A DNA stretch of 60,369 bases from assembly GCA_964510965.1 (NCBI GenBank), contig CAZECX010000004.1, forward strand, positions 1-60,369, in the 5' to 3' direction. Below are positions 1 through 60,369 of the stretch, in pieces. The notes beneath the pieces are model-generated. The model was not told where the DNA came from. It was given only the letters and a program-made list of their open reading frames with translations, and ran no database searches. Numbering within the stretch: the first letter of the stretch is position 1; each line of letters opens with the position of its first letter. The translations under genes and the position numbers were made by a program. This DNA comes from an uncultured Nitrospina sp. GTDB taxonomy: Bacteria > Nitrospinota > Nitrospinia > Nitrospinales > VA-1.

Positions 1-1
1 G

Positions 2-472
2 CTATTCCTTGAGTCGGATGAACCAGATCAAGATATTTATCTTTATATTAATAGCCCGGGCGGTCAGGTCAGTTCGGGAATGGCCATTTACGATACAATG
101 CAATACATCAAACCCGATGTTCAAACAATATGCATAGGTCAGGCGGCCAGCATGGGCGCGTTGCTTTTGACGGCGGGCGCTCCCAAAAAACGTTTTGCTC
201 TGCCGCATGCGCGAATAATGATCCATCAGCCCAGCGGCGGATTTCAGGGACAACATACTGACATTGAAATCCAGGCAAAAGAGATTTCTCGCATCCGCTC
301 CATTCTGGACGGCATTATGGCGCAGCATTCTGGGAAAGACGTAGCCCAGGTTAATAAAGACACCGAGCGCGATCATTATATGACCGGCGAAGAAGCAAAA
401 ACATATGGTCTGATAGACAGTGTTATCAGTAATCGAGAAGAAGTTAAAAAAGACGATAAAGATAAAAAATAA
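2..472 (+). CDS. clpP: ATP-dependent Clp protease proteolytic subunit (5'-truncated by window edge)
   Basis: Frame is open from base 2: [21 protein letters not shown]..., then QAASMGA (catalytic Ser), RIMIHQP (His) and DIEIQAKE; directly upstream of clpX. Confidence 0.97.
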
Positions 473-527
473 AACTGATTCTAACTGAGCCGAGTTGAAA
501 TCAGAGTCACCTTAAAGTGAGGGCTTT

Positions 528-1775
528 ATGGCGAAGAAAAGCACAACCACTGGGAACTACCGCTGCTCTTTTTGTGGTAAGAGTCAAGAAGAGGTCAAGA
601 AACTCATTGCCGGACCCAGCGTTTACATCTGTGACGAGTGCATCGAGCTATGCAACGAGATCATGGTGGAGGAATGGGCTCAGGAGAAGGGTGAAGACTT
701 CCAGCATTTATTGAAGCCAAAGGAAATTTACAGCCATCTGGATCAATATATTATTAATCAAGAGCGTTGCAAAAAAATCCTTTCCGTTGCGGTTCACAAT
801 CATTTCAAACGGGTTGACTCCAATCTTGAGATGGATGATGTCGAATTGCAAAAAAGTAATGTTCTCTTGGTTGGACCAACAGGTTCCGGGAAAACCCTCA
901 TGGCGCAAACGTTGGCGCGGATTCTCGATGTCCCGTTCACCATTGTGGATGCTACCACCCTGACCGAAGCGGGTTATGTCGGAGAGGATGTCGAGAATAT
1001 TATCCTCAAGCTTTTGCAGAGCGCAGAATATGATGTTGAAAAAGCGGAAAGAGGGATTATTTATATCGATGAGGTCGACAAGATTTCTCGAAAATCTGAA
1101 AATCCTTCCATCACTCGTGATGTTTCCGGAGAAGGTGTTCAGCAGGCGTTGTTGAAAATTATTGAAGGAACCACTGCCAGTGTTCCGCCGCAAGGTGGAC
1201 GCAAACATCCTCATCAGGAATTTTTGCAAGTGGATACGACCAATATTTTGTTTGTGTGTGGTGGCGCATTTGTGGGGCTGAGCGAAATTGTTCGCAATCG
1301 TATCGGCAAAAAAAGTCTTGGGTTTGGACAAAAAATCGTTTCCAAAAGTGAGTTGGAAGAAGAAGATTTTCTTGAAAAAATTCAACCCGAAGACCTGCTC
1401 AAGTATGGCTTGATCCCTGAGTTTGTAGGGCGGTTTTCAGCGGTTGCCACGCTAAAAGAGTTAGACATCGAAGCGCTTATAAAAGTTATGACCGAGCCAA
1501 AAAATGCTCTGGTCAAACAATACAAAAAGCTGTTTGAGTTTGAAGACATCAAGTTAAAGTTCACGGATTCTGCCGTTAAAGCGATCGCTGAAAAAGCGAT
1601 TGAGCGTAAAACCGGAGCAAGGGGTTTGCGTGCCGTGATGGAAGAAACCATGCTCGATATAATGTACGAGCTTCCTTCGCAAAAGGATGTCGAAGAAGTT
1701 GTTATTAACGAAGAAGTCGTTGCCAAAGGTGAAAAGCCCATGATGGTTTACGCAAAAAAGAAACAGGCCAGTTAG
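528..1775 (+). CDS. clpX: ATP-dependent Clp protease ATP-binding subunit ClpX
   Basis: N-terminal Zn finger CSFCGK...ICDECIELC, Walker [37 protein letters not shown]. Confidence 0.98.
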
Positions 1776-1779
1776 CATT

Positions 1780-4185
1780 ATGGGTTCAGATAAAATTGTT
1801 TTACCGCTTCTCCCCCTGCGGGATATTATAGTTTTCCCTTTCATGGTTTTGCCCCTGTTCGTGGGCAGAGATAAGTCTGTGCTTGCTTTGGAAAAATCCA
1901 TGGCAGAACAGAAAAGTATCTTCCTTTCAGCTCAGCGCAACCCCAACAATAACGACCCGCAGCCGGCAGATATTTTCGAAATCGGAACGATTGCCAATAT
2001 CCTGCAAATCCTGAAGTTGACAGATGGGACCATGAAAGTGTTGGTCGAAGGTCTGCACAGGGGACGCATTGAAAATTTCAAAAAAAATCCCGACTATTTT
2101 GAAGTTGAAGTCAATCGTATCCATGAAAACGACCAGCTCACTCCCGATGTAAAAGCCATGATGCGAAGTGTTGGGAATGTGTTCGAGCAATATGTCAAGC
2201 TCAACCAGAAGATTCCTCTGGAAGCCGTTGCCGCGAGCGCTAATATTCTTGAGCCGCACCGTTACGCAGATACCATCGCCTCCTATATGGTTTTCCAAAC
2301 TCAGGAAAAGCAAGAACTCCTGGAAACATTGAATCCTGCTGACCGGTTGAACAAGTTGCTGGGAATCCTTAAGTCGGAAATGGAAGTTCTCAAAATCGAG
2401 AAGAGGGTTCATGGGCGGGTACGGAAACAAATGGAGCGTAGCCAGAAAGAGTTCTACCTTAATGAGCAGATGAAGGCTATCCAGAAAGAACTTGGCAAGC
2501 GTGATGAATTCAAAAGCGATTTCGATGAGTTAAAGCAAAAAATTAAAAAAGCAAAAATGCCGAAAGAGGTAAACGAGAAAGCCAAGAAAGAATTGAAGCG
2601 GTTGGAACTCATGCAACCCATGTCGGCAGAAGCCACGGTCGCGCGAACCTATATCGAATGGCTCACAGATTTGCCGTGGGAAAAAGCAGCCGGCACTGAA
2701 AAAATAAAAATTCCTGAAGCCCAAAAAGTTTTAGATACAGATCATTACGGTCTGGAAAAAGTCAAAGAGCGTATTACCGAGCACCTTGCAGTTTTAAAAC
2801 TGGTGAAAAAAATAAAGGGGCCCATCATTTGTCTGGTTGGTCCTCCGGGTGTTGGTAAAACTTCTCTTGGTAAATCCATTGGCAGGGCAATGGGCCGGGA
2901 ATTTGTCCGCATATCGCTTGGTGGAGTTCGTGATGAAGCCGAGATTCGAGGTCATCGCCGAACTTATATTGGTGCCTTGCCGGGAAAAATTGTTCAAGGA
3001 ATGAAGAAAGCCGGGGTGCACAATCCCGTATTCATGCTCGATGAAGTCGATAAGATGAATGCTGATTTTCGTGGTGATCCTTCTTCTGCATTGCTGGAGG
3101 TGCTCGACCCGGAACAAAATGCAAACTTCAACGATCATTATCTGGAGATTGATTACGACCTGTCAAATGTTCTGTTTATCTGTACCGCGAATGTGCTTCA
3201 TTCCATTCCGCGACCCTTGCTGGACAGAATGGAAGTGCTGCATCTTCCCGGTTACACCGATCAGGAAAAGCTTGGAATAGCTCAAAGGTTTCTGGTGCCC
3301 AAGAAAATAGCCGAACATGGTTTGACGAAAAAGAATATTGAAATTTCAGAAAAAGCAATCCAGCGAATTATTCAGGATTTTACCCGCGAAGCGGGAGTGA
3401 GAAGCCTGGAAAGAGAAATTGCGACCCTCTGCCGAAAAGTTGTAAAGACCGTAGTGGAAAAAGGCAAGAAGACAAATGTGAAAATTACTCCAGCCAGCCT
3501 GGAAAAATATCTTGGCATTCCCAAATACAAACGTTCTGATAATGAAGGTCCCCTTGATATAGGTTCGGCGATCGGCTTGGCGTGGACGGAACTTGGCGGC
3601 GAAATTCTGTCGATTGAAGTCACCGTTTTGCCTGGAACCGGGAAACTCGTTCCCACAGGACAATTGGGCGATGTTATGAAAGAGTCTGCACAGGCTGCTA
3701 TGACTTACGTTCGGTCAAGAGCTTCCAAGCTTGGGTTGCCGAAAAACTTTTACCAGAAAAATGATTTTCATATCCATATTCCTGAAGGTGCTGTCCCTAA
3801 AGATGGTCCTTCAGCAGGCATTACCATGGCAGTTGCTTTGGTTTCGGCTCTCACTAAAACTTCGTTGCGACACGATATCGCAATGACGGGAGAGTTGACG
3901 TTGACGGGAAAAGTTTTACCTATCGGTGGATTGAAAGAAAAGGTTCTCGCCGCGCATCGACATGGCATACACAATCTGATCATACCCATTGAGAACGAAA
4001 AAGACATTCCCGATATTCCAGAAAACATTAGGAAGAATATCGAATTTTTTCCTGTCAAGACAATGGATGATGTGATCAAGCACTCCTTTGGAAAAAAGAA
4101 GAGAACCAAAAAGAAATCTGCCTCGCAAAAAACCAAGAGGGCATCCAAAACTTCAACCAAGCAACCTACCCTCCGCCTCAATTAG
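1780..4185 (+). CDS. lon: Lon protease (endopeptidase La)
   Basis: LPLRD N-domain, Walker [20 protein letters not shown], catalytic PKDGPSAG Ser and GGLKEK Lys; conserved clpP-clpX-lon order. Confidence 0.98.
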
Positions 4186-4488
4186 CCCTCTAGCGAGGGA
4201 TGCAATTGCCACTTCCTGGAAAGTTGAATTTTCTAATCCAAGGAGGCTCTACAGTTTTTTATTTCGACAAAACCGCCGCCAATCATATATTTGGGCTACG
4301 AGAAATGGTAATCCTGTTTTACTGTGCGCACGACGATTTTAAAACCGCCATTTTGACCCTCAATTTACTATGAAAAACAGGGTGAAATCGCCTCTCCGAA
4401 ACCATAAAAACACTCAGATTTTATTAGACTTATGGGTTTTCCCGTTGTATTATGATTCGATGTAAATTTGTTTAAATTTATGATAATA

Positions 4489-6351
4489 ATGCGAATTTCA
4501 AAAACATTGATTTTTCGAGCCTTAGGAATTCTACTTTTGGGCTTTATTTTGGCTTCCTGTAGTTCCTTTGGGAGTTCCAAAAAGGAAGCTCCAAAGGAGT
4601 TGCAGGCTAAGATGCCGGAGAGACGGGAAATCTCCATTCCTCTTGAAAAAGCAAGATCCGAAAAAAATAACCTGCCCGATTCGATCACCGAAATTCAACC
4701 CAATCTCGACCTGAAGGAGCAAGAGACCAAGGGGTTTCGTTTTACTATGTCGGCACGTGGGGTTGATATACGAAACGTGTTGTTTGCTCTCTCTCAGGAA
4801 ATTGAGCAAAATATTATTATCGATCCAAATGTTGTAGACAAAGCAGCTACGGTCGATTTGAAAAACGTTACCCTGGAGCAAGCATTGGAAAACTTGTTAA
4901 TCCCTCTTCACTTGGAATATGAAATAGAAAAGGACTTTATTCGCGTTCGCAAAGAAAAAATGCAGACACGAAATTTTACCTTGAACTATATTATTTCGAA
5001 GCGAAGGGGTGGTAGCAATCTGTCTTCCAAAAGTGGTGGAGGTACTACTTCAGGAGGCAGTTCCGGTAGTAGTACAAGCTCCTCAACGACTACAGCTTCT
5101 ACAAGCGCTAGCCTGGGGTCTACACAGACTGGGTCCACCAGCACCATACAATCCTCTGAGGAAACTGATTTATGGACGGAGATAGTATCTGGGCTAAATA
5201 ATATTGTCACACCTTCTGCATCGTCAACCTCCGGAAGTTCAACAGAAGATAGTTCCAGTACCGATTTGACCGGCGGGGGTTCAGCTGTGGCTTCCACAGA
5301 TGGCGGTTCTTCCGATTTAGTATCAAGCTTGTTGGGTGGCGGGGCGGGGGCTTCAACCGGGTCGGGGACTGATGATTCTGGTGCTTCCACAGGTTCCTCG
5401 ACTGCCGTCGCTGTGGAACAGGAGAGAGCTTTTATAAGTGTTAATAAGCAGGCTGGGCTCATTGTTGTAAAGGATTATCCTGATGTTTTATTACAAGTTG
5501 CCGAATTCATTGAGGCTGTAGAGGGATCTGTTCAGCGGCAGGTTTATATTCAAGCAAAAATCATTGAAGTTACCCTTAATGACGATTACAAACTGGGAAT
5601 AGATTGGTCGCAAGTCAGCCCATTTACAGTGGCTAAAACGGCAGGCTCGATCCTTAGGAATACCACTACCATTACAGGTGCTGCGAACTTTGTTTATGGT
5701 CCCTCATCTTCTGCATTTAATGTTGTAGTGGATGCATTGGCCCAGCAAGGTCAGGTGAGTGTTCTTTCCAGCCCAAAAATTGCAACCCTGAATAATCAAA
5801 GGGCCGTCATCAAAGTAGGTACCGCAGACATATTTTTTATTCCAGAAATCACTCCCGCGACTACGACATCGGCAGCTGTCACGCAGTATATTCCTTCAAC
5901 TATTACGATTGGTATTGTTCTCGATGTGGTCCCGCAAATCAATCCAAATGGTGAAATAATGATGAGCATCAATACCAGCATCACCGAGAAGTCAGGGGAA
6001 AGAACATCCCCAGACGGGGTCAATGTTGTTCCCATTCTTGATGTGCGAGAGGCTAACAATGTGGTTTTAGCGCAGCATGGACAGACAATTGTCATTGGAG
6101 GATTGATGAAAACGAAAAAGGAAGTGGATGATAATTCCGTGCCACTTCTTGGTTCTCTTCCCGGTATCGGTCGGCTTTTTCACTGGGACCAGGAAAACAC
6201 ATTAAAGTCAGAGTTGGTCATTATGCTGTCTCCCGAAATAATGGCTGGCAGGGCAGTGGATGATCGCTTCATCAAAGAAAGAGACCGGTTGAGAAATACC
6301 GGCTATGATGTATATTCAGATACTATTGTTAACCCTTCCTTTAAAAGGTAG
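4489..6351 (+). CDS. Lipoprotein secretin, MshL/GspD-like (STN + Ser/Gly-rich N-domain + secretin C-domain)
   Basis: Lipobox LASC, STN-like domain, QVYIQAKIIEV, VLSSPKIATLNNQRAVIKVG, GQTIVIGGL, VPLLGSLPGIGRLF. Start could also be 4468 or 4480. Confidence 0.88.
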   Translation: MRISKTLIFRALGILLLGFILASCSSFGSSKKEAPKELQAKMPERREISIPLEKARSEKNNLPDSITEIQPNLDLKEQETKGFRFTMSARGVDIRNVLFALSQEIEQNIIIDPNVVDKAATVDLKNVTLEQALENLLIPLHLEYEIEKDFIRVRKEKMQTRNFTLNYIISKRRGGSNLSSKSGGGTTSGGSSGSSTSSSTTTASTSASLGSTQTGSTSTIQSSEETDLWTEIVSGLNNIVTPSASSTSGSSTEDSSSTDLTGGGSAVASTDGGSSDLVSSLLGGGAGASTGSGTDDSGASTGSSTAVAVEQERAFISVNKQAGLIVVKDYPDVLLQVAEFIEAVEGSVQRQVYIQAKIIEVTLNDDYKLGIDWSQVSPFTVAKTAGSILRNTTTITGAANFVYGPSSSAFNVVVDALAQQGQVSVLSSPKIATLNNQRAVIKVGTADIFFIPEITPATTTSAAVTQYIPSTITIGIVLDVVPQINPNGEIMMSINTSITEKSGERTSPDGVNVVPILDVREANNVVLAQHGQTIVIGGLMKTKKEVDDNSVPLLGSLPGIGRLFHWDQENTLKSELVIMLSPEIMAGRAVDDRFIKERDRLRNTGYDVYSDTIVNPSFKR

Positions 6352-6360
6352 GCGCCTTAC

Positions 6361-7962
6361 ATGTACGAAAATTATTTCCAGTTCAAGGAAAAACCTTTCA
6401 GTCTGACACCTGATCCTAAGTTTCTTTATCTGAGCAAACAGTATCAGGGAGCTTTGGACCATATGTTATATGGGATCAAGCAAAGGGAAGGCTTTATGGT
6501 TATTGCTGGAGATGTGGGTACGGGCAAGACTACTCTTTGCCGTTGTCTTCTTGATCGGCTGGATGAAGACGTTGAAGTAGCGCTGATACTAAATCCCATG
6601 CTTTCAGACATGGATTTACTTAGAAATGTTGTGCATGATCTGCAAATCGATCCTGTTCAAGCCCAGCAACCAGCCGGAATTATAGAAGACGATTCAACCG
6701 GAGACAGTATTGAGATCGACCTGTCACCTGAAATAATTCCTTCTGAAGATCTGCGTCGGCAGGATCATACATGGATAAATAACGCATCGAAAAAAGAACT
6801 CATCGATGCTTTAAACGTTTTTCTTCTTAACCGGCATGAACAAGGGCGAACTACCGTTCTTATCGTAGATGAAGCGCAAAACCTGTCTCTCGATGTTATG
6901 GAACAAGTTAGGATTCTCTCCAACATTGAAACTGAAAAAGACAAGCTGCTTCAAATTATTTTCGTCGGCCAATTAGAATTAAACGAAAAACTTAAGTTGC
7001 CAACTCTAAAGCAACTGAATCAACGAATATCGATCCGCTACGAAATTTCACCCCTGGACCTTGATGGAACAAAAAATTATATTGATCACCGAATCATGAT
7101 TGCAGGCGCTGCATCTCGCGTAACATTTACGCGCTCCGCATTGAAAGAAGTTTATAACTATTCCAAAGGTTATCCTCGTCTCATCAATCTGGCTTGCGAT
7201 CGAGCGTTACTTGCCGGATACAATCAACAAGTAGAAACCATTGACAAGAGTCATGTTTGTGAAGCCATTAGAAGTCTATTGGGCGAAGAAAATAAAGATT
7301 ATTTTTTAAACCGAATTATCAAAAATCAATTACCTTTAGTGGCATCCGTTTTATTTTTCATTGCAGGATTGGCGTTTTTTGTTCTTTCGAAAATGGATTC
7401 TGGAAAAGCTGAAATAGTGTCCTTGTCGGCAAATAATATGGCTTCTATAAAAGCTCCACCTGCGCCAACGCCAGTTGCTACAGTGAATCAAATGGGATCT
7501 GTTTCTGCAGCTCCTGTTTCAAATACCGCTACTACACCCGTTCAAGAATTTATCGCGGATCTCGAAAAAACCTCCCCCGTTGCAAATTATGAAGAGCCCG
7601 AGGTTCCTTCTGCACAAGTTCCTTTAGAAGTACCTGCAGAAGAGGTGACAGCTTCGGCAGCTATAGAAGATGCCGCGCCTGAGCCAGCAAATCCACCGGC
7701 TGCCGTAAGCGCATTGAACCCGGGGAATTACCGTATTCAGGTTTATTCATTAAAAGATAGAGCAGCGGCAGAACGACATAAGGAAGAATTACTTCAAGGC
7801 GGGTTTGATGCTTTCTTGAAAAAGGCAGTTTCTGCCGGACAAGACTGGTACATTGTTTATGTAGGACCCTTTGCCAATATTAATTCTGCCAAAGTTAACT
7901 TGAAGGCATTAAAGTTTTCCGGCCGGGAGCCCATTCTGCTTTCCGTCACTACGACCAGTTGA
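6361..7962 (+). CDS. ExeA/MshM-like AAA ATPase with TM segment and C-terminal SPOR domain
   Basis: KPFSLTPDPKFLY, Walker A GDVGTGKT, LIVDEAQNL, QIIFVGQLEL, GYPRLINLACDRAL; C-terminal YRIQV...WYIVYVGPF SPOR-like fold. Confidence 0.9.
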   Translation: MYENYFQFKEKPFSLTPDPKFLYLSKQYQGALDHMLYGIKQREGFMVIAGDVGTGKTTLCRCLLDRLDEDVEVALILNPMLSDMDLLRNVVHDLQIDPVQAQQPAGIIEDDSTGDSIEIDLSPEIIPSEDLRRQDHTWINNASKKELIDALNVFLLNRHEQGRTTVLIVDEAQNLSLDVMEQVRILSNIETEKDKLLQIIFVGQLELNEKLKLPTLKQLNQRISIRYEISPLDLDGTKNYIDHRIMIAGAASRVTFTRSALKEVYNYSKGYPRLINLACDRALLAGYNQQVETIDKSHVCEAIRSLLGEENKDYFLNRIIKNQLPLVASVLFFIAGLAFFVLSKMDSGKAEIVSLSANNMASIKAPPAPTPVATVNQMGSVSAAPVSNTATTPVQEFIADLEKTSPVANYEEPEVPSAQVPLEVPAEEVTASAAIEDAAPEPANPPAAVSALNPGNYRIQVYSLKDRAAAERHKEELLQGGFDAFLKKAVSAGQDWYIVYVGPFANINSAKVNLKALKFSGREPILLSVTTTS

Positions 7963-7975
7963 GAGAGGGCGGAGC

Positions 7976-9316
7976 GTGAGCCTGATCGCAGACAGCCTGA
8001 AAAAGGCACTCAAAGAAAAAACCTTTAAAGTAAGCCCGGGAATTAATCTTCTTAAAAACCTGGGGCAGAAATCGAAACCGCAGCGCTTCGATCAGAAAGA
8101 AGTAAAACGATTCGTTTTACTGATTGTGATTCCAGCTGGGATCCTGATTTTCTTACTTGTAGCCAATCCCTTTGCCTCGAAAGTTAAGGTGATACCACCG
8201 GCGCCGGTGGTAGCGAAAATCCCTCCTCAACCGGCTCCAGCACCACCCCCTAAACAGGAAGTTATAAAACCGCCGCCGGTTGCACCGGCTCAACCAGTTG
8301 CATCGAAACCCGCTCCTCCTGTGGTGAAAAAGCCTGTGCAACGAAAGCCGGCAGCTAGAAAATCAGTACCCAGAAAACCGGCGCCAGTAAAATCAGATAA
8401 TATTCCCATCATAGAGCCCGGGATGAAAGAGGTGTCTATTGAAGAGCTTACTTCTCCGATAAAAAAGCCTGTTGCTCAAAACCCCAAACCCGTGGCCCGG
8501 GTGGAATTAAGGGAGCCGCCGGATTCACCTCCTGTTCCAATAAAGCTGGAACCGAAACCTCATGAAGTGGAGATGGAAAAAAAACCGGTTCCTCCAAAGC
8601 TGACGGAGGAAACTCTTCCACTAGTTGAAGAAGTAATAGAAAAATCAGTTATAACTCCAAAACCAAAAAAAAATGAAAGTCGGGTTGCGGCCCTGGTTCC
8701 ACAGCAACAGGATGTAACATTCCCAAACTTACCAGAACCGGACATTTTTAAAAATGGAGACTATTATTTTAACCGTGCGATTTTTTATCAGCAGTCAAGA
8801 GACTGGGAAAAAGCTTTATCAAACTATGCTCAAGCCGCAAAACTTAGTCCGGGTAATCCTGATATTTACAATAACATGGGTGTCATTCACAAGGAGTTGC
8901 GGCAATATAATCGAGCAATTGAAGAGTTCCTAAGAGCCGTATATTTAAAGCCAGATTATGCAAAACCCTACAATAATATTGGTGTGGTATACTTTGCGAA
9001 AGAAGACTATTTGACCGCTATCCAGAATTATAAGAAAGCCATCTCGATTGACCCAAAAAACCTTGAGGCTTTAAATAATTTGTCTGTGGCTTTTAAAAAA
9101 ATGGGGCAGCTTGAAAAAGCCAAATCTGTTTTAAATCAGGCTCTGAAGTTGGGATCAAACCATGCGGGGACTCACTATAATCTAGCGGTTTTGCATGAAG
9201 AAACGGGAAACATGGAAGCAGCCATTCATTTTTACCAAAAATTTTCCAAGTTAGGTTTGAGCAGCCATCCCGCTCTCGTACGAAAAGTAGAAAAGCATAT
9301 TAAAACATTAAAATAA
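7976..9316 (+). CDS. Membrane-anchored TPR protein with Pro/Lys-rich linker (MshN-like)
   Basis: GTG start; MSLIADSLKK N-terminus typical of ExeB/MshN-like partners, one TM helix, Pro-rich stalk, several TPRs (YNNMGV, YNNIGV, LNNLSV, HYNLAV). Confidence 0.75.
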   Translation: MSLIADSLKKALKEKTFKVSPGINLLKNLGQKSKPQRFDQKEVKRFVLLIVIPAGILIFLLVANPFASKVKVIPPAPVVAKIPPQPAPAPPPKQEVIKPPPVAPAQPVASKPAPPVVKKPVQRKPAARKSVPRKPAPVKSDNIPIIEPGMKEVSIEELTSPIKKPVAQNPKPVARVELREPPDSPPVPIKLEPKPHEVEMEKKPVPPKLTEETLPLVEEVIEKSVITPKPKKNESRVAALVPQQQDVTFPNLPEPDIFKNGDYYFNRAIFYQQSRDWEKALSNYAQAAKLSPGNPDIYNNMGVIHKELRQYNRAIEEFLRAVYLKPDYAKPYNNIGVVYFAKEDYLTAIQNYKKAISIDPKNLEALNNLSVAFKKMGQLEKAKSVLNQALKLGSNHAGTHYNLAVLHEETGNMEAAIHFYQKFSKLGLSSHPALVRKVEKHIKTLK

Positions 9317-9356
9317 TTTTAGAAACTTCCGGTAGTCAAAAATAATATAAGCAGCT

Positions 9357-9995
9357 ATGTTTAAAAAAGCGCTAAAGAAAAATCTGATTGCGGGATTATT
9401 GGTCACCATCCCCGCAGCGTTGACCTATATGATTCTGTCGTTTGTCATTACACGTGTTGACAAGGCGATGAAGCCAGTTATTACAGGGGTTTTAGGGCCT
9501 GAATATATAAAATTAATGGAAGACTGGCATATTCCCGGGACGGGTTTCTTATTTCTAGCCATTTTCGTAATTGCAGTTGGCTTGGTTGGAACTAATTTTA
9601 TTGGAAAAAAAGTGGTGGCGATGGGTGAAAAGATACTCCATAACATCCCGGTCGTCCGCGTTATTTATACCAGTATCAAAAAAGTAGTCGACACGGTATC
9701 ATTGACAGAAACACCCAGTTTTCAAAAGATGGTTCTTATCACTTATCCAAGGGAACCCTTAAAAACTTTGGGAATAGTTTGTTGTGATACTCCGGATGGG
9801 ATCTCTGAGGGTGAAAAAATGTTAAATATTTTTGTGCCTACATCGCCTAACCCTACAACGGGATTTCTTTTTATGCTACCAGAAAAAGACACCCAACCTT
9901 TAAAAATGTCTGTCGAGGAAGGTTTGAAAATGATTATTTCTTTTGGGATGACACATCCTGATGCTCCGGAAGAAACTTTACACATAAAAAATTAG
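9357..9995 (+). CDS. DUF502 family membrane protein
   Basis: AGLLVTIP, IPVVRVIYTSIKKVV, VLITYPR, FVPTSPNPTTGFL, MSVEEGLKMIISFG. Confidence 0.92.
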   Translation: MFKKALKKNLIAGLLVTIPAALTYMILSFVITRVDKAMKPVITGVLGPEYIKLMEDWHIPGTGFLFLAIFVIAVGLVGTNFIGKKVVAMGEKILHNIPVVRVIYTSIKKVVDTVSLTETPSFQKMVLITYPREPLKTLGIVCCDTPDGISEGEKMLNIFVPTSPNPTTGFLFMLPEKDTQPLKMSVEEGLKMIISFGMTHPDAPEETLHIKN

Positions 9996-10001
9996 TATTC
10001 T

Positions 10002-10667
10002 TTATTTTTTATTCTCGGTGGTCATTTTATCTTTCATTTTTTTTCCAGCTAGAGTTTCGCTAATTCGCTTAGCGACCTTAACATCCAATTGACTGAGTAC
10101 CTTGCCGGCGATCTTGCTTTTCATTCCTGAAACGATCTTGAGGGCCAGGTCATCGTCAATTGCTTCAATTAAGGTAGCAGCCTCTTCAGGTTTCATGCTG
10201 GAATAAACTTTGATCAGGGCCTCTACATTTTCCTTTGTTTTTTCATTCTGAATCCCAAGTTGTTGTTTGGATTCAGAAAGCCCTTTCTCAATTTTTTCCA
10301 GGTCTTTGCTGACCTTTGCTTCAATGGCTTTAATTCTAAGTTCTTTTATACGTAGTTCTTCTTCCCGACGTTTTAGCTCCCGGTTTTTCTTCTCGATGGT
10401 TTCAATCATTCGAAATGTTTCAGGGTTTACAGCAGGCATTTTTGTTGGAAGGGCTACCTTTTTATCCTTAGCGGCTTCACCTTCTTCATTACCTTCCAGG
10501 ATAGGCTTGTCTGTATTAGTACGTTTTTCCTCGGTTTTTCCATCAAGCATTTTGACCTGAGCGTAGGCTACACCCATTTGCGAATGAGGGCTTTCAACCC
10601 ACAGGTATTTGCCGAAAAGAAAAGAAGCTGCTGTCGCAATAAAAATAAATAATATTTTATTCTTCAT
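10002..10667 (-). CDS. MotE/YlxF/FlbB-like flagellar protein (TM, coiled coil, MgtE-N-like C-terminus)
   Basis: LIKVYSSMKPEEAATLI...MKSKIAGKVLSQLD motif; usual position after fliJ. Confidence 0.78.
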   Translation of the reverse strand: MKNKILFIFIATAASFLFGKYLWVESPHSQMGVAYAQVKMLDGKTEEKRTNTDKPILEGNEEGEAAKDKKVALPTKMPAVNPETFRMIETIEKKNRELKRREEELRIKELRIKAIEAKVSKDLEKIEKGLSESKQQLGIQNEKTKENVEALIKVYSSMKPEEAATLIEAIDDDLALKIVSGMKSKIAGKVLSQLDVKVAKRISETLAGKKMKDKMTTENKK

Positions 10668-10676
10668 ATCGGTTTC

Positions 10677-11111
10677 CTAAAATTTCCTTCCCCACAGGTT
10701 CGAGGAGTTTTCATCCTGAATGGCAAGTTCCTTTTTCTCTCTGAGTTTTCTTTCTTTCAACATATCGCGATCTTTCAATATTTCCAAAGTTCTCCGTTTT
10801 CTCATTGCGTCAACGACTTCCTTGCGTTTCTCTTCAAGTTTAACCGTGATTTCAGAGATGATTGTGTCTTGCCGTTGTTTATGAACCTTGGTGCCACGAA
10901 AAAAATTGTCATACAGGATCATTGTTTGGACATCAATGGTTTGTCTCTTTTTTTTATTTAATTCCTCTTTTTTGTTCTCCGTGAGTTCTTTCATGAAGTC
11001 TTGGCTGTCCTGCTGTTTTTGGATCAGGGCATTGATCTGCCCCATATCCTTTTGTAGCAGGTCTTCCTTATTCTTGTTTAGTTTGAGAATTGTTTCAAAT
11101 CGAAAGCTCAC
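10677..11111 (-). CDS. fliJ: Flagellar export protein FliJ
   Basis: GTG start; FRFETILKL N-terminus, ~145 aa coiled coil, ENSSNLW end; follows fliI. Confidence 0.85.
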   Translation of the reverse strand: MSFRFETILKLNKNKEDLLQKDMGQINALIQKQQDSQDFMKELTENKKEELNKKKRQTIDVQTMILYDNFFRGTKVHKQRQDTIISEITVKLEEKRKEVVDAMRKRRTLEILKDRDMLKERKLREKKELAIQDENSSNLWGRKF

Positions 11112-11114
11112 CTT

Positions 11115-12443
11115 TTAAATCTCCATAATCCGTTTCAAATCGTCCAAACTGGATCGCCAGTCAAAATTCTCATGCATCCCTTGCCTGAGGTATGGAATCA
11201 TTAAATCATATTTTTGGATGGCCATATCAATTTTTGGGTTGCTCCCTTTAATGTAAGCGCCAATATTGATCAAATCCTCTGCGGATTTATAAGTGGCAAG
11301 AAAATCTTTAAATTTCATGGAAAGCTCTTGATGCTCTTTTGTCACCACATCAATCATTAATCGGCTCACACTGTTGAGTATATCAATTGCGGGATAATGA
11401 TTATGTGCAGCTAATTCACGGCTTAGCACAATATGTCCATCCAGAATTGCGCGAACCGCATCAGAGATTGGTTCGTTGAGATCATCCCCTTCAACAAGAA
11501 CTGTGTAAAGCCCCGTGATGGAACCTTTACTGGATGATGTCCCTGCACGTTCCAGTAGCTTTGGTAGCATAGAAAAAACCGAGGGTGTGAAACCGCGAGT
11601 GGTTGGTGGTTCTCCAACCGACAAACCAATTTCTCTTTGAGCAAGGGCAAAGCGGGTGACAGAATCCATCATCAACATCACGTCCTGACCTTTATCTCTG
11701 AAATATTCCGCTATTGTGGTAGCAATGAATGCTCCGCGCAACCTTACCAGAGGGGGTTCATCAGAAGCTGCTGCTATTATGATCGAGCGTTTTAATCCTT
11801 CTTCTCCTAGATTTTCGTCGATGAACTCTCGGACTTCTCTTCCCCTTTCACCGATCAGCGCGATGACATTAATATCGGCGTTGGTGTTTCTTGCAATCAT
11901 TCCCATTAAAACCGATTTTCCCACACCGGTACCTGCCAGAATTCCTACTCGTTGCCCCTTGGCAAATGAAAGGAGGCCATTGAGAGAGCGAATTCCAACA
12001 TCCAAAGGTTCTTTTAAACGTTTACGTTCCAATGGATTGATTGGACTTCCCATTAATGGATATTCTGTGGTTGCCGGAATAGGGCCTTTACCATCAATGG
12101 GTAGCCCGTTTCCATCAATTATTCGACCGATCAGCGCATTGCCTACTTTATAAGTGGGGTATTCTTCCGTCGATTCGATAACGCTGCCAGGTTCGATGCC
12201 AATAATATCGCCTAGAGGCATTAACAAAGTATTTTTTTCACGAAACCCAACAACCTGAGCCTGAATTGAGGGTCTATTGTTGGGATATATCGTACAAATA
12301 CTTCCGACGGATACAGCGGGGCCATCTCCTTCGAGAATTAAACCGATGATGCGGTTGACACGACCGGTCTTTTTTACAAAGTCTGTTTTTTCAATGAAGT
12401 TGCTGTATTTTTTTAAATCGATAGTTGCTTCCATTTTCCTCAC
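11115..12443 (-). CDS. fliI: Flagellum-specific ATP synthase FliI
   Basis: AGTGVGKS, IALIGERGREV, MMDSVTRFA, RAILDGHIVLSR, HYPAIDILNSVSR; GTGA overlap with the fliH stop. Confidence 0.96.
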   Translation of the reverse strand: MRKMEATIDLKKYSNFIEKTDFVKKTGRVNRIIGLILEGDGPAVSVGSICTIYPNNRPSIQAQVVGFREKNTLLMPLGDIIGIEPGSVIESTEEYPTYKVGNALIGRIIDGNGLPIDGKGPIPATTEYPLMGSPINPLERKRLKEPLDVGIRSLNGLLSFAKGQRVGILAGTGVGKSVLMGMIARNTNADINVIALIGERGREVREFIDENLGEEGLKRSIIIAAASDEPPLVRLRGAFIATTIAEYFRDKGQDVMLMMDSVTRFALAQREIGLSVGEPPTTRGFTPSVFSMLPKLLERAGTSSSKGSITGLYTVLVEGDDLNEPISDAVRAILDGHIVLSRELAAHNHYPAIDILNSVSRLMIDVVTKEHQELSMKFKDFLATYKSAEDLINIGAYIKGSNPKIDMAIQKYDLMIPYLRQGMHENFDWRSSLDDLKRIMEI

Positions 12444-13348
12444 ACCTGCTTATCTTCTGGATTGGGGTCGCTCGACTCGGAATTGTCATCCTCTGTTTCA
12501 TTTTCGGAGGGTTGCTGTACTTCTGGTGTTTCTTCATCCACCGAAATCTCGGAAGCGGCAATCATTTTTTCAGGCGGTGCTGGGGAAAGATTAAGGATGC
12601 GGTCTATCTGTTCTTCCAGTTTTTCAATCCTTGCATCGATCACACCAAAATTCGTTTCGACAACACAACCCCCGCGAGCGATGCCAGAGTGTGCTTCAAA
12701 AGTAATATTTTTTATTTCACTGAACATATGGTGCAATTCCGGGCGAAAACTTTCAGCGTATTCTTTATCGGTGGGATGGATTTTTATAACCATAGACTCC
12801 CTATCTAATACGGACTGAACAGCCAGCCGAATCATATCTTGAACGGCATCTTCACGGGTAGAAAACTCAAAGTGAATGACTTTTTTCGTAAGGCTGATAA
12901 CCATTTCAACCATTTCTCTTTCAACCTTGTCATACATTTCTTTTCTGAATCCTGATAGTTCTTCAATCAATTGCTGAGTGGTTTCCAGGAAAGGACTGAA
13001 CTCTTCTTTTGCGGATTCCTCCCCCTTTTTGAATCCACCTTGGAAGCCCGTATCGTATCCCTCTTTTCTAGCATTTGATTTTAGTTCGTTGACCTGTTTT
13101 TTTGCCTTGTCCATGGCATCTTTTAGAAGTTCCATTACACCCTGTTTAGCCTTATCCACATTGGACTGGTCGAAGTTGCGGGCTTTATCCGAGTCGTAGG
13201 AAAAGCCGCGGCGAATGGATGGATTCTGAACGGTTAATTCATCAAACTGAAAGGAACGCTCTTCAGAAGTTGTTTCAGGGGTATCGACCTCATTCATTTG
13301 CAGGTTGCTGGATTCAAAATTTTGGCGTAAATCAGACAAGGGCTTCAC
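12440..13348 (-). CDS. fliH: Flagellar assembly protein FliH
   Basis: GYxxGFxxGFxxG repeats, IKIHPTD, GGCVVETNFGVIDARIE; lies between fliG and fliI. Confidence 0.9.
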   Translation of the reverse strand: MKPLSDLRQNFESSNLQMNEVDTPETTSEERSFQFDELTVQNPSIRRGFSYDSDKARNFDQSNVDKAKQGVMELLKDAMDKAKKQVNELKSNARKEGYDTGFQGGFKKGEESAKEEFSPFLETTQQLIEELSGFRKEMYDKVEREMVEMVISLTKKVIHFEFSTREDAVQDMIRLAVQSVLDRESMVIKIHPTDKEYAESFRPELHHMFSEIKNITFEAHSGIARGGCVVETNFGVIDARIEKLEEQIDRILNLSPAPPEKMIAASEISVDEETPEVQQPSENETEDDNSESSDPNPEDKQV

Positions 13349-14336
13349 CTCGACCCATCACGATAGCTCCTGACTCTTCAAGATGCTTGCAGATGGAAAC
13401 AATTTTTTGTTGTCCTTTTTCGACCTCGCTTATTTTGGTAGGACCCAGCAATTCAAGATCTTCTCGCAGCATATCTGCAGCGCGATCAGACATATTAGAA
13501 AATATTTTGATTTTCACTTCATCCGATGCAGTCTTAAGAGCGACCAACAAATCTTCACTTGTGACATCTCTTAAAAGTAATCGGATACCTTCATCATCAA
13601 TCTTCTGAATATCTTCAAACGTAAATCTCAGCTCGCGAATTTCATTTGCCATATCCGGGTCGATTTCTTCCATTGAAGAGAGAATCATCGATTCAGTTGC
13701 TCTGTCCATAGATCCCATCAATCTGGCGGCGACGGCTTTTCCGCCTAATTTATTTCCAGTAAAAGTTCCAGAATATTGAAATTCAGTTTTCAGGGCAGCG
13801 TCCAAATCTTTAAGGACTTGCGGAGATACCCTCTCCAGAGTAGCAAGTCGGTGGACAATTTCCATACGTTTATTTTCAGAAATTTCTTTTACAGTTTGGC
13901 TTGCTACATCCGGTTCTAAATGCGCCAGAATGATGGCTGCAGTTTGTGGATGCTCATTTTCAATAAAGCCAGCAATTACACTAGGTTCAAGAAGGCGAAT
14001 GGTTTCCAATCCTCCGCCAAGCTCTTGATCAGGTGAGGTGATGTTATTCAAAATTTCATTTGCTTTGGCAGGGTTCATGGCTTGGTGGAGAGCCGATTTA
14101 AGAAATTCAGTTCCCGATCTTCCCAGTCCAGAGGCTCCCGTTTCCAGATGACTGTAAAAATCTTTATTAACCTTGTCCATGACCTTCATGTCAACATTCC
14201 CAAGGGATGACATATAATTGCCGAGGGTTTGAATTTCCCGCTCATCCATATTTGCAAGAACCTGGGCAGCTTTTTCTTCACCGAGGTCCATCAATAGTAT
14301 AGCGGCTTTTTCCGGTCCTAAAATTTTTCTACTCAT
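13332..14336 (-). CDS. fliG: Flagellar motor switch protein FliG
   Basis: EKAAILL, EHPQTAAIILAHL, FTFEDI, NMSDRAADMLREDLELLGP. Confidence 0.96.
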   Translation of the reverse strand: MSRKILGPEKAAILLMDLGEEKAAQVLANMDEREIQTLGNYMSSLGNVDMKVMDKVNKDFYSHLETGASGLGRSGTEFLKSALHQAMNPAKANEILNNITSPDQELGGGLETIRLLEPSVIAGFIENEHPQTAAIILAHLEPDVASQTVKEISENKRMEIVHRLATLERVSPQVLKDLDAALKTEFQYSGTFTGNKLGGKAVAARLMGSMDRATESMILSSMEEIDPDMANEIRELRFTFEDIQKIDDEGIRLLLRDVTSEDLLVALKTASDEVKIKIFSNMSDRAADMLREDLELLGPTKISEVEKGQQKIVSICKHLEESGAIVMGRGEALV

Positions 14337-14356
14337 AATTCTCCAAGCCTTTATTA

Positions 14357-15949
14357 TTATTTAGCAGTAGGATCTTTTTCTCGCATCCATTTTCTGATTA
14401 CGCCAGCAGTATATTTTGGATCGTTACCAACAAACTCTGATACAGACTCTCTAATATGAGCTGCCTCTGAAGCCATTTCATTGAGTCGTCTTTTCTCTTC
14501 ATCCACCGCATCAATGTCAGCTGTTCCCAATTGTTCCATTTCGGGAACGACTTCAACAGAAGTGGTCATCCAGGTAATGATGGGTCGAATTATTCGGGTA
14601 AAGAACATGATGAGGAATATCAAGCCAACAACCAATTTACCAACTTCCATGGCCATATCAATTTGTTCTGCTCGCTCAAGCGCAGCTTTTTCTTGATCCA
14701 TTTGAGAGCGATCAAATTGAATGTTCTCAACTTGAATGACATCGCCTCGTTCCTGGTCAAATCCAACAGCCGATTGAACAATTTGCAGATATTTCGCCAT
14801 TTCTTCTTGAGTGCGAGGTTTATATTCCGCTGGATCACCTTCCAGGGTTCCATCAATCATGACCGCAACACTGAGCTTGGCAATTTCGCCAACTGGTTTG
14901 GAAACCCTTCGGACGACCTTATTAATTTCGTAGTTAAATACCGCGTTAGATTTATTTCTCTGTGCCGCCTGACCGACTGAACCACCGGCACCTTCGCCAT
15001 CAGGAACCAGTGCTTGAACACCCGGAATGCCTCCAGGTGGAATGGCACCTTTAGAGTTTTCAGTAATCTGGTTTTCGCTTCGGACCACCTGAGAATCTGG
15101 ATCAAAAATTTCTTCCGTTCTTTCTACTTGTTCAAAATCCAAGTCCGTGGAAACTTTGGCGATCACGTTGCCAGATCCTAATGCGTCTTCGAGCATTTTA
15201 ATAATTTTTGCCTGTAATTCTTTTTCAACGCGTAATTTATGTTTAAAATTTGAGGCAGACATCATGGCTTCCTTTGAAGGTTCTTTGCCGCCTGACAAAA
15301 GATTTCCCTTCAAGTCGACTACGACAACATCAGAAGCCTGAATGCTGCCAACACTGGACGACACCAAATGCACGATTCCCTGAATCTGACCTTCTGTAAG
15401 AGACTTGCCAGATTTTACTTTCAAAGTTACAGAAGCCTTTCCTTTTGGTTTTTCCTTGCGGAATAGATTGTCTTTGGGGATAACCAGATGAACCCGTACC
15501 TGGGAAACTGCATCAAGTGTTTTAATTGTGCGAGTCAACTCGCCTTGCAGGGCGCGCTGAAAATTTAGTTTTTGAATAAAGTCAGTCATTCCCAGAGGAG
15601 TGTCTTCAAAAATTTCAAGACCGACATCAGAACCTTCGGGAAGACCTTCGCTGGCAAGTTGCAATCGGATTTCATGAATCATATCTGAAGCTACACGAAT
15701 AGTACGTCCACCATTCGTTACTTCATAAGGAACTTTCTGAGTTTTCAATTTTTCAACAATCGCGCCAGCATCTTCCTGTGAAAGGTTCGCATATAAGAGC
15801 TGAAAATCGGGTGCCTTTAGCCATAAAGACATGACAAGCAAAGAGGCTAAAGCTAGAGCGACTAGAGAAAGTGCTGCAACTTTTTTACCTTGCGACAGTT
15901 CGTTAAACCGTTCACCGAGTTGTCCTAGAAAATCCTGAAAGTTATCCAT
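14357..15949 (-). CDS. fliF: Flagellar M-ring protein FliF
   Basis: RLQLASEGLP, VGLEIFE, NFQRALQGELTRTI, VRVHLVIPK, NYEINK, SAVGFDQERGD, C-terminal TM. Confidence 0.96.
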   Translation of the reverse strand: MDNFQDFLGQLGERFNELSQGKKVAALSLVALALASLLVMSLWLKAPDFQLLYANLSQEDAGAIVEKLKTQKVPYEVTNGGRTIRVASDMIHEIRLQLASEGLPEGSDVGLEIFEDTPLGMTDFIQKLNFQRALQGELTRTIKTLDAVSQVRVHLVIPKDNLFRKEKPKGKASVTLKVKSGKSLTEGQIQGIVHLVSSSVGSIQASDVVVVDLKGNLLSGGKEPSKEAMMSASNFKHKLRVEKELQAKIIKMLEDALGSGNVIAKVSTDLDFEQVERTEEIFDPDSQVVRSENQITENSKGAIPPGGIPGVQALVPDGEGAGGSVGQAAQRNKSNAVFNYEINKVVRRVSKPVGEIAKLSVAVMIDGTLEGDPAEYKPRTQEEMAKYLQIVQSAVGFDQERGDVIQVENIQFDRSQMDQEKAALERAEQIDMAMEVGKLVVGLIFLIMFFTRIIRPIITWMTTSVEVVPEMEQLGTADIDAVDEEKRRLNEMASEAAHIRESVSEFVGNDPKYTAGVIRKWMREKDPTAK

Positions 15950-15992
15950 GAGAGTTTAGTTTTTATTGTTAATAAAAATTTCGTTTATTTTC

Positions 15993-16430
15993 TTATCTGC
16001 CCAGGTCAATAGCTCTGGTAGCCATTGCCTTCGACGCATTGAGTGCTGTTACATTTGCTTCAAACGATCTTTGCGTGGTCACCATATTTACAACCTCTAT
16101 CATAGGATCGATATTTGGCATGGCCACATATCCTTCATCATTTGCATCCGGGTGTTTTGGGTTAAAAACCAAACGAGGTTCCGACTGGTCTTCCACAACC
16201 TCTGTAACTTGTGGTTTAGTTAGTCGATCTCCCAGTTGATTTTTAAAAATACTTCCGAATTCACTTTCCATAGGAACCGCAGTCACCAAAATATCTTTTT
16301 TGCGATAAGGTCCTCCTTCTGGAGTTCGGGTTGTTTCAAGATTAGCAAGGTTGCTGGAAATAGCTTCCATGCGTTTTCTTTGAACGTTTAACCCTGATGA
16401 ACTGATTTTCATGTTAGTAAGAAAATCCAT
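15993..16430 (-). CDS. flgC: Flagellar basal-body rod protein FlgC
   Basis: ISSSGLNVQRKRMEAISSNLAN, GGPYRKK, HPDANDEGYVAMPNID, RSFEANV. Confidence 0.95.
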   Translation of the reverse strand: MDFLTNMKISSSGLNVQRKRMEAISSNLANLETTRTPEGGPYRKKDILVTAVPMESEFGSIFKNQLGDRLTKPQVTEVVEDQSEPRLVFNPKHPDANDEGYVAMPNIDPMIEVVNMVTTQRSFEANVTALNASKAMATRAIDLGR

Positions 16431-16507
16431 ATTCCAACCCTTCCTTTGAAAGCTTTGCTTCGATTAATAATAAAACCCATAATTTGAGGAGGTTTTGATA
16501 TTAAGTT

Positions 16508-16523
16508 AGCAAGTTCCATACCA
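16508..16523 (-). promoter_or_regulatory. Putative sigma54 (-24/-12) promoter of the flgC-fliF operon
   Basis: Minus strand TGGTATGGAACTTGCT (GG-N10-GC), 78 nt upstream of the flgC ATG. Confidence 0.7.
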
Positions 16524-16642
16524 TTACCCGGTCACCTGGGTGGAAGAAAAGGGGGATTGAGAAACCCTTTTATTTAATTAGGTTTATGGTGTTAGGAGGG
16601 AGGAGAGATTTTGCCAGGCAAGGGGTTACAAAACAAAATTCC

Positions 16643-16656
16643 GTCATAATTTTGGC
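16643..16656. promoter_or_regulatory. Possible enhancer-binding-protein site (FleQ-box-like)
   Basis: GTCATAATTTTGGC, one mismatch to a GTCA-N6-TGAC palindrome, ~120 bp upstream of the sigma54 box. Confidence 0.35.
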
Positions 16657-17058
16657 TTCAAGGATGACTTTACCCGCAATATTTTTGTGAATGCTCAGCT
16701 CACATGACAAAAATTTCCAGTGAAACTGTCAAAACGAGTTTTTCGGAAAAGCGTCAAATTCGTGGTTTAGTAAGAAGGGGTTTTGATTGTTCAAATGAGG
16801 AGGCGTGATATTTTAACTCATGCCCGGTCACGGGTAATAGGGGTATAACGACACGATCGTTTAATTGTAAGGGGTTAAGGCGGAACAGGAATCGGCCATG
16901 AGCTGCTATATAATCCCGCTCTGCACATTTAAGGTTTTAACTGTAATCCATCACTATTGGAGAGGCCCCCTTGGATTTGCTAGTTCCATATCTCGAAAAA
17001 AGGAATAAGAAGTTTCATATTCATTTCGGTGTAGCAACAAAATTGCCTTCCAGAACGA

Positions 17059-17913
17059 TTATGCTGCGTAGTCGATATCGCTTTTATTCATATGAATAAT
17101 TCCCCAGGAAAGATGCTCATTCTTTCCAGCTTCTACCCAGTGTTTTAAGCCCTGAATCATTTTATCGATATATTCTTTTCCGCAGGTCTCAACCATTTCA
17201 TTATAGCGATCCTGGGTTTCCTCCATCACACGCTGGTAATGAGTGGTTAAATGTTCGGACAAGTCTTCCACTTCGGTCTTTTTCACACCGAGTTTTCTGG
17301 CTTGTTCTATATAAAAGCCGAAAGAACCCAATGAATCCAGGTGAATTCTGTCCAGGACAGGTTTTAAAATACTTTTGGGGCAATCGAAAGTCTGCATCAG
17401 ATCTGTGAAAATAAATTCACCGCTGTCGTTGAGCACCCGAACGACTTCTTGAACCACAAGCTCTCGATTAGCACTGTGAACGATGGCATCCTGAGACCAA
17501 ACTATATCGAATGAGTTTTCAGGAAAGGGGATATCTTCAAAGTTGCCTTCTACTACTGTTATAAGGTTGTCCAGGCCATGTTTTTTATTCAGGCTACGGT
17601 TTCTTTCGTTTTGAGTTTCGCTGAGGTTGAGGCATGTTACCTGAACTCCAAATTTTTTGGCCAGGTATCGGGCGGCACCGCCATAACCAGAACCCAAGTC
17701 CAGCAGTTTGGTATTGGCGTCTAAATTTAACTTGGATGCCATCACTTGCACAATCCTTGGACTGGCATCTTTGATGGGTTCTTTGGAGTGATTGTAAATT
17801 CCTACATGAATGTGGTCACCGCCCCAAATTTTAAAATAAAATTCATCAGCGGGAGTGCTATTGTAATATTCCTCGGCTTTATCAACGGCTGTTTTTTCAG
17901 TTGCATAACTCAT
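17059..17913 (-). CDS. sdmt: Sarcosine/dimethylglycine N-methyltransferase (glycine betaine synthesis)
   Basis: AEEYYNS..ADEFYFKIWGGDHIHVGIY, LLDLGSGYGGAAR, VWSQDAIVH, IFTDLMQ, RIHLDSLGS; GAGGAGG RBS supports a start at 17913. Confidence 0.9.
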   Translation of the reverse strand: MSYATEKTAVDKAEEYYNSTPADEFYFKIWGGDHIHVGIYNHSKEPIKDASPRIVQVMASKLNLDANTKLLDLGSGYGGAARYLAKKFGVQVTCLNLSETQNERNRSLNKKHGLDNLITVVEGNFEDIPFPENSFDIVWSQDAIVHSANRELVVQEVVRVLNDSGEFIFTDLMQTFDCPKSILKPVLDRIHLDSLGSFGFYIEQARKLGVKKTEVEDLSEHLTTHYQRVMEETQDRYNEMVETCGKEYIDKMIQGLKHWVEAGKNEHLSWGIIHMNKSDIDYAA

Positions 17914-18012
17914 GAATGCCTCCTCATTAAAGCAAATTTTAGGAATAGCATTCAGACGCAATCATTCCTCCTGTAATTAGAAACAATAACAAACGCCCAA
18001 ATAAACTATTTG

Positions 18013-18068
18013 GATTTATATAATAAGGTCTGACCCTTTAGATTTATATAATAAGGTCTGACCCTTTA
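18013..18068. repeat. Perfect 28-bp tandem repeat (2 copies)
   Basis: GATTTATATAATAAGGTCTGACCCTTTA at 18013-18040 and 18041-18068, no spacer. Confidence 0.95.
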
Positions 18069-18302
18069 GGAATTTCAACGTAGGACTGTAGTATACAGTA
18101 AAATAGCGGGGTTGGCAAGACGTTCCTTTTTAATAAAATAAAATTAACATGCTTTGCGAAAAAAAAATCAGCATACCGGTTTTATTTTTAGATGCTTAAG
18201 TGATACGGTAAAAAGATTGTGAGAAATTTATTTTTCCCAAAAATTTACTAATAGTATTAAAAAACTTCGTTATCAACTCAGTTTTCAATCAGAACTTCCT
18301 CT

Positions 18303-19811
18303 ATGGAATCTAAAATAAAAATCCAACCGGTTCTATTTTTTAAAAGAACCAATCCTCCAGTATTTATTATGTCGGCGATCATCATGCTGGGTTTTATTTT
18401 GGTGGCAACCTGGTTTTCCGAATCATCCAAAAAGATTATTGATAGGGTTCAGTCAATCATTGTGAACGACTTCAGTTGGGTGTTCACAATTTCCACGTTC
18501 CTGTTCCTTATTTTTATATTCTTTCTTCTCTTCAGCCGATTTGGCCGCATCCGTTTAGGGCAGCCCGATGACAAACCTGAATTCGGCTATACAACCTGGT
18601 TTGCCATGATGTTCAGCGCGGGAATGGGGATAGGACTGGTATTTTGGAGCATCGCTGAGCCTATCAAGCATTTCACACATCCGCCCAGCATCGATTCCCA
18701 GCTATCTTCTGCCAACCTGGCTATTGGAATCACTTATTTTCACTGGGGACTGCACGCCTGGGCCGTTTTCATTGTCGTCGGACTCTCCCTTGCCTACTTT
18801 TCTTATAGAAAGGGTCTGCCTTTAACCATTCGATCCTGTTTCTATCCTTTACTCGGAAATAAAATTTATGGGCCATGGGGACACGCTATCGATATATTCG
18901 CTGTAGTGGGGACGATGTTTGGCGTAGCCACCTCTTTAGGGTTGGGAGCCATGCAAGTCAATTCCGGCCTGAATTTTCTGGGTGACTGCCCTGAAACTAA
19001 AATGACACAGGTTGTATTGATTGCCCTCATCACCGCATGCGCCACAGCGTCAGTGGTGCTGGGACTTGAGAAAGGTATCAGTCGGCTCAGTCATTTCAAT
19101 ATTTGTTTGAGCATAATTCTGATAGCCTTTATATTTTTCCTGGGTCCATCAATGTATATCTTGAAAACTTTTGGAAATGGGGTGAAAGATTATGTCAGCA
19201 ATATCATTTATTTTAGCTATTGGAGCGAATGGGTTGCAAAACCGAAGTGGCAGGCGAGCTGGACTATTTTCTACTGGGGCTGGTGGATAGCCTGGGCACC
19301 GTTTGTGGGAATGTTCATCGCACGTATTTCCAAAGGAAGGACCCTCCGCGAATTTATTATAGGAGGATTCTTCGCTCCAGTGTTTGCGACATTTGTCTGG
19401 TTGAGCGTTTTTGGCGGCACCGCTCTCCATTTGGAAATATTTGAAGGCGCCCCCATTTCCCAAGCCGTTTCTGCAAACGTCAGTACCGCCCTGTTTGAAA
19501 CTTTGGCCTACCTCCCAATGGAGAAAATTACTGCGGCCTTGTCCACATTAGTCATCGTAACTTTTTTTGTGACATCGTCAGATTCAGGTAGTTTGGTGAT
19601 CGACATATTGACTGCAGGAGGCGATCAGGACCCCCCTAGGAATCAGAGAGTTTTCTGGGCAGTGACCGAAGGTGTGATTGCATCCGTATTGCTATTGGCC
19701 GGTGGCTTGCAAGCCTTGCAAACTGCTGCCATCGCTTCTGGACTCCCCTTCGCCCTAATAATGATAGGGATGTGCGTTGCCTTGTATAAGGAATTGCGAA
19801 AGGAGCTTTAA
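18303..19811 (+). CDS. BCCT family transporter (glycine betaine/choline/carnitine)
   Basis: WFAMMFSAGMGIGLVFW, HWGLHAWAVF, Trp box WTIFYWGWWIAWAPFVGMFIARISKGRT, FFVTSSDSGSLV. Confidence 0.95.
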   Translation: MESKIKIQPVLFFKRTNPPVFIMSAIIMLGFILVATWFSESSKKIIDRVQSIIVNDFSWVFTISTFLFLIFIFFLLFSRFGRIRLGQPDDKPEFGYTTWFAMMFSAGMGIGLVFWSIAEPIKHFTHPPSIDSQLSSANLAIGITYFHWGLHAWAVFIVVGLSLAYFSYRKGLPLTIRSCFYPLLGNKIYGPWGHAIDIFAVVGTMFGVATSLGLGAMQVNSGLNFLGDCPETKMTQVVLIALITACATASVVLGLEKGISRLSHFNICLSIILIAFIFFLGPSMYILKTFGNGVKDYVSNIIYFSYWSEWVAKPKWQASWTIFYWGWWIAWAPFVGMFIARISKGRTLREFIIGGFFAPVFATFVWLSVFGGTALHLEIFEGAPISQAVSANVSTALFETLAYLPMEKITAALSTLVIVTFFVTSSDSGSLVIDILTAGGDQDPPRNQRVFWAVTEGVIASVLLLAGGLQALQTAAIASGLPFALIMIGMCVALYKELRKEL

Positions 19812-19972
19812 TAGCATATTGGCCTTTATCCCAACTGTAGTTCAGGAAGAAAGCTAGTCCGAGAAATAGCACCCGATCTTAAAGCGATGGGTGTTAAAAA
19901 AAGCCTGGGCGATTTAGCTGACAAACCAGTATGATAAGGAAGGCATTCAAAAAATTTTAGAGAAAATCCAGC

Positions 19973-21091
19973 ATGGAAAATTTTGGTTTTGATATGACAG
20001 GTATGACGGTTCTTATTGTAGATGATACGCCTGCGAACCTTGATTTATTGCAAAAAATTCTTGCCAACAAAGGTCTTTCCATTTCAGTCGCACCTAATGG
20101 AGAGGTGGCTCTAAAAATAGTATCCAGTATAATGCCGGATTTAATATTGCTGGATATCATGATGCCGGGAATCGATGGCTTTGAAACTTGCAAAAAATTA
20201 AAAAGCGATCCGATCACTAAAGATATTCCGGTTATTTTCCTTTCCGCAAAAAGCGAAACAGCTGATATTGTCCAGGGGTTCTTAGTTGGAGGATTGGACT
20301 ACATCACAAAGCCTATAAAAGTTGAGGAAGTTTTAGCCCGAGTAAAAACACAGCTGGAGCTTCGAATAAAAACCAAAAAATTAATAGAGACTCAAAGAAA
20401 TTTAGAAAGAAGCAATCAAGATTTACTTGAATTCGCGTCCTTTGTGTCCCATGACCTTAAAGCGCCTCTTAGGAATATTTCACAGCTTGGAGAATTTCTA
20501 AAACAGGACTACGGTGACCAACTGGAGGAAACAGGACAAGGTTACATTGACAAAATATCAGTCGTAACGGATCGAATGGCCCATTTGATTGACGGTCTCC
20601 TTGAATTTTCCCAAATAACCGAAGATACAAAAGCTTTCGAATCCCTCGACCTTAAAGAAATAATCCAGGGAGTCCTGGATAATTTGCAAGTGTCTATTAA
20701 GGAAATAAAAGGAATTATTCAAATAGGAGATTTGCCAACGATAAAGGGTGAACCGTCACTATTGCTGCAATTGTTTCAAAACCTGATAGCCAATTCACTA
20801 AAATTCCAAAGAAGTGAAAAACCTCCCGTTATTAATGTTTATAGTCAATCCACCAACCCTGAATTTTGTGAAATTATTGTTGAAGATAACGGAATTGGTT
20901 TTGATGAAAAATATGCTGAAGAAATTTTTCTTCCTCTAAGGCGTTTGGTGTCTAAAGGACAATACGAGGGTAGCGGTATTGGGTTGGCCACCTGTAAAAA
21001 AATAGTTGATTATCATAAAGGAAGTATCAGCTGCCGAAGCCAACCTGGAAAGGGGACCCAATTTATCATTTCTCTGCCAATCAACTTCTAA
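19973..21091 (+). CDS. Response regulator receiver + histidine kinase (REC-HisKA-HATPase)
   Basis: VLIVDDTP/PDLILLDIMMPG REC; FVSHDLKAPLR H-box; QLFQNLIANS, VEDNGIGF, GSGIGLA. Confidence 0.93.
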   Translation: MENFGFDMTGMTVLIVDDTPANLDLLQKILANKGLSISVAPNGEVALKIVSSIMPDLILLDIMMPGIDGFETCKKLKSDPITKDIPVIFLSAKSETADIVQGFLVGGLDYITKPIKVEEVLARVKTQLELRIKTKKLIETQRNLERSNQDLLEFASFVSHDLKAPLRNISQLGEFLKQDYGDQLEETGQGYIDKISVVTDRMAHLIDGLLEFSQITEDTKAFESLDLKEIIQGVLDNLQVSIKEIKGIIQIGDLPTIKGEPSLLLQLFQNLIANSLKFQRSEKPPVINVYSQSTNPEFCEIIVEDNGIGFDEKYAEEIFLPLRRLVSKGQYEGSGIGLATCKKIVDYHKGSISCRSQPGKGTQFIISLPINF

Positions 21092-21209
21092 AGTTGAGAT
21101 ACTGTAACACCACAACCCTTGATACTTTTGTTGTTTTAGCACTTATTGTTTTTTCTGAAAGTCCAGTGTGTTTGACAATATTGGAAAACTGAATTGGATT
21201 TTGTAAAGA

Positions 21210-22142
21210 TTAAATAGAGACCACCTTGTTCCTGCCCCCTTCTTTTGCGGCGTAAAGGCGCTCGTCCGCAATTTTTAAAAGTTCATCCAGTTTCATTTCT
21301 TCTCCTGTGTGGCAACTCACTCCAAAACTCATGGTGACTGAAAAATCTTTGCCATTGAATTTAAATTTTTCCCCTTGAATGGCTTTGCACATTAACTCCG
21401 AAACTTTTGTGCCACCCACCAGGTTGGTTTGAGGCAGGACGGCCAGAAACTCCTCTCCTCCCCAACGTGAGAGAAAATCCACTTTCCTTATTTCCTTTTT
21501 GAGTGTACTGGCAACTCCTTTAAGAATGAAGTCGCCTGCATCATGTCCATGCTGGTCATTAACTTTCTTAAAAAAATCAATATCCCCCATAATGATCACA
21601 AAAGTTTCTCTATACCGTTCATATCTGGATTGCTCATTATTTAAAACCTCCATTACGTCTCTACGATTAGAGAGTCCCGTTAAGGGATCAATTCTGGAAA
21701 GTGAGTCTAGTTTTTGGATCAACTGGTTTTTTTCTTTAATCAATCTTCTTAGAGATAGATGCGTTTTAATTCTCACCAAAACTTCCATCCCTTTGAAAGG
21801 TTTGACAATATAGTCGACTCCTCCCAACTCAAACCCTTTCACTAGATTTTCCGTTTCCGCCATTGCAGTGACAAATATAACAGGTATGCTTTGGGTCTCA
21901 GGGTTCGCTTTCAGCTTTTCGCATAATTCATAGCCACTGATTCCAGGCATCATGATGTCGAGTAAAATGAGATCGGGTTTGTGTTTCGAGATAACCTTCT
22001 CTGCAATTTCTGCATTCGGCGCCGCAAAGATATTGAGATCCTCCCGTTTTAAAATGCCACTAAGCACATCAATATTTTGCGGGGTATCATCGACAATCAA
22101 AACGCTCATGTCAGCGAATATATTTTTTTCAGAATCCGGCAA
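21210..22142 (-). CDS. REC-GGDEF diguanylate cyclase
   Basis: REC domain, DPLTGLSNRR, DIDFFKKVND, RKVD I-site followed by RWGGEEF. Confidence 0.94.
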   Translation of the reverse strand: MPDSEKNIFADMSVLIVDDTPQNIDVLSGILKREDLNIFAAPNAEIAEKVISKHKPDLILLDIMMPGISGYELCEKLKANPETQSIPVIFVTAMAETENLVKGFELGGVDYIVKPFKGMEVLVRIKTHLSLRRLIKEKNQLIQKLDSLSRIDPLTGLSNRRDVMEVLNNEQSRYERYRETFVIIMGDIDFFKKVNDQHGHDAGDFILKGVASTLKKEIRKVDFLSRWGGEEFLAVLPQTNLVGGTKVSELMCKAIQGEKFKFNGKDFSVTMSFGVSCHTGEEMKLDELLKIADERLYAAKEGGRNKVVSI

Positions 22143-22467
22143 ACCCTTATCTCCTATACGTTAATCAGCTTTGTCTTTAATGGTTCAGTATTAAAAACCA
22201 ATATGCAAACGATTTTCACCGATTCATTGGCAAAAAGAGCTGTTGTTTATTGGAACAGTTTGAATTTACACCCCAAATGGGGGGTAGATAATTTTTGAGG
22301 GATTTATTAGCAAAAATCACTTTTAAACAAGATTTTTATTTCAATTATTTTCCTCTCTGTTACCCTTTTATAGATAAATTCAACAATAATTTGCGTCGAA
22401 ACCGGTTTTTTTAACCAGGGCTCTCCTCTATTTAGGTAATAGCCGGAAAGTCCCCGGCAGAGAAAAA

Positions 22468-25233
22468 ATGAGAATAAATATACGAAACAAAATTATATTG
22501 GGCACTGTCATAACCCTGGCTATGGTAATTCTTCTGGCTTTTTTCTCAAACCAAAGTATTCGTTCGTTGGTTTCAACCGGCCACTGGGTGGAACATACCC
22601 ATGAGGTTCTAAAAAAGTCTTATTTAATTGAGAAGTTAGTTGTGGATCTGGAGACAGGGAAGCGGGGATATTTAATTGCAGGTAAAGAGGGGTTCCTGGA
22701 ACCGTATGAGTCTGCAAATACGGTATTGCATTCGGTTGTATCTGAAACTAAAGCTCTGGTTTCGGACAATCCGGCACAGGTAGAAAGATTAGAAGAAATA
22801 GTAAAATTGATAGAGCTTTGGAAAACAAAAGCAGGGGTACCAGCAATTAAAAAACGTAAAGAAGTTGCCGAAAATTCTAAGGCCGTTGCAGATTTTAAAT
22901 CATTGCACACTCGAACGGTGGGAAAAGAAATTTTCGACAATATTCGATATGAGTTTGAAACAATGAGCTCAGAATTCCAAGCAGCAAAAAATACGAAGGC
23001 AACCCTCCTTTCTATAGAGGCATTAAAAGCTTTGGTAGACATGGAAACGGGGCAGCGAGGATTCCTGTTAACAGGTAAGGAGATAAGTCTAGAACCTTAT
23101 ACCCATGGCCAGAAAGTTTTTGATACCAAACTAGGAGAATTAAAAGCTTTAATAAAAAAAGGCAAGGGAAAGCGCACCCTCAAACGAAGCCTTTCCCGCA
23201 TCGAGGAATTGGTGGGTCTATGGATGGCAAAAGCTGCGATTCCTGAAATTCAAGCGCGCCGGGACGTGGATTCCCTGACAGCCACTATGGAAGATGTTAC
23301 TTCCCTGATCGAAGCCGGAACGGGCAAACGGATTATGGATGATCTCCGCAAGCAACTGCTGGAATTCAGACAGGCGGAAAGGGAGTTGATGACCGTCCGG
23401 AAATTGGAAGCCGAGCGCACAGTATTCCAAACGAAAACATTGACCTCTGTTGGAACCCTGATTGTTGTTTTATTATCTTTATTTTCCTCGTTTTGGCTCG
23501 CTGGCAATATTTCCAAACCTATCAAATTGTTAAGAAATGCCAGTGAAGGTATCAGTAAGGGGGTCTACCCAGGTAAAATTTATTTCGAATCAGACGATGA
23601 GGTTTCTGACTTGGGAAATGCTTTTGAAACTATGGTTGGCCAGATACAATCGAATGAAAAAGTTATTTTAACAAAAAAAGAAGAAGCTGTTAGAGCTCAA
23701 CGTGCCGCTGAGTCTGCAAGAACCCAAGCCGAAGTAGCAAAAGAAGAAGCTGTTAGAGCTCAACGTGCCGCTGAGTCTGCAAGAACACAAGCCGAAGTAG
23801 CAAAAGAAGAAGCTGAAGTAGCCAAGGTAGATGCGGATAAAGCCAATCAATCCAAATCCATATTTTTAGCAAATATGAGCCATGAAATCAGAACGCCTTT
23901 GAACGCTGTTTTAGGTTACGCTCAAATTCTTAAACGGGATGAGTCTTTAAGTGAGGAACAATATGAAGCCATTCTTACCATTGATAAAAGCGGAAACCAT
24001 TTGCTGGGGCTGATCAATGACATTTTAGATATTTCAAAAATCGAAGCCGGAAAACAGGAGATAAATAAGGAGGACTTCGATCTGGGAGCTTTGATGAATG
24101 AATTGCGATCTGTTTTTTCTGCCCGCTGTGGTGAAAAACAGCTTGCGTTGAATATGGAAGAATACCCTGAGGACGAAAATCTCGTGAACGGAGATTTAGG
24201 GAAGCTGAGGCAGGTTTTGATAAATCTGATTGGCAATGCGGTTAAATTCACAGAATCGGGCTCTGTCGGATGCAAGTTCAGCAAACAGGAAACCAATAAC
24301 CACTACCTGTTTGAGGTGGTCGATACGGGACCGGGGATACCCAAGGATGCCGTAGAGCACATTTTTGAACCCTTTCAGCAGGATGAAGAAGGCGTGAAGA
24401 AGGGCGGGACGGGACTTGGCCTTGCCATATCCCGCAAACAAGTCGTTCAAATGGGAGGCGAATTGGATGTGGAATCAGAACCTGGAAAAGGGTCGCATTT
24501 TTTCTTTTCCTTACCCCTTGAGCGCAGAAAGGGAAGAAGACCCGGGTCCGCTAAAAAGCAGGATTCCAAGTATGATGATGTAGTAGCTATCAAGGATGGT
24601 TATAAAATCCACGCACTGGTTGTGGATGATGTAAAAGAGAACAGAGATGTGTTGGCCATGTTTTTACATAGCCTGGGAGTTGATGTTGTAAAAGCGGAAA
24701 ACGGTCAAGTGGCTTTGGAGAAAATCGAAAAGGATGAACCTGATATCATTTTCATGGACATCCGTATGCCTGTGATGGATGGGGTTGAAGCGTTCGAAGC
24801 GATTAAGGAAAAGTACCCTGAATCGGATATGAAAATTATCTGTATAACAGCATCGACGTTACGACATCATCAAGAAAAGTATATTGAAATGGGCTTTGAT
24901 TCTTATGTTCCCAAACCGTTCCATCACAATCAAGTTCTGGAGGTTCTGGAAGAAAATTTAGATATTGAATACAAATACAGAGAATCTAAAAAAGTTAAAA
25001 CAGTCCAGGAAATGAATGAAGAGGTTGATTGGGCCAAGTTGAAAATCCCTCCTGAAATTAAAACCCAGATTTTGAAAGCCGCTGACTGTTACTCCATTAC
25101 AGGTTTGGAAAATTCTATAGATCAGTTGGGTAATATGGAGAATGGCGGAAAAGAACTGGAAGGCATATTGAAGAAGTTGGTAAAAAGTTACGACATGGAG
25201 GGAATCATAGAAGTCATGCAGAAAATTTCCTGA
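22468..25233 (+). CDS. Hybrid sensor kinase: TM-2xCHASE3-TM-HAMP-coiled coil-HisKA-HATPase-REC
   Basis: Two (D)xETGxRG(Y/F)LxxG...LEPY CHASE3 motifs, [46 protein letters not shown]...IFMDIRMP. Confidence 0.93.
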   Translation: MRINIRNKIILGTVITLAMVILLAFFSNQSIRSLVSTGHWVEHTHEVLKKSYLIEKLVVDLETGKRGYLIAGKEGFLEPYESANTVLHSVVSETKALVSDNPAQVERLEEIVKLIELWKTKAGVPAIKKRKEVAENSKAVADFKSLHTRTVGKEIFDNIRYEFETMSSEFQAAKNTKATLLSIEALKALVDMETGQRGFLLTGKEISLEPYTHGQKVFDTKLGELKALIKKGKGKRTLKRSLSRIEELVGLWMAKAAIPEIQARRDVDSLTATMEDVTSLIEAGTGKRIMDDLRKQLLEFRQAERELMTVRKLEAERTVFQTKTLTSVGTLIVVLLSLFSSFWLAGNISKPIKLLRNASEGISKGVYPGKIYFESDDEVSDLGNAFETMVGQIQSNEKVILTKKEEAVRAQRAAESARTQAEVAKEEAVRAQRAAESARTQAEVAKEEAEVAKVDADKANQSKSIFLANMSHEIRTPLNAVLGYAQILKRDESLSEEQYEAILTIDKSGNHLLGLINDILDISKIEAGKQEINKEDFDLGALMNELRSVFSARCGEKQLALNMEEYPEDENLVNGDLGKLRQVLINLIGNAVKFTESGSVGCKFSKQETNNHYLFEVVDTGPGIPKDAVEHIFEPFQQDEEGVKKGGTGLGLAISRKQVVQMGGELDVESEPGKGSHFFFSLPLERRKGRRPGSAKKQDSKYDDVVAIKDGYKIHALVVDDVKENRDVLAMFLHSLGVDVVKAENGQVALEKIEKDEPDIIFMDIRMPVMDGVEAFEAIKEKYPESDMKIICITASTLRHHQEKYIEMGFDSYVPKPFHHNQVLEVLEENLDIEYKYRESKKVKTVQEMNEEVDWAKLKIPPEIKTQILKAADCYSITGLENSIDQLGNMENGGKELEGILKKLVKSYDMEGIIEVMQKIS
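23677..23802 (+). repeat. In-frame 63-bp tandem duplication (KEEAVRAQRAAESARTQAEVA x2)
   Basis: Units 23677-23739 and 23740-23802 differ at one synonymous position (ACC/ACA); followed by a partial KEEAEVA. Confidence 0.95.
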
Positions 25234-25261
25234 TTAATTTTGAACTTATGAGGGCAGAACC

Positions 25262-26095
25262 TTGAATGGATTTTATGACGGCGAATTGGCAGGAATGAAT
25301 GTCTTGATTGTTGATGACACTCCGCAAAATATCGATGTGCTGGGTCACATAATGACCCGAGGCAATTTGAATCTTTCAGTTTCTCCGAGTGGAGAAAAAG
25401 CTCTTGAAGTCATTGGAAAAAACAAACCCGATTTGATCTTGTTGGATGTGATGATGCCCGGTATGGATGGCTATGAGGTTTGTGAAAAATTAAAACAGGA
25501 TGAGAGCACTAAAGATATCCCAATCATTTTTATAACAGCTCTTTCAGAAGTAGAAAATATCGTAAAAGCCTTCAAGGTTGGTGGAATAGATTATATAACC
25601 AAACCCTTTAAGGAAGAGGAAGTGATTTGCAGGACTGCCAGCCAGCTCAAATTGAAAAAAACTCTAGATGAACTGACTAAAAGTCAGAACGATTTAATTC
25701 AAAGTGAGAAATTACACCGGTCGATAGTTGAAAAAGTGCCTGAACTTATTTTCCAATTGGATCACAATCGAAACTTCACTTTTGCCAACAATGCTTTTTT
25801 CGGATTGGGTTATGAATCTGAAGAGTTGATAGGAAAGCCTCTGGAAGAATTGATCGCATCTGAAAATAAAGAACAACTCATTGAAGAAATTGCAACCCGT
25901 TTTGTAGGCCCTCTTGCCCCCACAGACATTGATGTTGAATTGAAAGTAAATTCGGAATCTTCCATGTATGAAATAATGCAAACATCAAAGGCTCTTGTTA
26001 GCTCGGTTGGAATCTGGAATGTGCCGGATGAAGAAGTTTTTAAAAAGGAAACCGATAAAGAATTCCTGGGAACCCTTTGCATCGGGAAGCTCTGA
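25262..26095 (+). CDS. REC-PAS response regulator without a recognisable output domain
   Basis: TTG start; VLIVDDTPQN/PDLILLDVMMPG REC, then PAS (IVEKVPELIFQLD...FANNAF...GYESEELIGK). Confidence 0.85.
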   Translation: MNGFYDGELAGMNVLIVDDTPQNIDVLGHIMTRGNLNLSVSPSGEKALEVIGKNKPDLILLDVMMPGMDGYEVCEKLKQDESTKDIPIIFITALSEVENIVKAFKVGGIDYITKPFKEEEVICRTASQLKLKKTLDELTKSQNDLIQSEKLHRSIVEKVPELIFQLDHNRNFTFANNAFFGLGYESEELIGKPLEELIASENKEQLIEEIATRFVGPLAPTDIDVELKVNSESSMYEIMQTSKALVSSVGIWNVPDEEVFKKETDKEFLGTLCIGKL

Positions 26096-26257
26096 TCAAA
26101 ATCTAGAGATGAGGCCCAGATAGGGTGCAGAGCTTTTTTTAGGGAAAGTGGTTTAATTTTTTAAAACTTCTTTCGACAAGTGGGGTGACAATTTTTAACG
26201 GGTGGGGCGAATATTTGCGATAACAGTTCCAATGGGTAGGAAGTTATTTTTGCCGGG

Positions 26258-26485
26258 TTATGCGGGTGGGTTGGTTTCGCTGTATTCGTTGAGTTTGTTG
26301 CGTAGGGTACGGATGCTGATTCCTAACGAGTCGGCAGCTTTTGTTTTGTTACCGCTGACCTCTTCGAGGGTCTGCATGATGAGTTCCTTTTCCATTTCAT
26401 AGATAGTTCCCGACAATCGCGGAGTTCCTTTTTCCTTGGAGTGCAATTCTTCATCGAAGAACAAATGCGATGGCAATAACGTATG
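26258..26485 (-). pseudogene. Duplicated 3' fragment (Fis-type HTH + stop) of the sigma54 response regulator at 41175-42551
   Basis: 228-bp alignment to 41175-41402 with 14 mismatches (8 synonymous, 6 non-synonymous). An unrelated 19-codon leader opens ORF 26258-26545 but has no RBS. Confidence 0.9.
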
Positions 26486-26697
26486 ACCGCCAGCACCAGA
26501 AACAATACAGATCCCACTGGCAATTATGACTTTTGAAAACTGCATTCTAAATCTGGTATAAATAATAAGGCGGGTCTTCGGAGGAGGGCCGACTTACTGT
26601 TTTCCTTTTATTCCTCGTAAAAAAAACTTTTTAAACTTTTCTAGCACGCACAAAAAATTCTGATGTTTTACTTAATACCCGCTATGAGAGACAGAGA

Positions 26698-27819
26698 ATG
26701 AGTAATCTTATTACGATCGGAAAACGTTCATTAGAAGAAGGCAAGTTATGTGCATTGGCCTTTTATTTATTTTATGGAGTCATACTTTTTCTCGGCCTAT
26801 TGCTTTTTACGGTCCATAACCGTCCCCAAATAAATTTGGAGGGACTTGTAGATTTCTCGCTTCCTGGAATTCATAATCAACTGCTTCCACTGCTTTCTGC
26901 TACATTCCTTGGCTACTTATCAATGCGACTGGCTCGTCAGCTCTCAGTTCCTATTGTTAATTCTTTTATTTTGGGAATGGGCACCCAGATGGTGTACCTA
27001 ACTTTCCCCAATAATCTTTGGTTTTTTTGGAAAACCTATCCGGCTAGTTGGTGGATTTTCTATATGGCTGTATTTTGGACTTTAGCAGTGAATCAAAATT
27101 ATGAAGAGCAAAAGGATTATACTTTATCATGGTTGAGCATTTCAGTGCTTGCTGGAATGTATTGGGTAGATTGGATCGCCACATTTATTCTTATAATGTT
27201 TTATTGCATGGTGTCCATGCGAAGACCGACTGTGGTTTCAATGAAAGAGTATTTCTTGCAATTAGCCAAAGCTCCTCTGGTGCTGGGAGTAGGGGTCCTC
27301 GTAGTAAAATATACGTTGATTTATCTAGGTATAAGCCTGCTCACTGGAATTTCCAGCGAGTTTTTCTTGCAGGCTTACTGTGAAGAGGGTGTAAGAGGGT
27401 TGGTGTTAAGGCCATTTCCACCTCAACTTCCGAGTTGGAGTATTCTAATTGTATTAGGAGTCATCTCGACTATTGCAGTGCTTATTTTTGTGGAACGAAA
27501 AGAAAAACTTTTTTTTCATCAAGTTATTTTAATTTCGGGTGTCGCGGCTTTTCTTTTTTCAAAAAAGCTTACTCATGGGGCTTTCCATGAATATGGAGTC
27601 TATGATACTTTCCTGGCGTTCCCGCTTATTCTAGCATTATTAACTCTTGTTCCGGCCTGGCTTGAAAATTTCAATGGACATTCAGGGATATTTATTCTTG
27701 TTGCTACTCTATTGGCTTTTTGCTCTTCTTTTATTCAATTACGAAATTATGCTGTGCTTTATCCCATTCCAGGTCCAAATTTTTATAGTGCTTGCTTGTC
27801 GGGCCCCTTTTATCATTAG
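26698..27819 (+). CDS. Multi-pass membrane protein, paralog of 28294-29613
   Basis: About 10 hydrophobic segments; shares TVH(N/D)R, HxQxxPxLS, TFPxNL and PLILALxxLxPAWLE with 28294-29613. Confidence 0.75.
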   Translation: MSNLITIGKRSLEEGKLCALAFYLFYGVILFLGLLLFTVHNRPQINLEGLVDFSLPGIHNQLLPLLSATFLGYLSMRLARQLSVPIVNSFILGMGTQMVYLTFPNNLWFFWKTYPASWWIFYMAVFWTLAVNQNYEEQKDYTLSWLSISVLAGMYWVDWIATFILIMFYCMVSMRRPTVVSMKEYFLQLAKAPLVLGVGVLVVKYTLIYLGISLLTGISSEFFLQAYCEEGVRGLVLRPFPPQLPSWSILIVLGVISTIAVLIFVERKEKLFFHQVILISGVAAFLFSKKLTHGAFHEYGVYDTFLAFPLILALLTLVPAWLENFNGHSGIFILVATLLAFCSSFIQLRNYAVLYPIPGPNFYSACLSGPFYH

Positions 27820-27859
27820 CAAAACTTTAGAGCAGGAAAATTTATCCAAATCATGGATG

Positions 27860-28249
27860 TTATGGTGAGGGGGGAGGGGTTGAATTTTCTAAGTTTGGTT
27901 CTGGGTTCTGCATAGATTTGGAGCTCTCTTTCCAAATAAGTTTAAGTTCGTAAATTATGGGGCTTATCTTTTCACCAATTTGTCGAATCCGCCGAGCATA
28001 TTGTTGAACTTCTTTTTCCGGTAGCTGTATTAATTTAGCCTCCAAGGCTGGGACTACCCGCGAAGACATCTTAATAACTGTATTGCCTAAAACTACCGTG
28101 CCAATTCCTCCAATTCCTACACAAAGTAGAAGAACAATCATGGTTTTAAAAAAAAATGAAAGAAGCCCTGAAGTGCCATAACCAGGGTTTAAAGCTTCAG
28201 GTTTTAACGGTTTTTCCTTCTGTTTGTTAATTTCTGAATTATTCTCCAT
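27860..28249 (-). CDS. Small single-TM hypothetical protein
   Basis: GGAGG RBS before ATG at 28249 (MENNSE...); one TM helix then an amphipathic helix; co-oriented directly after 28294-29613. Confidence 0.65.
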   Translation of the reverse strand: MENNSEINKQKEKPLKPEALNPGYGTSGLLSFFFKTMIVLLLCVGIGGIGTVVLGNTVIKMSSRVVPALEAKLIQLPEKEVQQYARRIRQIGEKISPIIYELKLIWKESSKSMQNPEPNLENSTPPPSP

Positions 28250-28293
28250 GTTAATACCTCCATAAATTAAATTGAATGAGGCAGGTTTTAATA

Positions 28294-29613
28294 TCAAAAG
28301 TAAGGCGGCATATGGAGCCAGTAAGCAAGCATTTGCCCTCCAGCAAAAGCAAAGGCTGTCAAACCTGAAAAAAGAACAAAGACACCAGAGTTTTGATTTA
28401 AAGTTTCCAACCAAGCGGGCAAAAGTGCGAAAAGAGCCAGAATCAAAGGTAAAGCCAAGAGAGGTTCATAGATGTTAATGTGAATCACTTCATTTTGGCT
28501 AAAAACAAAAGCCATAGGAATAAATGATCCTATACCCAGCAATAAGGTCGTTTGATGGTCCAAATGTTTCTTTGTCCTTTGATTAAAGAAAATTACGGCA
28601 ATGGTTGCTGAAGTACCCAAAAATAAAAGCACCTTCCATTTTGGTAGCCAAGGAACATATTGAGAAAAAAGTAAATCCCAATGGTTGGAATAATATTGGA
28701 TATCTCCATCCAACCCCGTTCGAAAATTAAGGGAAGAGCCGTCCAGAATAATTTGTGGAAAATTTAGTTTTACCCAAAGAATTTGGCCCGTCATGATAAG
28801 TGCTGCCGGCACTGCAGCAAAAACTACCGATTTAAGAAATTTAAAAATATTGAGCTCTCTAGGGGCGATGATTAAAAAAATAAAGCCGTAGGACAACATG
28901 AAAAAAAATGTAATGTAATGATCAATATAAAACATCAAGAAAACAATTAGAATCCAAATTGTTTTACTCTTTCCATCATATCCTTTCCAGTTAAAGTGAT
29001 TGTCAATCAATAAAAAGAGTATTGCAAAAGTTAACCAAACATGAACCTGATAGAAATCGAAGACGGCCGACAGGTTCATGGGGAAAGTTTGGAAAACAGT
29101 GAGTGCACTTAATCCCAAAGCTAAGGAGTGGAAAGAGGATATTTTCATTTGAAGTGACAAGCGCATTGCTAATAATCCGAGAAGAGCAGAGGAGAGCATT
29201 GGAAAAAACTGGCTATGCAAGGCCATAAGGAAATAATTAAATTTGCCGGTGACTTTTACATGAGCTCTTTGAAGAAGATGAGCCAATTGCAAATATCCCA
29301 TTGTTAATGACTTCCAGACTACTTGTCGAGGATCTTCTTCAGCAGATTTCTTGAAAGCCAGGCCGCCATGGACAAAATAGCCATGGTTGATCCAGACTTT
29401 TATGGAATCGTAATTTAGGGGACGCCCTCTTTTTCTAAACTCCTCTTCAGTACGGTCATGTACCGTATTGAAAAGAAGAATAAAAAGGGCGAAGCTGTAT
29501 AGGAAAATTATTACCAATGGCATTCTTACGTTTGCGCAAAGGTTCTGGCGAAGTTTTTCAATTGAAATTGTCATTTTGGGAAAGCTAGAGAAAAAAACAG
29601 AATGGCTAACCAT
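28294..29613 (-). CDS. Multi-pass membrane protein, possible GT-C-type (lipid-linked sugar) transferase
   Basis: TM1, a large acidic/aromatic loop (DRTEEE...NYDS..WINHG), then many TMs and a second loop; lies beside a GtrB-like GT2. The GT-C call is inference. Confidence 0.6.
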   Translation of the reverse strand: MVSHSVFFSSFPKMTISIEKLRQNLCANVRMPLVIIFLYSFALFILLFNTVHDRTEEEFRKRGRPLNYDSIKVWINHGYFVHGGLAFKKSAEEDPRQVVWKSLTMGYLQLAHLLQRAHVKVTGKFNYFLMALHSQFFPMLSSALLGLLAMRLSLQMKISSFHSLALGLSALTVFQTFPMNLSAVFDFYQVHVWLTFAILFLLIDNHFNWKGYDGKSKTIWILIVFLMFYIDHYITFFFMLSYGFIFLIIAPRELNIFKFLKSVVFAAVPAALIMTGQILWVKLNFPQIILDGSSLNFRTGLDGDIQYYSNHWDLLFSQYVPWLPKWKVLLFLGTSATIAVIFFNQRTKKHLDHQTTLLLGIGSFIPMAFVFSQNEVIHINIYEPLLALPLILALFALLPAWLETLNQNSGVFVLFSGLTAFAFAGGQMLAYWLHMPPYF

Positions 29614-29940
29614 ATTCTAAGTTAAAACTGAGCTGAATGTAAAGTTGTGTCAATATGCCAGCCATAAGGTTCAAGTAAGGTTCAAATACTGTTGAAGATC
29701 TGCTGAATCTGGTATAGTACGAGCAGCAAGGGTGATTGCTAGAATAATGTAGTGACAGAGAGTTTCTTTCGCGCTTTCAGGGTGGGATTGATTCACGGAA
29801 AAACTGACAGTTCCCGCCAGGAAGCCAAATCAGCTATTTATCATAATAAATTAAGTTATTTACCACCTTTTCCGCAAAGGATAAGTAACTTATTCGAAAT
29901 TTAGCTACCTACAGAGGGTATTGGTAAAATAATAATCAAT

Positions 29941-30966
29941 ATGGTCAAACTATATAAGATTAGAAAATTTTTAAAGCATTTAAGCTTTATGAGAAGCCCT
30001 GTGTTGGTTAAAAGGATTTTCCAAGGCTACTACAACAGTTTAATCAAGGGAAAAGATACTCTCCGGTCTATTGAACTGGCTATTGACTATAGATGTCAGG
30101 CAACCTGCCACAAATGCTATTCTGCTAATTTGGGTACCCATTTCCCCAATGCGAATTATGTCAATAAGCCCATGATGACGGTAGATGAGATACGTCGTAC
30201 CGTTGACCAAGCGATGGACTTAGGTTTGATTCATGTAAATATTACAGGTGGAGAACCTACGCTTCGAAATGATCTTGCTGAAATTGTAGAAGCTTGCAGG
30301 CCCAGGGAAATTATGGTGTCGCTCGTTACTAATGCTCTTTCTTTATCTAGAGAAAAACTAAAGACATTAAGTGAACTTGGGCTGAACCTTTTGCAAATTA
30401 GCTTGGACTCCGCCGATGCTAAAACTCATGATGAGTTAAGGGGCGTACCTGGGTGCTACGACAAAGTAATGCAAACAGCTGCTTGGGCTAAAGAATTTGG
30501 AATAAATCTTTGCTTTACCACCGTTCTTTCTACCGAAAGCACCAGTAATGGTAGCGAAACTCGTAAATTGCTGGAAATTGCTGAGCGAGAAAATGCCTAT
30601 CTTCTTATTTGTGACTCCGCTTCAGTAGGGGGATGGGAAGATCAAGGAGAAAAGGTGATGACAAGAGAAGAAAGAGACGAAACGCTTTTTGAGCTAATGA
30701 AGCATCCTCTTACCCGGCACCATAATATGTATAATTTTAGAGGTTCAATCGGGTGTCCCGCTTCGCATGAAAAGGTCTATATCACATCCCATGGCGATGT
30801 GACCCCCTGTAATTTAGTTCATGATAGTTTTGGTAATGTTTTGAGTACGCCATTGTTTGATATTCTTGCGGAGATGCGAAAAGACCCTTTATGGTCCCAA
30901 ACCCATGATACTTGCCCGCGATACTTGGAAGAGGAGTTTGCAACTCGTGGTGGAGTTCCCATATGA
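29941..30966 (+). CDS. Radical SAM protein with SPASM/twitch-like C-terminus
   Basis: CQATCHKC, ITGGEP, LVTNA, QISLDS, C-terminal GCPASHEKVYITSHGDVTPC...C. Confidence 0.92.
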   Translation: MVKLYKIRKFLKHLSFMRSPVLVKRIFQGYYNSLIKGKDTLRSIELAIDYRCQATCHKCYSANLGTHFPNANYVNKPMMTVDEIRRTVDQAMDLGLIHVNITGGEPTLRNDLAEIVEACRPREIMVSLVTNALSLSREKLKTLSELGLNLLQISLDSADAKTHDELRGVPGCYDKVMQTAAWAKEFGINLCFTTVLSTESTSNGSETRKLLEIAERENAYLLICDSASVGGWEDQGEKVMTREERDETLFELMKHPLTRHHNMYNFRGSIGCPASHEKVYITSHGDVTPCNLVHDSFGNVLSTPLFDILAEMRKDPLWSQTHDTCPRYLEEEFATRGGVPI

Positions 30967-31709
30967 ATCAAGACGAATTCGAGGCGATGGATGCTGGCGG
31001 TCCTGGCCAGTGGTGGTACAATGCTAGAGAGAAGTTGTTAGTAAGGGAATTAAAAAAGCTCTCTTTAGATAAACCGAACCTGAGAATTCTTGACTTAGCA
31101 TCTGCATGTGGTGGTAATTTTTCTACGTGCTATAAACACGGAAAAGTTTTTGGTTTAGATATATCTTGGAAATCAATTGAAATCTGCAAAACAAAGGGCA
31201 TCCAAAATCTAGTTCAGGCAGATGCCCAAGAGCTTCCTTTTGTGAATGGATCTATGGATGTGGTTATTGCTCTGGATGTGCTGGAACATTTAGAAAATGA
31301 TTCTGGATCGATGCGTGAGGTTGCCAGAGTTTTAAATAAGGACGGAGTTTTTATATTCAATACGCCTGCCATGATGCAGCTTTTTTCCTATCATGATTTA
31401 GCATTCCACCACTTCAGAAGATACTCTGCTGTTGAATTAAAGAATAAATTAATTAATGCCAATTTGCAGGTAAGCTGGATTACTTATTGGTCTTTCTTTA
31501 TGTTTCCTGTGGTTTATTCTTTTAGGAAGCTAAAAAATTTTTTTAGCAATTCAGAGGACCAGCCATCAAGCGATTTTCAAATGAAGATTCCTGAATTCAT
31601 TGATAATATCTTTCGATTTTTTAGCCAAATAGAGATCTATCTTCTTAAGCGAAAAATGTATCTTCCAATTGGAGTTTCTCTTTTTGGTACGGCACGAAAA
31701 GTTAACTAG
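30963..31709 (+). CDS. Class I SAM-dependent methyltransferase
   Basis: RILDLASACGG motif I, GLDIS, QADAQELPF, ALDVLEHLEND; ATGA overlap with the upstream gene. Confidence 0.88.
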   Translation: MNQDEFEAMDAGGPGQWWYNAREKLLVRELKKLSLDKPNLRILDLASACGGNFSTCYKHGKVFGLDISWKSIEICKTKGIQNLVQADAQELPFVNGSMDVVIALDVLEHLENDSGSMREVARVLNKDGVFIFNTPAMMQLFSYHDLAFHHFRRYSAVELKNKLINANLQVSWITYWSFFMFPVVYSFRKLKNFFSNSEDQPSSDFQMKIPEFIDNIFRFFSQIEIYLLKRKMYLPIGVSLFGTARKVN

Positions 31710-31715
31710 TTTGTT

Positions 31716-32675
31716 ATGAAGCAATTCTCTGTGATCCTTCCTCTAATGAATGAGGAGGAGGTATTTGAAGAATTATACTCGAGAGTGAAGGAAACCATGG
31801 ACTCTTTGGGTGCTTCTTATGAAATTATTTTTGTGGATGATGGAAGTGACGATTCCACGGGCAAGTTGATTCTGGAATATAGTAAGAAAGACCACAGTAT
31901 TATAGGGGTACTGCTTTCAAGAAACTTTGGCCAGGATAATGCAATTTTGGCAGGCTTAAAGGTCGCTGAAGGACAAGATATCATATTGATGGACGGAGAT
32001 CTTCAGGACCCGCCAGAAGTAATTCTAGATCTTATTCGTGAAAAGCAAAAGGACTATGATGTAGTTTATGGAATAAAGACAGATAGGAAAGAAGGGGTAA
32101 TGATTAAAGGAATGACCTCTATGTTTTATCAGTTTATGTTTTTTTTGTCAGGAATTCGAATGCCAAGAAATGTTGGAACATTTTCGATTTTTTCCCGACA
32201 GGTTGGAAATGCAATAATACAATTTCCGGAGTCAAATAAATTTTTCAGTGGGCTCAGATTCTTTGTGGGTTTTAAGCAAGTAGGAGTTTTTTATGAAAGG
32301 GAAAGGAGAGTTCAAGGGAAATCAAAATCCTTTATTTCCTTGGCCAGGATGGCGATGAATGCAATTTTTTCGTATACCATTTTCCCGATGAGACTGGCCA
32401 TACTTTTTGCTTCAATTCTAACAATTTTAACAGGGTTTGTTTTACTGCTTTATATTTTTCAAGCCATAATAGGCTCCCAAACATTTATTGATTTATCATT
32501 GTTTTTTGAGCCTTTTACAATTTTGGTTTTAGGCATGATATTAATGATTTTGATTGTGATTGCAGAGGTTGTGGGTCGCATTGATGCTCAGGTGAAAAAG
32601 AGACCTGAATATATTGTCAAATCAATAATTCGAAATGGGGCAGTTGATATTGGAGCTCCATTTGTCTTGCATTAA
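31716..32675 (+). CDS. GT2 glycosyltransferase, GtrB/ArnC-like polyprenol-phosphate sugar transferase
   Basis: VILPLMNEEE, FVDDGSDD, LSRNFGQ, MDGDLQDPPE, two C-terminal TMs, KRPEYIV. Confidence 0.92.
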   Translation: MKQFSVILPLMNEEEVFEELYSRVKETMDSLGASYEIIFVDDGSDDSTGKLILEYSKKDHSIIGVLLSRNFGQDNAILAGLKVAEGQDIILMDGDLQDPPEVILDLIREKQKDYDVVYGIKTDRKEGVMIKGMTSMFYQFMFFLSGIRMPRNVGTFSIFSRQVGNAIIQFPESNKFFSGLRFFVGFKQVGVFYERERRVQGKSKSFISLARMAMNAIFSYTIFPMRLAILFASILTILTGFVLLLYIFQAIIGSQTFIDLSLFFEPFTILVLGMILMILIVIAEVVGRIDAQVKKRPEYIVKSIIRNGAVDIGAPFVLH

Positions 32676-32720
32676 ATGCAAACTGATTTTTAAAAAGCAA
32701 ACCATTTTATAGGCAGTCCT

Positions 32721-34325
32721 ATGAGAATTACATTTGTAATGATGGGTTGGGAAAACCTTTCCGTCCAATATATATCCTCATATTTGAAAGAACGTGGGCA
32801 TGAAGTACGGCTTGCTTATGATCAATCTCTGTTTGAGGATAAAAATTATTTATCAATGCCGTTTTTGGCTCGCATTTTTGATCAGGGAGACAATATTGTC
32901 AAACAGGTTATTGACACAGAACCGGATTTGGTATGTTTTTCTGTTATGTCTGTTACCCACCAATGGTCACTTAAGACAGCCGAGGAAATTAAGAAATACA
33001 TGAATGTCCCCATATTGTTTGGTGGCATCCACGCTATAATCTGCCCGGAAGAAATTATTGCAAAAGACCAAGTGGATATGGTTTGTCTGGGTGAAGGTGA
33101 ATATGCTCTGGCCGATTTATTGGATAGCATGGAGAAGGGGGCGATAGATAAATCATTAGATGGGTTTTATTTTAAAAAAGCAAATGGTGAAGTTATCAGG
33201 AACAAAAAGCGTGGCCTTATTGCTGACATGGACACTATGCCTTTTCCTGATAAAGAGCTTTTTGCTCCATTTATTCCGATTAAAAATTACTACCTGGCAG
33301 TGACTAATAGAGGCTGCCCTTTTTCATGTTCCTATTGTTCTGTTTCTGCGCAAGATGCTGTTGAGAAAGATTTGGAAAACTTTAAAAAAGTGAGAGAGCG
33401 CAGTGTAGATAATGTTTTGGAAGAACTTAGAATCAATAAGGCTAAATACGGCTATAAATGGATTGATTTTAGAAACCCAGTTTTTTCTCCTTCAAAAGAT
33501 TGGATATTAGAATTTTGTGAGAAATATAAGGAACAAATAAATGTTCCCTTTCGTATTTTCAGCCATCCTTTGCTTATAAGGGAAGACACCTCTATAGCTT
33601 TGAAAGAAGCAGGATGTTTTGCTATTCAAATGGGCCTTGAATCTTATGATCCTGATGTCAGAAATAAATTCTTGCATAGGATAGAGACAAATGAGCAAAT
33701 TAACAAGGCTATAGGAATAATGGAGAAAGTTGGAGTTACTTATTCCATGGATTATATCCTCAATCTTCCAGGTCAAGAAGAGCCGGAACTCATAGAAGTT
33801 GGTAAACTTTTTTCAGGGTTGAAATATCTTTACAGGGTTTCTCCATTTTTGTTGACATATCTCCCTAAATTAAAAATTAACGAATACGCAATGCAAGAAG
33901 GGGCGTTGGATCCCAAAGAAGAAAAAAATATCAACCAAGGGCTCCAGGGAAGCTATATGGATATTGGCTCCGATATGGAAAAGAATAGAAGAAAGCTAAT
34001 GCAAACGTATAAGCTATTTTTTAGATTAATGAGCTTTATGCCCAGGTGGATGAAGCAGTTAACTTTTAAAACAAAGATTTATCATATGTTTTATTATTTG
34101 CCCTTTGATTTTATTCTGAGGCTTTTTGATTTAAGCATGGTATTTCGTGATTATGATGCTAATGCTTATGCGCGTAATTATTGGTGGTGGTTTTCAAAAA
34201 GGTTCAACTCTAAGCATCCGAGCTACTTTTTCAATAACCTAAAGGCATTTAGAGGGCCCAATGATCCCCCCAAAAATAGGAATTCTATCAAGCTAAGTCT
34301 TGCCGAAGATCGTTCCCTTCTGTAA
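32721..34325 (+). CDS. Cobalamin-binding radical SAM protein
   Basis: N-terminal B12-binding domain (QYISSYLKERGHEV; LFGGIHA..CPE; GEGE), RGCPFSCSYC, QMGLES. Confidence 0.92.
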   Translation: MRITFVMMGWENLSVQYISSYLKERGHEVRLAYDQSLFEDKNYLSMPFLARIFDQGDNIVKQVIDTEPDLVCFSVMSVTHQWSLKTAEEIKKYMNVPILFGGIHAIICPEEIIAKDQVDMVCLGEGEYALADLLDSMEKGAIDKSLDGFYFKKANGEVIRNKKRGLIADMDTMPFPDKELFAPFIPIKNYYLAVTNRGCPFSCSYCSVSAQDAVEKDLENFKKVRERSVDNVLEELRINKAKYGYKWIDFRNPVFSPSKDWILEFCEKYKEQINVPFRIFSHPLLIREDTSIALKEAGCFAIQMGLESYDPDVRNKFLHRIETNEQINKAIGIMEKVGVTYSMDYILNLPGQEEPELIEVGKLFSGLKYLYRVSPFLLTYLPKLKINEYAMQEGALDPKEEKNINQGLQGSYMDIGSDMEKNRRKLMQTYKLFFRLMSFMPRWMKQLTFKTKIYHMFYYLPFDFILRLFDLSMVFRDYDANAYARNYWWWFSKRFNSKHPSYFFNNLKAFRGPNDPPKNRNSIKLSLAEDRSLL

Positions 34326-34466
34326 CTGAGGAAAGGAAAGTTTGGCAGTTAGACTGCACGTTTACCGCCTTAGGTTTTTATAAGGATATAACCCTATTCA
34401 ATAGGGTTTATGACTGATCAAATCAACGGTTTTTTCAAGCTCTGCTTTTATAGGAGTAATTAAGGC

Positions 34467-35528
34467 ATGTCTTCCGTTTTTAAGACCCTGTATAACGGGC
34501 GAAAATCCCTGGCAAAACTTATAAAGGCCAAAGTTACGGGGCAACGAATCCCAGTAAGGGTTTGTTTACTTGTAACTAAGTATTGCAATTTAACCTGTTT
34601 CTTTTGTTATGCAGAAGACATTCTGAATTCAAAAGCCGTTCAGGAATATTCTTTAGACAATATCAAGAATATTGTTGACCAGTTGTATGAAGCTGGATGC
34701 CGCCAGATTACTATTGTTGGAGGCGAACCCCTTATTCGGGATGATATTGGAGATATCATAGATTACATCCATAACAAAGGAATGTTTGTTGAGATGACCA
34801 CGAACGGCTATTTTGTAAAAAAAAGAATCAAAGCCCTTAAAAAAGTGGACCACTTATGCATTAGCCTAGATGGCAATAAAGAATCGAATGATGCAAGTCG
34901 CGGTGAAGGTTCATTTGAAAAAATTATAGAAGGAATCATTTGTGCATCAGAGAATGGAATAGCCGTTAGAGTGCACGCTACGCTTTCAAAGATAACTAAC
35001 AATGAAGAATCTCTTAAATTCTTATTGGAATTTTGTAAAAGAATGGATGTCAAGCTGAATATCTCAGAGATCAGTCTGCCAGGCATCGAACAAAAAGATT
35101 CTAAGTACCTTCTTTCAAAGGAGGAAAGCAGAAATTTTTATGAAGTTTATAGAGGATTTAAAAAGTCTGGATACCCTATAGCCAGCTCGTACATGGCCAT
35201 GGATTATGTCGAAAAATGGCCTTTGGGTGATGAGACTACCCTGTATAAAAAGGACCTTGATAAAGTTTCCAAGGATAGTTACTTTCCATGCACGTTTGGC
35301 AGAACTCAGGCCTTTGTCAGTGCTGATGGAAATGTGTATTCCTGCACTAAAAAGTGGGGAGACGGTAAGAACATGCTTGAAGTCGGATTCGACAAAGCTT
35401 GGGAATATTTTGAGGATTTGGATTGTGTGGCCTGTAAAGAGTTGGGTTGCATTGAGCAAAGTGCTATTACCAATCTTGCATTCCGGACCTTATTTAATAC
35501 GTTGAAGAATTTTGCTATGATGAAATAG
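34467..35528 (+). CDS. Radical SAM protein with twitch-like C-terminus
   Basis: CNLTCFFC, VGGEPL, MTTNG, CISLDG, C-terminal PCTFG...DGNVYSC...CVAC. Confidence 0.92.
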   Translation: MSSVFKTLYNGRKSLAKLIKAKVTGQRIPVRVCLLVTKYCNLTCFFCYAEDILNSKAVQEYSLDNIKNIVDQLYEAGCRQITIVGGEPLIRDDIGDIIDYIHNKGMFVEMTTNGYFVKKRIKALKKVDHLCISLDGNKESNDASRGEGSFEKIIEGIICASENGIAVRVHATLSKITNNEESLKFLLEFCKRMDVKLNISEISLPGIEQKDSKYLLSKEESRNFYEVYRGFKKSGYPIASSYMAMDYVEKWPLGDETTLYKKDLDKVSKDSYFPCTFGRTQAFVSADGNVYSCTKKWGDGKNMLEVGFDKAWEYFEDLDCVACKELGCIEQSAITNLAFRTLFNTLKNFAMMK

Positions 35529-35638
35529 CAAAAAAATATTGTATTTCCTGCCATTGCCTGAAGTTTTCTCACGCATGGAAACCTCACTATAGTCCCTAAT
35601 CTGTATGAACTTTTTCACATTAACTTAAAGAATGCTGA

Positions 35639-36451
35639 ATGAATTCCTTACAATCATGTCTTAAGGGAAAGTCAATTTTGATTACAGGGGCTTCAGAAGG
35701 CATTGGTCTTGCGATAACTGAAACACTTAGTAGTTTTGGAATGAAAATGGGATTGTTGGCTCGTTCCGAAGAAAAACTTATAAAAATAGCCGCTCGGGTA
35801 AATTCGGTTGGAAGTGAGGCTTTTATTCTAAAGGCAGACTTGAGCGATCGCAAAGAAGTGGAAGATGCTGCACGAAAATTCGAAGAGGTACACGGTGTCC
35901 CCGATTTTTTAATAAATAATGCGGGTATCGGTCTCAGGGGATTTTGGAAGGATATAGATTTGGATGCAGAGCTAAAAGTTTTATCCGTTAATTTTACTGC
36001 CCCATTAATTCTAATTCGCTACTTTCTACCAGCAATGTTGCAAAGAAACAGCGGTCATATAATAAACATCAATGCCTTTGGAGGGATGTTCTCGAACCCC
36101 TATCAAGGCGCCTACGGCGCAAGTAAATCAGCTCTCCTTTTTTACGCCTCAAGCCTTGCGTATGAACTTGAAAATACAAATGTGCAAATCTCCTCGATTA
36201 TTCCTGGCGCTATAAATACAGATTTTCTCAACCAGGCAAACTACGAAGTATTCAAAAACCGTTCCGATATTGTATCCCCAAAAGTGGTAGCAGAAAAAGT
36301 GTTGGAGACAATCAAAAAACCTAGAGAAATAGCTTACGTGGGGCCAGCATGGAAAAAAATCGCAATAAAAGTCATTAACTTGTATCCCGAATTCTTTCGA
36401 AAAATTGTAGAAAAGGGGAATATTCCTCCCTCGTCAACTTCAAAAAACTAA
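35639..36451 (+). CDS. Short-chain dehydrogenase/reductase
   Basis: ITGASEGIG, LINNAGIG, YGASK catalytic YxxxK, IPGAINT. Confidence 0.93.
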   Translation: MNSLQSCLKGKSILITGASEGIGLAITETLSSFGMKMGLLARSEEKLIKIAARVNSVGSEAFILKADLSDRKEVEDAARKFEEVHGVPDFLINNAGIGLRGFWKDIDLDAELKVLSVNFTAPLILIRYFLPAMLQRNSGHIININAFGGMFSNPYQGAYGASKSALLFYASSLAYELENTNVQISSIIPGAINTDFLNQANYEVFKNRSDIVSPKVVAEKVLETIKKPREIAYVGPAWKKIAIKVINLYPEFFRKIVEKGNIPPSSTSKN

Positions 36452-36551
36452 ACCGGGTAAAAATAATCAAGCTCCAGAGGTTACCTATCACAGGCCACCT
36501 TTTTCTATTTTATCCAGAGGGAGACTAAATTATAATCCGGTTTTTTGGTTT

Positions 36552-38120
36552 TTAATGCCGGCAAAACCCTCTAAATTGCTTGGGAACATAGCACATGCTA
36601 ATAGCATTTTTGCTAAAAATTTTTTTGATCTCTTCCTCTTTTTTACCTCCTTGGGGTACTAGTCCGAGATTGCAACCGGCTTCTAATAGTACTTGTGGCC
36701 CGTCGATGAAAGGAAAAAACGCATCCGCGGCAAAAACAGAAGACTCCATTGAATGGCCTTGTTCCTGAGCCCGGCACACAGCATTCCGGATAGCGATGAT
36801 CGTTGATGGTCCTCCCCCCAAGCCAACCAATTGTCTACCCTTTACAAGAGCCACCTCGTTACCACCTAAATTAGAACTCCAAACCGTCGCCCATGCCAGA
36901 ATCAGAGATTCGATTTGTTCTTTAGAAGGATCTTCTCCTACCCAATAAGAACTTTTCAAATCCAAAATATAATTTGCTGGAGGCTGGCGGATCATTCCAC
37001 CGCGAACCCACCGTAAACCCCAAGGTTGGTTTGGCAGCATTGGATCGACCAAAGTCTTATTTCTAAAAATTTTCCTGTTTTTCCGTTGTGAAAGAGTTTC
37101 GACTGCATACGGAGAAAAGGAAGGTGCCACTACTACATCCAGCATCCAATTCCTTGTGCCAAGCATTTCTTGTCTAACAGAGCTGTCAATAAGCAAATTA
37201 ACTAGGTCATCGGTTATGGGAAAGTTACAAATGAACTCCCCTCCCCAAACTGCCTGAGGATTTCCAAATAGAGCATTTTCCAAGGCAACTGCAGGGTCTT
37301 TCCAGTCGATGGCAAAACCACAAGGGTTGCCATGCTTGGAGGCGATAGCCAGAAAAGGGGATTGCCTAAATTCCTTTTTAAATGCCTCATGAGCCAGGCA
37401 CAACGTCTGGAGAATGCTATCTAAATCGGCCAAATTGGTAAAACAGGGTGCCTCCTTTCCCAACAATTCAAACTTGTGAAGGGATAGCGGATCGTTGTCA
37501 CCAAAATCCGAAAAAAGATGACAGGGGCTCTGATAAGGGTTTTCCCCACTTGATAGTTCTAGGTTTTTAATGCTAACGATACCTTCACCAAAAGAATCTT
37601 GCTGCTGTAAAAGTTTTACGTAATGAGCGGCAATATGAACAAGGGTTTTGTTTGTAAATTCCGCCTTCAGGGAATCAGAGACTTTTCCATTCACTTTAAA
37701 TTCCCCGATGCATCGTTCCATATCGGTATAGGACATAATGGGAATCCTATTACCCTTTACCGCAAGAGCCAAAAGCGTATGTCCACCTACATCATTGCCC
37801 TGGTCAAGCGAATATGGGATATCGAAAAGCAAATCAATTCTCTTGTCAGTCTGTTCTAAGGTCAGTGCTGATTCAATCTTGGGGTGCAGAGTTGGTGGAA
37901 ACCCGTAATCTTCAGATATGCCAACAAACGATTCAATGTCAATGCAGGGAATTTGAATTTCTTTTAACAATGGGGTGGTTTCTTTTGTAGATATGATCTC
38001 CCAACCCAATTGATGTAAACTCCGTGCAAATTCCTTAACCTGGGTGGTGTTGGATAAAGAAAATAATGCTCTCAATAAATCCCTCCGGTCATCCCTCAAA
38101 TGTCCCTTCTGATAGACCAT
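36552..38120 (-). CDS. Divergent PurH-like protein (degenerate MGS/IMPCH domain + AICAR-transformylase-like domain)
   Basis: RALFSLS, TLHPKI, SGENPYQ, KHGNPCG, DVVVAPSF, AADAFFPFIDG retained; canonical STGGT and GRVKTLHP replaced by STKET and GFPPTLHP. Confidence 0.82.
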   Translation of the reverse strand: MVYQKGHLRDDRRDLLRALFSLSNTTQVKEFARSLHQLGWEIISTKETTPLLKEIQIPCIDIESFVGISEDYGFPPTLHPKIESALTLEQTDKRIDLLFDIPYSLDQGNDVGGHTLLALAVKGNRIPIMSYTDMERCIGEFKVNGKVSDSLKAEFTNKTLVHIAAHYVKLLQQQDSFGEGIVSIKNLELSSGENPYQSPCHLFSDFGDNDPLSLHKFELLGKEAPCFTNLADLDSILQTLCLAHEAFKKEFRQSPFLAIASKHGNPCGFAIDWKDPAVALENALFGNPQAVWGGEFICNFPITDDLVNLLIDSSVRQEMLGTRNWMLDVVVAPSFSPYAVETLSQRKNRKIFRNKTLVDPMLPNQPWGLRWVRGGMIRQPPANYILDLKSSYWVGEDPSKEQIESLILAWATVWSSNLGGNEVALVKGRQLVGLGGGPSTIIAIRNAVCRAQEQGHSMESSVFAADAFFPFIDGPQVLLEAGCNLGLVPQGGKKEEEIKKIFSKNAISMCYVPKQFRGFCRH

Positions 38121-39406
38121 TCCGTTCCATGGTCTCCGTTAATGGAGGCGATTTCGACTTCCGAGGATGGCCCAGAGTCATCACTGAACGACTCCATCTT
38201 TTTTATGACCGTGTAGATCTCATACAGCCCTCGGTAAAAAGGCAGGGCCTTGTCAAAATTACTCATTATAACTTCATCGTTTAAGCCTATACCTCTGGGG
38301 CAATCCTGATGAGTTTTTATGCATTTGTACTTGTACGTTCCTTGGTCGTCTTGCATTACATTGTATTGAACCGCAAAGGAAGTATTGGGGCAACACACGC
38401 CGGCGGTTTGTCGATCAGGGGATAGAAAAGCCAGTTGCCCGCCGTGGTAAAGGACATAAAAATATGGATAAGCGACATGAAATGAAGTATAGCAAGGAAT
38501 TCCCGATGCTTTAATCAACTCGTCAACGGAATACCATTGATCAATTTGGACGGGAAAATCAAAATCCCCCATGGTGCGCTTCAATTTGACTTGGGTGCTA
38601 TATTTATCGCAAAGTTTATCATTGATATGCTTGGCATCAGTAGGCTTGTCTAAAATAGAAAAAGTGACTTGTGTTCTGTAGTCTGGACACCCAGCGACAA
38701 AATTATTATTTTCAATATCCAGGTAAGGGTAAATGGAGGTAAATGCTGCTGGGCAGAGTTCATCTCTCTTGTCCAGGTTAAAATAAAAATCATGGTCTCG
38801 AGTGATTCCAATAAGGCAACCCTTGCCTTCATCCACGGCCTTAATATGAATATCCTTGTCAGGAATTTCAACAGGCATTATAAAATTTAGGATCCATCTA
38901 AGAATATTCTTAAAGTATACCCAGGGGTTGAATTTTCTTTTTGAGGAGTAAATCCTGAAGCTCACTCCATCGGACCCTAGAGGGCAGGAAATTATTTCCC
39001 CGGCAGGATTCATTTTCAGTTTTGACTTATTCTGATTGCAATGCAGGGCCAACAGTGTCGGATAAAGATTCAAAAAAGCTGCGGGGCACATGCCTTGGCT
39101 GAGAAGGCTGACTTGCTTGTTATCTGAATTCAATGGATGGTAACGGCACCTGTTGTCGGTAGCATCGTATACAAGTTTCAGTCCCTTCTCCTTTTCTTCG
39201 GCCATCCTTGCACATAAGGGGTGACTTGAAACTTCTTTGTTGGTTATTGTCGACATATTACTGAAGAAATGCTCATAAAAGAGTAGTAAGCAATTTTTTA
39301 AATTATCACAAATATTTGTTATCAATTCAAGGACAACAGGTTTTTGATCCAAATCCCGACATAGCAACTGGATGCTGCAGGTCAGCGTTTTATATTCATA
39401 GGGCAC
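38096..39406 (-). CDS. Cys-rich protein with three tandem TIGR04076-like domains
   Basis: Repeats MCPAAFLNLYP...SCPLGSDGVSF, LCPAAFTSIYP...GCPDYRTQVTF and PCYTSFHVAYP...CCPNTSFAVQY. Family assigned from memory of the motif. Confidence 0.68.
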   Translation of the reverse strand: MPYEYKTLTCSIQLLCRDLDQKPVVLELITNICDNLKNCLLLFYEHFFSNMSTITNKEVSSHPLCARMAEEKEKGLKLVYDATDNRCRYHPLNSDNKQVSLLSQGMCPAAFLNLYPTLLALHCNQNKSKLKMNPAGEIISCPLGSDGVSFRIYSSKRKFNPWVYFKNILRWILNFIMPVEIPDKDIHIKAVDEGKGCLIGITRDHDFYFNLDKRDELCPAAFTSIYPYLDIENNNFVAGCPDYRTQVTFSILDKPTDAKHINDKLCDKYSTQVKLKRTMGDFDFPVQIDQWYSVDELIKASGIPCYTSFHVAYPYFYVLYHGGQLAFLSPDRQTAGVCCPNTSFAVQYNVMQDDQGTYKYKCIKTHQDCPRGIGLNDEVIMSNFDKALPFYRGLYEIYTVIKKMESFSDDSGPSSEVEIASINGDHGTEWSIRRDI

Positions 39407-39451
39407 TCATAAATTTACGAAGAAAAGACATGCAATCTAATTTTTTAAGGC

Positions 39452-40807
39452 CTATTTTAAAAAAAAATATATTTTTTTCGCGATTCCATATGCTGGATGC
39501 TCGTAATTATATGGTAATAACCTTTTCGCAAAATTTTTAGAAGTTGTTAAGAACATTTCGTAAAACCGTTCTTTGCCAATTCTTTTATTATATATCTTAA
39601 AGTACTCCTCAAGTTCTTCAATGGATTCTGCTCTTCCATTATCAGCATACTTTGTAACATAATAATCAAAATCTCCTTCGTAAAGGGATCTCATGTTGTG
39701 CAAAGTAGTTTTCATAAAGTTTCCAATTAACAAGTCATCAAAAATTTCATAATTTACTGCTTTCATCAAACTATTTCGGGGAGCTTCGAATGTAATCCCT
39801 TTATTTTTTTCTCCCTTTAGTTTGATAAAATTATCCTTATTTCCCACTCGGAAATTTATGAATGAAATAAACTGATTGACTTTTTCTTTTCTAGAAAAAT
39901 AGTCACTAATCCTGTTTAAGTCCTTTTGATTTAATTCTTCGGTCCAATCGTCGCCAAAAGTTTTAGAGTCCAATTGCTCTATCAAATTTTTTTCGACCTC
40001 AATCTGATGGATTTCACCATTCGAACAATTTACAATTGCGAATGGCGGAATATATTCTAAATCTTCATGGAATTTAATAGAATAGGCATCTATTGGGGTT
40101 GTGTATTTGTTTGTCCAAATGGAATCGTTTCTTTGGTATATATGGAAGGAACTAAAGGGAATTACACTATTTAAACCGAGAGATTTAGCATATAAAGACA
40201 AATCATTTCCAACATGGGTATTTTTTAATGCAATAGGTTCAATGAAATCTCCATTTTCATCATAAAAATTGATCATATCTGCGTCACCATATCCTGATAG
40301 CGTCAGCAAAAATTTTTTCCGATAATTCTTGGATATTTTCTTGATAATTCCAGTGCAACCTTTATCCCCAGCATCATTAAGATTTACAAATAAGTACCCA
40401 TTTATATCAACTAAAAGAATTGCGTTTTGAGTTACTGTGGTGATGCAAAACACCTTTATCTTTCCTGAAAGGTTTACCCACTTTCTGTCAGGAAGTATTC
40501 CTACATCAAAACCTTTTTGTTCAAGCCCGTCTTTTATTCTACTCCCTACGTGGTCCGGCAAAAGAATTTTATTGCTTTTGAAGCGTTCAATGCTGGAAGG
40601 ATTTAAATGATCTGGGTGTCCATGAGAAAACCAGATAAATTCTGCATTATGGATATCATTCTTTATTGGAGTAGGTATTTTATGAGACAGGTTCCAACTC
40701 CCAAAATACGCATCATCTTCCTCTCCAAACCAAGGATCTGTTGCCAAGATGCATTTCTTTTCATAAGCTACCAAAGTTGCATTTCCTATTGTTTTAAGGT
40801 GTGGCAT
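39452..40807 (-). CDS. MBL-fold metallo-hydrolase/oxygenase (UlaG / CMP-Neu5Ac-hydroxylase-like core)
   Basis: LATDPWF...YFGSWNLSH, FSHGHPDH metal motif, NLNDAG, IPFSSFH. Confidence 0.78.
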   Translation of the reverse strand: MPHLKTIGNATLVAYEKKCILATDPWFGEEDDAYFGSWNLSHKIPTPIKNDIHNAEFIWFSHGHPDHLNPSSIERFKSNKILLPDHVGSRIKDGLEQKGFDVGILPDRKWVNLSGKIKVFCITTVTQNAILLVDINGYLFVNLNDAGDKGCTGIIKKISKNYRKKFLLTLSGYGDADMINFYDENGDFIEPIALKNTHVGNDLSLYAKSLGLNSVIPFSSFHIYQRNDSIWTNKYTTPIDAYSIKFHEDLEYIPPFAIVNCSNGEIHQIEVEKNLIEQLDSKTFGDDWTEELNQKDLNRISDYFSRKEKVNQFISFINFRVGNKDNFIKLKGEKNKGITFEAPRNSLMKAVNYEIFDDLLIGNFMKTTLHNMRSLYEGDFDYYVTKYADNGRAESIEELEEYFKIYNKRIGKERFYEMFLTTSKNFAKRLLPYNYEHPAYGIAKKIYFFLK

Positions 40808-41174
40808 GATTCCATCTCTCCCCTGGTTCCTTTGTCGGACTGTTGGAAATTTAAAACTTGAGAATAATTTTGCCTCAAGATTTTTTGAATATCCCTTTTA
40901 CAAAAGCTCATTTGTTTTGCTTTGAAAATTTTGGTGGTCTTTTTTTTTCACAATTTACTTCAGGCTCAGACACATCTATAAATTATACCTTCATTGGCGG
41001 GGCAATGATTATTATCAAACGTTCCAAACTAAACGCAATTGTTTCTTCACTTGGAAAGCAAGTCCTTTGAACATTTATGTGTTTAAGAGTCACAGGGTAA
41101 ATATTTTCTGAGACTGAGAGCAGTTTTCTCCAATAACCTTTATCAGCAATCTCCTTAATGTGGTATGAGGGGGG

Positions 41175-41402
41175 TTAAGCAGGAGGGCTAGTTTCGCCGT
41201 ATTCGTTGAGTTTGTTACGTAGGGTGCGGATGCTGATTCCTAACGAGTCGGCAGCTTTTGTTTTGTTGCCGTTGACCTCTTCGAGGGTCTGCATGATGAG
41301 TTCCTTTTCCATTTCATAGATAGTTCCCGACAATCGCGGAGCCCCTTTTTCCTTGGAGTGCAATTCTTCATCGAAGAACAAATGCGATGGCAATATCGTA
41401 TC
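41175..41402 (-). repeat. Second copy of the 228-bp direct repeat (intact gene end)
   Basis: ~94% identical to 26258-26485, same orientation. Confidence 0.95.
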
Positions 41403-42551
41403 GTCCTGACACATCAGGCAGGATCGCTCAACAATATTCCCAAGTTCACGAATATTTCCCGGCCAACGATATTTTTTGAGCAGGGTTAGGGTTGCTGAAT
41501 CTATCTTTAAGGGAGATTTGTTATTTTCCTGACAAAACTGATGGATAAAATTATCTACGAGAACGGGAATATCATCGATTCTTTCTCTTAAAGGAATGAG
41601 GTTAATTGGAACTACGTTCAATCTGTAATAAAGGTCTTCACGAAACTGCTGATCCTGAATACGTTTTCGAATATCGCGGTTGCTGGTAGCGATGACTCGG
41701 ACATCTACCGGGATGGGCATTCGGCCGCCAATTTTATCGATTTCATGTTCCTGCAAAACGCGCAGTAGTTTGGCCTGCAATGGTAAGGACATTTCTGTTA
41801 CTTCATCAAGAAGCAATGAGCTGTTGTTTGCCATTTCAAACTTTCCTTCTTTGTTTTCAGTTGCACCGGTGAAGGAACCTTTTTCATGGCCGAACAGTTC
41901 TGATTCGAGCAAACCTTCTGGCAAGGCGGCACAGTTTACCGCCATGAAAGGTTTTTCTGAACGTGGACTGCATTGATGGATATAACGTGCGAACAGTTCT
42001 TTTCCCGTTCCAGTTTCACCCATGATGAGAACGGTTGACTTGCTGTATGAAACATTTTCGGCAAATTGCAGGAGCTTTTTCATTTCCTCATTCTGTGTAA
42101 CGATTCTTTTCATCTCTCCCAAAGTTTCCATTTGCGGGGAGGGACGAGGAACAGGAGGGGTGAAGCTGCCAGGGTCTAAAAATGCACGTTTTACTGTTGA
42201 AACCAGTACGTCTGCAGAAAAACCCGAACCTTTTATTAAATAGTCAAAGGCTCCTTCTTTCATTGCCTCAACAGCATTGTCTATTGTTCCATAGGCCGTC
42301 ATCATCACGACTTGAGTTTCGGGAGATTTTTCTTTTACTGCGCGCAACAATTCCAGTCCATTTATTTTTGGCATGCGAACATCGGTGAGAACGAGATCGA
42401 AATCATCGTCTTCCATTTTTTCTAATGCCCGTTTTCCATCCTCGGCACAGGTGAGCTGAAATCTTTCCCTTTTTAATGTGGTCTCTAATGCCACACGCAT
42501 TTCGGATTCGTCATCAACGATCAGAATTTTTTTAGATTCATTATTTTTCAT
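41175..42551 (-). CDS. Sigma54-dependent response regulator (REC-AAA-HTH), FleR/FlgR-like
   Basis: ILIVDDE, LTDVRMP, GETGTGKE, ESELFGHEKGSFTGA, FREDLYYRLNV, WPGNIREL, Fis-type HTH; start overlaps the kinase stop. Confidence 0.93.
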   Translation of the reverse strand: MKNNESKKILIVDDESEMRVALETTLKRERFQLTCAEDGKRALEKMEDDDFDLVLTDVRMPKINGLELLRAVKEKSPETQVVMMTAYGTIDNAVEAMKEGAFDYLIKGSGFSADVLVSTVKRAFLDPGSFTPPVPRPSPQMETLGEMKRIVTQNEEMKKLLQFAENVSYSKSTVLIMGETGTGKELFARYIHQCSPRSEKPFMAVNCAALPEGLLESELFGHEKGSFTGATENKEGKFEMANNSSLLLDEVTEMSLPLQAKLLRVLQEHEIDKIGGRMPIPVDVRVIATSNRDIRKRIQDQQFREDLYYRLNVVPINLIPLRERIDDIPVLVDNFIHQFCQENNKSPLKIDSATLTLLKKYRWPGNIRELGNIVERSCLMCQDDTILPSHLFFDEELHSKEKGAPRLSGTIYEMEKELIMQTLEEVNGNKTKAADSLGISIRTLRNKLNEYGETSPPA

Positions 42552-43812
42552 CGAAATCCTCATCCCAACATGGGATTTTTACTGTGAACGAAGTGCCTTT
42601 TCCCTCTTCACTGAATGCGTCTATCGTGCCTTGATGGGCCTTTATGATGTTGTGGGAAATCGCCAAACCGAGTCCGGTTCCTTTATCTTTCGTGGTGAAA
42701 AAGGGATTAAAAATTTTCGCAAGATTATCCGATGACATGCCAATGCCACTATCGGCTACTGTTACGGAAATATATTGACGTGTTGCAGAACCATTTTCCG
42801 AGCTTGAAGAAACAGAAGATTTTTCTGTGATGAGGCTCAACTCTCCACCGTCGGGCATAGCCTGGATCGCGTTATTGATAAGATTAGGGAATACCTGGCG
42901 CAATAGTTCCCGATCGCCATTAGCCAGCAAAGTTCCCTGACTGGATTTGCGTGTCACATTAACATTTTCTGGGACATGAACATTATTGATTCCCTCCAGA
43001 CATTCGGTGAGCAATAGGTTGATATCACATTGTTGGCGCGACGGCTGCGCGGATTTTGCGAATAATAGCAGGGTCGAAATGATGCGATCCATATTTTGCA
43101 CTCCGGATCGGATATGCTGAACCAGATTTTCTTTTTCAGTGTCTCCTTCAAGATCTTTTTTTAGAAGGGAGGCAAACAATTCGATGCTGCCTAAAGGATT
43201 CCTGATTTCATGTGCGATGCCTGCTGCCATTTCCCCCATCTCTCGCAGCCTTTGATTACGCTGTGCAAGTTCCTCCATCTTTCGGAACTCGGTCATATCT
43301 TGCAGGATTAAAATAGTGCCAATCTGACCTCCGTGGTTATCCCAAACGGGGGAGGCAGAGACCCGGACATGTAAAGTTCCTCCTTTTTCGTTGGGGATAT
43401 CTTTGTCCTGACTGATGGTTTCGCCGCGATTTTTCCCCAGTTTGGCGACAACGGGTTCAAATAATGGAAACACTTCTTTTAAAGTATTTCCCAGGCAGCT
43501 TTGTGGTTTGATCCCGGTTAGAGTCCCGGCAGTTTTATTATAAGTAGTAATGATTCCTGCGCGATCAACGACGATGACGCCATTGGTCTGGCTTTCGAGA
43601 ATATCGTTAAGATAATTTTTTACTCGCTCTTTCTCTGCCAGGTTTTTTTCCAGTTCTTCATTTTTATCGGATAGTTCAAGGTCAAGTTTTTTAACTCTAC
43701 CCTGAAGTTCATCGTAGGAATTTTGTAGCTGTGCGGTGACTTCGTTAAAAGCCTCCATATTCTGGATGAGGGTCTGGATTTCTTTACTTTTTTTACCGCC
43801 TGGGTTTGTCAT
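42541..43812 (-). CDS. Cytoplasmic coiled-coil-PAS histidine kinase, FleS/FlgS-like
   Basis: No TM; PAS ([13 protein letters not shown]), [40 protein letters not shown]. Confidence 0.92.
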
Positions 43813-43860
43813 AGGAAGGATAGCAGTGGGTTTCCAATCTATTTCTATTATAAATTAAAA

Positions 43861-46449
43861 TCATCCTTCTTTTAATTGTTTTTCCCATTCCTGAATATTT
43901 GCGCTGGATTGGGCAGCGCGCTTGAGAATAGGATCTGCATTTTCGGCCTTGACCAGCCTGTTTATACCATCCTTTGATTTGTTTGCTTCCCCCTGCTGTT
44001 CATAGCTTTCAATCATAAGATAATCAGCCCAGTCTTTAAGAGGATTTTCCGGAAATAGTTCCTTCGCGGAATTGAAGGCTTCAATAGCTGCCTTAAATCG
44101 ATTGATTCTAAAAAGTGAAGTACCCAGATGATAATATGATTTCTGGATGTAATCTGGAATGACGCGCTCTTTCCTATCGTATTCGGCAATAGCATTTTGA
44201 TAGGACATGGCCGCTTCTGCGTATTTTTTCATTTCGGTTTTAGTTTCTGCGATTAAATAGTGAATCTCAGCCTTGTTTTTTGATAGCCCTAGCAATTCTT
44301 CGTACATGGTTATAGCGCCGAGAAAATTTCCGTTTCCTTTATGTGCCTGCGCAAGCAGTTTTTTAGCTTCGTTCAACCTTTTACTGCGTGGAAAATTTTT
44401 GATGAAGGAACGGCCAACCATAATGGCTTCGTCAAAGCTATTCTCTTCAAGGTGAATTTGGCCCAGGTTTAGAAAAATCCTGTCACGATAGGTTTTTTCA
44501 GAATCCAGTAACTTTACCTTTTCATAAAACTTGACTGCTTCAGGATACATTCCTATTGCCTGATAGGCCTCCCCAACCTGCAAAAGGGTTTTAGCGTTTT
44601 TAATATTTTTAATAGGCAAACTGACAAAATCACTATAAGAATAAAGAATCGGTAACATTCCGTTTTGTTTGGAATATTTGTCCACAAGAGCAATTAGAGC
44701 TTGCTTTACAAACCTTTCAGCTTCTTGAGAAAAACGGGACTCTGGCCCGAGTGGAAAAAGTTTTTTAAATTCCTCTATAGCTTTCAGGTAATTCTGTTCC
44801 AATAGATAAGCGATGCCGCGACTCAAGGTTACTTCAGCCAGTATCTCGACATTTTTCGCTTCCTGGAAAATTTTCTTATAGGTCGGGAACGGTTTGTAAT
44901 AATAAGAAACATCGAAAACAATGTCGTTGACTTTTAAACGTGGGCTTCGAATTCCAATATCCGCCATACGAATTCTTCCATATTGAGTGTCGGCACTGTC
45001 TTCTCGAATTATGTTTTCTTCTTTATCTAGGACAGGCTTTCCTTTTTCATCCAGTTTAACGACCTGTTTTTTGCTGGATTCATCAAACACTGCCAAAGCA
45101 TTTTGATAATTACCTTGAAGCAAATAGGTGTCGCCAACCCGGTTTAATGCTTTATGTGCATCTTTAGAAGTGGGATCCAGGTTCAGAAGATTAAAATAAT
45201 GTTTTCGAGCTTTAATATATTTTTCCTGGGAAAAATAAATTTCCGCCATATAAAAGTTTATTTCCGGTTTTTCATTTAGTTCGCCTGGCCAGCGCTTGGC
45301 ACCGGTCTCATAAATTTCAAGGGCCTGGTCGTAATCGTTTTTATTGAAAAATCGATTGGCGATTTCAAAAATTCCTGCTTTCGCATCTATGTTTTTGGGG
45401 GATTTTTTGAGAATCAGTTGAAATGCGTCGAACGCTTCTTTAAACCTTTCCTCTTTCATCAACATGGCAGCCAGGCTATTTTTTCGTGTTTCATTATATA
45501 AACTTTTCTTTTTTGTTTTCACACCCTGGTTGTAAAGAGTTCTTGCCTCAAGCCTGTACCCGATGTCATCGTAAATCGTAGCTACTTTTAGTAAGGCATG
45601 GTCGTAGAATTTTGATTTGGGATCTATTCTCATAGCAGCTTGGTAGGCAGCCAGTGCCCTATCATAATTGGGGTTGAGCTCTTTAAAAGTTTTACGATAT
45701 TCAGCTTCTGCCCTTAAATAAAGCGCTTGCCCCAAGTACTGGCTTTGGGGGAATTTTTCTGTGAATTCTTTTAAGACTTTGGAAGCAGAAGGATAATTCT
45801 GACTTTGAAACTCTTTAAGGGCTTTTTGATAATCTTCCCATCCATTTACAACTTTTTCCTGCTCATCCTTGCTTACGAATTCTTGAACTTTTTTTGAGGT
45901 GAAGCCAGCTAAACGGACTTTCTTTTCAGTAAAAGTATCCTCTTTTGGTCTCTTTAGTCCTTCTCCTATTTTTCCTTCTCTCTTTGAAGAGGGCAAGCCA
46001 CGAATTTTTGCTTTTAAAATGGGTTTTGCGTTTCCTTTAAGATCAACAATGATCTGAGGTTTCTCAGGATTCATGGAATGGAAAAAACGAGTGTTGGAGC
46101 GTTTTAAAACAAAAGTAATTTTTACTTTTCCTTCTCGCGAACTAACCGTAAACTGCTCGAGGTTTTTGTCGTTAAATGCCTTGCTGCGAACTCGCGGGCC
46201 CTTTTGAGTGTCTGGCAGAGTCAATACGATACGTTTTCCAGCAAAATCAGCATTCACCTGATATTTGACAGATTTGTTCAAATCTACCAAAATTCTCGTA
46301 TAAATAGGGTGAGGGCCGATTTTGACCGTTTTGAGCAACGAGTTGCTTCTAAAAAGTTCCTCCTGAGCCCAAACATCAGACATTACGAATGTTTGTGCTA
46401 ATAGCAATGCAAGAATAAGAAGCTTTTTGAATTTAGGTTTTAAAAACAT
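43861..46449 (-). CDS. Large exported TPR protein with N-terminal AMIN-like domain (flagellar-regulon associated)
   Basis: Signal peptide, TRILVDLN AMIN-like segment, many TPR/YfiO-like repeats; first gene of a TPR-kinase-regulator operon. Confidence 0.8.
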   Translation of the reverse strand: MFLKPKFKKLLILALLLAQTFVMSDVWAQEELFRSNSLLKTVKIGPHPIYTRILVDLNKSVKYQVNADFAGKRIVLTLPDTQKGPRVRSKAFNDKNLEQFTVSSREGKVKITFVLKRSNTRFFHSMNPEKPQIIVDLKGNAKPILKAKIRGLPSSKREGKIGEGLKRPKEDTFTEKKVRLAGFTSKKVQEFVSKDEQEKVVNGWEDYQKALKEFQSQNYPSASKVLKEFTEKFPQSQYLGQALYLRAEAEYRKTFKELNPNYDRALAAYQAAMRIDPKSKFYDHALLKVATIYDDIGYRLEARTLYNQGVKTKKKSLYNETRKNSLAAMLMKEERFKEAFDAFQLILKKSPKNIDAKAGIFEIANRFFNKNDYDQALEIYETGAKRWPGELNEKPEINFYMAEIYFSQEKYIKARKHYFNLLNLDPTSKDAHKALNRVGDTYLLQGNYQNALAVFDESSKKQVVKLDEKGKPVLDKEENIIREDSADTQYGRIRMADIGIRSPRLKVNDIVFDVSYYYKPFPTYKKIFQEAKNVEILAEVTLSRGIAYLLEQNYLKAIEEFKKLFPLGPESRFSQEAERFVKQALIALVDKYSKQNGMLPILYSYSDFVSLPIKNIKNAKTLLQVGEAYQAIGMYPEAVKFYEKVKLLDSEKTYRDRIFLNLGQIHLEENSFDEAIMVGRSFIKNFPRSKRLNEAKKLLAQAHKGNGNFLGAITMYEELLGLSKNKAEIHYLIAETKTEMKKYAEAAMSYQNAIAEYDRKERVIPDYIQKSYYHLGTSLFRINRFKAAIEAFNSAKELFPENPLKDWADYLMIESYEQQGEANKSKDGINRLVKAENADPILKRAAQSSANIQEWEKQLKEG

Positions 46450-46481
46450 ATTCTCTTATTTTGGTTTTTTTCAATAAATAA

Positions 46482-46497
46482 AGCAAATTTGATACCA
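46482..46497 (-). promoter_or_regulatory. Putative sigma54 promoter of the TPR-HK-RR operon
   Basis: Minus strand TGGTATCAAATTTGCT, 33 nt upstream of the ATG; same TGGTAT...TTGCT variant as the flgC promoter. Confidence 0.7.
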
Positions 46498-46634
46498 AGT
46501 CCGGTTCTACTTGGAGTTCAAAAGCCTTCTGAGGTTGTCGAAGCCTAAATTTTAAAACGATTTAGCCGTAAATATAGTATAAGATCGTTTGTTACTTTTT
46601 TCGACATTTTCATCAAAAACATTATGTAATAAGA

Positions 46635-46648
46635 GTCAGAAATTTGAC
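46635..46648. promoter_or_regulatory. FleQ-box-like palindrome
   Basis: GTCAGAAATTTGAC, exact GTCA-N6-TGAC, ~140 bp upstream of the sigma54 box. Confidence 0.5.
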
Positions 46649-46700
46649 TTAATAGCCTTTTTTATCTTTTTTATATAGTCTACTCGCCTCGGAGAAGGGA

Positions 46701-47780
46701 ATGAATACACCCGAACAATTGAAATGGCAAGAGTCTGAAACAGTTCGGAATCTGTTAAAGAAGCAAAATAACCTGCTGGGGGATTCCCTGGAAGCCCTGG
46801 ATCACCTGATCTATTTACAGAAAAGCATCAACCTCCTCAGCTCAGAGGAAATCGGTAAGGTAATGGCAGAAAAATTACCTTTTATTTTATCTGTAAAGTA
46901 TTTCTCATTTTTCCTGTTTGATAAAAATCACAAAAGGCTGCAACTCATGAGCCACAATCACCCTGAGTTAAAGGATGGCTTGTCAATCTACCAGAACGAT
47001 TCTCCCATCATGAAAGAAGCCATGACATCTGGCAGGTATATTTTCGAGCAGGATTTTGCAAGTTCAAGATATTTTCGTGGCCGCAAGAATCCGTTGTTCA
47101 AATGTGATTTTTTAGTTTCTATCCCTTTAATGATTGAGAACGAAATTATCGGGGTCTTGAATCTCAATGATAACGAAAAAGGATTTTATAATGTTGGTGA
47201 CCTGGATTTTGCTTTGAACGTTTCTGAGTTTGTTGCGCTTTCCATAAGCAACGCATTACTTTTTGAAACGGTGGAAAAACTATCTGTTACAGATGGTCTA
47301 ACGGGTTTGGACAATCACCAGCAGATGCAGACTCTTTTGAAAAATGAAGTGATTCGCTGCCAAAGATACGCGTCTTCCTTATCCATAATTATGATGGATA
47401 TCGACCATTTCAAAAATGTTAATGATACCTACGGTCACCAGAAGGGGGATGATATTCTTATAGATTTTGCATCAACTATGAAAAAGTTTTGTCGTTCAAA
47501 TGATGTTGCCGCAAGATATGGCGGTGAGGAATTCATTCTGGTACTTCCTGAAACAAAGGTCGAGGGGGCCTTCTATATTGCTGAGCGAATTCGGGAAGAA
47601 ATGGCAAGCCAGTCTTTTCATTATAAGGGTAAAGATTTTAAAGTGACGGTTAGTTGTGGAATAGCTGAGTATGATTCGAGCCTTATCAAAGATCCCGTAG
47701 ATTTAATCAAGATTGCGGATCAGGCTCTTTACAAGGCCAAACATGAAGGTAGAAACCGTACCATTGTAGGGTCGCCATGA
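46701..47780 (+). CDS. GAF-GGDEF diguanylate cyclase
   Basis: GAF (LVSIPLMIENEIIGVLNL), TDGLTGL, DIDHFKNVND, RSND I-site, RYGGEEF. Confidence 0.93.
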   Translation: MNTPEQLKWQESETVRNLLKKQNNLLGDSLEALDHLIYLQKSINLLSSEEIGKVMAEKLPFILSVKYFSFFLFDKNHKRLQLMSHNHPELKDGLSIYQNDSPIMKEAMTSGRYIFEQDFASSRYFRGRKNPLFKCDFLVSIPLMIENEIIGVLNLNDNEKGFYNVGDLDFALNVSEFVALSISNALLFETVEKLSVTDGLTGLDNHQQMQTLLKNEVIRCQRYASSLSIIMMDIDHFKNVNDTYGHQKGDDILIDFASTMKKFCRSNDVAARYGGEEFILVLPETKVEGAFYIAERIREEMASQSFHYKGKDFKVTVSCGIAEYDSSLIKDPVDLIKIADQALYKAKHEGRNRTIVGSP

Positions 47781-48631
47781 TTATTTCCCTTAAGGCGTTC
47801 CGATCCATAAAAAACCTTCCTTCTCTTCCAGAACAGATAAACAGTGTGCTTGTGGCTACTGGCTCCACTTCTTCCATGGATTATAATATCGTAGAAATTA
47901 TTCAATACGATCCTTCCATGGCATTGAGCGTTTTAAAAGTCGCCAACAGTCCTGTATATGGGTATTCCGCTAAAATTTCTTCACTACAGCAGGCGGCGGG
48001 TCTTCTGGGTCCGGGTGCGATTAAAAATATTATATTGCGCACGCCTATTCTGGAAAGGCAATTGACCCACCGCCAAAAAGATAGCTCTATAAACTTTGAA
48101 AATTTATGGTTGCATAGTAGTGTTTCCGCATCTCTCTCGGGCGGATTAGGACGCTTGATCGGCGGTTTGGAATCGGATGTCTGCTTTACAGCAGGGCTAA
48201 TCCACGATGCGGGGGTTATCGCATTATCTGCATACTATCCTCAAGAACTGGCAAAAGCCTTTGAAATTTCCCGAAGTGAAAAGGTAAACCTGCTTAATGC
48301 GGAAAAAAAAGTTTTTGGATTTAATAGCTTTGAAGTAGGCATGGAGTTATTGACCGCATGGAATTTTCCTGAGTCTCTCGTAAATTTATATCGATCCGAA
48401 ATATTGAAAAGTAAGCCGGATTCTGGATCCAAACCCGTTGCTGTTGTAGCACTGGCAAAATTACTTTCCAGGGAATGGGGTTACGCCGGGTGCCCCCACC
48501 TTCAAAATGTTTCGGATCGGGAAAAACTGCTCCAATTCCTTGAAATCACCCCTGAAGATTTATCCCGTTGGGAACCCGAACTTAAAAAATATGCAGACTT
48601 GGCTGTGAGCGTTTTAAATGGGAAAAACTAG
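47777..48631 (+). CDS. HDOD domain protein
   Basis: LPSLP, IQYDPSMALSVLKVANS, LWLHS, AGLIHDAG, AWNFPE; ATGA overlap with the DGC. Confidence 0.92.
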   Translation: MIISLKAFRSIKNLPSLPEQINSVLVATGSTSSMDYNIVEIIQYDPSMALSVLKVANSPVYGYSAKISSLQQAAGLLGPGAIKNIILRTPILERQLTHRQKDSSINFENLWLHSSVSASLSGGLGRLIGGLESDVCFTAGLIHDAGVIALSAYYPQELAKAFEISRSEKVNLLNAEKKVFGFNSFEVGMELLTAWNFPESLVNLYRSEILKSKPDSGSKPVAVVALAKLLSREWGYAGCPHLQNVSDREKLLQFLEITPEDLSRWEPELKKYADLAVSVLNGKN

Positions 48632-48832
48632 CCCACCTGTTGTATGAAAAAGGGTTCTGCCAGGTTTTGCCAAACCACAAAGCTTAAATTTCCACCATTT
48701 CACATTCGGCTAAGTATAGTGTCAATTTATGCTACGCTTTGAGGGGGGAATGATTCAACCCCTGCTTTTGAGCTTTGAGGAAGTTTTGACGGTTTAAGCC
48801 TATTTAGTTTGGTCTTTAAATGGCTGTTTTAT

Positions 48833-48860
48833 TTGACAATTATGGTTGTCTGGATATAAT
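48833..48860 (+). promoter_or_regulatory. Consensus sigma70 promoter
   Basis: TTGACA (48833-38)-N16-TATAAT (48855-60), 11 nt before the ATG at 48872. Confidence 0.75.
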
Positions 48861-48871
48861 GTTCCCTGACT

Positions 48872-49921
48872 ATGAAGATAAAACTTGAATCAGACAGTTT
48901 CAGCATTATCGGCGAGAGCCAACCGATTCGCGAGATTTTTGACGTTGTAGAACGAGCCGCCGGGTCGCAAAGCACCGTCATGATTTATGGCGAAAGTGGA
49001 ACGGGGAAAGAGCTTATCGCTCGTGCTTTGCATATGAACAGTCCGCGCGCTTCTAAACCTTTCATTGCTGTTAACTGCGGTGCCATTCCTCATGAACTTC
49101 TTGAAAGTGAGTTGTTCGGTTATGAAAAAGGTGCGTTCACCGGAGCCGTCAACACGCGCGTTGGTCGAATGGAATTGGCGAACGGGGGAACTATTTTTCT
49201 TGATGAAATTGGGGATATGCCGACTTCCCTGCAGGTAAAACTGTTGCGGGTTCTTGCGGAAAGAGAAATCGACCGTATCGGTAGCACCAAACCAACCCCC
49301 ATTGATATACGAGTCATCACCGCCACGCATAGAAACCTGGAAGAGTCGATAAAAGAAGGAAACTTTCGTGAAGACCTTTATTATCGACTGAATATCATCC
49401 CAATTAACCTTCCTCCGCTGCGTGAAAGAAAAACAGATATCCCGCTTTTAGCTAACCATTTTTTAAAACAATTAAATGGCACTGCCGATTCTAAAACCAT
49501 CAATGATGAAGCGATGGGTTTTTTAGTAAATTATTCCTGGCCTGGCAACATCCGAGAGTTAGCCAATTTTGTAGAACGTATGGTGGTGTTGAGTATGGGA
49601 TCCACCATTACGCCTCGTGACTTACCAGAGAAAGTGCTTGGGGATACCCCTAGAGACAAATGGCAACCTCTGGAAGACGAGGAAGAGGGAAATCCCGCGC
49701 AGATGTTGCAGCAGTCTTTGAGGCAATCTTTTCATGTGGGAATTCCTGAAGAAGGCATCAACCTTAAAAAAACCGTGGAAGAGTTCGAAAAAGAATTGTT
49801 ACTCGAAGCCTTGGAAAAAACCGGTTGGGTGAAAAACAAAGCCGCTAACCTGCTGGGCCTCAACCGCACCACTCTCGTAGAAAAACTCAAAAAACTGAAA
49901 ATCACCAATCCCACTGGGTAG
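48872..49921 (+). CDS. Sigma54-dependent activator lacking an N-terminal regulatory domain (FleQ/FlrA-like)
   Basis: Starts at the AAA domain (IIGES), GESGTGKE, GAFTGA, FREDLYYRLN, WPGNIREL, HTH NRTTLVEKLKK. Confidence 0.88.
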   Translation: MKIKLESDSFSIIGESQPIREIFDVVERAAGSQSTVMIYGESGTGKELIARALHMNSPRASKPFIAVNCGAIPHELLESELFGYEKGAFTGAVNTRVGRMELANGGTIFLDEIGDMPTSLQVKLLRVLAEREIDRIGSTKPTPIDIRVITATHRNLEESIKEGNFREDLYYRLNIIPINLPPLRERKTDIPLLANHFLKQLNGTADSKTINDEAMGFLVNYSWPGNIRELANFVERMVVLSMGSTITPRDLPEKVLGDTPRDKWQPLEDEEEGNPAQMLQQSLRQSFHVGIPEEGINLKKTVEEFEKELLLEALEKTGWVKNKAANLLGLNRTTLVEKLKKLKITNPTG

Positions 49922-50188
49922 GCCCTGCTGGCAAAACCGGTCCTTCACCCTTCAATCAAGCACTTTAACAGTGTTCCCCCATTTGCTTTTTGCTTTCATG
50001 CTACTGCGGTTTTTAAGGTGTGATGATATTTTTTCTCTATGGGGAAAAATATCCCCAAACAGCAAAGCAGAAAATTTTGCCCTTTAGAAAAATCCTCCAA
50101 CTCTAAGATTTCCATTTAAAAAGAAATTGCTGCCTTTATAATAAAAGAAAGACATTAAATAAGCTTACTGCCATTTTGGATTCCTGAA

Positions 50189-50204
50189 AGGCAGGATACT
50201 TGCC
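50189..50204 (+). promoter_or_regulatory. Possible sigma54 promoter of the PilZ gene
   Basis: AGGCAGGATACTTGCC (GG-N10-GC), 80 nt upstream of the ATG at 50284. Confidence 0.45.
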
Positions 50205-50283
50205 AAAAACATCAGGTTAAATGGGAAAAAAATCCTTTGAAAGTAGGTTAAATAAATTTTTTTCTAAGAAGGGTAGGTGAAGC

Positions 50284-50607
50284 ATGACTGAAGAAAAAAG
50301 ATCGCGACCCCGCCTCGAACTGAAACAAACTGTCTCGGTATCCGATGAAGAAAGCCTCGCTTTGGTAGAGGTGTTAGACCTGAACCAGGAGGGAATCAGT
50401 TTCCTCGCAGAAAAAGAGTTTAAAAAAGACTCCACTGTATATTTTATTTTCCCGGGCACAGGGGGGCTCCATGAAAATGAAGCGGAGGCACGAATATGGC
50501 GAAGTGAGGCCACGGAATATCCTGCCCTGCCATACAAAATGGCTGCCGTTTTTGTGGATGCAAACATGACCTACCTTGAGGATGTTGCCAAAATGTTAAA
50601 GGTCTGA
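50284..50607 (+). CDS. Single-domain PilZ protein
   Basis: RSRPR (RxxxR) and DLNQEG (D/NxSxxG variant), ~107 aa beta-rich. Confidence 0.85.
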   Translation: MTEEKRSRPRLELKQTVSVSDEESLALVEVLDLNQEGISFLAEKEFKKDSTVYFIFPGTGGLHENEAEARIWRSEATEYPALPYKMAAVFVDANMTYLEDVAKMLKV

Positions 50608-50680
50608 TGCATCGATAAAGGCTTGAAGGTGTTTGTTTGATTAACGGGCTTTGATCTATACCCTGCAGCGGTTTCGCCGC

Positions 50681-50884
50681 TTAGCCTTCGATGCGGGCGT
50701 TGGCGAGTTCCTGGCCGACTTTGGTAAGGTCTTTAACGAATTTCTGGAAAGCCTGATCAGAATCTTTATGCTGGGTTTGTTGGCGAATATTCTCTCCATC
50801 GGCATCAATTATAAGGTCGAGAACATTAACCCCCGGGGTCACATGATGTTTTCTGATTTCTACTCTGATTTCATTGATTTCCAT
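50681..50884 (-). CDS. Small hypothetical protein
   Basis: GGAGA RBS-like sequence before MEINEIRVEI...; plausible composition; no family recognised. A longer start at 50914 is possible. Confidence 0.55.
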   Translation of the reverse strand: MEINEIRVEIRKHHVTPGVNVLDLIIDADGENIRQQTQHKDSDQAFQKFVKDLTKVGQELANARIEG

Positions 50885-51031
50885 GGATCTTTCTCCAACA
50901 GTTATTGACGACAAGCAAAACAGGGTTGCTTGTTGTAGTTAAAAATAGGAAACAAATTAATAGCATTTCGGGGGAATGGGGTCAAGACCCTTTCTGCTTA
51001 TACGCGGAGTTCCCTCCGGTCGTTAGACCGG

Positions 51032-51877
51032 CTAGACCGAAAAATCGAGTATGCGTGCTCGGGATTGCTCGTTTTGGATTTGCGATGCCAGAGCGCGTAT
51101 GGATGTTTCAAATCTCAATAACCCTTGTTGCAGGCGAGTGACCTCCTCGGCCAGATCGGTGTCTGCCAGCCCGGATTCTGCCTGGGTCAGATTCTCGATT
51201 TGCGAATTCAATCCATTAGTGGCACTAGCCAGTCGGTTTCCAATGGCACCGACTTGGCCTCTAGCCGCATTCAACGTTTGTGCTGCTTTTTCAAAATCGT
51301 CTGCGGCTTGCAAGGCGCCTTGTGAGGTCGAGATATCTGAATTGGCGATCCCCAGGGATTCAGTTGTTACACTTTCCACTACATTGAGATTGATCTGATT
51401 GGCGGCTCCGGAACCAGAACCTGCTTGAATATTTACTGGTTCGGCGTTTGGAGCAAGGGAGCCATCTAATAGTTTTTGTCCGTTAAATTCCAAAGAACCC
51501 GTCAATCGGTCAATTTCATTTTGGATTTGTGTGAACTCTTGATCCAAGGCCTGCCTTTGTGAATCGTTCAGAGTTCCGTTGCTGGATTGAATAGCCAGCT
51601 CTCTCCCACGAGCAACCAAATCAGAAACTCCGGCAAGTCCACCGTCAGCAGTACGGGCAAAATTTGCGCCTGATTCCACATTGCTGACGGCTTGGGTGAG
51701 TGCGGTGATCTCAGATCGAAGTTGACTGGAGAGTGCGCTCGCAGCGGCATCGGTTCCGGCCTTATTAAGTTTCCGGCCCGAAGAGATTCGTTCCAACGAG
51801 TTTTGCAGTCCAGACCGGTTCCGATTTATGGTGTTTAGTAACTGGCTGAATGTTCCACCACTTATTGGGTCGACCAT
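51032..51877 (-). CDS. Short flagellin-like protein with atypical termini
   Basis: SLERISSGRKLN..TDAAA, RTADGGL, RELAIQSSNGTLNDSQR, LNFNGQKLLDG-like LEFNGQKLLDG, RGQVGAIGNRL, LADTDLAEE. Confidence 0.85.
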   Translation of the reverse strand: MVDPISGGTFSQLLNTINRNRSGLQNSLERISSGRKLNKAGTDAAASALSSQLRSEITALTQAVSNVESGANFARTADGGLAGVSDLVARGRELAIQSSNGTLNDSQRQALDQEFTQIQNEIDRLTGSLEFNGQKLLDGSLAPNAEPVNIQAGSGSGAANQINLNVVESVTTESLGIANSDISTSQGALQAADDFEKAAQTLNAARGQVGAIGNRLASATNGLNSQIENLTQAESGLADTDLAEEVTRLQQGLLRFETSIRALASQIQNEQSRARILDFSV

Positions 51878-52169
51878 TTTTTTTTGTTCGAATTTGATTA
51901 CTATTTATTAATCATTTTACTGGGCTTCGAGTAAAAAGGTCAACCGGCATACATTTTAAATGGCCAAAACATTTGGAATAGCGCTTAATATTTTAAGTGA
52001 TTTCCTGTCCTGGATGGTGGTGGAATTGAATCGTTTTGTAAGAATTTAGAAGAAATGACGACTATTGGATAGCTTTATAAAATGATTATTGGCCCATCTG
52101 TAGTTTTAACAGGGTAGAATTAATGCCCAGGGTCTTCAGAATATTAAATTAAGGGAAAAAAGAGGACGT

Positions 52170-54314
52170 ATGAAAAACTTAAAACAAATATTTATTATTT
52201 TGGTTATTGCCGGTTGTCTGGGCGCATTTTTTTATCTGGATCTGGGTCAATACCTATCCCTTAAGTATATAAAAGAACAGCAAGCCAATTTTTCTGAGTT
52301 TTATAAAGAAAATACTTTATTGGCGATTGGCGCCTACATGGCAGTTTATATTGTGTCGACGGCACTTTCCCTACCCGGTGCGGCACTTCTTACTTTACTG
52401 GGTGGCGCTTTATTTGGGTTGCTGGTTGGAACGATTCTGGTTTCTTTTGCCAGTAGCATTGGTGCCACACTTGCCTTTCTTGTTTCACGTTTGTTGTTAC
52501 GCGATTGGGTTCAAGATAAATTTGGCAGTCATTTAAAATCTTTTAATGAGGGAGTGCAAAAAGATGGCGGTTTTTATCTTTTCACACTCCGTTTAATCCC
52601 TGCTGTTCCATTTTTTGTTATTAATTTGGTTATGGGGCTGACTCCCATGAAGGCCACAACCTTTTATGGGGTAAGCCAGTTAGGCATGCTGGCAGGGACC
52701 GTTGTGTTTGTGAATGCGGGAACTCAACTCGCACAATTGGATTCTTTAAGTGGCATTCTTTCTCCAGAAATTATTTTTTCATTTGTTCTATTGGGAATTT
52801 TCCCATTGCTGGCCCGAAAACTTTTAAGCTTCTACAAAGGAAGAAGGGTTCTGAGTAAATTTAAAAAACCAAAAACATTCGACTACAACATGGTAGTCAT
52901 TGGTGCGGGATCGGCTGGATTGGTTACAAGCTACATAGGGGCCGCGACAAAAGGAAAAGTTGCGTTGATAGAGAAGCATAAAATGGGAGGAGACTGTTTG
53001 AATACGGGCTGCGTTCCCAGTAAAGCTTTAATTCGTTCAGCAAAATTCATGGCCGATGTAAAAAAATGCCAGAAGTTGGGTTTTAAAAGTGCGCATGTCG
53101 ATTTTGATTTTGCAGAGGTGATGGAACGAGTCCAACGCGTTATTAGAACGGTTGAGCCGCATGACTCAATAGAACGATACACTTCTCTGGGGGTAGAATG
53201 TCACACGGGTGAAGCAAAAATAATTTCTCCCTATGAAGTATCTGTGAATGGAAAAGTTCTCACCACCCGGAATATTGTTGTAGGCACCGGAGCACGGCCA
53301 TCTATTCCTCCCATTGAAGGGATTGAAAATGTTCCATTCCTGACTTCCGATACTATTTGGAATATCCGCGAGCAACCAAAAAAAATGCTTGTGCTGGGGG
53401 GCGGGCCCATTGGTTCTGAGCTGACCCAGGCTTTTGCTCGACTGGGATGCAACGTTACCCAGGTTCAGCGTAATAAACGGTTGATACCTAAAGAAGACCC
53501 GGAAATATCACAAATGGTTTTAGAAAGTTTCCAAAACGATGGGATCAATGTTTTGGTAGGGCATACACCGAAAAAATTCTTTAAGCGCGATGGCAAAGAT
53601 TTTTTGGAATGTGAAAGTAATGGGAACTCCGTTGAAGTCGAGTTCGATACCCTGCTGATCGCTTTGGGCAGGAAAGCCAACACCACTGGGTTCGGATTGG
53701 AAGAGTTGGGAGTGGAATTAACACCACAAAAAACGATCAAAGTAGATGAATATATGAAAACCAATATTCCCAATATTTATGCGTGTGGAGATGTTGCCGG
53801 TCCCTATCAGTTTACTCATACCGCTGCTCACCAAGCCTGGTACTGTGCTGTGAACTCTATGCTAAGTCCTTTTTACGGATTCAAAGTCGATTACAGCACC
53901 GTGCCCTGGTCAACTTTTACTGATCCTGAAGTGGCGCGTTCGGGCTTGAATGAGCTGGAAGCTAAAGCGCAGGGCATTCCCTATGAAGTCACCACTTATG
54001 GAATCGATGATCTGGATCGAGCCATTGCGGATGAGGCTGCGCATGGGATTGTTAAGGTATTGACGGTGCCTGGAAAAGATAAAATTATTGGTGTGACCAT
54101 TGCAGGGTTGCACGCAGGCGATATCATTTCAGAATATGTTGCGGCGATGAAAAACGGGTTCGGCATGAACAAAATTTTGGGCACGATTCATATCTATCCC
54201 ACTTTGGCTGAAGCAAATAAATATGCAGCGGGAAATTGGAAGAAAAATAATGTCACCGAAAAAGCTCTGGTTTGGGGGGAGAGAATCAATCGTTGGAGGC
54301 GAGACTATGTTTAA
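52170..54314 (+). CDS. TVP38/VTT (DedA-like) domain fused to a pyridine nucleotide-disulfide oxidoreductase
   Basis: ALSLPGA...LRLIPAVPFFVIN VTT domain; IGAGSAG, GGDCLNTGCVPSK, GGGPIGSE, YACGDV, YPTLAE. Confidence 0.92.
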   Translation: MKNLKQIFIILVIAGCLGAFFYLDLGQYLSLKYIKEQQANFSEFYKENTLLAIGAYMAVYIVSTALSLPGAALLTLLGGALFGLLVGTILVSFASSIGATLAFLVSRLLLRDWVQDKFGSHLKSFNEGVQKDGGFYLFTLRLIPAVPFFVINLVMGLTPMKATTFYGVSQLGMLAGTVVFVNAGTQLAQLDSLSGILSPEIIFSFVLLGIFPLLARKLLSFYKGRRVLSKFKKPKTFDYNMVVIGAGSAGLVTSYIGAATKGKVALIEKHKMGGDCLNTGCVPSKALIRSAKFMADVKKCQKLGFKSAHVDFDFAEVMERVQRVIRTVEPHDSIERYTSLGVECHTGEAKIISPYEVSVNGKVLTTRNIVVGTGARPSIPPIEGIENVPFLTSDTIWNIREQPKKMLVLGGGPIGSELTQAFARLGCNVTQVQRNKRLIPKEDPEISQMVLESFQNDGINVLVGHTPKKFFKRDGKDFLECESNGNSVEVEFDTLLIALGRKANTTGFGLEELGVELTPQKTIKVDEYMKTNIPNIYACGDVAGPYQFTHTAAHQAWYCAVNSMLSPFYGFKVDYSTVPWSTFTDPEVARSGLNELEAKAQGIPYEVTTYGIDDLDRAIADEAAHGIVKVLTVPGKDKIIGVTIAGLHAGDIISEYVAAMKNGFGMNKILGTIHIYPTLAEANKYAAGNWKKNNVTEKALVWGERINRWRRDYV

Positions 54315-55158
54315 AAGGTTGATTTCCACCTTTACTTTTTCTGTTAGTTTTTTTTTATTTGGAATTGCTGGTTCTGAAGAGATAAGGCAGAAACCGGTAT
54401 TAGATGAAAAATTAATTAATGCGATCCTTGATTCAAAACAAACAGGAATGGCTTTAATTCCCAGCGGTCAATTCACGAGAGGCTCAGCCCCCAAACATGC
54501 ACAAAAGGTTTGTCTTAAGAACAATGATTATTGTAAAGAAAAATGGTTCAAAGATGAAGAACCCCTCCACTCAGTCAAGTTAAACAGCTACTACCTTGAC
54601 ATCTATGAAGTGACTCAAAAAGATTTTCAACGGGTCATGAATAAGAACCCATCTGATTTTAAAGGCTCAGATTTGCCCGTGGAGAGAGTTACCTGGTATG
54701 AAGCCGTGGAATATTGCAAGAAAGTAGGGAAACGACTTCCTACAGAAGCGGAATGGGAATGGGGTGCCAAAGGAGGAAAGCATTGGACCTTCATCTGGGG
54801 CAACAAAGCAGAATCCCATAAAGCTAACTTTTGTGATAGAAGTTGCGAAAAGCGATGGAAAGAAAAACAGTTTGAAGACGGTTATTCTCACACCGCCCCT
54901 GTGGGTAGTTTCCCTCCTAATGATTATGGTTTGTATGATATGGCCGGTAACGTATATGAATGGGTTATGGATTGGTATGAAGACGATTATTATGCCCACT
55001 CTCCCGCTGAAAATCCCAAAGGCCCGGAAAATGGCAGTCGCAAAGTGATGCGCGGTGGGTCCTGGATCAATTACTCTGTAGGTGTACGACCCTCTGACCG
55101 GACAGAAGCGAAGCCCTCCAAAAGAATAAACTTCGTAGGTTTTCGGTGCGCCCGCTAA
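54307..55158 (+). CDS. Exported FGE-sulfatase (SUMF1) domain protein without the catalytic cysteines
   Basis: Signal peptide; DEEPLH, YEVTQ, RLPTEAEWE, GLYDMAGNVYEW, RGGSW, GFRCAR; ATG overlaps the upstream stop. Confidence 0.88.
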   Translation: MFKRLISTFTFSVSFFLFGIAGSEEIRQKPVLDEKLINAILDSKQTGMALIPSGQFTRGSAPKHAQKVCLKNNDYCKEKWFKDEEPLHSVKLNSYYLDIYEVTQKDFQRVMNKNPSDFKGSDLPVERVTWYEAVEYCKKVGKRLPTEAEWEWGAKGGKHWTFIWGNKAESHKANFCDRSCEKRWKEKQFEDGYSHTAPVGSFPPNDYGLYDMAGNVYEWVMDWYEDDYYAHSPAENPKGPENGSRKVMRGGSWINYSVGVRPSDRTEAKPSKRINFVGFRCAR

Positions 55159-55356
55159 TACCCCTGCGGGGCATGAATTCTATGGAAGGGATATAACACG
55201 TGGGAGGAAATATTAACCAACCTATTGTTAAAGGCTTCACGATGTCTCTGCTTGTTGGGTATGGTCTTATTGCTACCGGCGGCTCGCCGGGGGGGTTGCA
55301 AAGGGGGTGGGGGGAGTTTAAAATTGCTGAGATTTTAAACTTGAGGAAAAAGCCAG

Positions 55357-55956
55357 ATGAAGGTTTCCATCAATGGAGCGCAGCAACAAGAGTCCGATTT
55401 TAATGGCGAAACTTTAGGGGATATTCTCGACTCTATAGTTAAGCAAACACCTGGGTCCTATATCAGGCGCATATGGCTGGATGAAAAAGAATCCTCTGCT
55501 GATGACCCGAATGCTCTGCAAAAAATCCCCTCTGATATTCAATCTCTTGAAGTCGAACTGGCAAATTTGAAAGATCTGGTAGCGACCAATCTTGCAAATG
55601 CGCTGGACTATTTGCAAAAGCTCATCCCTGGTTTTGAAAACGCGGCAGATTTGTTTCGAACCGGAAATGAGCAAGAAGCCAATAAATATTATCTTCAAAT
55701 TTTGGATGGGATTGAGTGGTTTTCCCAGGTCGTAAATATAATTATGAAGCCTGACGAAGGGGAGGTGGTGTTGCCCGGGGCTGAAAATGAAAATTTGCAA
55801 GCTCGGCAGGAAAAGCTTACGGATTTGATGAGCCAAATGTTGGAAGCAAATCAGAATCAGGATTGGGTGCTTTTGGCTGATGTGCTGGAATATGAAATGG
55901 TACCTTTTTATAAAGATTGGGAAAAAATTCTCTCCAAATTAGAAAATCCGCATTAA
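55357..55956 (+). CDS. Conserved hypothetical protein of flagellar/motility-accessory loci
   Basis: Ubiquitin-like N-terminus (MKVSING) plus helical C-domain ending DWVLLADVLEYEMVP, a motif I recall from proteins near flagellar glycosylation genes; not verified. Confidence 0.6.
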   Translation: MKVSINGAQQQESDFNGETLGDILDSIVKQTPGSYIRRIWLDEKESSADDPNALQKIPSDIQSLEVELANLKDLVATNLANALDYLQKLIPGFENAADLFRTGNEQEANKYYLQILDGIEWFSQVVNIIMKPDEGEVVLPGAENENLQARQEKLTDLMSQMLEANQNQDWVLLADVLEYEMVPFYKDWEKILSKLENPH

Positions 55957-56091
55957 TTATTTCCTCCTTCTATTTTAATTTTATTCACATAACTATCTGA
56001 ATAACAATCTATTATTTATTTTCCGGGCGGGGTTTTAATTGCAATAGCTAGTGAATATAGATATTTTTTAAAAAAAGTCCTAAATTAGCGC

Positions 56092-56118
56092 TAAAGTTTG
56101 GTTGGGTTTTGCCGATAA
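56092..56118 (+). promoter_or_regulatory. Sigma28 (FliA) promoter
   Basis: TAAA(GTTT)-N15-GCCGATAA, an exact consensus. Confidence 0.8.
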
Positions 56119-56234
56119 GCAAAGCGAAGGACTATCGTCTTCTCTGGGGTAAAGGTAATTATGGAGGAGAGAAATTTACAGGCGTTTATTTTTGGGTAGT
56201 TTTTTTCAAGAAGGATACTTGATACCTGATTATC

Positions 56235-56261
56235 TTATCGGTCAAGATTGCTAAAGCTTTA
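56235..56261 (-). promoter_or_regulatory. Second sigma28-like promoter, facing the first
   Basis: Minus strand TAAA(GCTT)-N15-ACCGATAA. Confidence 0.55.
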
Positions 56262-56366
56262 CCAGGCAATTGATTTTTTTTTGGATAAGAGTTTCAGGTA
56301 TCGGGAGGCAGCCCCAGGGACCGGGTACCAAAACCTATATAAGAAATTGTATGGAAGGGGGATGCT

Positions 56367-57344
56367 ATGGCAGAAGAAGTTGGAAATTTTCCCTTGGACC
56401 AGGGGAATAGAGGTGCATTAAGAGGCTTGGAAGAGTCTCGGGAAGAAGCTGGGCGACCTCGCCGTCTTGATGACGCAGAAGAAGAAGTTAGAGACCCAAG
56501 ACGCGCCCAGGAGTCTGCGGCAGAAGAAGAAAGAGATGTGGCTCGGCCGGAGAGAATAGAAGACCGGGTCGAACTTACTCAGGAGGCCCTGGATCAAAAT
56601 CAGGCAGCGGAAGAAACCCAAACCCAGGAAACTCAACGAAATAAATTAGCGGAACAGGACTTTGCGCAAGAGGAAGCTCAGGCACAATCTGTTGTTGAGC
56701 AACGGTCTGAATCCCAAGATGCTATTCAGAGTAACCGAAGAGAGGCTCCGCCTGCAAATACAGGCGATGCAGCCATATCCCCCGGACAGGGCGGGTCAGA
56801 TCCTGAAGAGGCCCTCAATGAAGGTTTTCAACTGGGTAATACCCAAACGAACCCCAACCGTATTCAAGAATTTGCCTCACGGAATCAGATAGACAATCCC
56901 GAGGAAGCCGCTGCAGCCACCAACGATTTGGCAGCGGACCAAGCCTCTCAAGCTAGAGCCGCGCGAGAGGAAAGCACTGAGGTTGCGGATGCTCCTGAGC
57001 AGCAAAATGTTCAACTCCAGCAAAGAGTCGAAGAAGATAATGCAGAGATTCGGGGAACTGAAGAGGTAGAGGTTCAGGAGAACAGTCTCTCTGAAACAGG
57101 GGCAAATGTACCTGAGACAAGAGCAGATCAAAGGGCTGAAGATGCGCGACAAGCAGCCCGCAATGAACCGCCTTTGGAAATTCCTGGATCAGATGTGGAA
57201 CAAATTGAGGAGGCTCCTGATCCCTTGCGGGAAGCTCAGGATAACAATCCGCTACGCGCGCCAGGGCCTTCTGCAATCAGGGATGAGCCGGATGCTACGG
57301 CAATAGAAACAGAACGTGGACAGAATGTCAGCAACTTAATTTAA
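56367..57344 (+). CDS. Acidic, low-complexity, probably disordered hypothetical protein
   Basis: Strong RBS (GGAAGGGGG), 325 aa rich in E/Q/A/D/R/N with almost no aromatic residues; EDRVELTQEA motif and C-terminal ETERGQNVSNLI. Confidence 0.78.
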   Translation: MAEEVGNFPLDQGNRGALRGLEESREEAGRPRRLDDAEEEVRDPRRAQESAAEEERDVARPERIEDRVELTQEALDQNQAAEETQTQETQRNKLAEQDFAQEEAQAQSVVEQRSESQDAIQSNRREAPPANTGDAAISPGQGGSDPEEALNEGFQLGNTQTNPNRIQEFASRNQIDNPEEAAAATNDLAADQASQARAAREESTEVADAPEQQNVQLQQRVEEDNAEIRGTEEVEVQENSLSETGANVPETRADQRAEDARQAARNEPPLEIPGSDVEQIEEAPDPLREAQDNNPLRAPGPSAIRDEPDATAIETERGQNVSNLI

Positions 57345-57355
57345 ACAACGAACCG

Positions 57356-57608
57356 CGCCCGCCAGCGGCATGCTGTGGGCCTTATTGTACAACTCATCAA
57401 GAGGAGATACGCCAGAACCGGAACACCCCATCGCTTAGAAGAGGATCTCGATTAATATTGGAATGGTTTGCGGCCTTGCCCAATATTAAACGAAGGTTCA
57501 GATTTTGACTTAAGGCCCGTCAGGGGCACCTGTCACACCGGCGTGGTCTGTCGCCTTTCGGCGGAAGTCCGTCATCGGTGTGTAAGCACGCAACTGGCGA
57601 GGCGGGCG
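57356..57608. ncRNA. Candidate structured non-coding element of unknown class (~253 nt)
   Basis: Nested complementary stems: CGCCCGCC/GGCGGGCG, GGGCCTTA/TAAGGCCC, TTAATATTGG/CCAATATTAA, CAGG/CCTG, CACACCGG/TCGGTGTG, CGCC-TTTC-GGCG; followed by T8. Confidence 0.55.
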
Positions 57609-57649
57609 TTTTTTTTCGGTAAATCTGTGCGATTCCGATCTTGATGTGT

Positions 57650-57677
57650 TTATCGACATTTTCGAATAAACACTTTA
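57650..57677 (-). promoter_or_regulatory. Possible sigma28 promoter pointing into the structured element
   Basis: Minus strand TAAA(GTGT)-N16-GTCGATAA; overlaps a GTGTTTAT/ATAAACAC inverted repeat. Confidence 0.35.
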
Positions 57678-57716
57678 TAGGCGAATCAGGTTTTTTGTCG
57701 CCAGACCGGAAAAAAC

Positions 57717-59546
57717 GTGCAGGTTCTCAATAATACCAGTCCAACCTTTTTCCCTTTCGACTCCAGCCGGACCAGCACCAATCCCACGGTTAACAGAGCC
57801 AGAAATACTATCAACCAAACTGAGGAAGATTCCTCAAATATCAGTCAATCCCTTTTTGACGAAATTTTTGTAAATAAAAGGAAAGTACCTCAATTGCAGG
57901 CCACTGGGCCTTTGGCAACATTGAGGACGGCGGATGCCATTTCACTTCTCACCCAGCGTTTCCAGTCTCAAAAAATACCTGTCATCGATGATCTGGATAA
58001 AAAAGAGTCCTTTGTTTTTGCCAGGCTGCGTCAATTGGATGACCTTTCGGATTCGCTAAAAGATTTAGAAGAAACGGTTGCAAATTTACTTTCGGCAAAT
58101 GGTCTCAATCCAAAATCAGCCTCTTCCTCTCGTTTCAGGGAAATTCTCGCTGCGGTGGGGAAAAATGCACCCTTGGATAGTATTGAGGTGAGAGCGGTTC
58201 AATTAGCCAAAACCGCTGAATTAGCTTCCGATGTGTTTGACCCTTCAACCAGACTCAATCTGAGCGGTAGTTTTTCTATCAATGGAGTCGAGGTCACAGT
58301 TGTTGCAAGCGATACCCTGGTAACTCTTAGAAATAAAATTAATTTTGGAGAAGACGTTAACCGAAACGGCGCGCTGGACCTTACAGAAGATGTTAATAAC
58401 AACGGAACTCTTGAAATTTTGCAGGTCGCAAATTCAGAATTCGGTAGTGGCGTTTTTATCAAAGAGGATGTCAATGACAATGGAGAAATAGACGCCAGCG
58501 AAGATACTAATGCAAACGATAGGCTCGATGGGGGGATCTCTGACAACAATGTTCTTGCATTGCTCAGGGACAACCGACTGGTGCTGGTCAGCCTCGCAGG
58601 AGGTAGCAACACGATTGACTTAAAAGACGACGATCACGTTCTTTTTGAATTGGGCTTTTTTGAATTAGATAGCAGGGGAGAGAAAGCTCAAAAAGAGATC
58701 CAACTAAACGATATAGCAAGACCGGATAACCTTGTTGTCCAACCCCAACAGGCAATCGCTGAGGTGGATGGAGAATTTTTCAGCAGCGATTCAAATGTTT
58801 TATCCGGCGTTATTGAAGATACTGCTCTGCTGTTGAAGCAAACTTCAGATACTTCTTCCAAGATCACCATCTTTATCGATGCCCCTACCTTTTTTGCCCA
58901 GATCAAAACCCTGTTCAGTCAATTCAATGATTCCATTTCCAAGGTCAATGACCTCCTAAACGGCAGTAGCACCTTTGAAAGTGATGGAGATATCCAGGAT
59001 ATTCGTAATGACCTGACCACCGAACCTCAAAAAAGAGCCCGGATTTTGGAGGAAAGGAATCGGATTATTGATGATTTTCGCGGTCGACCGGGGAACCCAC
59101 AGGCAACAGGTATTTCAGTAGCAAGTACAGAAAAGCAGACTCAGCAGGAAGTCGCGGTCACTTCCATTGTCCAGGCCATCCAAAGAGGGCTGACCTTTCC
59201 TTCACAAAACGGGGATGAAAACTTATTAAAAAGATTGAGCTCCATTGGAATTCGAACTTTGACTGACAACACCTTTGCTCTCGATGAAGCCGAATTCACT
59301 CGAGGACTGGAAAAAAATACTCAGGAGGTATTCGACTTGTTTACCAACACTGAAACGGGAATTCTTCCGGTGCTAGCTCAACAACTGGAAGATATTGTCC
59401 GAGACGATCGCGGTGACCTGGCCCTCAAGCAAAATAAAGTTGTTGTTCAATCGGGTGCTCCCAATGTTCTAGCGCAGAATTTTCGAAAATTTACTGAAAA
59501 CTCCAATCTGGAGGCAACGGTTCAAACCTTAATCGCGGTGGCATAA
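57717..59546 (+). CDS. fliD: Flagellar filament cap FliD-like protein with inserted Ca-binding-like repeats
   Basis: GTG start; IEVRAVQLAKT, LSGSFSING, QQAIAEVDG, QFNDSISKVN, LSSIGIRT...LDEAEF...EVFDLF FliD-C pattern. Confidence 0.8.
   Translation: MQVLNNTSPTFFPFDSSRTSTNPTVNRARNTINQTEEDSSNISQSLFDEIFVNKRKVPQLQATGPLATLRTADAISLLTQRFQSQKIPVIDDLDKKESFVFARLRQLDDLSDSLKDLEETVANLLSANGLNPKSASSSRFREILAAVGKNAPLDSIEVRAVQLAKTAELASDVFDPSTRLNLSGSFSINGVEVTVVASDTLVTLRNKINFGEDVNRNGALDLTEDVNNNGTLEILQVANSEFGSGVFIKEDVNDNGEIDASEDTNANDRLDGGISDNNVLALLRDNRLVLVSLAGGSNTIDLKDDDHVLFELGFFELDSRGEKAQKEIQLNDIARPDNLVVQPQQAIAEVDGEFFSSDSNVLSGVIEDTALLLKQTSDTSSKITIFIDAPTFFAQIKTLFSQFNDSISKVNDLLNGSSTFESDGDIQDIRNDLTTEPQKRARILEERNRIIDDFRGRPGNPQATGISVASTEKQTQQEVAVTSIVQAIQRGLTFPSQNGDENLLKRLSSIGIRTLTDNTFALDEAEFTRGLEKNTQEVFDLFTNTETGILPVLAQQLEDIVRDDRGDLALKQNKVVVQSGAPNVLAQNFRKFTENSNLEATVQTLIAVA
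58350..58530 (+). repeat. Four EDxNxNGxLD-type peptide repeats inside FliD
   Basis: EDVNRNGALD, EDVNNNGTLE, EDVNDNGEID, EDTNANDRLD in two pairs. Confidence 0.85.
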
Positions 59547-59548
59547 AA

Positions 59549-59977
59549 ATGCATGAGCAGAAAATAAAACAAAGTCTTGAAAATAAAATAACCCTTTTAG
59601 CTGAGCTTGCAGGGCAAATGAATCAGCAGATAAAAGCTATTGATGAAAACGATGAACCGTCTCTTGTTCGGATTCTCGATGCAAAGGAAAAGGTGATCGA
59701 GTCGCTGGTCAATGATGACAAGGAGTTGGATAAGCAGGTGGCTCTTCTTGATGAGAAAAACCGGGTGGCGATTGCAAAGAATCTCAAAGAGCTAGGGGTT
59801 CAGATCGAAATAGAAACAGAAAAAATTATTGAAATGGAAAACGATTGCGAGAAAAAGTTGATCAATGAAAAGCTGGAGCTTTTCGAAAAAATGAAGTCGC
59901 TGAAAAATGGGCGCACTTTATTAAAAGGATATGGAATGTCTACAAGAGTTAAACCAAAAATCAAAGGAAGTATATAG
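59549..59977 (+). CDS. FlgN/FliT-like flagellar export chaperone
   Basis: 142 aa all-helical, C-terminal LLKGY motif typical of FlgN; directly after fliD. Confidence 0.6.
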   Translation: MHEQKIKQSLENKITLLAELAGQMNQQIKAIDENDEPSLVRILDAKEKVIESLVNDDKELDKQVALLDEKNRVAIAKNLKELGVQIEIETEKIIEMENDCEKKLINEKLELFEKMKSLKNGRTLLKGYGMSTRVKPKIKGSI

Positions 59978-59992
59978 CGGAGGGAAAGGATT

Positions 59993-60253
59993 ATGGATTT
60001 TTCAATTGTACCTGTAAGTAAAGTTTTTAAAACTTATCAGGGGCAGGCACGAATTGCAGACTTGAATAAGAAAAGTTCGTTAAAAAGAGTGCAGGGGCAA
60101 GTGGATCAAGTTACCATTTCCAGCGCTGCCCGGCAGGCTTTACAGAGAAACCCCAATGGAGATAGACCTCAAGTAGCTGCTAAAGTGGCACCGGCTGCAG
60201 AAGCCAGCAAACCAGCCCCGACAACGACGAATGAGTTTGTCCCCGGCATATAA
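59993..60253 (+). CDS. Small FlgM-associated (DVU0524-like) protein
   Basis: VSKVFKTYQGQ and VDQVTISSAA motifs; AGGA RBS; position in a late flagellar operon. Family recalled, not searched. Confidence 0.5.
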   Translation: MDFSIVPVSKVFKTYQGQARIADLNKKSSLKRVQGQVDQVTISSAARQALQRNPNGDRPQVAAKVAPAAEASKPAPTTTNEFVPGI

Positions 60254-60369
60254 GTTTTCTTTTTATCTTATATGCCGGTTTTCGTTTTGATTGTGCCCCG
60301 GGTCTGTTAATATTCCTTCCTGATAAATTTTTTCCAGTATAGATTCCTTATGATTTGTGTTCCCATCGT

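Follow-up and report, generated by a model that had tools for sequence, protein, structure and literature searches.

A displaced 3' end of a response regulator gene within a two-module variable region at the flagellar locus of an uncultured Nitrospina

The window, that is the whole stretch of DNA analysed, comprises 60,369 nucleotides from an uncultured Nitrospina sp. (assembly GCA_964510965.1, contig CAZECX010000004.1). Its minus strand carries a two-component pair upstream of the flagellar flgC operon, composed of a PAS histidine kinase (HK, 42541..43812) and its partner, an intact NtrC-family sigma-54 response regulator (RR, 41175..42563; 462 amino acids, or 458 from the second Met), which is the second gene of the pair and has the Pfam domains REC, Sigma54_activat, AAA_lid_14 and HTH_8. 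Upstream on the same strand, possibly in one operon with HK and RR, is an AMIN/TPR protein gene (43861..46449) preceded by a sigma-54-like promoter at 46482-46497; the window encodes a secretin in addition to AMIN/TPR genes. HK is conserved in relatives and forms the conserved near flank of the locus, and the conserved far flank is flgC (15993..16430, minus strand), first gene of a conserved block (9357-16430) which we take, from our reading of the translations, to be flgC-fliF-fliG-fliH-fliI-fliJ. Upstream of flgC is a sigma-54 type promoter of the GG-N10-GC type, TGGTATGGAACTTGCT (16508..16523, minus strand), conserved in the 13 relatives with flgC on the locus, and about 220 bp upstream of the gene the conserved motif CAAAATTATGACGG (16641..16654, minus strand), part of the palindrome CAAAATT..AATTTTG. 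In all 13 of these relatives the motif is found 212-222 bp from flgC, and it is a candidate enhancer-binding site.

RR has orthologues with 79-94% amino acid identity in Nitrospinaceae metagenome-assembled genomes. Its designation as a flagellar regulator in the original prediction is upheld by synteny, as about 40 relatives have the HK-RR pair directly before the sigma-54 promoter and flgC-fliFGHIJ, and by its general make-up, which is that of the FlrC/FleR/FlgR/FlbD type: REC, sigma-54 AAA+ and HTH_8 domains, a partner kinase and a position by a sigma-54-driven flagellar operon. However, neither flagellar-specific NCBIfam model passes its cut-off (FlbD 375 bits and FlgR 355 bits, both with a cut-off of 750). 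The top NCBIfam match, AtoC (460 bits), is also below cut-off (714), and so is NtrC.

Between RR and flgC extends a variable region of 24.5 kb (about 16690-41174) composed of module B, an orphan RR tail and module A. Module B (26486..41174; 14.7 kb, GC 0.383) contains 12 ORFs, which by Pfam and NCBIfam include polysaccharide and radical-SAM genes. Those on the plus strand encode a membrane protein (26698-27819), a radical SAM/SPASM protein (29941-30966), a methyltransferase (30912-31709), a GT2 glycosyltransferase (31716-32675), a B12-binding radical SAM protein (32721-34325), a further radical SAM protein (34467-35528) and an SDR (35639-36451); on the minus strand are a small ORF (27860-28414), a paralogous membrane protein (28294-29613) and genes for PurH-like (36552-38120), TIGR04076-like Cys-rich (38096-39406) and MBL-like (39452-40807) proteins. 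Homologues of the membrane-protein triad are located within polysaccharide clusters, and at one related locus they adjoin what visual inspection of the sequence identified as a tRNA gene 3' end. The module B gene nearest to RR has a 90%-identical homologue in another context, by a sulfotransferase and a PK-like gene, and therefore the immediate donor of module B need not have had this module beside an RR. Flagellin and fliD are found 10-17 kb from module B.

Module A (about 16690..26257; approximately 9.6 kb, GC 0.408) carries signalling and osmolyte genes, and its boundary near 16690 is set at the point where homology to the RR-flgC spacer of relatives begins. It encodes a methyltransferase (17059-17961, minus strand), a 502-amino acid membrane protein (18303-19811, plus), presumably a BCCT-type transporter as read by eye, a REC-HK (19973-21091, plus), a REC-GGDEF protein (21210-22142, minus), a CHASE3 hybrid histidine kinase (22468-25233, plus) and a REC-PAS protein (25262-26095, plus). 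The two modules show no similarity to each other.

The only long repeat of the window consists of two copies of the RR 3' end, both on the minus strand. Copy B (41175..41402) is made up of the last 75 codons and the stop of intact RR; copy A (26258..26485) is an orphan 3' end of 76 codons with the entire HTH_8 DNA-binding domain. Codon-by-codon alignment reproduced exactly the gapless 228-bp direct repeat that had been described, with 14 mismatches (8 synonymous and 6 non-synonymous) and the same TAA stop, and confirmed that the complete gene (42563 to 41175, 462 amino acids) is the upstream copy while the displaced 3' end lies downstream. By blastn the repeat extends over 26255-26484 and 41172-41401 (94% identity, E 1.6e-98). 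Perfect runs of 69, 52 and 41 nt are present within it. On one side homology ends 3 nt past the stop, these bases being common to both copies, at the same point where the sequence of each relative diverges too. On the other side it breaks off sharply at 26484/26485, at an arbitrary codon; CAT/GAT at 26485/41402 is the first mismatch, at the margin of homology, and ATACG is shared at this edge. Copy A has neither indels nor stops at 6% divergence, and its frame is still open, with 95 amino acids from an ATG at 26545 or 72 from a TTG at 26476, the latter annotated by a gene caller as a 72-amino acid HTH_8 protein. Five of 74 residues differ between the tails, both of which encode the same HTH_8 domain.

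The junctions are genuine and an assembly artefact is not the cause of the repeat, because one junction or both recur with 100% identity in three other contigs, which come from different assemblers. The ENA MEGAHIT contig k141_412513 matches over module A, the tail and module B, the JGI contig Ga0209992_10014314 over RR and the start of module B, and a Logan contig from the single run SRR5211068 over 26449-30819; between them they cover both the module A/tail/module B and the RR/module B joins. The Logan contig spans the junction of module B and the tail, has the base specific to tail A and ends at the start of the 52-nt perfect repeat.

The predicted lack of an integrase was likewise confirmed: Pfam and NCBIfam detected no recombinase domain in the 12 ORFs between the repeats, in module A or in the other long ORFs checked in the window. 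Neither a tRNA gene nor a transposase was found in the window, nor were terminal repeats other than the two RR tails. A third tail copy is absent from the boundary of module A and flgC (blastn with 7-nt words, tblastn).

The interval between the RR stop and the flgC promoter is a hot spot for differing accessory cassettes in the Nitrospinaceae. About 40 related loci represent the empty site, with the RR stop followed by 250-360 bp and then flgC, while inserts of 1.2-3.6 kb are present in five relatives and of over 3.7-10 kb in at least five more. All five inserts with both edges visible are confined to the stretch from the RR stop to the motif at -220, which marks the flgC-side edge of the hot spot. 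The cassettes are mutually unrelated (formate-THF ligase; M90 peptidase and beta-CASP; Na:alanine symporter; HypDEF; PEP-utilising enzyme; Mu-like prophage), so that, as expected for a flexible island, one site with conserved flanks has differing content in related genomes; the suggestion that the cassette downstream of the RR 3' end varies among relatives was borne out at no fewer than ten loci. The window contains two stacked cassettes at this hot spot, and the original view of a self-contained 14.7-kb island abutting conserved flank does not hold, as the orphan tail sits mid-way in the variable region. Module A was not found at this site in any relative examined, and among the relatives none has RR followed by module A alone or by module B alone. 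None of at least ten other cassettes at the site is flanked by RR tails; given this and the lack of a third tail in the window, tail duplication is not the general mode of insertion at this site.

The two tails are each other's nearest relatives, with a mutual identity of 94-96% against no more than 87% to the tail of any relative, and among the RR relatives returned from a library of 5.8 billion proteins no C-terminus was closer than the A/B pair. Between them dS is 0.19, dN 0.03 and omega 0.16-0.19. It had been proposed that the synonymous excess reflects divergence of both copies as functional alleles; this agrees with the low omega and with the test against neutrality of both copies (P = 0.002-0.004), but the evidence against a model with tail A neutral and tail B constrained is only marginal (P = 0.04-0.06). 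Of the five residue changes of tail A relative to tail B, three (T, S, N) are matched in intact orthologues. Polarisation of 13 substitutions by outgroups assigned about 4 non-synonymous to 2-5 synonymous changes to the tail A branch and 1 to 3-6 to the tail B branch, counts which are also compatible with tail A having partly decayed in situ.

What the analysis shows is the repeat with its junctions, the hot spot, an absence of mobility genes, two sister tails and a signature of purifying selection; from these we infer a donor, an order of events and a recombination pathway. Arrival from a relative by homologous recombination, as first suggested, is in line with the mutual proximity of the tails, and a relative fits as the source, but an ordinary double crossover makes no duplication. 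This takes either insertion through a single crossover (Campbell-type) or a homologous crossover paired with an illegitimate join. We give an even chance to the second of these, with the orphan tail being a recombination scar and module B having come with the RR 3' end of a sister lineage by homology-facilitated illegitimate recombination (HFIR). The starting genome would have had RR with tail A, module A and flgC in this order, and would have taken up DNA from a close relative carrying the donor RR 3' end (tail B) and, after it, module B. The incoming DNA would have recombined at one end by a homologous crossover within or upstream of RR and at the far end by an illegitimate join at RR codon 385/386, a pathway for which a site-specific recombinase would not be required. 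In this way the donor DNA would have made RR whole again while shifting module A and the resident 3' end 14.9 kb downstream.

A Campbell-type insertion, the closest rival to the original idea, would have involved a circle with the 228-bp RR 3' end and module B, for example a circularised fragment of a sister strain, entering by a single RecA crossover in the RR 3' end and making both tails mosaics of donor and recipient. The final geometry would be the same, the repeat with its perfect runs is long enough for RecA, a recombinase gene is absent, the tails derive from very close lineages, and no sequence feature separates this insertion from the HFIR explanation. We regard it as unlikely, nonetheless: an illegitimate join closing the circle at RR codon 385 is still required, and linear DNA is a commoner intermediate than a non-replicating 15-kb circle.

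Rather more doubtful is an integrase-less island, mobilisable or decayed, with its att site in the RR 3' end and carrying a replacement 3' end, whose integrase acted in trans or was lost, as in the CIME-type elements that neighbour ICEs. Direct repeats of the 3' end of the target gene flank the insert and the gene is restored (228 bp, 94%, RR intact), the geometry expected of attL and attR; the GC content of module B is lower (0.383 against 0.41-0.44), and a related membrane-gene cluster adjoins the above mentioned tRNA 3' end. Against these points, intergenic gaps are too small for a hidden remnant of the recombinase missing from the 60 kb, the tail is duplicated neither at the other cassettes nor past module A, an att homology of 228 bp at 94% is unusually long and divergent, and the cargo is an ordinary polysaccharide-type cluster without transfer genes. 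The protein-coding target, singled out in the original prediction, is not unusual per se. Two further expectations were not borne out: tandem accretion at one att site, as in ICE/CIME arrays, needs three repeat copies for two elements and only two are present, and precise excision of an integrase-mediated island is not reflected in the relatives, where empty sites are without the whole 24.5 kb and none has RR-module A-flgC.

Duplication within this genome, for example a segmental one with the first copy later overwritten and the orphan tail decaying in place since, would account for the sister tails without a closer known sequence and for the relative richness of the tail A branch in non-synonymous changes, but we consider it very unlikely in view of the overall omega, the lack of indels and stops in tail A and the dissimilarity of the modules, which would require extra replacement steps. 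A chimeric contig that fused two co-occurring strains, with RR-module B in one and RR-module A in the other, is barely credible even though the contig is metagenome-derived and two other contigs of the family look chimeric at their RR tails, since the join of module B and tail A is the same in the window's contig, the MEGAHIT contig and the single-run Logan contig, the end of the latter is the outcome expected of a true genomic repeat, and joining through common sequence would leave one hybrid tail and not two.

As for function, it appears highly improbable that the orphan tail is expressed as a Fis-like protein of 72-95 amino acids, the whole DNA-binding domain of RR, competing with the full-length activator at the flgC enhancer. 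The intact frame, the low overall omega, several residue changes common to working orthologues and a weak sigma-70-like site before tail A (26551-26523) speak for this; no convincing ribosome-binding site is seen and the tail A branch looks relaxed. If it were true, flagellar regulation would change too whenever module B was gained, or lost through RecA. Excision or swapping of the island by RecA had been predicted, and a RecA-mediated deletion of module B between the repeats could plausibly occur given their length and perfect runs, though the excised form was not found; such a deletion would give a single hybrid RR followed by module A. Judging from its sequence, flgC can still be activated in trans because it retains its own sigma-54 promoter and the upstream motif.

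Integrative elements are known to target gene 3' ends and to restore them, examples being tRNA islands and the ICEs and CIMEs in genes such as fda of Streptococcus thermophilus. The locus resembles these in the direct repeats of a gene 3' end flanking the insert and in the intact gene, but it has no integrase or excisionase, its repeat greatly exceeds typical att cores in length and divergence, and other cassettes at the same site are without such repeats. Polymorphic glycosylation islands occur within flagellar clusters, such as the a-type flagellin glycosylation island of Pseudomonas aeruginosa. Module B shares with it the presence of a glycosyltransferase and methyltransferase cluster, variable between strains, in a flagellar locus; unlike that island it lacks genes of the Maf, Pse or Leg type and is not preceded by a sigma-54 promoter, its nearest homologues are in general polysaccharide clusters and any link to flagellin is hypothetical.

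In aquatic bacteria, replacement and additive flexible genomic islands change hands through homologous recombination within their conserved flanks (Lopez-Perez, Martin-Cuadrado & Rodriguez-Valera 2014, PMC4033161). As in these, one site between conserved genes holds differing gene sets in close relatives, mobility genes are absent and the cargo includes cell-surface polysaccharide-type genes. Such islands are expected to have a peak of mainly synonymous divergence in the adjoining genes; here the comparison covered the two tails, whose differences are mostly synonymous. In contrast to them, the event was additive and duplicated a gene end, where a clean double crossover leaves no scar, and the site is embedded among the flagellar genes of Nitrospinaceae. 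HFIR and orphaned 3' ends, or C-terminal displacement, have been described for Rhs, CDI and T6SS effector loci (Kirchberger et al. 2017, PMC5361080, and, as cited therein, de Vries & Wackernagel 2002; Prudhomme et al. 2002; Jackson et al. 2009). There too the incoming DNA is anchored in a conserved portion of a gene and supplies a new 3' end together with downstream cargo, leaving the old 3' end orphaned further downstream, whereas the 3' ends described here are near-identical alleles of a regulator DNA-binding domain and not alternative toxin domains, and metabolic and polysaccharide genes make up the 14.7-kb cargo; no toxin or immunity domain was found at the tails or in the module ORFs searched.

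Marine bacteria commonly carry flexible islands that lack mobility genes, and their mode of gain is mostly deduced from patterns of divergence. In the Nitrospinaceae, which are important marine nitrite oxidisers, the hot spot is precise, about 30-50 bp between the regulator of a flagellar locus and its target promoter. The structure is of a known kind and reveals no new mechanism, but an ordinary route of genome change, of which the displaced gene end would be a physical scar recording additive, one-sided recombination.

The sigma-54 response regulator (RR) of the flagellar locus is found in the window as one intact gene (42563->41175, minus strand), encoding a 462 amino acid protein with REC, sigma-54 AAA+, lid and HTH_8 domains, and as a second copy on the same strand (26485->26258) composed only of the last 75 codons and the stop. 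The 3' end of the intact gene (tail B, 41175-41402) and the orphan 3' end (tail A, 26258-26485) thereby form a gapless direct repeat, both on the minus strand, with 94% identity (blastn E 1.6e-98). In codon-wise alignment there are 14 mismatches, 8 synonymous and 6 non-synonymous, the first of them at the very edge of the homology, so that the description in the original prediction (position, gapless alignment, mismatch counts and common stop) was accurate. The homology breaks off abruptly at both ends, at 26484/26485 and 3 nt past the shared TAA, and the window holds no third tail copy or weaker RR remnant.

The nearest loci belong to Nitrospinaceae/Nitrospinota metagenome-assembled genomes, with RR amino acid identities of 79-94%. 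RR is preceded by genes for an AMIN/TPR protein and a PAS histidine kinase (HK), and a sigma-54-like promoter lies on that side at 46482-46497. The variable region is followed downstream by flgC, fliF, fliG, fliH, fliI and fliJ; flagellin and fliD are located at 51-59.5 kb. RR scores below the cut-off of every flagellar-specific model, for which reason its flagellar assignment is based on synteny. Genome and metagenome collections contain about 40 related loci in which flgC follows 250-360 bp past the RR stop; the spacer between them is non-coding and carries two conserved elements. The first, a palindromic motif (CAAAWWTATGACGG / CAAAATTATGACGGAATTTTG), precedes flgC by 212-222 bp in the 13 relatives compared (e.g. 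at 10255 in L088 and 3148 in L003) and lies at 16641-16654 in the window. The second, a sigma-54 promoter (TGGTATGGAACTTGC), precedes flgC by about 90 bp in relatives and lies at 16508-16523 in the window. The palindrome is a likely binding site of the sigma-54 activator. A degenerate second copy of the motif is present in the window at 16674-16687, 33 bp further upstream.

Other close relatives carry inserts in the RR-flgC interval ranging from 1.2 kb to 8 kb or more. These comprise an insert of 1.2 kb (L100), a Na:alanine symporter (L083, 1.9 kb), a formate-THF ligase (L001, 2.7 kb), OEP and ABC substrate-binding domains (L092, 3.4 kb), an M90 peptidase with a beta-CASP nuclease (L002, 3.6 kb), HypD/E/F, with the family check covering HypF (L082 and L084, >4 kb), and a PEP-utilising enzyme, a hydrolase and a hybrid kinase (L004 and L090, 8 kb or more). 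The insert of L005 (>3.7 kb) encodes a CI-like repressor and a Mu-type transposase (Mu-transpos_C) at 9761-12594; this segment starts about 0.5 kb past the RR stop, the contig ends within it, and it resembles the terminal part of a transposable prophage. The site thus carries variable cassettes in relatives and is empty in about 40 loci.

All inserts with both edges visible have the RR stop on one side and the motif at -220 on the other, two points which are only about 30-50 bp apart in most empty genomes. By these limits the insert of the window measures 24.5 kb (~16690-41174), and the 14.7-kb island put forward as the unit was mis-delimited. The orphan tail lies in the middle of the insert, with module B (26486-41174) on one side of it and module A (16690-26257) on the other. 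A second RR tail is absent from all of the relatives' cassettes, and none of these shares a gene with either module.

In module B a small ORF separates the genes of two paralogous multi-pass membrane proteins. The other products are three radical-SAM enzymes, one of them B12-binding, a methyltransferase, a GT2 glycosyltransferase, an SDR, and PurH-like, Cys-rich TIGR04076-like and MBL-like proteins, and the intergenic gaps are at most 370 bp. Its GC content is 0.383, that of module A 0.408 and that of the flanks 0.41-0.44. The membrane paralogues (26698-27819 and 28294-29613) are about 30-34% identical, both end in ...LPAWLE..., and have no match in Pfam or NCBIfam. The triad is rare, with only 11 homologues in a large protein library, all at 63% identity or less; the paralogues are always paired, with the small ORF between them, in glycan-type clusters, and may represent an undescribed family of polymerase, ligase or flippase-like type. 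One triad homologue is embedded in a large polysaccharide cluster that also has DegT, GFO/IDH, GT4, GT2 and B12-radical-SAM genes. Another, 60-63% identical (L136, 572-3717), is about 540 bp from a sequence (1-30, CGCGAGTTCGAGTCTCGTCGGCCCCGCCA) which we take to be the putative 3' end of a tRNA gene; if so, this gene set would occupy a classical island site in another organism. The MBL-like gene has a 90%-identical homologue beside a sulfotransferase on another contig. Given these polysaccharide-cluster, putative tRNA-side and sulfotransferase-side homologues, module B has the look of a fragment from a mobile cluster of surface-glycan type. At 36552-39406 a PurH-like (AICARFT/IMPCHase) protein, well under the purH cut-off, overlaps a 436 amino acid Cys-rich protein with a TIGR04076-like segment, and the two adjoin the MBL-like gene, an odd trio for a glycan cluster. 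By position a role of module B in flagellin glycosylation is possible; a sigma-54 promoter, which would tie it to the flagellar regulon, is absent in front of the module.

Module A encodes a methyltransferase, a 502 amino acid membrane protein and four two-component or diguanylate cyclase genes. The first two adjoin at 17059-19811; the 300 amino acid SAM-dependent methyltransferase matches generic methyltransferase domains only. By eye the two resemble a sarcosine/dimethylglycine methyltransferase and a BCCT-type transporter, respectively, and would then form a putative osmolyte (glycine betaine) module. A CHASE3 hybrid histidine kinase contains a 63-bp tandem repeat (23676-23801, two copies, 98% identical) encoding a repeated 21-residue unit (KEEAVRAQRAAESARTQAEVA). 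The kinase has 921 residues here and 900 in an ENA contig of the same genotype with one copy fewer; the difference reflects copy-number variation or else a collapse of the repeat in assembly.

If a double crossover took place in the conserved flanks, cassettes would be swapped and no duplicate left; this is probably the usual mode of change at this hot spot, because the other cassettes have no tails. The original prediction of arrival from a relative by homologous recombination was partly right: a relative as source and a recombinational origin fit, but plain homologous recombination cannot explain the duplicate, for which one of three routes is required. We favour, with moderate confidence, homology-facilitated illegitimate recombination, in which a homologous crossover in or upstream of RR would have been accompanied by an illegitimate join of the incoming far end inside the resident RR. 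The process and the orphaned 3' ends resulting from it have been discussed for T6SS and Rhs loci (PMC5361080). The orphan-tail scar follows the same logic as C-terminal displacement; the locus is not a toxin/immunity array. Unlikely, by comparison, is a single crossover of a circular molecule carrying an RR 3' end and module B; this differs from the favoured route only in the intermediate, and the two are indistinguishable by sequence alone.

Doubtful, too, is a site-specific recombinase whose target would lie where the repeat starts. As originally noted for the island, no integrase is present in the window, nor is a transposase, excisionase or tRNA gene, and apart from the tails the module edges show no terminal repeats, inverted or direct, beyond chance 8-11-mers. 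The recombinase which defines the integrase-borne island class having been tested for and found absent, the locus falls outside that class. Neighbouring cassettes lack repeats, there is no third tail copy, and a homology of the length and divergence of the tails would be unusual in an att site. Whichever model holds, RecA-dependent loss of module B could proceed through the 228-bp repeat, which contains perfect runs of 69, 52 and 41 nt, and to this extent the excision originally proposed fits; a deleted form was not found.

The tails are 96% identical over their first 204 nt, and either is at most 87% identical to any relative's tail; in protein 5 of 74 residues differ, and the nearest other C-termini differ at 6-8. 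Being mutually closest, they are therefore sister alleles of one narrow lineage. Nei-Gojobori estimates are dS 0.19, dN 0.03 and omega 0.16-0.19. With both copies neutral, the excess of synonymous changes would have P = 0.002-0.004; with a neutral tail A and a constrained tail B, it would have P = 0.04-0.06. Outgroup polarisation assigns about 4 non-synonymous and 2-5 synonymous changes to the branch of tail A, and about 1 and 3-6, respectively, to that of tail B. Tail A is free of indels and stops, and three of its residue states (T, S, N) are also found in intact orthologues. Omega, residue states and intact frame thus make most of the divergence, small as the numbers are, look like that of working alleles, as originally claimed for both copies; some later relaxation of tail A is possible. 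Duplication inside this genome followed by decay is improbable, and an expressed Fis-like tail protein, predicted to modulate flagellar control, still more so.

The window is a complete contig of 60,369 bp from a metagenome-derived genome, and three other contigs reproduce its junctions at 100% identity. The ENA MEGAHIT contig (39,363 bp) is identical over 12.4 kb through module A, tail and module B; a single mismatch and one 63-bp tandem unit set it apart elsewhere. The JGI contig (sample 3300024344) is identical over TPR-HK-RR and the beginning of module B, and the Logan contig (single run SRR5211068) to 26449-30819, through the module B/tail junction. The latter has the tail-A-specific base and terminates exactly at the start of the 52-nt perfect repeat, as expected of a true repeat in a graph assembler, and a chimeric assembly is extremely unlikely.

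Exact-protein look-ups for sister haplotypes (RR with module A alone or module B alone) gave only window-identical contigs, none of the 15 members listed of the RR 90% cluster is a tail A-type protein, and genome and metagenome scans gave no lineage nearer than about 87% in the tail at nucleotide level. In three metagenome contigs from more distant Nitrospinaceae, an RR tail abuts unrelated or inverted sequence or is repeated in tandem, and two of the joins fall within a few bases of one RR position (codon ~368). All three were rejected as probable assembly chimeras: L128 (1-331) is beyond its join 100% identical to the normal locus L129, L139 (1-72 and 2953-2961) is a fold-back of a normal TPR-HK-RR segment and has a tangled contig end, and L118 (5203-5337) is a 114-nt tandem copy in N-rich sequence at a contig end. 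L140 is a full-length, frameshifted RR, and most of the short HTH_8 proteins (P0168 and P0161 checked) come from short contigs and may simply be truncated by the contig ends.

Flexible genomic islands of aquatic bacteria are exchanged through homologous recombination (PMC4033161). The Nitrospina locus behaves like these islands and is a further example of an already known type of structure.

What the first reader, a model, noticed from the sequence alone, without database searches (positions are those of the whole stretch)
26698..40807. Candidate undescribed surface-modification pathway: three radical SAMs + GtrB-like GT + PurH-like + triple TIGR04076 + MBL + membrane transferase pair
Seen: eleven genes in an AT-rich, repeat-bounded block. 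A plus-strand operon (rSAM-MTase-GT2-B12 rSAM-rSAM-SDR) converges on a minus-strand operon (MBL-Cys repeat protein-PurH-like), and two paralogous multi-pass membrane proteins sit at the left. Known: GtrB/ArnC-type GT2s load a sugar on a polyprenol phosphate and GT-C proteins transfer it outside the membrane; B12 radical SAMs typically methylate unactivated carbons; PurH-type domains transfer formyl groups. I know no characterised pathway with this combination. Inference: synthesis of a heavily tailored (C-methylated, formylated, oxidised) sugar or nucleoside-like moiety attached to LPS, a lipid such as a hopanoid, or a surface protein, possibly for phage evasion. No GtrA-like flippase or NDP-sugar synthase is visible.
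Basis: partly seen in the sequence, partly recalled or inferred. Interest (0 to 1): 0.85.

Follow-up and report, generated by a model that had tools for sequence, protein, structure and literature searches.

The report
Radical-SAM glycan-tailoring island, Nitrospinaceae
A 14.7-kb inserted block in a Nitrospina-like marine bacterium pairs a lipid-carrier sugar-transfer machine with an enzyme set (three radical SAM enzymes, a reductase, a cysteine-rich repeat protein and a remodelled purine-synthesis enzyme) that recurs next to sugar-pathway genes in many uncultured phyla and whose chemistry nobody has described.

Summary
All the named genes are present. There are twelve, not eleven, because a small conserved membrane protein was missed. 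The block has lower G+C than the rest of the window (38.3% against 42.5%). It is bounded by a 230-nt, 94% identical direct repeat, which is the duplicated 3' end of a sigma-54 activator gene.

The genes are not a random accretion. The PurH-like gene belongs to a distinct clade, about 25-28% identical to canonical PurH, that is spread over more than ten phyla. In 33 of 50 loci it sits beside a TIGR04076-repeat protein. Those loci almost always carry radical SAM genes (28 of 32 against 4 of 18). Orthologues of the 353-aa rSAM (53-66% identity) and of the SDR (47-54%) lie in 8 and 6 of them. Neighbours are heptose-nucleotide or nonulosonate genes, GT2 and GT-C enzymes.

The two paralogous membrane proteins have a GT-C fold by structure prediction. 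The GT2 has the ArnC/PgfS architecture.

PurH-like keeps the catalytic Lys-His pair but has lost three AICAR-contacting residues (from memory, phosphate contacts) and the cyclohydrolase Lys66. It is therefore not a normal PurH.

Best reading: a horizontally acquired surface-glycan tailoring and transfer island with an undescribed core module. The chemistry and the acceptor remain unknown. The hopanoid reading is not supported, and the MBL call is weak.

The parts
26255..26484 (.). Left copy of the 230-nt direct repeat. It is a displaced 3'-terminal fragment (HTH_8) of the sigma-54 activator gene and lies inside the 95-aa remnant ORF 26258-26545 (-).
   Evidence: 94% identical to 41172-41401; similarity stops at both ends of the repeat
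26698..27819 (+). memA: multi-pass membrane protein, paralogue of memB. It lacks the ~70-residue first external loop of memB.
   Evidence: no family; 30% id, E 2e-22; loop missing; a 372-aa no-Pfam gene in the same relative position (opposite strand, after the ~187-aa gene) lies next to a memB homologue (its sequence was not compared)
27860..28414 (-). Small single-pass membrane protein. The probable start is Met at 28249 (129 aa). It is conserved immediately downstream of memB homologues.
   Evidence: 35% id, E 1e-13 to L057:11324-11881
28294..29574 (-). memB: 426-aa multi-pass membrane protein with a GT-C-like fold. It is the candidate periplasmic glycosyltransferase.
   Evidence: 22 homologues; the one named source is Nitrospina sp.; pLDDT 85, pTM 0.88; top 12 hits STT3, PglB, Pmt4, AftA/B, DPY19, GPI-MT-I; ArnT and ALG6 further down the list; TMq up to 0.54, prob 1.0
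29941..30966 (+). Radical SAM enzyme with a SPASM/twitch-type C-terminal Fe-S domain.
   Evidence: CQATCHKC; nearest solved: PqqE, SkfB, BlsE, MoaA, ~50 bits
30912..31709 (+). Class-I SAM-dependent methyltransferase. The likely true start is ATG at 30963, which overlaps the upstream stop codon.
   Evidence: the 247-aa orthologue in L001
31716..32675 (+). GT2 of ArnC/GtrB/PgfS architecture (catalytic domain plus two C-terminal TM helices). Candidate polyprenol-phosphate sugar synthase.
   Evidence: (PgfS 186 bits and ArnC 156 bits, full length, both below equivalog cut-offs)
32721..34325 (+). B12-binding (class B) radical SAM enzyme.
   Evidence: orthologues at 36-42% id in 7 PurH-like loci (L006, L007, L021, L026, L030, L032, L036); 79% DNA identity to L001/L005
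34467..35528 (+). Radical SAM enzyme (MoaA/viperin/BlsE-like core). It is the most conserved partner of the module.
   Evidence: orthologues at 53-66% id in Nitrospinaceae, Uhrbacteria, Magnetococcales, Thalassospiraceae, Omnitrophota and an 'Enterobacteriaceae' MAG
35639..36451 (+). Classical SDR oxidoreductase, usually adjacent to the 353-aa rSAM orthologue.
   Evidence: five database SDR-TIGR04076 fusion proteins
36552..38120 (-). PurH-like protein (MGS/IMPCH-like plus AICARFT domains). It belongs to a distinct non-canonical clade. Its start (ATG 38120 or TTG 38099) overlaps the stop codon of the upstream gene.
38096..39256 (-). Triple TIGR04076-like repeat protein, 386 aa, with 10 invariant Cys. 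Confident predicted fold with no solved relative.
   Evidence: pLDDT 82, pTM 0.87; no PDB match
39452..40807 (-). Putative MBL-fold hydrolase (HGHPDH) with a long C-terminal extension. It has the lowest G+C in the block (32.9%) and is not found next to the module elsewhere.
41172..41401 (.). Right copy of the direct repeat. It forms the 3' end of the intact NtrC/FlrC-type sigma-54 activator gene (41175-42563, -).

Best explanation
The block 26485-41171 is a horizontally acquired surface-glycan tailoring and transfer island in a Nitrospinaceae genome. It is inserted at the 3' end of a flagellar-type sigma-54 activator gene. It has two functional halves.

**Half 1: the tailoring module (cytoplasmic).**
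- Shown: the module is recurrent, and its components belong to the families named below.
- Inferred: it remodels a nucleotide-linked sugar made elsewhere in the genome. In related loci the sugar genes nearby are of the heptose or nonulosonate type.
- Inferred roles of the parts:
  - The 353-aa rSAM and the SDR act as a radical oxidation or dehydration step followed by ketoreduction. This is the logic of AprD4/AprD3 or of viperin.
  - The B12-rSAM methylates an unactivated carbon.
  - The SPASM rSAM performs a second radical step, such as epimerisation, oxidation or decarboxylation.
  - The methyltransferase adds an O- or N-methyl group.
  - The TIGR04076-repeat protein and PurH-like are translationally coupled. 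They act with the SDR as a complex. TIGR04076 is a Cys-ligated metal or Fe-S accessory. PurH-like uses its retained Lys-His dyad for a folate-dependent one-carbon (formyl) transfer. Its substrate is nucleotide- or nucleoside-like but is not AICAR 5'-phosphate.

**Half 2: the export and attachment device.**
- Shown at the family and fold level only: the ArnC/PgfS-type GT2 and the GT-C-fold protein memB.
- Inferred: the GT2 loads the product onto polyprenol phosphate. After flipping by an unidentified flippase, memB transfers it to an acceptor outside the cytoplasmic membrane. Its paralogue memA and the small membrane protein assist. The acceptor (LPS, another glycan or a protein) is unknown.
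For: **Family assignments and motifs:**

**Recurrence**
- The PurH-like clade has more than 1236 database clusters.
- It was found in 47 genome loci across Nitrospinaceae, Omnitrophota, Patescibacteria, Anaerolineae, Planctomycetes, Magnetococcales, Rhodocyclaceae, Syntrophia, SAR324 and two archaeal MAGs.
- A TIGR04076-like gene lies beside PurH-like in 33 of 50 loci.
- TIGR04076-positive loci carry rSAM genes in 28 of 32 cases; TIGR04076-negative loci do so in 4 of 18 (Fisher p = 6e-6; the loci are not phylogenetically independent).
- Orthologues of the 353-aa rSAM (53-66% identity) lie in 8 of these loci and of the SDR (47-54%) in 6, but not in other rSAM-rich Nitrospina cassettes, where the best rSAM is about 30% identical.
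- The same gene set appears in a different order in another Nitrospinaceae MAG. The 4.9-kb core block there is 84% identical in DNA.

**Physical linkage**
- Five independent SDR-TIGR04076 fusion proteins exist.
- The TIGR04076 stop codon overlaps the PurH-like start.

**Glycan context**
- GHMP kinase, NTP-transferase, SIS, HAD and transaldolase genes, GT9, NeuB, NAD-epimerases, ArnC-type GT2 and PMT/GT87 GT-C proteins are neighbours.

**Transfer device**
- GT-C fold of memB.
- ArnC/PgfS architecture of the GT2.

**PurH-like active site**
- It keeps K266/H267, D339, N431 and F541 (human numbering).
- It has lost R207, Y208, R451, K14, R64 and K66 (residue lists in PMC3261824 and PMC9525906).

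**Island status**
- Flanking repeat and lower G+C.
- Orthologous loci in relatives have fliF, hypDEF or other cargo directly after the activator gene.
Against: - No NDP-sugar synthase, aminotransferase or flippase lies in the block. The substrate, the amine acceptor for a formyl group and the flipping step are therefore all unaccounted for.
- No rSAM here is close to a characterised enzyme: about 50 bits to the nearest solved structures.
- PurH-like also occurs without TIGR04076 or rSAM genes, next to nucleoside phosphorylase and nucleoside ABC transporter genes or housekeeping genes. These loci are interspersed in the family tree. Its role may therefore be nucleoside chemistry rather than sugar tailoring.
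- memB has no invariant acidic residue in its first external loop. The Foldseek E-values are only about 2e-3.
- memA, memB and the MBL gene do not travel with the module elsewhere.
- There is no integrase in the block.
- All relatives are uncultured, so no phenotype exists.
Confidence: 0.6

Rival explanations
1. PurH-like and TIGR04076 do not tailor the sugar. They are a nucleoside-handling accessory for rSAM-rich clusters. For example, they might process 5'-deoxyadenosine or an adenosyl adduct made by an rSAM that adds the 5'-deoxyadenosyl radical to its substrate, in the manner of HpnH, MqnE or ArsS.
For: - PurH-like lost three AICAR-contacting residues (R207, Y208, R451) and IMPCH-site residues (K14, R64, K66). 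I recall several of these as contacts of the 5'-phosphate in canonical PurH. It kept the catalytic residues (PMC3261824).
- It is tightly associated with rSAM genes when TIGR04076 is present.
- In Anaerolineaceae it sits between a nucleoside phosphorylase and a Bmp-type nucleoside ABC transporter.
- The nearest solved relatives of the small rSAMs act on nucleotides or nucleosides: MoaA, viperin and BlsE.
Against: - IMP cyclohydrolase chemistry strongly favours ring closure, so a catabolic role is awkward (established enzymology; not tested here).
- The module includes one specific, highly conserved rSAM-SDR pair rather than any rSAM.
- No deaminase or nucleosidase lies in the window block.
Confidence: 0.15
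2. The block modifies a membrane lipid. It would be a hopanoid-type side-chain pathway: an HpnH-like rSAM, an HpnI-like GT2 and an HpnJ-like B12-rSAM.
For: - NCBIfam's best hit for the B12-rSAM is HpnJ (90 bits).
- The 353-aa rSAM hits HpnH (86 bits).
- A GT2 lies between them.
Against: - The scores are far below the cut-offs: 90 against 577.6, and 86 against 225. They are no better than the hits to MoaA, BchE or RiPP enzymes.
- No squalene or hopene genes were seen among the genes examined.
- Related loci carry heptose, nonulosonate, GT9 and GT-C genes, not lipid genes.
- The module occurs in Patescibacteria and in archaeal MAGs.
Confidence: 0.07
3. The block is a peptide (RiPP-like) maturation cluster. 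The SPASM rSAM, the B12-rSAM and the methyltransferase would modify a Cys-rich substrate, possibly the TIGR04076 protein itself.
For: - The rSAMs give weak hits to RiPP maturases: ApyD, StsB, SkfB and CcpM.
- The TIGR04076 protein has 10 invariant cysteines.
Against: - No short precursor gene or RRE domain was seen.
- The TIGR04076 protein is a 386-aa protein with a confidently predicted fold (pTM 0.87), and it is fused to SDRs elsewhere.
- The contexts are sugar pathways.
Confidence: 0.05
4. The block is a chance accretion of unrelated or decaying genes in an insertion hotspot, with no joint function.
For: - The site is a hotspot that holds different cargo in relatives.
- The block is a mosaic: DNA identity to L001 is 84%, 79% and 73% in three segments.
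- The MBL gene has a deviant G+C of 32.9%.
Against: - All reading frames are intact with catalytic motifs.
- Eight of the twelve genes recur together across phyla.
- Overlapping start and stop codons point to operon organisation.
Confidence: 0.03

Closest known systems
Arn (lipid A aminoarabinose) pathway: ArnA formyltransferase/decarboxylase, ArnC, ArnT
   Same: - The overall logic is similar: a cytoplasmic nucleotide-sugar is tailored with a possible formyl transfer.
- A GT2 then loads the sugar on undecaprenyl phosphate. The window GT2 aligns full length with ArnC at 156 bits.
- A GT-C enzyme transfers it outside the membrane. ArnT is among the fold matches of memB.
   Different: - There are no ArnA, ArnB, ArnD or ArnE/F homologues.
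- The candidate formyltransferase has the AICARFT (PurH) fold, not the PurN/Fmt fold.
- Three radical SAM enzymes and a TIGR04076 protein have no counterpart in Arn.
- The ArnC equivalog score is not reached (156 against 529).
Gtr (phage-type O-antigen glucosylation: GtrA, GtrB, GtrC) and Streptococcus Pgf (PgfS, PgfM1, PgfE, PgfM2) systems
   Same: - A GtrB/PgfS-type GT2 is combined with multi-pass membrane transferases. PgfS is the best NCBIfam hit of the GT2 (186 bits).
- Like Pgf, the window has two paralogous membrane proteins (this comparison is from my own knowledge of Pgf).
   Different: - There is no GtrA-type flippase.
- memA and memB have no sequence similarity to GtrC or PgfM families (no Pfam or NCBIfam hit).
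- A large radical tailoring module is attached.
- The PgfS cut-off is not reached (186 against 500).
Bifunctional PurH (AICAR formyltransferase / IMP cyclohydrolase)
   Same: - The two-domain architecture is the same and aligns end to end: 177 bits to C. jejuni PurH 4ehi.
- The catalytic Lys-His dyad is invariant.
- The Asp339, Asn431, Phe541, Tyr104, Asp125 and Lys137 equivalents are kept.
   Different: - It is only 25-28% identical to canonical PurH, against 40-55% within its own clade.
- It scores below both PurH equivalog cut-offs.
- Lys66 is replaced by Pro. Arg207, Tyr208, Arg451, Lys14 and Arg64 are replaced.
- One MAG has up to three paralogues, each in an rSAM cluster (L006-L008).
AprD4/AprD3 (radical SAM diol dehydratase plus NADPH-dependent SDR reductase; aminoglycoside 3'-deoxygenation)
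   Same: - An rSAM is paired with an adjacent SDR in a sugar pathway.
- AprD4 is the nearest solved relative of the window's B12-type rSAM (48 bits).
   Different: - Similarity is very low, and the AprD4 NCBIfam score is 37 against a cut-off of 500.
- The conserved rSAM-SDR pair here involves the 353-aa MoaA/viperin-like rSAM, not the B12-type one.
- The reaction is inferred by analogy only.
Flexible 'glycotype' genomic islands of marine bacteria
   Same: - This is a variable, lower-G+C, mosaic glycan gene block at a hotspot whose content differs between close relatives.
- The general concept is from my own knowledge.
   Different: - The insertion is marked by a duplicated 3' end of a regulator gene.
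- The cargo is dominated by radical SAM enzymes rather than ordinary glycosyltransferases.

Membership tests
Radical SAM superfamily (three proteins) | CxxxCxxC cluster motif and a Radical_SAM domain above the Pfam threshold | tested here: met
   82.7, 60.3 and 89.8 bits against a cut-off of 29.5. CQATCHKC, CPFSCSYC and CNLTCFFC.
Class B (B12-binding) radical SAM | N-terminal B12-binding domain fused to the rSAM core | tested here: met
   PF02310 scores 66.5 bits (cut-off 32.1) at residues 10-133. No equivalog cut-off was reached for any characterised subfamily.
SPASM/twitch rSAM | C-terminal auxiliary Fe-S (SPASM) domain | tested here: met
   PF13186 scores 23.2 bits against a cut-off of 21.5 (marginal), at residues 272-311.
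ArnC/GtrB/PgfS polyprenol-phosphate glycosyltransferases | GT2 catalytic domain followed by two C-terminal TM helices, with a full-length alignment to family models | tested here: met
   PgfS aligns 4-302 to 3-303 of 308; ArnC aligns 2-307 to 6-314 of 316. One search shows the hydrophobic C-terminal segments.
ArnC or PgfS orthologue (equivalog) | Score above NCBIfam's curated cut-off | tested here: not met
   156 against 529 (ArnC); 186 against 500 (PgfS).
GT-C glycosyltransferase superfamily (memB, memA) | GT-C membrane fold | tested here: met
   the model has pTM 0.88. The top 12 PDB matches are all GT-C (STT3, PglB, Pmt4, AftA, AftB, DPY19, GPI-MT-I), with probability 0.99-1.0 and TMq 0.36-0.54. 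E-values are only 2e-3 to 1e-1.
GT-C glycosyltransferase superfamily (memB, memA) | Conserved acidic catalytic residue in the first extracytoplasmic loop | tested here: inconclusive
   the Asp in 'VHDR' after TM1 varies (D, N, S or R). The only near-invariant acidic positions are D289 and E390. memA lacks the loop altogether.
Gtr three-component system | GtrA-type small flippase next to GtrB and GtrC | tested here: not met
   no such gene. The only small membrane protein has a single TM helix.
PurH (bifunctional AICARFT/IMPCH) | Two-domain architecture and the catalytic Lys-His dyad of AICARFT | tested here: met
   K262 and H263 are invariant in 33 sequences.
PurH (bifunctional AICARFT/IMPCH) | Equivalog score; IMPCH residue Lys66; AICAR contacts Arg207, Tyr208 and Arg451 (human numbering; lists in PMC3261824) | tested here: not met
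   166.7 against 402, and 125.6 against 528. K66 to Pro, R207/Y208 to Ser/Ser (family consensus x/Asn), R451 to Thr.
TIGR04076 family | Score above the NCBIfam cut-off; Cys-containing unit of about 90 aa | tested here: met
   46.7 bits against 33; split homologues score 59.7 and 37.8 bits; three repeats with conserved Cys. JGI names relatives 'uncharacterized repeat protein (TIGR04076 family)'.
Metallo-beta-lactamase fold | HxHxDH motif and a Pfam score above threshold | tested here: inconclusive
   The motif HGHPDH is present. PF12706 scores 16.1 against 27. The N-terminus is 34% identical to annotated MBL hydrolases, E 4e-7.
Hopanoid side-chain cluster (HpnH, HpnI, HpnJ) | Equivalog-level matches to HpnH and HpnJ | tested here: not met
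   HpnH 86 against 225; HpnJ 90 against 577.6.
Integrated genomic island | Flanking direct repeats, deviant composition, and absence from the same site in relatives | tested here: met
Integrated genomic island | Integrase or recombinase gene in the island | tested here: not met
   none among the 12 genes.

The most novel reading that the evidence does not exclude
The conserved quartet (353-aa rSAM, SDR, TIGR04076-repeat protein, PurH-like) is a new enzyme system. In it, a repurposed purine-biosynthesis enzyme with the AICARFT fold, working with a Cys-rich metalloprotein of a fold not yet solved, performs folate-dependent one-carbon chemistry on a sugar-linked or 5'-modified nucleoside substrate. 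The product would be a surface-glycan decoration of a chemical type not yet described. One example would be a formylated or heterocycle-bearing higher sugar. The system would be used across more than ten mostly uncultured phyla.
Probability: 0.2. Interest if true: 0.85.

Novelty: new variant of a known kind. Interest (0 to 1): 0.66.

Why it matters
If the reading is right, several things follow.
- A widespread PurH paralogue clade would be wrongly annotated. It has more than 1200 sequence clusters and is often labelled as purine-biosynthesis PurH or as 'hypothetical'. It would instead be a glycan-pathway enzyme.
- The TIGR04076 domain, which has no known function and no solved structural relative, would gain its first functional context: partner of an SDR and of radical SAM enzymes.
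- Uncultured marine nitrite oxidisers, Omnitrophota and CPR bacteria would share a radical-chemistry sugar-tailoring cassette. Its product could be a new class of surface sugar.
- That sugar would bear on phage-host recognition and on glycan biomarkers.
- The enzymes could add to the repertoire of radical SAM and folate chemistry on carbohydrates.

Tried and rejected
- **Exact-sequence look-up of the PurH-like ORF** found nothing, because the called gene starts at a different codon.
- **PDB sequence search and Foldseek for the TIGR04076 protein** gave only chance hits to de novo TIM barrels and PCNA, with TM about 0.1. I take this as no solved structural relative rather than as a PCNA-like protein.
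- **PDB and NCBIfam searches for the MBL candidate** gave nothing.
- **Literature searches** found no description of this module. Terms tried: TIGR04076; PurH-like or PurH paralogue; AICARFT or PF01808; radical SAM with glycan, heptose and AICAR; Nitrospina with radical SAM and islands.
- **Sigma-70 promoter and terminator scan** was not enriched over shuffles.
- **Sigma-54 promoter pattern** was also not enriched, 59 against 46 ± 7.5, and no convincing site lies in the island's intergenic regions.
- **Plasmid collection:** only canonical purH matched, at 25-28% identity, and there was no TIGR04076-repeat homologue. No cultured or plasmid-borne handle was found.
- **An apparent TIGR04076-PurH-like fusion** (689 aa) in Rhodocyclaceae loci was rejected. 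It is an artefact of ORF extension in my gene caller: the TIGR04076 hit lies in a separate stop-to-stop frame.
- **PurH-like as the housekeeping PurH** was considered and rejected as unlikely. It lacks Lys66 and several AICAR contacts. One MAG carries three paralogues in rSAM clusters.
- **'VHDR' as the GT-C catalytic motif** was considered, but the Asp is not conserved.
I could not test whether the conserved cysteines cluster in space.

Full report
**1. What is in the sequence**

Between 26.7 and 40.8 kb the window encodes twelve intact genes. On the plus strand there is a run of six:
- an rSAM with a marginal SPASM domain (29941-30966)
- a class-I methyltransferase (30912-31709, probably starting at 30963)
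- a GT2 (31716-32675)
- a B12-binding rSAM (32721-34325)
- a 353-aa rSAM (34467-35528)
- a classical SDR (35639-36451)

This run converges on a minus-strand run of three:
- a putative MBL-fold protein (39452-40807)
- a triple TIGR04076-like repeat protein (gene model 38096-39256, 386 aa)
- a PurH-like protein (36552-38120)

The TIGR04076 stop codon overlaps the PurH-like start.

To the left lie three membrane-protein genes. memB (28294-29574) and memA (26698-27819) are paralogues with 30% identity, E 2e-22. It is conserved downstream of memB homologues. Catalytic motifs are visible in the translations: three CxxxCxxC motifs, TGxxxGxG and YxxxK, DxD-type motifs, and HGHPDH. The MBL assignment is the weakest. 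Pfam gives 16 bits against a cut-off of 27, and support is limited to the motif and a 34% N-terminal match to annotated MBL hydrolases.

**2. The block is an insertion**

A 230-nt direct repeat, 94% identical, lies at 26255-26484 and 41172-41401. The right copy is the 3' end (HTH_8 region) of an intact NtrC-type sigma-54 activator gene (41175-42563). The left copy is a 95-aa remnant. The 14.7 kb between the copies has 38.3% G+C against 42.5% for the rest of the window, the lowest value of any stretch of that length.

In metagenomic orthologues of the activator at about 80% identity, the gene is followed directly by fliF. In closer relatives (88-92%) it is followed by hypDEF or by other cargo. 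In the window, fliF lies at 14357-15949. The whole of 15950-41174 is therefore a variable insertion hotspot, and the repeat-bounded block is its most recent layer.

The block contains no integrase and the window has no tRNA gene. The mechanism of insertion is therefore open. The best match among genome assemblies is an uncultured Nitrospinaceae MAG at 84%, so the window most likely comes from Nitrospinaceae.

**3. The genes are linked**

The PurH-like protein has more than 1236 database clusters at E ≤ 1e-5. Most are about 50% identical to it and are annotated 'hypothetical' or 'PurH'. Canonical PurH proteins are only 25-28% identical. In a neighbour-joining tree the family forms one clade, separate from canonical PurH.

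I fetched 51 genome loci (47 of them members of the clade) and four metagenome loci, and clustered their ORFs. The results were:
- A profile of the TIGR04076-repeat protein finds a partner gene in 33 of 50 loci, nearly always immediately upstream of PurH-like. It occurs either as one protein of about 380 aa or as two of about 170-210 aa.
- Loci with that partner carry rSAM genes in 28 of 32 cases. Loci without it do so in 4 of 18 (Fisher p = 6e-6; the loci are not independent).
- Orthologues of the 353-aa rSAM reach 53-66% identity in 8 loci and those of the SDR 47-54% in 6. These loci come from Nitrospinaceae, Uhrbacteria, Magnetococcales, Thalassospiraceae, Omnitrophota and other MAGs.
- In other rSAM-rich Nitrospina cassettes that lack PurH-like, the best rSAM is only about 30% identical.
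- In another Nitrospinaceae MAG the same eight genes occur in a different order. The rSAM-SDR-PurH-like-TIGR04076 core is one collinear 4.9-kb block at 84% DNA identity. The B12-rSAM is at 79% and the SPASM-rSAM plus MT segment at 73%.
- Five database proteins are SDR-TIGR04076 fusions, and one fuses TIGR04076 with DUF362 and ferredoxin domains.

This refutes random accretion. It defines a core quartet (rSAM, SDR, TIGR04076, PurH-like) with frequent B12-rSAM and MT companions. memA, memB and the MBL gene were not found near the module elsewhere.

**4. Context points to glycans**

Neighbours of the module fall into several groups:
- the full set for a nucleotide-heptose pathway (SIS isomerase, GHMP kinase, HAD phosphatase, NTP-transferase, transaldolase), 4,6-dehydratase-type epimerases and GT9 heptosyltransferases, in about 11 loci
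- NeuB, TPP enzymes, Fe-ADH and FkbM methyltransferases (nonulosonate-type clusters), in about 9 loci
- ArnC-type GT2 and GT-C proteins (PMT_2, GT87)

In the window, the GT2 aligns full length with PgfS (186 bits) and ArnC (156 bits), below their orthologue cut-offs, and has two C-terminal hydrophobic helices.

memB has no family hit. An AlphaFold model built on 22 sequences (pLDDT 85, pTM 0.88) matches only GT-C enzymes in its top twelve PDB hits: STT3, PglB, Pmt4, AftA/B, DPY19 and GPI-MT-I, with ArnT and ALG6 further down the list. TMq reaches 0.54 and probability is 0.99-1.0. No invariant acidic residue is seen in the first external loop, and memA lacks that loop. Catalytic competence is therefore not shown.

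The memB family is small (22 clusters; the one named source is Nitrospina sp.). In three other contigs it again sits next to rSAM, B12-rSAM, MT, GT2 or GT9 cassettes.

**5. The two odd proteins**

*PurH-like.* It aligns over both PurH domains (177 bits to 4ehi). I used the residue lists in PMC3261824 and PMC9525906 and the alignment to human ATIC.
- Kept: the catalytic Lys266/His267 (invariant K262/H263 here); Asp339, Asn431 and Phe541; and the IMPCH residues Tyr104, Asp125 and Lys137.
- Replaced: Lys66 by Pro; Arg64 and Lys14; Arg207 and Tyr208; and Arg451 by Thr.

From memory, several of the lost residues bind the 5'-phosphate or the carboxamide of AICAR. If so, the substrate is AICAR-like or nucleotide-like but different.

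One MAG carries three paralogues, each in an rSAM cluster (L006-L008). In about a third of loci PurH-like stands without TIGR04076 or rSAM genes. Examples are a position between a nucleoside phosphorylase and a Bmp nucleoside ABC transporter in Anaerolineaceae, and positions next to housekeeping genes. These loci are interspersed in the tree. This keeps open a nucleoside-type role.

*TIGR04076-repeat protein.* It has three repeats with ten invariant cysteines, three or four per repeat, including CP(A)AF...YP and CP motifs. Its predicted fold is confident (pTM 0.87) and has no solved relative. The family has only 253 representatives among 1.84 billion. The conserved Cys pattern, the ferredoxin/DUF362 fusion and the association with rSAM genes suggest a metal or Fe-S accessory. 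This is inference.

**6. Mechanism proposed**

*Shown:* family and fold assignments, recurrence, physical linkage and island status.

*Inferred:* a nucleotide sugar made elsewhere is remodelled in the cytoplasm in several steps.
- The rSAM-SDR pair carries out radical oxidation or dehydration followed by ketoreduction. The analogy is AprD4/AprD3 or viperin. The nearest solved relatives are BlsE, MoaA, viperin and AprD4 at about 50 bits.
- The B12-rSAM carries out C-methylation.
- The SPASM rSAM performs a second radical step.
- The MT adds a methyl group.
- PurH-like, working with TIGR04076 and the SDR, carries out a folate-dependent one-carbon transfer.
- The GT2 then loads the sugar on polyprenol phosphate.
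- memB, with memA and the small protein, transfers it to an unknown acceptor outside the membrane.

*Gaps:* there is no sugar-nucleotide synthase, no aminotransferase and no flippase in the block. The acceptor is unknown.

**7. Rivals**

- PurH-like and TIGR04076 as nucleoside or adenosyl-adduct handling for rSAM clusters: 0.15.
- Hopanoid-type lipid modification: 0.07. HpnH and HpnJ scores are far below their cut-offs.
- RiPP-like maturation: 0.05.
- Chance accretion: 0.03.

**8. Novelty**

The kind of system is known: a variable glycan island with a polyprenol-phosphate GT2 and a GT-C transferase. The tailoring module is not. I found no description of it in Pfam, NCBIfam, PDB or the paper library. 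I rate it a new variant of a known kind. There is about a one-in-five chance that the core quartet represents new enzymology.

Noticed in passing
window 15950-41174 (compare L062-L067, L058, L061, L068): The interval between the NtrC/FlrC-type activator gene and fliF is an insertion hotspot. Relatives at about 80% identity have fliF about 0.8 kb after the activator gene. Closer relatives carry hydrogenase maturation genes (hypDEF) or a PEP-utilising enzyme with an MHYT kinase there.
   Followed up: partly
window 15950-26484: There is a second inserted segment to the left of the repeat-bounded block. It holds a BCCT transporter, a CHASE3 hybrid kinase, response regulators and a GGDEF-like ORF. 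It has 40.8% G+C and is absent from the same site in relatives.
   Followed up: partly
window 10000-16600: A flagellar export and basal-body cluster lies here (FliF 14357-15949, FliI-type ATPase 11115-12443). A sigma-54-like -24/-12 match (TGGTAT-N5-TTGC) lies at 16509-16523 (-), upstream of it.
   Followed up: no
window 39452-40807: The putative MBL gene has 32.9% G+C, well below the rest of the island. It has no relatives near the module elsewhere, so it may be a separate, later acquisition.
   Followed up: partly
L018 and L019 (Anaerolineaceae), 9234-16376: Here PurH-like sits in an apparent nucleoside-salvage operon: a uridine or purine nucleoside phosphorylase, then PurH-like, then a Bmp/PnrA binding protein, an ABC ATPase and two permeases. 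There is no TIGR04076 or rSAM gene nearby.
   Followed up: partly
L006, L007, L008 (one Nitrospinaceae MAG, JAPYPM01): A single MAG carries three separate TIGR04076/PurH-like/rSAM/SDR cassettes. Their PurH-like proteins are 52-55% identical to the window's.
   Followed up: no
P0251, P0275, P0281, P0290, P0301, P0217 (database proteins): These are fusion proteins. Five have an N-terminal SDR joined to TIGR04076-like repeats. One has TIGR04076 joined to DUF362 and 4Fe-4S ferredoxin domains.
   Followed up: partly
L056 8292-9545: In a Nitrospina sp. MAG, the memB homologue and its rSAM-rich cassette lie directly beside a phage-type integrase and DUF3987/DUF5681 genes. In that genome the cassette may ride on, or sit next to, an integrative element.
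   Followed up: no
window 52170-54314: This gene fuses a VTT (DedA-like) membrane domain with a pyridine nucleotide-disulphide oxidoreductase. It is conserved at 78% DNA identity in L057, where it also lies a few kb from a memB-type glycan cassette.
   Followed up: no
window 39297-39330: A 34-nt imperfect palindrome (overlapping 22-nt arms, 82% complementary) lies just upstream of the probable start of the TIGR04076 gene (39256). It could be an operator or a structural element.
   Followed up: no

What the first reader, a model, noticed from the sequence alone, without database searches (positions are those of the whole stretch)
36552..38120. PurH paralog that keeps the transformylase Lys-His dyad but has lost cyclohydrolase motifs
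Seen: KHGNPCG, GENPxQ and DAFFPF are retained, whereas STGGT becomes STKET, GRVKTLHP becomes GFPPTLHP (Lys lost), the IDIGG region is shortened to NDVGG, and GAGQxSR becomes GGGPST. Known: K-H is the AICAR transformylase catalytic pair and the lost residues line the IMP cyclohydrolase site. Inference: a repurposed formyl-THF-dependent N-formyltransferase for a non-purine substrate, a role normally filled by PurN/Fmt-fold enzymes in sugar pathways.
Basis: partly seen in the sequence, partly recalled or inferred. Interest (0 to 1): 0.7.

Follow-up and report, generated by a model that had tools for sequence, protein, structure and literature searches.

The report
PurH-like enzyme in glycan clusters
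This gene is a diverged copy of the purine-synthesis enzyme PurH that keeps its folate and formyl-transfer residues but has lost those that hold the purine precursor; it moves between distant microbes inside radical-SAM-rich surface-sugar gene clusters, so it probably performs an unknown one-carbon transfer outside purine synthesis.

Summary

It belongs to a distinct clade, "group A". More than 100 relatives share 46-84% identity; identity to canonical PurH is about 26%. It scores far below the NCBIfam PurH cut-offs (167 vs 402 bits).

Across 43 members:
- The transformylase and folate-site set (K266, H267, N431, D546, F541, G316, D339, human numbering) is essentially invariant.
- AICAR contacts R207, Y208 and R451 are lost, as are the cyclohydrolase nucleotide-phosphate ligands and K66.

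The clade is scattered across at least 12 phyla, with up to three divergent copies in one MAG. It is never found next to pur genes. It usually sits in glycan clusters beside radical-SAM and B12-radical-SAM enzymes, SDRs and a Cys-rich TIGR04076-repeat protein that overlaps its start codon.

A non-purine, folate-dependent one-carbon transferase is the best reading. I could not test whether the same genome also has a canonical purH.

The parts
36552..38120 (-). Group-A PurH-like protein (522 aa from ATG 38120; 515 aa from TTG 38099). It has an N-terminal MGS-like/IMPCH-like domain (about residues 17-175) and a C-terminal AICARFT-like domain (about 183-522).
   Evidence: ORF. Pfam PF01808 101 bits; MGS below cut-off. 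NCBIfam PurH equivalogs 167 and 126 bits vs cut-offs 402 and 528. AlphaFold pLDDT 92.1. Foldseek 4a1o E 1e-36, TM 0.77. Residue mapping.
38096..39256 (-). TIGR04076-family repeat protein (386 aa; the ORF can be extended to GTG 39406). It is Cys-rich, with 10 invariant Cys plus two invariant His, and its stop codon overlaps the PurH-like start.
   Evidence: NCBIfam TIGR04076 47.5 bits. 27 homologues with invariant Cys and His. Immediately upstream of the PurH-like gene, or split into C6+C3 ORFs, in 28 of 49 loci. Overlap 38096-38120, with TTGA at 38099-38096. AlphaFold pLDDT 81.7, no PDB fold match.
35639..36451 (+). Short-chain dehydrogenase/reductase (270 aa), convergent with the PurH-like gene. 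Recurrent partner (cluster C4).
   Evidence: Pfam adh_short 154 bits. Present in 18 of 49 loci.
34467..35528 (+). Radical SAM enzyme (353 aa, MoaA/SPASM-like). Recurrent partner (cluster C1).
   Evidence: Pfam Radical_SAM and Fer4_12. Best NCBIfam hits are far below cut-offs. In 30 of 49 loci, often in several copies.
32721..34325 (+). B12-binding radical SAM enzyme (534 aa). Recurrent partner (cluster C2).
   Evidence: Pfam B12-binding and Radical_SAM. In 20 of 49 loci.
31716..32675 (+). Family-2 glycosyltransferase (319 aa).
   Evidence: Pfam Glycos_transf_2. Cluster C7.
30912..31709 (+). SAM-dependent methyltransferase (265 aa).
   Evidence: Pfam Methyltransf_11. Cluster C9.
29941..30966 (+). 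Second radical SAM/SPASM enzyme (341 aa).
   Evidence: Pfam Radical_SAM and SPASM. NCBIfam hits below cut-offs.
28294..29613 (-). Unannotated polytopic membrane protein (439 aa, about 7 hydrophobic segments). Possibly a glycan polymerase, ligase or flippase type; this is an inference.
   Evidence: No Pfam or NCBIfam hit. Hydropathy scan.
26698..27819 (+). Unannotated polytopic membrane protein (373 aa, about 7 hydrophobic segments). Likely the left edge of the glycan block.
   Evidence: No Pfam or NCBIfam hit. Hydropathy scan.
39452..40807 (-). Unannotated soluble 451-aa protein at the head of the minus-strand operon, with a sub-threshold metallo-beta-lactamase-fold match. Not conserved in other loci.
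   Evidence: Pfam Lactamase_B_2 16 bits, below cut-off. No homologue in other fetched loci.

Best explanation
The gene encodes a genuine two-domain PurH-fold protein. It belongs to a separate, horizontally spread clade (group A) that is not the purine-pathway enzyme.

Shown:
- The clade keeps the 10-formyl-tetrahydrofolate pocket and the formyl-transfer catalytic set. In window numbering these are K262/H263, N421, D473, F468, G293 and D328; in human numbering K266/H267, N431, D546, F541, G316 and D339.
- It has replaced three AICAR contacts: R207 and Y208 are now variable, and R451 is an invariant Thr.
- In the N-terminal domain the nucleotide-phosphate ligands and K66 are replaced, while Y104, D125 and K137 are kept.
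- It is embedded in glycan clusters, usually overlapping a Cys-rich TIGR04076-repeat gene and next to radical-SAM and B12-radical-SAM enzymes and SDRs.

Inferred: it is a folate-dependent one-carbon (most simply formyl) transferase. Its acceptor is not AICAR but an intermediate of a heavily tailored, often heptose-type, sugar or sugar nucleotide made by the neighbouring enzymes. The loss of two or three Arg residues, together with two new invariant Glu residues next to active-site positions (E295, E422), fits a neutral or cationic acceptor rather than a 5'-phosphate-anchored one. The N-terminal domain no longer binds IMP or FAICAR in the canonical way. Because it remains constrained, it may bind the new substrate or carry out a follow-up step.
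For: - Fold and homology.
- Distinct clade: mean identity is 46% within group A and 26% to canonical PurH, and group A is monophyletic in an NJ tree. In an exhaustive profile search the signature switches sharply below about 500 bits.
- Residue mapping on 43 members, against contacts taken from the literature: PMC6193938 and PMC3261824. The folate and transition-state residues are invariant except R451.
- Context: radical SAM in 30, TIGR04076 proteins in 28, B12-radical SAM in 20 and SDR in 18 of 49 loci; 19 of 25 well-flanked loci have at least one radical-SAM or TIGR04076 partner.
- Pfam-annotated glycan genes (GT2, GT4, GT9, Wzy, GmhA/HddA/HddC/GmhB-like).
- No PurC, PurD, PurM or PurN homologue in any group-A locus, whereas canonical purH sits beside purD or purN.
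- Distribution: at least 12 phyla including archaeal MAGs, a within-clade tree that does not follow taxonomy, and three copies at 52-71% identity in one Nitrospinaceae MAG.
- The start codon overlaps the partner's stop codon.
Against: - There is no biochemical evidence of any kind.
- R451, which contacts the transition-state mimic in human ATIC, is lost, so formyl-transfer chemistry may be altered or abolished.
- The acceptor is unknown, and amine-installing enzymes are rare in the neighbourhood.
- Three of 11 Pfam-annotated contexts lack glycan genes: a minimal radical-SAM/partner/PurH-like trio, an aldolase locus, and a nucleoside ABC transporter/amidohydrolase locus.
- The presence of a canonical purH in the same genomes was not tested.
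- All hosts are MAGs or SAGs, so binning errors could inflate the apparent copy number and taxonomic spread.
- Residue roles rest on homology to human and avian ATIC, not on a liganded structure of this protein.
Confidence: 0.5

Rival explanations
1. One reading: an N10-formyl-THF-dependent N-formyltransferase acting on NDP-amino-sugars, taking the role normally filled by PurN/Fmt-fold enzymes such as WlaRD, FdtF or ArnA.
For: The folate site and the K-H dyad are conserved. The context is glycan biosynthesis. No PurN/Fmt-fold homologue is found in any group-A locus, so if the glycan is formylated this is the only candidate. The new invariant Glu residues could deprotonate an aliphatic amine (inference).
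Against: A DegT/DnrJ/EryC1 aminotransferase lies within 12 kb in only 3 of 49 loci. The conserved partners are radical-SAM, B12-radical-SAM, SDR and TIGR04076 proteins, which are not the usual 4-keto/3-keto plus aminotransferase logic. No N-formyl sugar is known from these uncultured hosts.
Confidence: 0.15
2. A folate-dependent enzyme with different one-carbon chemistry. One option is that it runs in reverse, removing a formyl group from an intermediate onto THF. Another is that it handles a different oxidation state, for example in support of the B12-radical-SAM steps.
For: By my own recollection of the ATIC kinetics literature, the AICAR transformylase reaction is readily reversible and thermodynamically favours AICAR plus 10-formyl-THF. 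The replacement of R451 and the tight association with B12-radical-SAM enzymes leave room for altered chemistry.
Against: The K-H dyad, N431 and D546 are the formyl-transfer set and are invariant. No known B12-radical-SAM enzyme needs a folate-dependent partner (my knowledge). This is purely inferential.
Confidence: 0.12
3. It acts on a nucleoside- or nucleotide-like small molecule (a non-AICAR ribosyl or heterocyclic amine) rather than on a glycan precursor. In that case the glycan clusters are only its commonest home.
For: R588 and the C-terminal R-H, which are part of the canonical nucleotide-binding end, are retained. One member sits with a Bmp-type nucleoside ABC transporter, an amidohydrolase and an MtnA-like isomerase. 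Another forms a minimal trio with a radical SAM enzyme and the partner, without glycan genes. The radical SAM partners are most similar to MoaA, a nucleotide-modifying enzyme, although well below cut-offs.
Against: Eight of 11 annotated contexts are glycan clusters (and the window itself). The phosphate ligands R207 and Y208, and those of the N-domain, are gone.
Confidence: 0.1
4. A non-catalytic pseudoenzyme: a folate- or ligand-binding scaffold or regulator for the TIGR04076/radical-SAM machinery.
For: Several canonical substrate contacts are lost. It is tightly coupled to a partner protein.
Against: Catalytic K-H, N431 and D546, and also Y104, D125 and K137, are invariant across sequences averaging only about 46% identity to one another (33% at the lowest). 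That is hard to explain without catalysis.
Confidence: 0.08
5. It is simply the lineage's own, unusually divergent, housekeeping PurH.
For: It has the full-length PurH fold with the K-H dyad. IMG annotates relatives as PurH. No canonical purH is visible in the 60-kb window.
Against: It has lost K66, R207, Y208 and R451, which are reported as fully conserved even in archaeal PurH. It scores below the equivalog cut-offs. Its distribution is patchy and cross-domain, with up to three copies per MAG. It has no pur neighbours in 49 loci. It was not detected in the GTDB representative with 98%-identical ClpX. NCBI's pipeline names it 'hypothetical protein'.
Confidence: 0.03

Closest known systems
Canonical bifunctional PurH/ATIC (AICAR transformylase/IMP cyclohydrolase; TIGR00355, NF002049; e.g. 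M. tuberculosis 4a1o, C. jejuni 4ehi, human 1p4r)
   Same: Same two-domain fold over the full length (TM 0.77). Same catalytic K-H dyad. Same folate and transition-state residues N431, D546, F541, G316 and D339. Same C-terminal Arg (R588). Cyclohydrolase residues Y104, D125 and K137 are present.
   Different: About 26% identity, and far below the equivalog cut-offs. AICAR contacts R207, Y208 and R451 are lost, as are cyclohydrolase K66, R64, the SGGT loop and K14. Two loops are deleted. There are new invariant residues (C226, W292, E295, W325, E422, GGGPST, RGFCRH). It is never next to pur genes, it lives in glycan/radical-SAM clusters, and it is multi-copy and horizontally spread.
Patescibacteria PurH-like 'group B' (L050-L085; 530-600 aa)
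   Same: These are the nearest relatives by profile score (240-430 bits vs 126-179 bits for the solved canonical PurH structures, scored in a separate PDB search). They share AKHGN[PA]CG and the RGFxxH C-terminus.
   Different: Group B keeps SGGT, R64, Y208 and G.GQQDR (R451). Only K66 is replaced, by V or L. One locus sits beside purC and purM, so group B looks like a real, if odd, purine enzyme.
ForH (formycin cluster; PDB 6nko), a stand-alone IMP-cyclohydrolase-domain paralogue
   Same: It is a precedent for a PurH-derived paralogue recruited into a non-primary pathway. There is a weak match to the N-terminal domain (profile E 1.5e-4; Foldseek TMt 0.7).
   Different: ForH has only the N-terminal domain (about 200 aa) and acts on a purine-like C-nucleotide. 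It has no transformylase domain and is not in a glycan context.
PurN/Fmt-fold sugar N-formyltransferases (WlaRD, FdtF, VioF, ArnA N-domain)
   Same: A possible functional analogy: N10-formyl-THF-dependent formylation within glycan biosynthesis clusters.
   Different: The fold is unrelated (no Formyl_trans_N match). Their NDP-amino-sugar substrates are made by an adjacent DegT aminotransferase, which is almost always absent here.
PurV, the stand-alone AICARFT domain (NF005492/PRK07106)
   Same: The AICARFT domain is homologous.
   Different: Only 19 bits vs a cut-off of 415. PurV lacks the N-terminal domain and works in purine synthesis.

Membership tests
Bifunctional PurH (AICARFT/IMPCH) | Two-domain architecture: an N-terminal MGS-like domain plus a C-terminal AICARFT domain (two deaminase-like subdomains) | tested here: met
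   AlphaFold pLDDT 92.1. Foldseek full-length matches to 4a1o, 3zzm, 4ehi and 1zcz, TM 0.74-0.77. The profile aligns end to end.
Bifunctional PurH (AICARFT/IMPCH) | Score above the curated equivalog cut-offs (NF002049 402 bits; TIGR00355 528 bits) | tested here: not met
   166.7 and 125.6 bits. Pfam PF01808 is met (101 vs 25), but MGS PF02142 is below cut-off (21.9 vs 24.1).
Bifunctional PurH (AICARFT/IMPCH) | Transformylase catalytic dyad K266/H267 | tested here: met
   K262/H263 are invariant in 43 of 43 group-A sequences.
Bifunctional PurH (AICARFT/IMPCH) | AICAR-contacting residues R207, Y208, N431, R451, F541, R588 and D339 (PMC3261824, given there in avian numbering) | tested here: not met
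   R207 and Y208 are variable non-basic residues, and R451 is an invariant Thr. N431, F541, R588 and D339 are kept.
Bifunctional PurH (AICARFT/IMPCH) | Folate-site residues K266, N431, R451, I452, D546, N547, D339, F541 and G316 (PMC6193938) | tested here: met
   Eight of nine are conserved or conservative; only R451 is lost. N547 is Ala or Gly, as it is in E. coli.
Bifunctional PurH (AICARFT/IMPCH) | IMP cyclohydrolase residues K66, Y104, D125 and K137 | tested here: not met
   K66 is Pro in 38 of 43 sequences. Y104, D125 and K137 are invariant.
Bifunctional PurH (AICARFT/IMPCH) | Nucleotide 5'-phosphate ligands of the cyclohydrolase site (SGGT loop, K14, R64). Their role is from my recollection of the ATIC-XMP structures. 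| tested here: not met
   G35-G36 become [R/K/x]-E, R64 is an invariant Pro, and K14 is Thr or variable.
Bifunctional PurH (AICARFT/IMPCH) | Genomic association with other pur genes (supportive, not defining) | tested here: not met
   tblastn with E. coli PurC, PurD, PurM and PurN gave no hit in 49 group-A loci. Canonical purH sits beside purD or purN.
Bifunctional PurH (AICARFT/IMPCH) | AICAR transformylase/IMP cyclohydrolase activity; complementation of purH; being the genome's sole PurH | not testable with these tools
   No tool gives whole-MAG gene content or enzyme assays.
PurN/Fmt-fold sugar N-formyltransferases | Formyl_trans_N (PF00551) fold | tested here: not met
   No such Pfam hit. 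The fold is PurH.
PurN/Fmt-fold sugar N-formyltransferases | An NDP-amino-sugar acceptor supplied by a clustered DegT-type aminotransferase | tested here: not met
   DegT-like genes are present in 3 of 49 loci.
PurN/Fmt-fold sugar N-formyltransferases | Use of N10-formyl-THF as formyl donor | not testable with these tools
   This is only inferred from the conservation of PurH folate-site residues.
ForH-type stand-alone IMPCH paralogues | A single IMPCH domain of about 200 aa in a C-nucleoside cluster | tested here: not met
   The protein has two domains and 522 aa. The match to 6nko is weak and covers the N-domain only.

The most novel reading that the evidence does not exclude
Both halves of the enzyme are active on a new, non-nucleotide substrate. 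The C-terminal domain formylates an amine on a radical-SAM-tailored sugar using 10-formyl-THF. The N-terminal domain still has the cyclohydrolase Y/D/K set but an opened, phosphate-free pocket, and it closes a ring by cyclodehydration. That would copy the FAICAR-to-IMP logic to build a heterocycle on a surface glycan. The obligately coupled TIGR04076-repeat protein, which has a fold not represented in the PDB, would act as a metal or Fe-S partner.
Probability: 0.12. Interest if true: 0.85.

Novelty: new variant of a known kind. Interest (0 to 1): 0.6.

Why it matters
- To my knowledge, no enzyme with the AICAR-transformylase fold is known to work outside purine or purine-like nucleotide synthesis. 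A clade that keeps the folate chemistry but changes the acceptor would add a second fold, besides PurN/Fmt, to the formyl- and one-carbon-transfer toolkit of glycan or natural-product tailoring.
- There is a practical annotation problem. IMG labels these proteins as PurH, which can produce false 'complete purine pathway' calls in MAGs of Omnitrophota, Nitrospinota, Patescibacteria and DPANN-type archaea. NCBI labels them 'hypothetical'.
- The finding points to a recurrent, uncharacterised module: the PurH-like protein, a TIGR04076 Cys-rich repeat protein, several radical-SAM and B12-radical-SAM enzymes, and an SDR. This module probably makes an unusual sugar modification in uncultured subsurface and aquatic bacteria.
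- The partner protein family has no known function or solved fold.

Tried and rejected
- A single-protein scan of GTDB genomes found nothing. An alignment-based scan was needed.
- I looked for a second, canonical purH in all fetched loci and found none. That is uninformative, because each locus covers only about 20 kb.
- I found no way to list the rest of any MAG, so the test for a canonical purH elsewhere in the genome could not be run. Literature searches on purine synthesis in Omnitrophota and Nitrospina were uninformative.
- Plasmid collection: only canonical purH at 28% identity or less, and no group-A member.
- Literature on PurH-like paralogues and on TIGR04076: nothing relevant. The M. 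tuberculosis PurH-AICAR paper is not held.
- Rosetta-stone fusion of partner and PurH-like protein: rejected. The long ORFs in L034, L036, L039 and L048 are upstream-start artefacts in high-GC MAGs and contain no TIGR04076 similarity.
- Flagellin-glycosylation island: the window's block lies between flagellar genes, and flagellin is also near the gene in L034 and L039. That is only 3 of 49 loci, so it is not a general explanation.
- RiPP-type peptide maturation by the SPASM radical-SAM enzymes acting on the Cys-rich proteins: considered unlikely. The TIGR04076 proteins are 170-390 aa, confidently folded (pTM 0.87), and the clusters carry glycosyltransferases and nucleotide-sugar genes.
- Foldseek search of the partner model: no meaningful hit.
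Full report
**1. The observation**

The window has an uninterrupted ORF at 36552..38120 on the minus strand (522 aa). Gene callers start it at a TTG seven codons in (515 aa). That TTG forms a TTGA overlap with the stop codon of the upstream gene.

The protein matches Pfam AICARFT_IMPCHas well above threshold (101 bits). It matches the MGS-like domain just below threshold. Against NCBI's PurH equivalog models it reaches only 167 and 126 bits, where the cut-offs are 402 and 528. The best solved relatives are bacterial PurH proteins at about 22-26% identity. An AlphaFold model built on 44 homologues is confident (pLDDT 92.1, pTM 0.86) and superposes over its full length on M. tuberculosis, C. jejuni and T. 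maritima PurH (TM 0.74-0.77, E about 1e-36). So this is a genuine two-domain PurH-fold protein that is very divergent in sequence.

**2. It belongs to a distinct clade**

A protein search returned more than 100 full-length relatives at 46-84% identity, about 505-515 aa long. NCBI names them 'hypothetical protein' and IMG names them PurH.

An alignment-based scan of one genome per GTDB species found 49 loci of this type, which I call group A. They come from Nitrospinota (closest, 84%), Omnitrophota, Delta-, Alpha-, Beta- and Gammaproteobacteria-labelled MAGs, Magnetococcales, SAR324, Planctomycetota, Lentisphaerota, Elusimicrobiota, Thermodesulfovibrionia, Patescibacteria and two archaeal MAGs. 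One Nitrospinaceae MAG carries three copies that are only 52-71% identical to each other.

A second set, group B, is confined to Patescibacteria. It is about 29% identical and keeps most canonical motifs.

In a neighbour-joining tree with eight canonical PurH sequences, group A is monophyletic and separate from canonical PurH plus group B. Its internal branching does not follow taxonomy. Mean identities are 46% within A, 26% between A and canonical, and 32% between A and B.

An exhaustive profile search of 1.8 billion representatives shows a sharp switch. The FPPTLHP/GGGPST signature is found above about 500 bits (roughly 30 clusters at 50% identity). Below about 430 bits the proteins carry HRVVTL/G.GQQDR, the group-B type.

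ClpX in the window is 98% identical to that of a Nitrospinota MAG. The source is a subsurface metagenome.

**3. What is conserved and what is lost**

I mapped residues through an alignment with E. coli PurH (taken from NC_000913) and human ATIC. I wrote the human sequence from memory and checked it: it has the right length, and all 21 positions I looked up, among them the nine residue numbers published in PMC6193938, hold the expected amino acid.

The literature gives three sets of contacts:
- **Folate and transition-state contacts:** K266, N431, R451, I452, D546, N547, D339, F541 and G316 (PMC6193938).
- **AICAR contacts:** R207, Y208, K266, H267, N431, R451, F541, R588 and D339 (PMC3261824).
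- **Cyclohydrolase residues:** K66, Y104, D125 and K137 (PMC3261824).

PMC3261824 reports these as fully conserved even in archaea, apart from a conservative Asp-to-Glu change at D339 (avian D340).

In 43 group-A sequences:
- K266, H267, N431, D546, F541, F542, G316, D339 and R588 are essentially invariant (42 or 43 of 43).
- R207 and Y208 are replaced by variable residues, and R451 by an invariant Thr.
- In the N-terminal domain, G35-G36 become [R/K/x]-Glu, R64 becomes an invariant Pro, K66 becomes Pro, K14 is lost and R133 becomes Ala.
- Y104, D125 and K137 stay invariant.
- Two loops are deleted, about 12 and about 25 residues long.
- New invariant residues appear next to active-site positions: C226, Y196, W292, E295, W325 and E422.

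The N-terminal domain is somewhat less conserved than the C-terminal one (14% vs 24% of positions are at least 90% conserved) but is clearly constrained.

GAGQxSR belongs to the transformylase acceptor site, not the cyclohydrolase site. And the cyclohydrolase catalytic trio is retained; what is lost in both sites is mainly what anchors a ribonucleotide 5'-phosphate.

**4. Genomic context**

In the window the gene is the last of a minus-strand operon: a 451-aa unknown, then the TIGR04076-repeat protein, then the PurH-like gene. This operon converges on a plus-strand operon encoding a radical SAM/SPASM enzyme, a methyltransferase, a GT2, a B12-radical SAM enzyme, a radical SAM enzyme and an SDR. 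Two unannotated polytopic membrane proteins lie at the left edge. GC content dips to 0.36-0.38 across 28-36 kb.

I clustered the neighbours in the 49 group-A loci:

| Neighbour | Loci (of 49) |
|---|---|
| Radical SAM, about 350 aa, often 2-5 copies | 30 |
| TIGR04076-type proteins immediately upstream (one ~380-aa protein, or split ~170 + ~205 aa) | 28 |
| B12-radical SAM | 20 |
| SDR | 18 |
| NAD-dependent epimerase | 16 |

Fe-ADH, GT9, a phosphodiesterase-methyltransferase fusion, methyltransferases, GT2, and GHMP-kinase plus nucleotidyltransferase genes also recur. Nineteen of the 25 loci with at least 4 kb on both sides have at least one radical-SAM or TIGR04076 partner.

Pfam-annotated contigs show classical glycan genes: GT2, GT4, GT9, Wzy_C, PMT_2/YfhO, GmhA/HddA/HddC/GmhB-like heptose-nucleotide genes and RmlC-like genes.

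Three of the 11 annotated contexts differ:
- a minimal radical-SAM/partner/PurH-like trio;
- an aldolase locus;
- a locus with a Bmp-type nucleoside ABC transporter and an amidohydrolase.

All three members carry the group-A signature.

No PurC, PurD, PurM or PurN homologue occurs in any group-A locus, whereas one group-B locus has purC and purM next door. Canonical purH in E. coli, B. thuringiensis and Ilyobacter abuts purD or purN.

**5. Interpretation**

Several lines of evidence argue strongly that this is not the housekeeping enzyme: universally conserved AICAR and IMP contacts are lost, the distribution is patchy and cross-domain, one MAG carries several divergent copies, there are no pur neighbours, and the gene sits consistently in accessory glycan clusters.

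The invariant K-H dyad, N431 and the pterin-binding D546, F541 and G316 argue that folate-dependent one-carbon transfer, most simply formyl transfer, is retained. The acceptor pocket has lost two or three arginines and gained two glutamates. That fits an acceptor not anchored by a 5'-phosphate; this is an inference.

However, DegT-type aminotransferases accompany the gene in only 3 of 49 loci, so I rate that specific version low. The acceptor is more likely a product of the radical-SAM and SDR chemistry on a heptose-type sugar. The mechanistic role of the coupled TIGR04076 protein is unknown.

Retention of Y104, D125 and K137 leaves open a two-step reaction (formylation, then cyclodehydration) on a new substrate. 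That is the most novel reading my evidence does not exclude.

Alternatives that remain open are reverse (deformylating) or other one-carbon chemistry, a nucleoside-like substrate, and a pseudoenzyme.

**6. Limits**

- Nothing here is biochemical.
- Residue roles come from homology.
- All hosts are MAGs or SAGs.
- As indirect evidence, the GTDB representative with 98%-identical ClpX did not appear among the group-A hits. That fits an accessory gene, but it could equally reflect an incomplete MAG.

**7. Novelty**

I found no paper describing a PurH paralogue in glycan or radical-SAM clusters. The nearest precedent is ForH, a stand-alone cyclohydrolase-domain paralogue in formycin biosynthesis. 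I classify the finding as a new variant of a known kind: a PurH-fold subfamily with a remodelled acceptor site and a new, still undefined, role.

Noticed in passing
window 38096-39256 (-); also clusters C3/C6/C8 in L001-L049: The TIGR04076-family repeat protein coupled to the PurH-like gene has 10 invariant Cys and 2 invariant His across 27 homologues and a confident AlphaFold model (pTM 0.87). It has no significant Foldseek match in the PDB (best TM about 0.1). It occurs either as one ~380-aa protein or as two adjacent ORFs of ~170 and ~205 aa. Function and fold are both uncharacterised.
   Followed up: partly
L050-L085 (Patescibacteria MAGs): A second PurH-like group, about 530-600 aa and confined to Patescibacteria, keeps nearly all canonical motifs but replaces the cyclohydrolase Lys66 with Val or Leu (HRVVTLHP/HRVVTLSR). 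One locus (L064) sits next to purC and purM. By profile score it is the nearest relative of group A.
   Followed up: partly
window 11115-15949, 51032-51877, 57717-59546; L034 and L039 near 19.9-20.6 kb: The window's glycan block lies between flagellar genes (fliF, fliG, fliH and fliI on one side, flagellin and fliD on the other). Flagellin genes also lie about 8-9 kb from the PurH-like gene in the Zoogloea and Rhodocyclaceae MAG loci. Flagellin glycosylation is therefore a possible target in some hosts, but this applies to only 3 of 49 loci.
   Followed up: partly
JGI contig carrying P0097 (no DNA held): One group-A member with the full signature sits beside a Bmp-family nucleoside ABC transporter, an amidohydrolase, an MtnA-like (IF-2B family) isomerase and a CN-hydrolase. 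There are no radical-SAM or glycan genes. This context hints at a nucleoside-type substrate.
   Followed up: no
window 28000-36000: GC content falls to 0.36-0.38 across the plus-strand tailoring operon, compared with 0.41-0.46 in the flanking housekeeping and regulatory genes. This fits a horizontally acquired or variable glycan island.
   Followed up: no
window 26698-27819 (+), 28294-29613 (-), 39452-40807 (-): Three sizeable ORFs in the cluster have no family assignment. Two are polytopic membrane proteins with about 7 hydrophobic segments each. The third is a soluble 451-aa protein with only a sub-threshold metallo-beta-lactamase-fold match. None has a homologue in the other fetched loci.
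   Followed up: partly
L007, L008, L009 (Nitrospinaceae MAG JAPYPM01): One MAG carries three separate copies of the whole module (methyltransferase, TIGR04076 protein, PurH-like, radical SAM, SDR) on three contigs of similar coverage. The PurH-like copies are 52-71% identical to each other.
   Followed up: partly
database annotation of P0008, P0009, P0015 and others: IMG/JGI annotates group-A proteins as 'phosphoribosylaminoimidazolecarboxamide formyltransferase / IMP cyclohydrolase', while NCBI calls them hypothetical. The IMG label could make purine pathways look complete in MAGs where they are not.
   Followed up: no
PDB 9ou7 chain DA: A full-length PurH chain is part of a deposited Methanosarcina acetivorans 50S-subunit dimer structure. 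This is an unexpected place for a purine enzyme and is unrelated to this finding.
   Followed up: no
window 19973-26095 and 41175-49921: The glycan block is flanked by an unusually dense set of signalling genes: hybrid histidine kinases, a CHASE3 sensor, two GGDEF proteins, an HDOD protein and two sigma-54 activators.
   Followed up: no

What the first reader, a model, noticed from the sequence alone, without database searches (positions are those of the whole stretch)
38096..39406. Protein built from three tandem TIGR04076-like Cys domains, overlapping the PurH-like gene
Seen: three C-(P/Y)-xx-F-xxx-YP ... C-P-x-(5-6)-V-x-(F/Y) units plus extra Cys, and a 25-nt overlap with the PurH-like start. 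Recalled: TIGR04076 proteins are usually small single-domain proteins of unknown function linked to redox/Fe-S metabolism. Inference: a multi-cluster Fe-S carrier or electron donor dedicated to the three radical SAM enzymes.
Basis: partly seen in the sequence, partly recalled or inferred. Interest (0 to 1): 0.65.

Follow-up and report, generated by a model that had tools for sequence, protein, structure and literature searches.

The report
Cysteine-rich repeat protein in radical-SAM cluster
A real, conserved 386-residue protein made of TIGR04076-type repeats with three predicted cysteine metal sites always sits in radical-SAM sugar-tailoring gene clusters, usually just upstream of a PurH look-alike lacking the cyclohydrolase site, and neither the metal nor the function has been shown.

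Summary
The repeats are real.

Two details are ORF-calling artefacts:
- The gene most likely starts at ATG 39256 (386 aa), not GTG 39406.
- The PurH-like gene most likely starts at TTG 38075 behind a GGAGG. That gives a 20-nt spacer, not a 25-nt overlap.

The protein is a duplicated two-domain unit with a degenerate fourth repeat. Loss patterns across about 137 remote relatives group the conserved Cys into three inter-domain sites:
- C57/C91/C147
- C37/H40/C168/C190
- C255/C289/C319

The family is rare: 253 clusters among 1.84 billion proteins, mainly Nitrospinaceae and Omnitrophota. It has no solved-structure relative and no functional literature.

In all 13 related loci plus the window it lies beside radical SAM genes. 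Each locus also has either an SDR or a DUF362-ferredoxin, and fusions to both exist. In 10 loci plus the window a PurH paralogue is adjacent or nearby. That paralogue keeps the transformylase Lys-His motif but has lost the cyclohydrolase motifs.

Best reading: a multi-site metalloprotein, probably Fe-S, acting as accessory or redox subunit of an undescribed sugar-tailoring module. "Dedicated electron donor to three rSAMs" is only partly supported.

The parts
38096..39256 (-). Corrected gene for the TIGR04076-repeat protein ('T3x'). It is 386 aa, starts at ATG 39256 and stops at TGA 38096-38098. It is soluble, with no predicted transmembrane segment.
   Evidence: AF2 model: pLDDT 81.7, pTM 0.87.
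39257..39406 (-). A 50-codon extension of the longest ORF (GTG 39406), most likely untranslated leader and promoter. It holds a promoter-like TTGAAT-17-GATAAT with an upstream TG at 39330-39302.
   Evidence: Homologues lack the extension. L006 has in-frame stops there. The promoter scan is no richer than shuffled sequence, so that part is weak.
38921..39181 (-). Repeat 1 (residues 26-112), type 1. It carries C37-R-Y-H40, C57-P-AAF..YP and C91-P.
   Evidence: E 7e-4 to TIGR04076 profile positions 35-87.
38642..38881 (-). Repeat 2 (residues 126-205), type 2, the near-full canonical domain. It carries G-C147, C168-PAAF..YP and C190-P-D192.
   Evidence: E 4e-4, profile positions 2-86 of 91.
38321..38629 (-). 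Repeat 3 (residues 210-312), type 1'. It carries C216-D-x-Y, C255..YP, the GGQL motif and C289-P-N.
   Evidence: E 6e-3.
38099..38320 (-). Degenerate fourth repeat (residues 313-386), type 2'. It keeps only the first Cys (C319-P-R-G-I). The positions of the other two Cys are now Ala/Ser.
   Evidence: Half 1 against half 2 is collinear over 126 columns (E 3.8e-4). Repeat 2 against the C-terminus gives E 1e-3. C319 is conserved in 42 of 42 aligned remote relatives.
38076..38095 (-). A 20-nt spacer between the T3x stop and the probable PurH-like start, containing GGAGG 6 nt before TTG 38075.
36552..38075 (-). PurH paralogue (507 aa from TTG 38075). The AICAR-transformylase motif KHGNPCG is kept (codons from 37337). 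The IMP-cyclohydrolase motifs are degenerate.
35639..36451 (+). Classical SDR (adh_short), a conserved member of the module. Relatives of T3x are fused to such an SDR.
34467..35528 (+). Module radical SAM enzyme (Fer4_12 + Radical_SAM). It has CxxxCxxC at C40/C44/C47 and four further invariant Cys (C275, C293, C320, C323), which suggests an auxiliary cluster.
29941..34325 (+). Rest of the convergent operon: rSAM/SPASM (29941-30966), class I methyltransferase (30912-31709), GT2 of the polyprenyl-phosphate sugar transferase type with C-terminal transmembrane helices (31716-32675), and B12-binding rSAM (32721-34325).

Best explanation
The gene encodes a soluble cytoplasmic protein made of two tandem copies of a two-domain TIGR04076-type unit. 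The fourth domain is degenerate.

Its conserved cysteines form three inter-domain ligand sets:
- alpha-1: C57, C91, C147
- beta-1: C37, H40, C168, C190
- alpha-2: C255, C289, C319

I read these as three metal sites, most likely Fe-S clusters, and the protein as the accessory or redox subunit of a conserved, undescribed tailoring module. That module combines a radical SAM enzyme with an auxiliary cluster, a dehydrogenase/reductase (an SDR here, a DUF362-2x[4Fe-4S] protein in other lineages), and usually a PurH paralogue that keeps only the transformylase site. It sits among methyltransferase, B12-rSAM and polyprenyl-phosphate glycosyltransferase genes, so its product is probably a modified sugar destined for the cell envelope.

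Shown: the repeat architecture, Cys conservation and co-loss, gene linkage and the fusions.
Inferred: metal binding, the identity of the metal, the electron-relay role, and the sugar as substrate.
For: Family and architecture:
- TIGR04076 match above the cut-off, in three stretches.
- Internal duplication of a two-domain unit.
- A genome where the protein is split into two 2-domain genes directly upstream of the PurH-like gene (L016).

Ligand-like behaviour:
- Ten invariant Cys in 27 homologues.
- In 69 remote representatives: C37 64/64, C168 69/69, C190 53/53, C255 44/44, C289 44/44, C319 42/42. H40 is replaced by Cys in 7.
- Of 10 representatives lacking C57, 9 also lack C147 and 6 lack C91 as well, while C37/H40/C168/C190 stay.
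- This grouping also explains why C319 survives in the degenerate repeat and why C216 is the least conserved Cys (33/42).

Linkage:
- Radical SAM genes lie within a few genes in all 13 related loci examined, as in the window. The Fer4_12-type orthologue is seen in 12 of them; the short contig L015 shows only a B12-binding rSAM.
- An SDR or a DUF362-Fer4 protein is also present in all of them.
- A PurH-like gene is adjacent or near in 10 of them.

Fusions: 5 SDR-repeat fusions and 1 repeat-DUF362-ferredoxin fusion. The gene overlaps or abuts a DUF362-Fer4 gene in L010, L013 and L014.

The number of sites varies between relatives (2, 3, 4 or more domains), as in electron-relay proteins. The module rSAM carries 7 invariant Cys.
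Against: - No metal content is known for any TIGR04076 protein. Only two papers mention the family, and neither is functional.
- There is no CxxCxxC ferredoxin motif and no Pfam hit.
- Two of the three sites have only three Cys.
- A Zn(Cys3His)/Zn(Cys3) reading fits the sequence equally well.
- SDR fusions and the tight coupling to a non-redox transformylase are not what a one-electron donor for rSAMs would predict.
- Cys geometry in the AF2 model could not be inspected, because no coordinates are returned.
- In the window the rSAM genes are on the other strand.
- The alpha-1 site is dispensable in several lineages.
Confidence: 0.4

Rival explanations
1. Zinc-stapled scaffold. The Cys3His and Cys3 sets bind structural Zn that holds the domains together. 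The protein is a non-redox adaptor that assembles the SDR (or DUF362 protein), the PurH paralogue and the rSAM into one complex.
For: - A Cys3His set with His/Cys interchange is classic for Zn.
- The sites lie between domains.
- The isolated domain does not fold confidently (pLDDT 51.7), whereas the whole protein does (pTM 0.87).
- Fusions and adjacency to three different enzyme types suit an adaptor.
- The host lineage Nitrospinaceae is aerobic (own knowledge).
Against: - Structural Zn sites usually use CxxC knuckles. Here most ligands are single Cys 20-35 residues apart, each followed by Pro.
- Association with ferredoxin domains and rSAM-rich clusters points to Fe-S.
- The two organisms named in papers as carrying TIGR04076 proteins (Methanobrevibacter, Bilophila) are strict anaerobes (the anaerobe classification is own knowledge).
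Confidence: 0.25
2. The repeat protein is itself an enzyme. Its three-Cys sites carry a cluster or Zn with one open coordination position, which binds the substrate made by the SDR or rSAM. One possible role is the step that the PurH paralogue's dead cyclohydrolase domain no longer performs, or a dehydration/reduction as in IspH-type enzymes.
For: - Two sites have exactly three Cys.
- Non-Cys residues are strongly conserved: N160, D192, R282, R321, GGQL.
- The gene sits directly upstream of a transformylase-only PurH paralogue in most loci.
- Fusion to an SDR suggests consecutive steps on one substrate.
Against: - The number of sites varies between relatives, and the alpha-1 site is lost in some. 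That is unusual for a catalytic centre.
- The protein also occurs without a nearby PurH-like gene (L004, L013-L015).
- There is no similarity to any known enzyme fold.
Confidence: 0.2
3. Strict first-reader version: a dedicated low-potential electron donor whose only role is to reduce the [4Fe-4S] clusters of the three radical SAM enzymes of this window.
For: rSAM genes accompany the gene in every locus. Ferredoxin-domain fusions exist.
Against: - The set of rSAMs varies from 1 to 6 between loci.
- Only the Fer4_12-type rSAM recurs across loci (12 of 13).
- The genes are convergent, not co-transcribed, in the window.
- Closer links exist to the PurH-like gene and the SDR.
- No source of electrons (flavoprotein) is encoded in the cluster.
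Confidence: 0.12

Closest known systems
NCBIfam/TIGRFAM TIGR04076 family (uncharacterised Cys-containing domain, 91-position model)
   Same: The whole protein scores above the curated cut-off, and TIGR04076 is the only family hit. The same three Cys positions occur per domain. JGI names the homologues 'uncharacterized repeat protein (TIGR04076 family)'.
   Different: - Each repeat alone scores only 17-21 bits, below the cut-off of 33.
- There are four repeats of two alternating types, one of them degenerate.
- The ligand sets are shared between neighbouring domains.
- The gene context is specific.
- The family has no known function, so membership explains little.
Polyferredoxins / 2x[4Fe-4S] ferredoxin domains (Pfam Fer4 families)
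   Same: Several Cys-ligated sites lie along one polypeptide and their number varies between relatives. The protein is found next to, or fused with, true Fer4 domains and next to radical SAM enzymes.
   Different: There is no CxxCxxCxxxCP motif and no Fer4 HMM hit. The secondary structure of each repeat is different (beta-beta-alpha-beta-beta). Metal is unproven.
Bifunctional PurH/ATIC (AICAR transformylase / IMP cyclohydrolase), for the coupled downstream gene
   Same: PF01808 matches at 1e-28. The full-length alignment to solved PurH structures covers both domains. The catalytic Lys-His motif KHGNPCG is kept in 120 of 120 paralogues.
   Different: - Scores are far below the equivalog cut-offs: 167 vs 402 and 126 vs 528 bits.
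- Cyclohydrolase motifs are uniformly replaced: GRVKTLHPK to GFPPTLHPK, STGGT to xxxET, SVSDK to SLxDT.
- The gene lies in glycan-type clusters, not purine operons.
Radical SAM + SDR sugar-tailoring pairs (e.g. AprD4/AprD3 deoxygenation) and the Arn pathway (formyltransferase, ArnC-type GT2, ArnT-type GT-C). Comparison from my own knowledge.
   Same: The module pairs an rSAM with an NADP-type SDR. It also holds a formyltransferase-like enzyme and a GT2 whose best NCBIfam hits are PgfS and ArnC. GT-C type membrane proteins (YfhO, PMT_2, GT87) occur in related loci.
   Different: None of those systems contains a TIGR04076-type protein or a PurH-type transformylase. An aminotransferase is seen in only one related locus. 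No orthology to the named enzymes was found: all scores are far below cut-offs.

Membership tests
TIGR04076 family (NCBIfam) | Whole-protein HMM score at or above the curated cut-off (33 bits) | tested here: met
   46.7 bits, E 3.5e-12, 3 stretches.
TIGR04076 family (NCBIfam) | A single repeat reaches the cut-off on its own | tested here: not met
   20.0, 21.0 and 17.1 bits for the three segments. The protein passes only as the sum of its repeats.
TIGR04076 family (NCBIfam) | Conserved Cys positions of the domain: first hairpin, helix N-terminus (C-P-x-x-F) and last hairpin (C-P) | tested here: met
   These positions are invariant in alignments A1 and A2 and conserved in remote representatives.
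   386 aa with 3 intact repeats and 1 degenerate repeat. Relatives listed cluster at about 180-210 and 350-400 aa.
Ferredoxin-type Fe-S proteins (Pfam Fer4 clan) | CxxCxxCxxxCP motif / Fer4 HMM match | tested here: not met
   No Pfam family at E<=1. The Cys are spaced 20-35 residues apart.
Fe-S or Zn metalloprotein (general) | Bound metal or cluster | not testable with these tools
   Only indirect evidence: conservation, His/Cys swap and co-loss of triads.
Bifunctional PurH (TIGR00355 / NF002049), neighbour gene | Equivalog HMM cut-off | tested here: not met
   125.6 vs 528 bits and 166.7 vs 402 bits.
Bifunctional PurH, neighbour gene | AICAR transformylase Lys-His motif (KHxNPCG) | tested here: met
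   SKHGNPCGFAI in the window. The motif is present in 120 of 120 paralogues.
Bifunctional PurH, neighbour gene | IMP cyclohydrolase motifs (SVSDK, TGGT, GRVKTLHP) | tested here: not met
   SLSNT, STKET and GFPPTLHP in the window. They are uniformly degenerate in the 120 paralogues.

The most novel reading that the evidence does not exclude
The repeat protein is the founding member of a new class of Fe-S protein fold, with clusters held between alternating domain types. Together with the transformylase-only PurH paralogue and the auxiliary-cluster radical SAM enzyme it forms a new multi-enzyme system, widespread in Omnitrophota and Nitrospinota. That system would make an undescribed (possibly formylated or heterocycle-bearing) sugar for the cell envelope.
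Probability: 0.25. Interest if true: 0.8.

Novelty: new variant of a known kind. Interest (0 to 1): 0.55.

Why it matters
TIGR04076 is an HMM-defined family with no experimental function, no solved structure and almost no literature.

This work gives it a testable anatomy: a two-domain unit and three inter-domain ligand sets, with named residues to mutate. It also gives it a reproducible functional neighbourhood.

The linked PurH paralogue (at least 398 clusters) is annotated either as true PurH or as hypothetical. Its cyclohydrolase site is dead, so automatic purine-pathway reconstructions for Omnitrophota and Nitrospinaceae MAGs may be wrong.

If the module makes a new envelope sugar through radical chemistry, it opens new enzymology in largely uncultured phyla.

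Tried and rejected
Searches that led nowhere:
- PDB sequence searches with the family profile (0 hits) and with a single-domain profile (best E 0.9, noise).
- Foldseek of the full model against PDB: best hit PCNA, E 6.5e-3, TM 0.10, which is noise.
- AF2 of one isolated repeat: pLDDT 51.7, too poor to fold-search.
- Word-indexed homologue search with the single-domain alignment found only one protein.
- Literature searches for TIGR04076/CHP04076 and for PurH paralogue + radical SAM + glycosyltransferase found nothing functional.
- Rfam scan of 28000-41500 for a riboswitch (e.g. ZTP) ahead of the PurH-like operon: no match at E<=1.
- Transcript evidence: only two subsurface DNA metagenome runs hold the region, and no RNA run does.

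Ideas rejected:
- RiPP precursor or Cys-rich rSAM substrate. The protein is 386 aa, confidently folded and conserved end to end.
- Recent DNA-level tandem duplication. The repeats are only 17-34% identical at protein level.
- The upstream MBL-like gene as part of the module. It has no homologue in any related locus and a deviant GC content.
- Orthology of the cluster to hopanoid genes HpnH/HpnJ/HpnI. All scores are far below cut-offs.
Full report
**1. What is at the coordinates**

The longest minus-strand ORF is 38096-39406 (436 codons, GTG start). In the numbering of the 386-aa protein these are C57-PAAFLNLYP...C91-PLGSDGVSF, C168-PAAFTSIYP...C190-PDYRTQVTF and C255-YTSFHVAYP...C289-PNTSFAVQY.

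NCBIfam TIGR04076 is the only family hit: E 3.5e-12, 46.7 bits against a curated cut-off of 33, in three stretches. Pfam gives nothing at E<=1. Each third scanned alone again hits only TIGR04076, at E 7e-4, 4e-4 and 6e-3. At 17-21 bits each repeat is individually below the cut-off. Profile-profile comparison of the three repeats, using sub-alignments of 26 homologues, gives E 1e-5, 7e-4 and 1.5e-3. The repeats are real and ancient, at 17-34% identity.

**2. Gene boundaries**

Twenty-eight homologue clusters were found. They are 370-404 aa long (one weaker hit is 348 aa), and the public call for this very sequence is 386 aa. In the 82%-identical Nitrospinaceae relative L006 the region upstream of the equivalent ATG carries four in-frame stops. 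The gene is therefore 38096-39256. The four Cys of the 50-codon extension are not protein. A promoter-like TTGAAT-17-TG-GATAAT lies inside the former extension, but the scan as a whole is no richer than shuffled sequence.

The 25-nt overlap depends on the ATG at 38120 of the PurH-like ORF. Three points argue against that start:
- All homologues align only from residue 18.
- In L006 that ATG frame runs into TAG at codon 4.
- A TTG at 38075 lies 6 nt behind GGAGG and opens the conserved N-terminus M-R-A-L-F-S. TTG or GTG is used at the same position in L001, L003, L005, L006 and L008.

The public gene call uses another TTG (515 aa). That start would overlap the T3x stop by 2 nt. Either way the two genes are tightly coupled, but the 25-nt overlap is an artefact.

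**3. Architecture**

The first half (residues 26-205) aligns collinearly with the second half (210-386) over 126 columns (E 3.8e-4). Repeat 2 aligns with the C-terminal 84 residues (E 1e-3). The protein is thus a duplicated two-domain unit:
- type 1, with C-x-x-H;
- type 2, with G-x-C-P-x-G;
- type 1';
- a degenerate type 2' that keeps only C319 (C-P-R-G-I).

Two independent observations support this. Proteins of about 180-210 aa made of one such unit are common among relatives. In L016 two such small genes stand where T3x stands elsewhere.

AF2 with the family alignment gives a confident compact model: pLDDT 81.7, pTM 0.87. Each repeat is beta-beta-alpha-beta-beta. An isolated repeat is not modelled confidently (pLDDT 51.7).

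No relative exists in the PDB, by sequence or by fold.

**4. The cysteines**

Ten Cys are invariant in 27 homologues down to 34% identity, together with H40.

A profile search of 1.84 billion representatives finds 253 clusters at E<=1e-3. The best 150 hits are returned with sequences. Among the 69 returned representatives of 330-410 aa, the same Cys are kept wherever aligned. H40 is replaced by Cys in 7 of 64, which is a ligand-type interchange.

Losses are correlated (checked by eye):
- Among 137 representatives covering repeats 1-2, 10 lack C57.
- Of those 10, 9 also lack C147 and 6 lack C91 too.
- C37, H40, C168 and C190 stay in those sequences.

This groups the ligands across domain boundaries: alpha-1 = C57/C91/C147 and beta-1 = C37/H40/C168/C190. 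By homology, alpha-2 = C255/C289/C319.

The grouping explains two otherwise odd facts. C319 survives in the degenerate repeat (42/42). C216, the orphan of a lost beta-2 site, is the least conserved Cys (33/42).

I infer three metal sites. The metal itself is not shown.

**5. Context**

Related loci come from Nitrospinaceae and Omnitrophota. Only four loci were found in 185,579 species genomes. The loci examined:

| Locus or loci | Arrangement |
|---|---|
| L001, L003 (L009 is the same place), the P0009 contig, L005, L006, L007, L008 | The PurH-like gene follows immediately on the same strand |
| L016 | The split pair of small genes precedes the PurH-like gene |
| L010 | A radical SAM gene lies between the two |
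| L011 | The PurH-like gene is two genes away |
| L004 and the short contigs L013, L014, L015 | No PurH-like gene seen |

Every one of these 13 loci has a radical SAM gene within a few genes. In 12 it is an orthologue or relative of the window's Fer4_12-type enzyme 34467-35528, at up to 65% identity in distant loci. L015 shows only a B12-binding rSAM. The Fer4_12-type enzyme has CxxxCxxC plus four more invariant Cys.

Every locus also has either an adh_short SDR or a DUF362 + 2x[4Fe-4S] protein, and the two appear to be alternatives.

Six long relatives were examined:
- Five are N-terminal SDR fusions (P0109, P0133, P0139, P0148, P0159).
- One is fused to DUF362-Fer4 (P0075).

DUF362 belongs to the same Pfam clan as the LarA N-terminal domain (PMC11770544).

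Recurrent further neighbours are class I methyltransferases, B12-binding rSAMs, GT2 enzymes, GDP-heptose-type genes (GHMP kinase, nucleotidyltransferase, SIS, HAD, transaldolase), Glyco_transf_9, and the GT-C type proteins YfhO, PMT_2 and GT87.

In the window the partner genes are: rSAM/SPASM, methyltransferase, GT2 (best NCBIfam hits PgfS and ArnC), B12-rSAM, rSAM and SDR. They lie on the plus strand, 29941-36451, convergent with T3x and the PurH-like gene.

This points to tailoring of a nucleotide- or polyprenyl-linked sugar. That is an inference from family-level annotations.

**6. The PurH-like partner**

It matches PF01808 (1e-28) and aligns over its full length with solved PurH structures, but it is far below the equivalog cut-offs.

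In the window protein, in 8 locus-derived homologues and in the best 120 of at least 398 paralogue clusters:
- the transformylase motif KHGNxCG is always present;
- the cyclohydrolase motifs are uniformly replaced (GRVKTLHPK to GFPPTLHPK, STGGT to xxxET, SVSDK to SLxDT).

It is most likely a formyl- (or related one-carbon) transferase without cyclohydrolase activity. Its substrate is unknown.

**7. Mechanism**

Shown: repeats, ligand-like Cys sets, linkage and fusions.

Most likely (0.4): a multi-site metalloprotein, probably Fe-S, serving as accessory or redox subunit of the rSAM / (SDR or DUF362-Fd) / PurH-like module. The following favour an electron relay:
- The number of sites varies among relatives.
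- Relatives are fused to ferredoxin domains.
- rSAM genes are always nearby.

The following argue against a simple electron donor, and keep the Zn-scaffold (0.25) and catalytic (0.2) readings alive:
- The SDR fusions.
- The coupling to a transformylase.
- The three-Cys sites.
- The absence of any flavoprotein in the cluster.

**8. Comparison with what is known, and novelty**

The protein is a member of TIGR04076 by the curated score. That family is only a sequence model, and two papers merely list it.

I found no earlier description, in the tools and library available, of:
- the four-repeat architecture;
- the inter-domain ligand map;
- the conserved module with a transformylase-only PurH paralogue.

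I rate it a new variant of a known (uncharacterised) kind, with interest 0.55.

Noticed in passing
window 36552-38075 (-): The PurH paralogue family is large: at least 398 clusters at E<=1e-40. It has an intact transformylase Lys-His motif and uniformly degenerate IMP-cyclohydrolase motifs. JGI annotates it as true PurH and NCBI as hypothetical, so purine-pathway calls in Omnitrophota and Nitrospinaceae MAGs may be misled.
   Followed up: partly
L016 8912-10004 (738-kb contig): Two small genes (168 and 179 aa) directly upstream of a PurH paralogue both match the T3x profile (E 1.9e-5 and 1.2e-15). This is a split, two-gene version of the protein. Its neighbours include a 1208-aa PMT_2 (ArnT-like) GT-C and a UDP-glucose/GDP-mannose dehydrogenase.
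   Followed up: partly
window 34467-35528 (+): The module radical SAM enzyme has four additional Cys (C275, C293, C320, C323) that are invariant in 12 of 12 orthologues. This suggests a twitch-like auxiliary cluster. It matches no NCBIfam equivalog; the best hit is MoaA at 104 bits against a cut-off of 325.
   Followed up: partly
window 26698-27819 (+) and 28294-29613 (-): Two divergently oriented paralogous membrane proteins (30% identity, E 1e-34) with at least 7 hydrophobic segments each and no Pfam or NCBIfam match. They flank the cluster and could be the glycan-transferring (GT-C-like) partners of the GT2.
   Followed up: partly
window 39452-40807 (-): A 451-aa protein with a weak metallo-beta-lactamase-fold match (E 0.009). 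Its GC content is 0.33 against 0.415 for the window, and it has no homologue in any related locus. It is probably an unrelated insertion upstream of T3x.
   Followed up: partly
L007 and L008 (same Nitrospinaceae MAG, JAPYPM01): One genome carries two copies of the T3x / PurH-like / rSAM / SDR module, each about 50% identical to the window's.
   Followed up: no
L017 (Patescibacteria contig, 11.8 kb): Here a PurH paralogue with the same degenerate cyclohydrolase motifs stands without any T-repeat gene. It lies near a nucleoside phosphorylase and a phosphoribosyltransferase, so the paralogue may not always need the repeat protein.
   Followed up: no
window 30912-30966: The rSAM/SPASM ORF and the methyltransferase ORF (TTG start) overlap by 55 nt in the longest-ORF list. 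As with the PurH-like gene, this may be a start-codon artefact.
   Followed up: no
window 10002-15949 (-) and 41175-46449 (-): Flagellar genes (FliF, FliG, FliH, FliI-type ATPase) lie 12 kb from the cluster. Immediately beyond it lie a two-component pair (response regulator 41175-42563, sensor kinase 42541-43812) and a large TPR-like protein (43861-46449); these three were read from the translations only, not scanned against family models. Whether the tailored sugar decorates flagellin or another envelope polymer is open.
   Followed up: no
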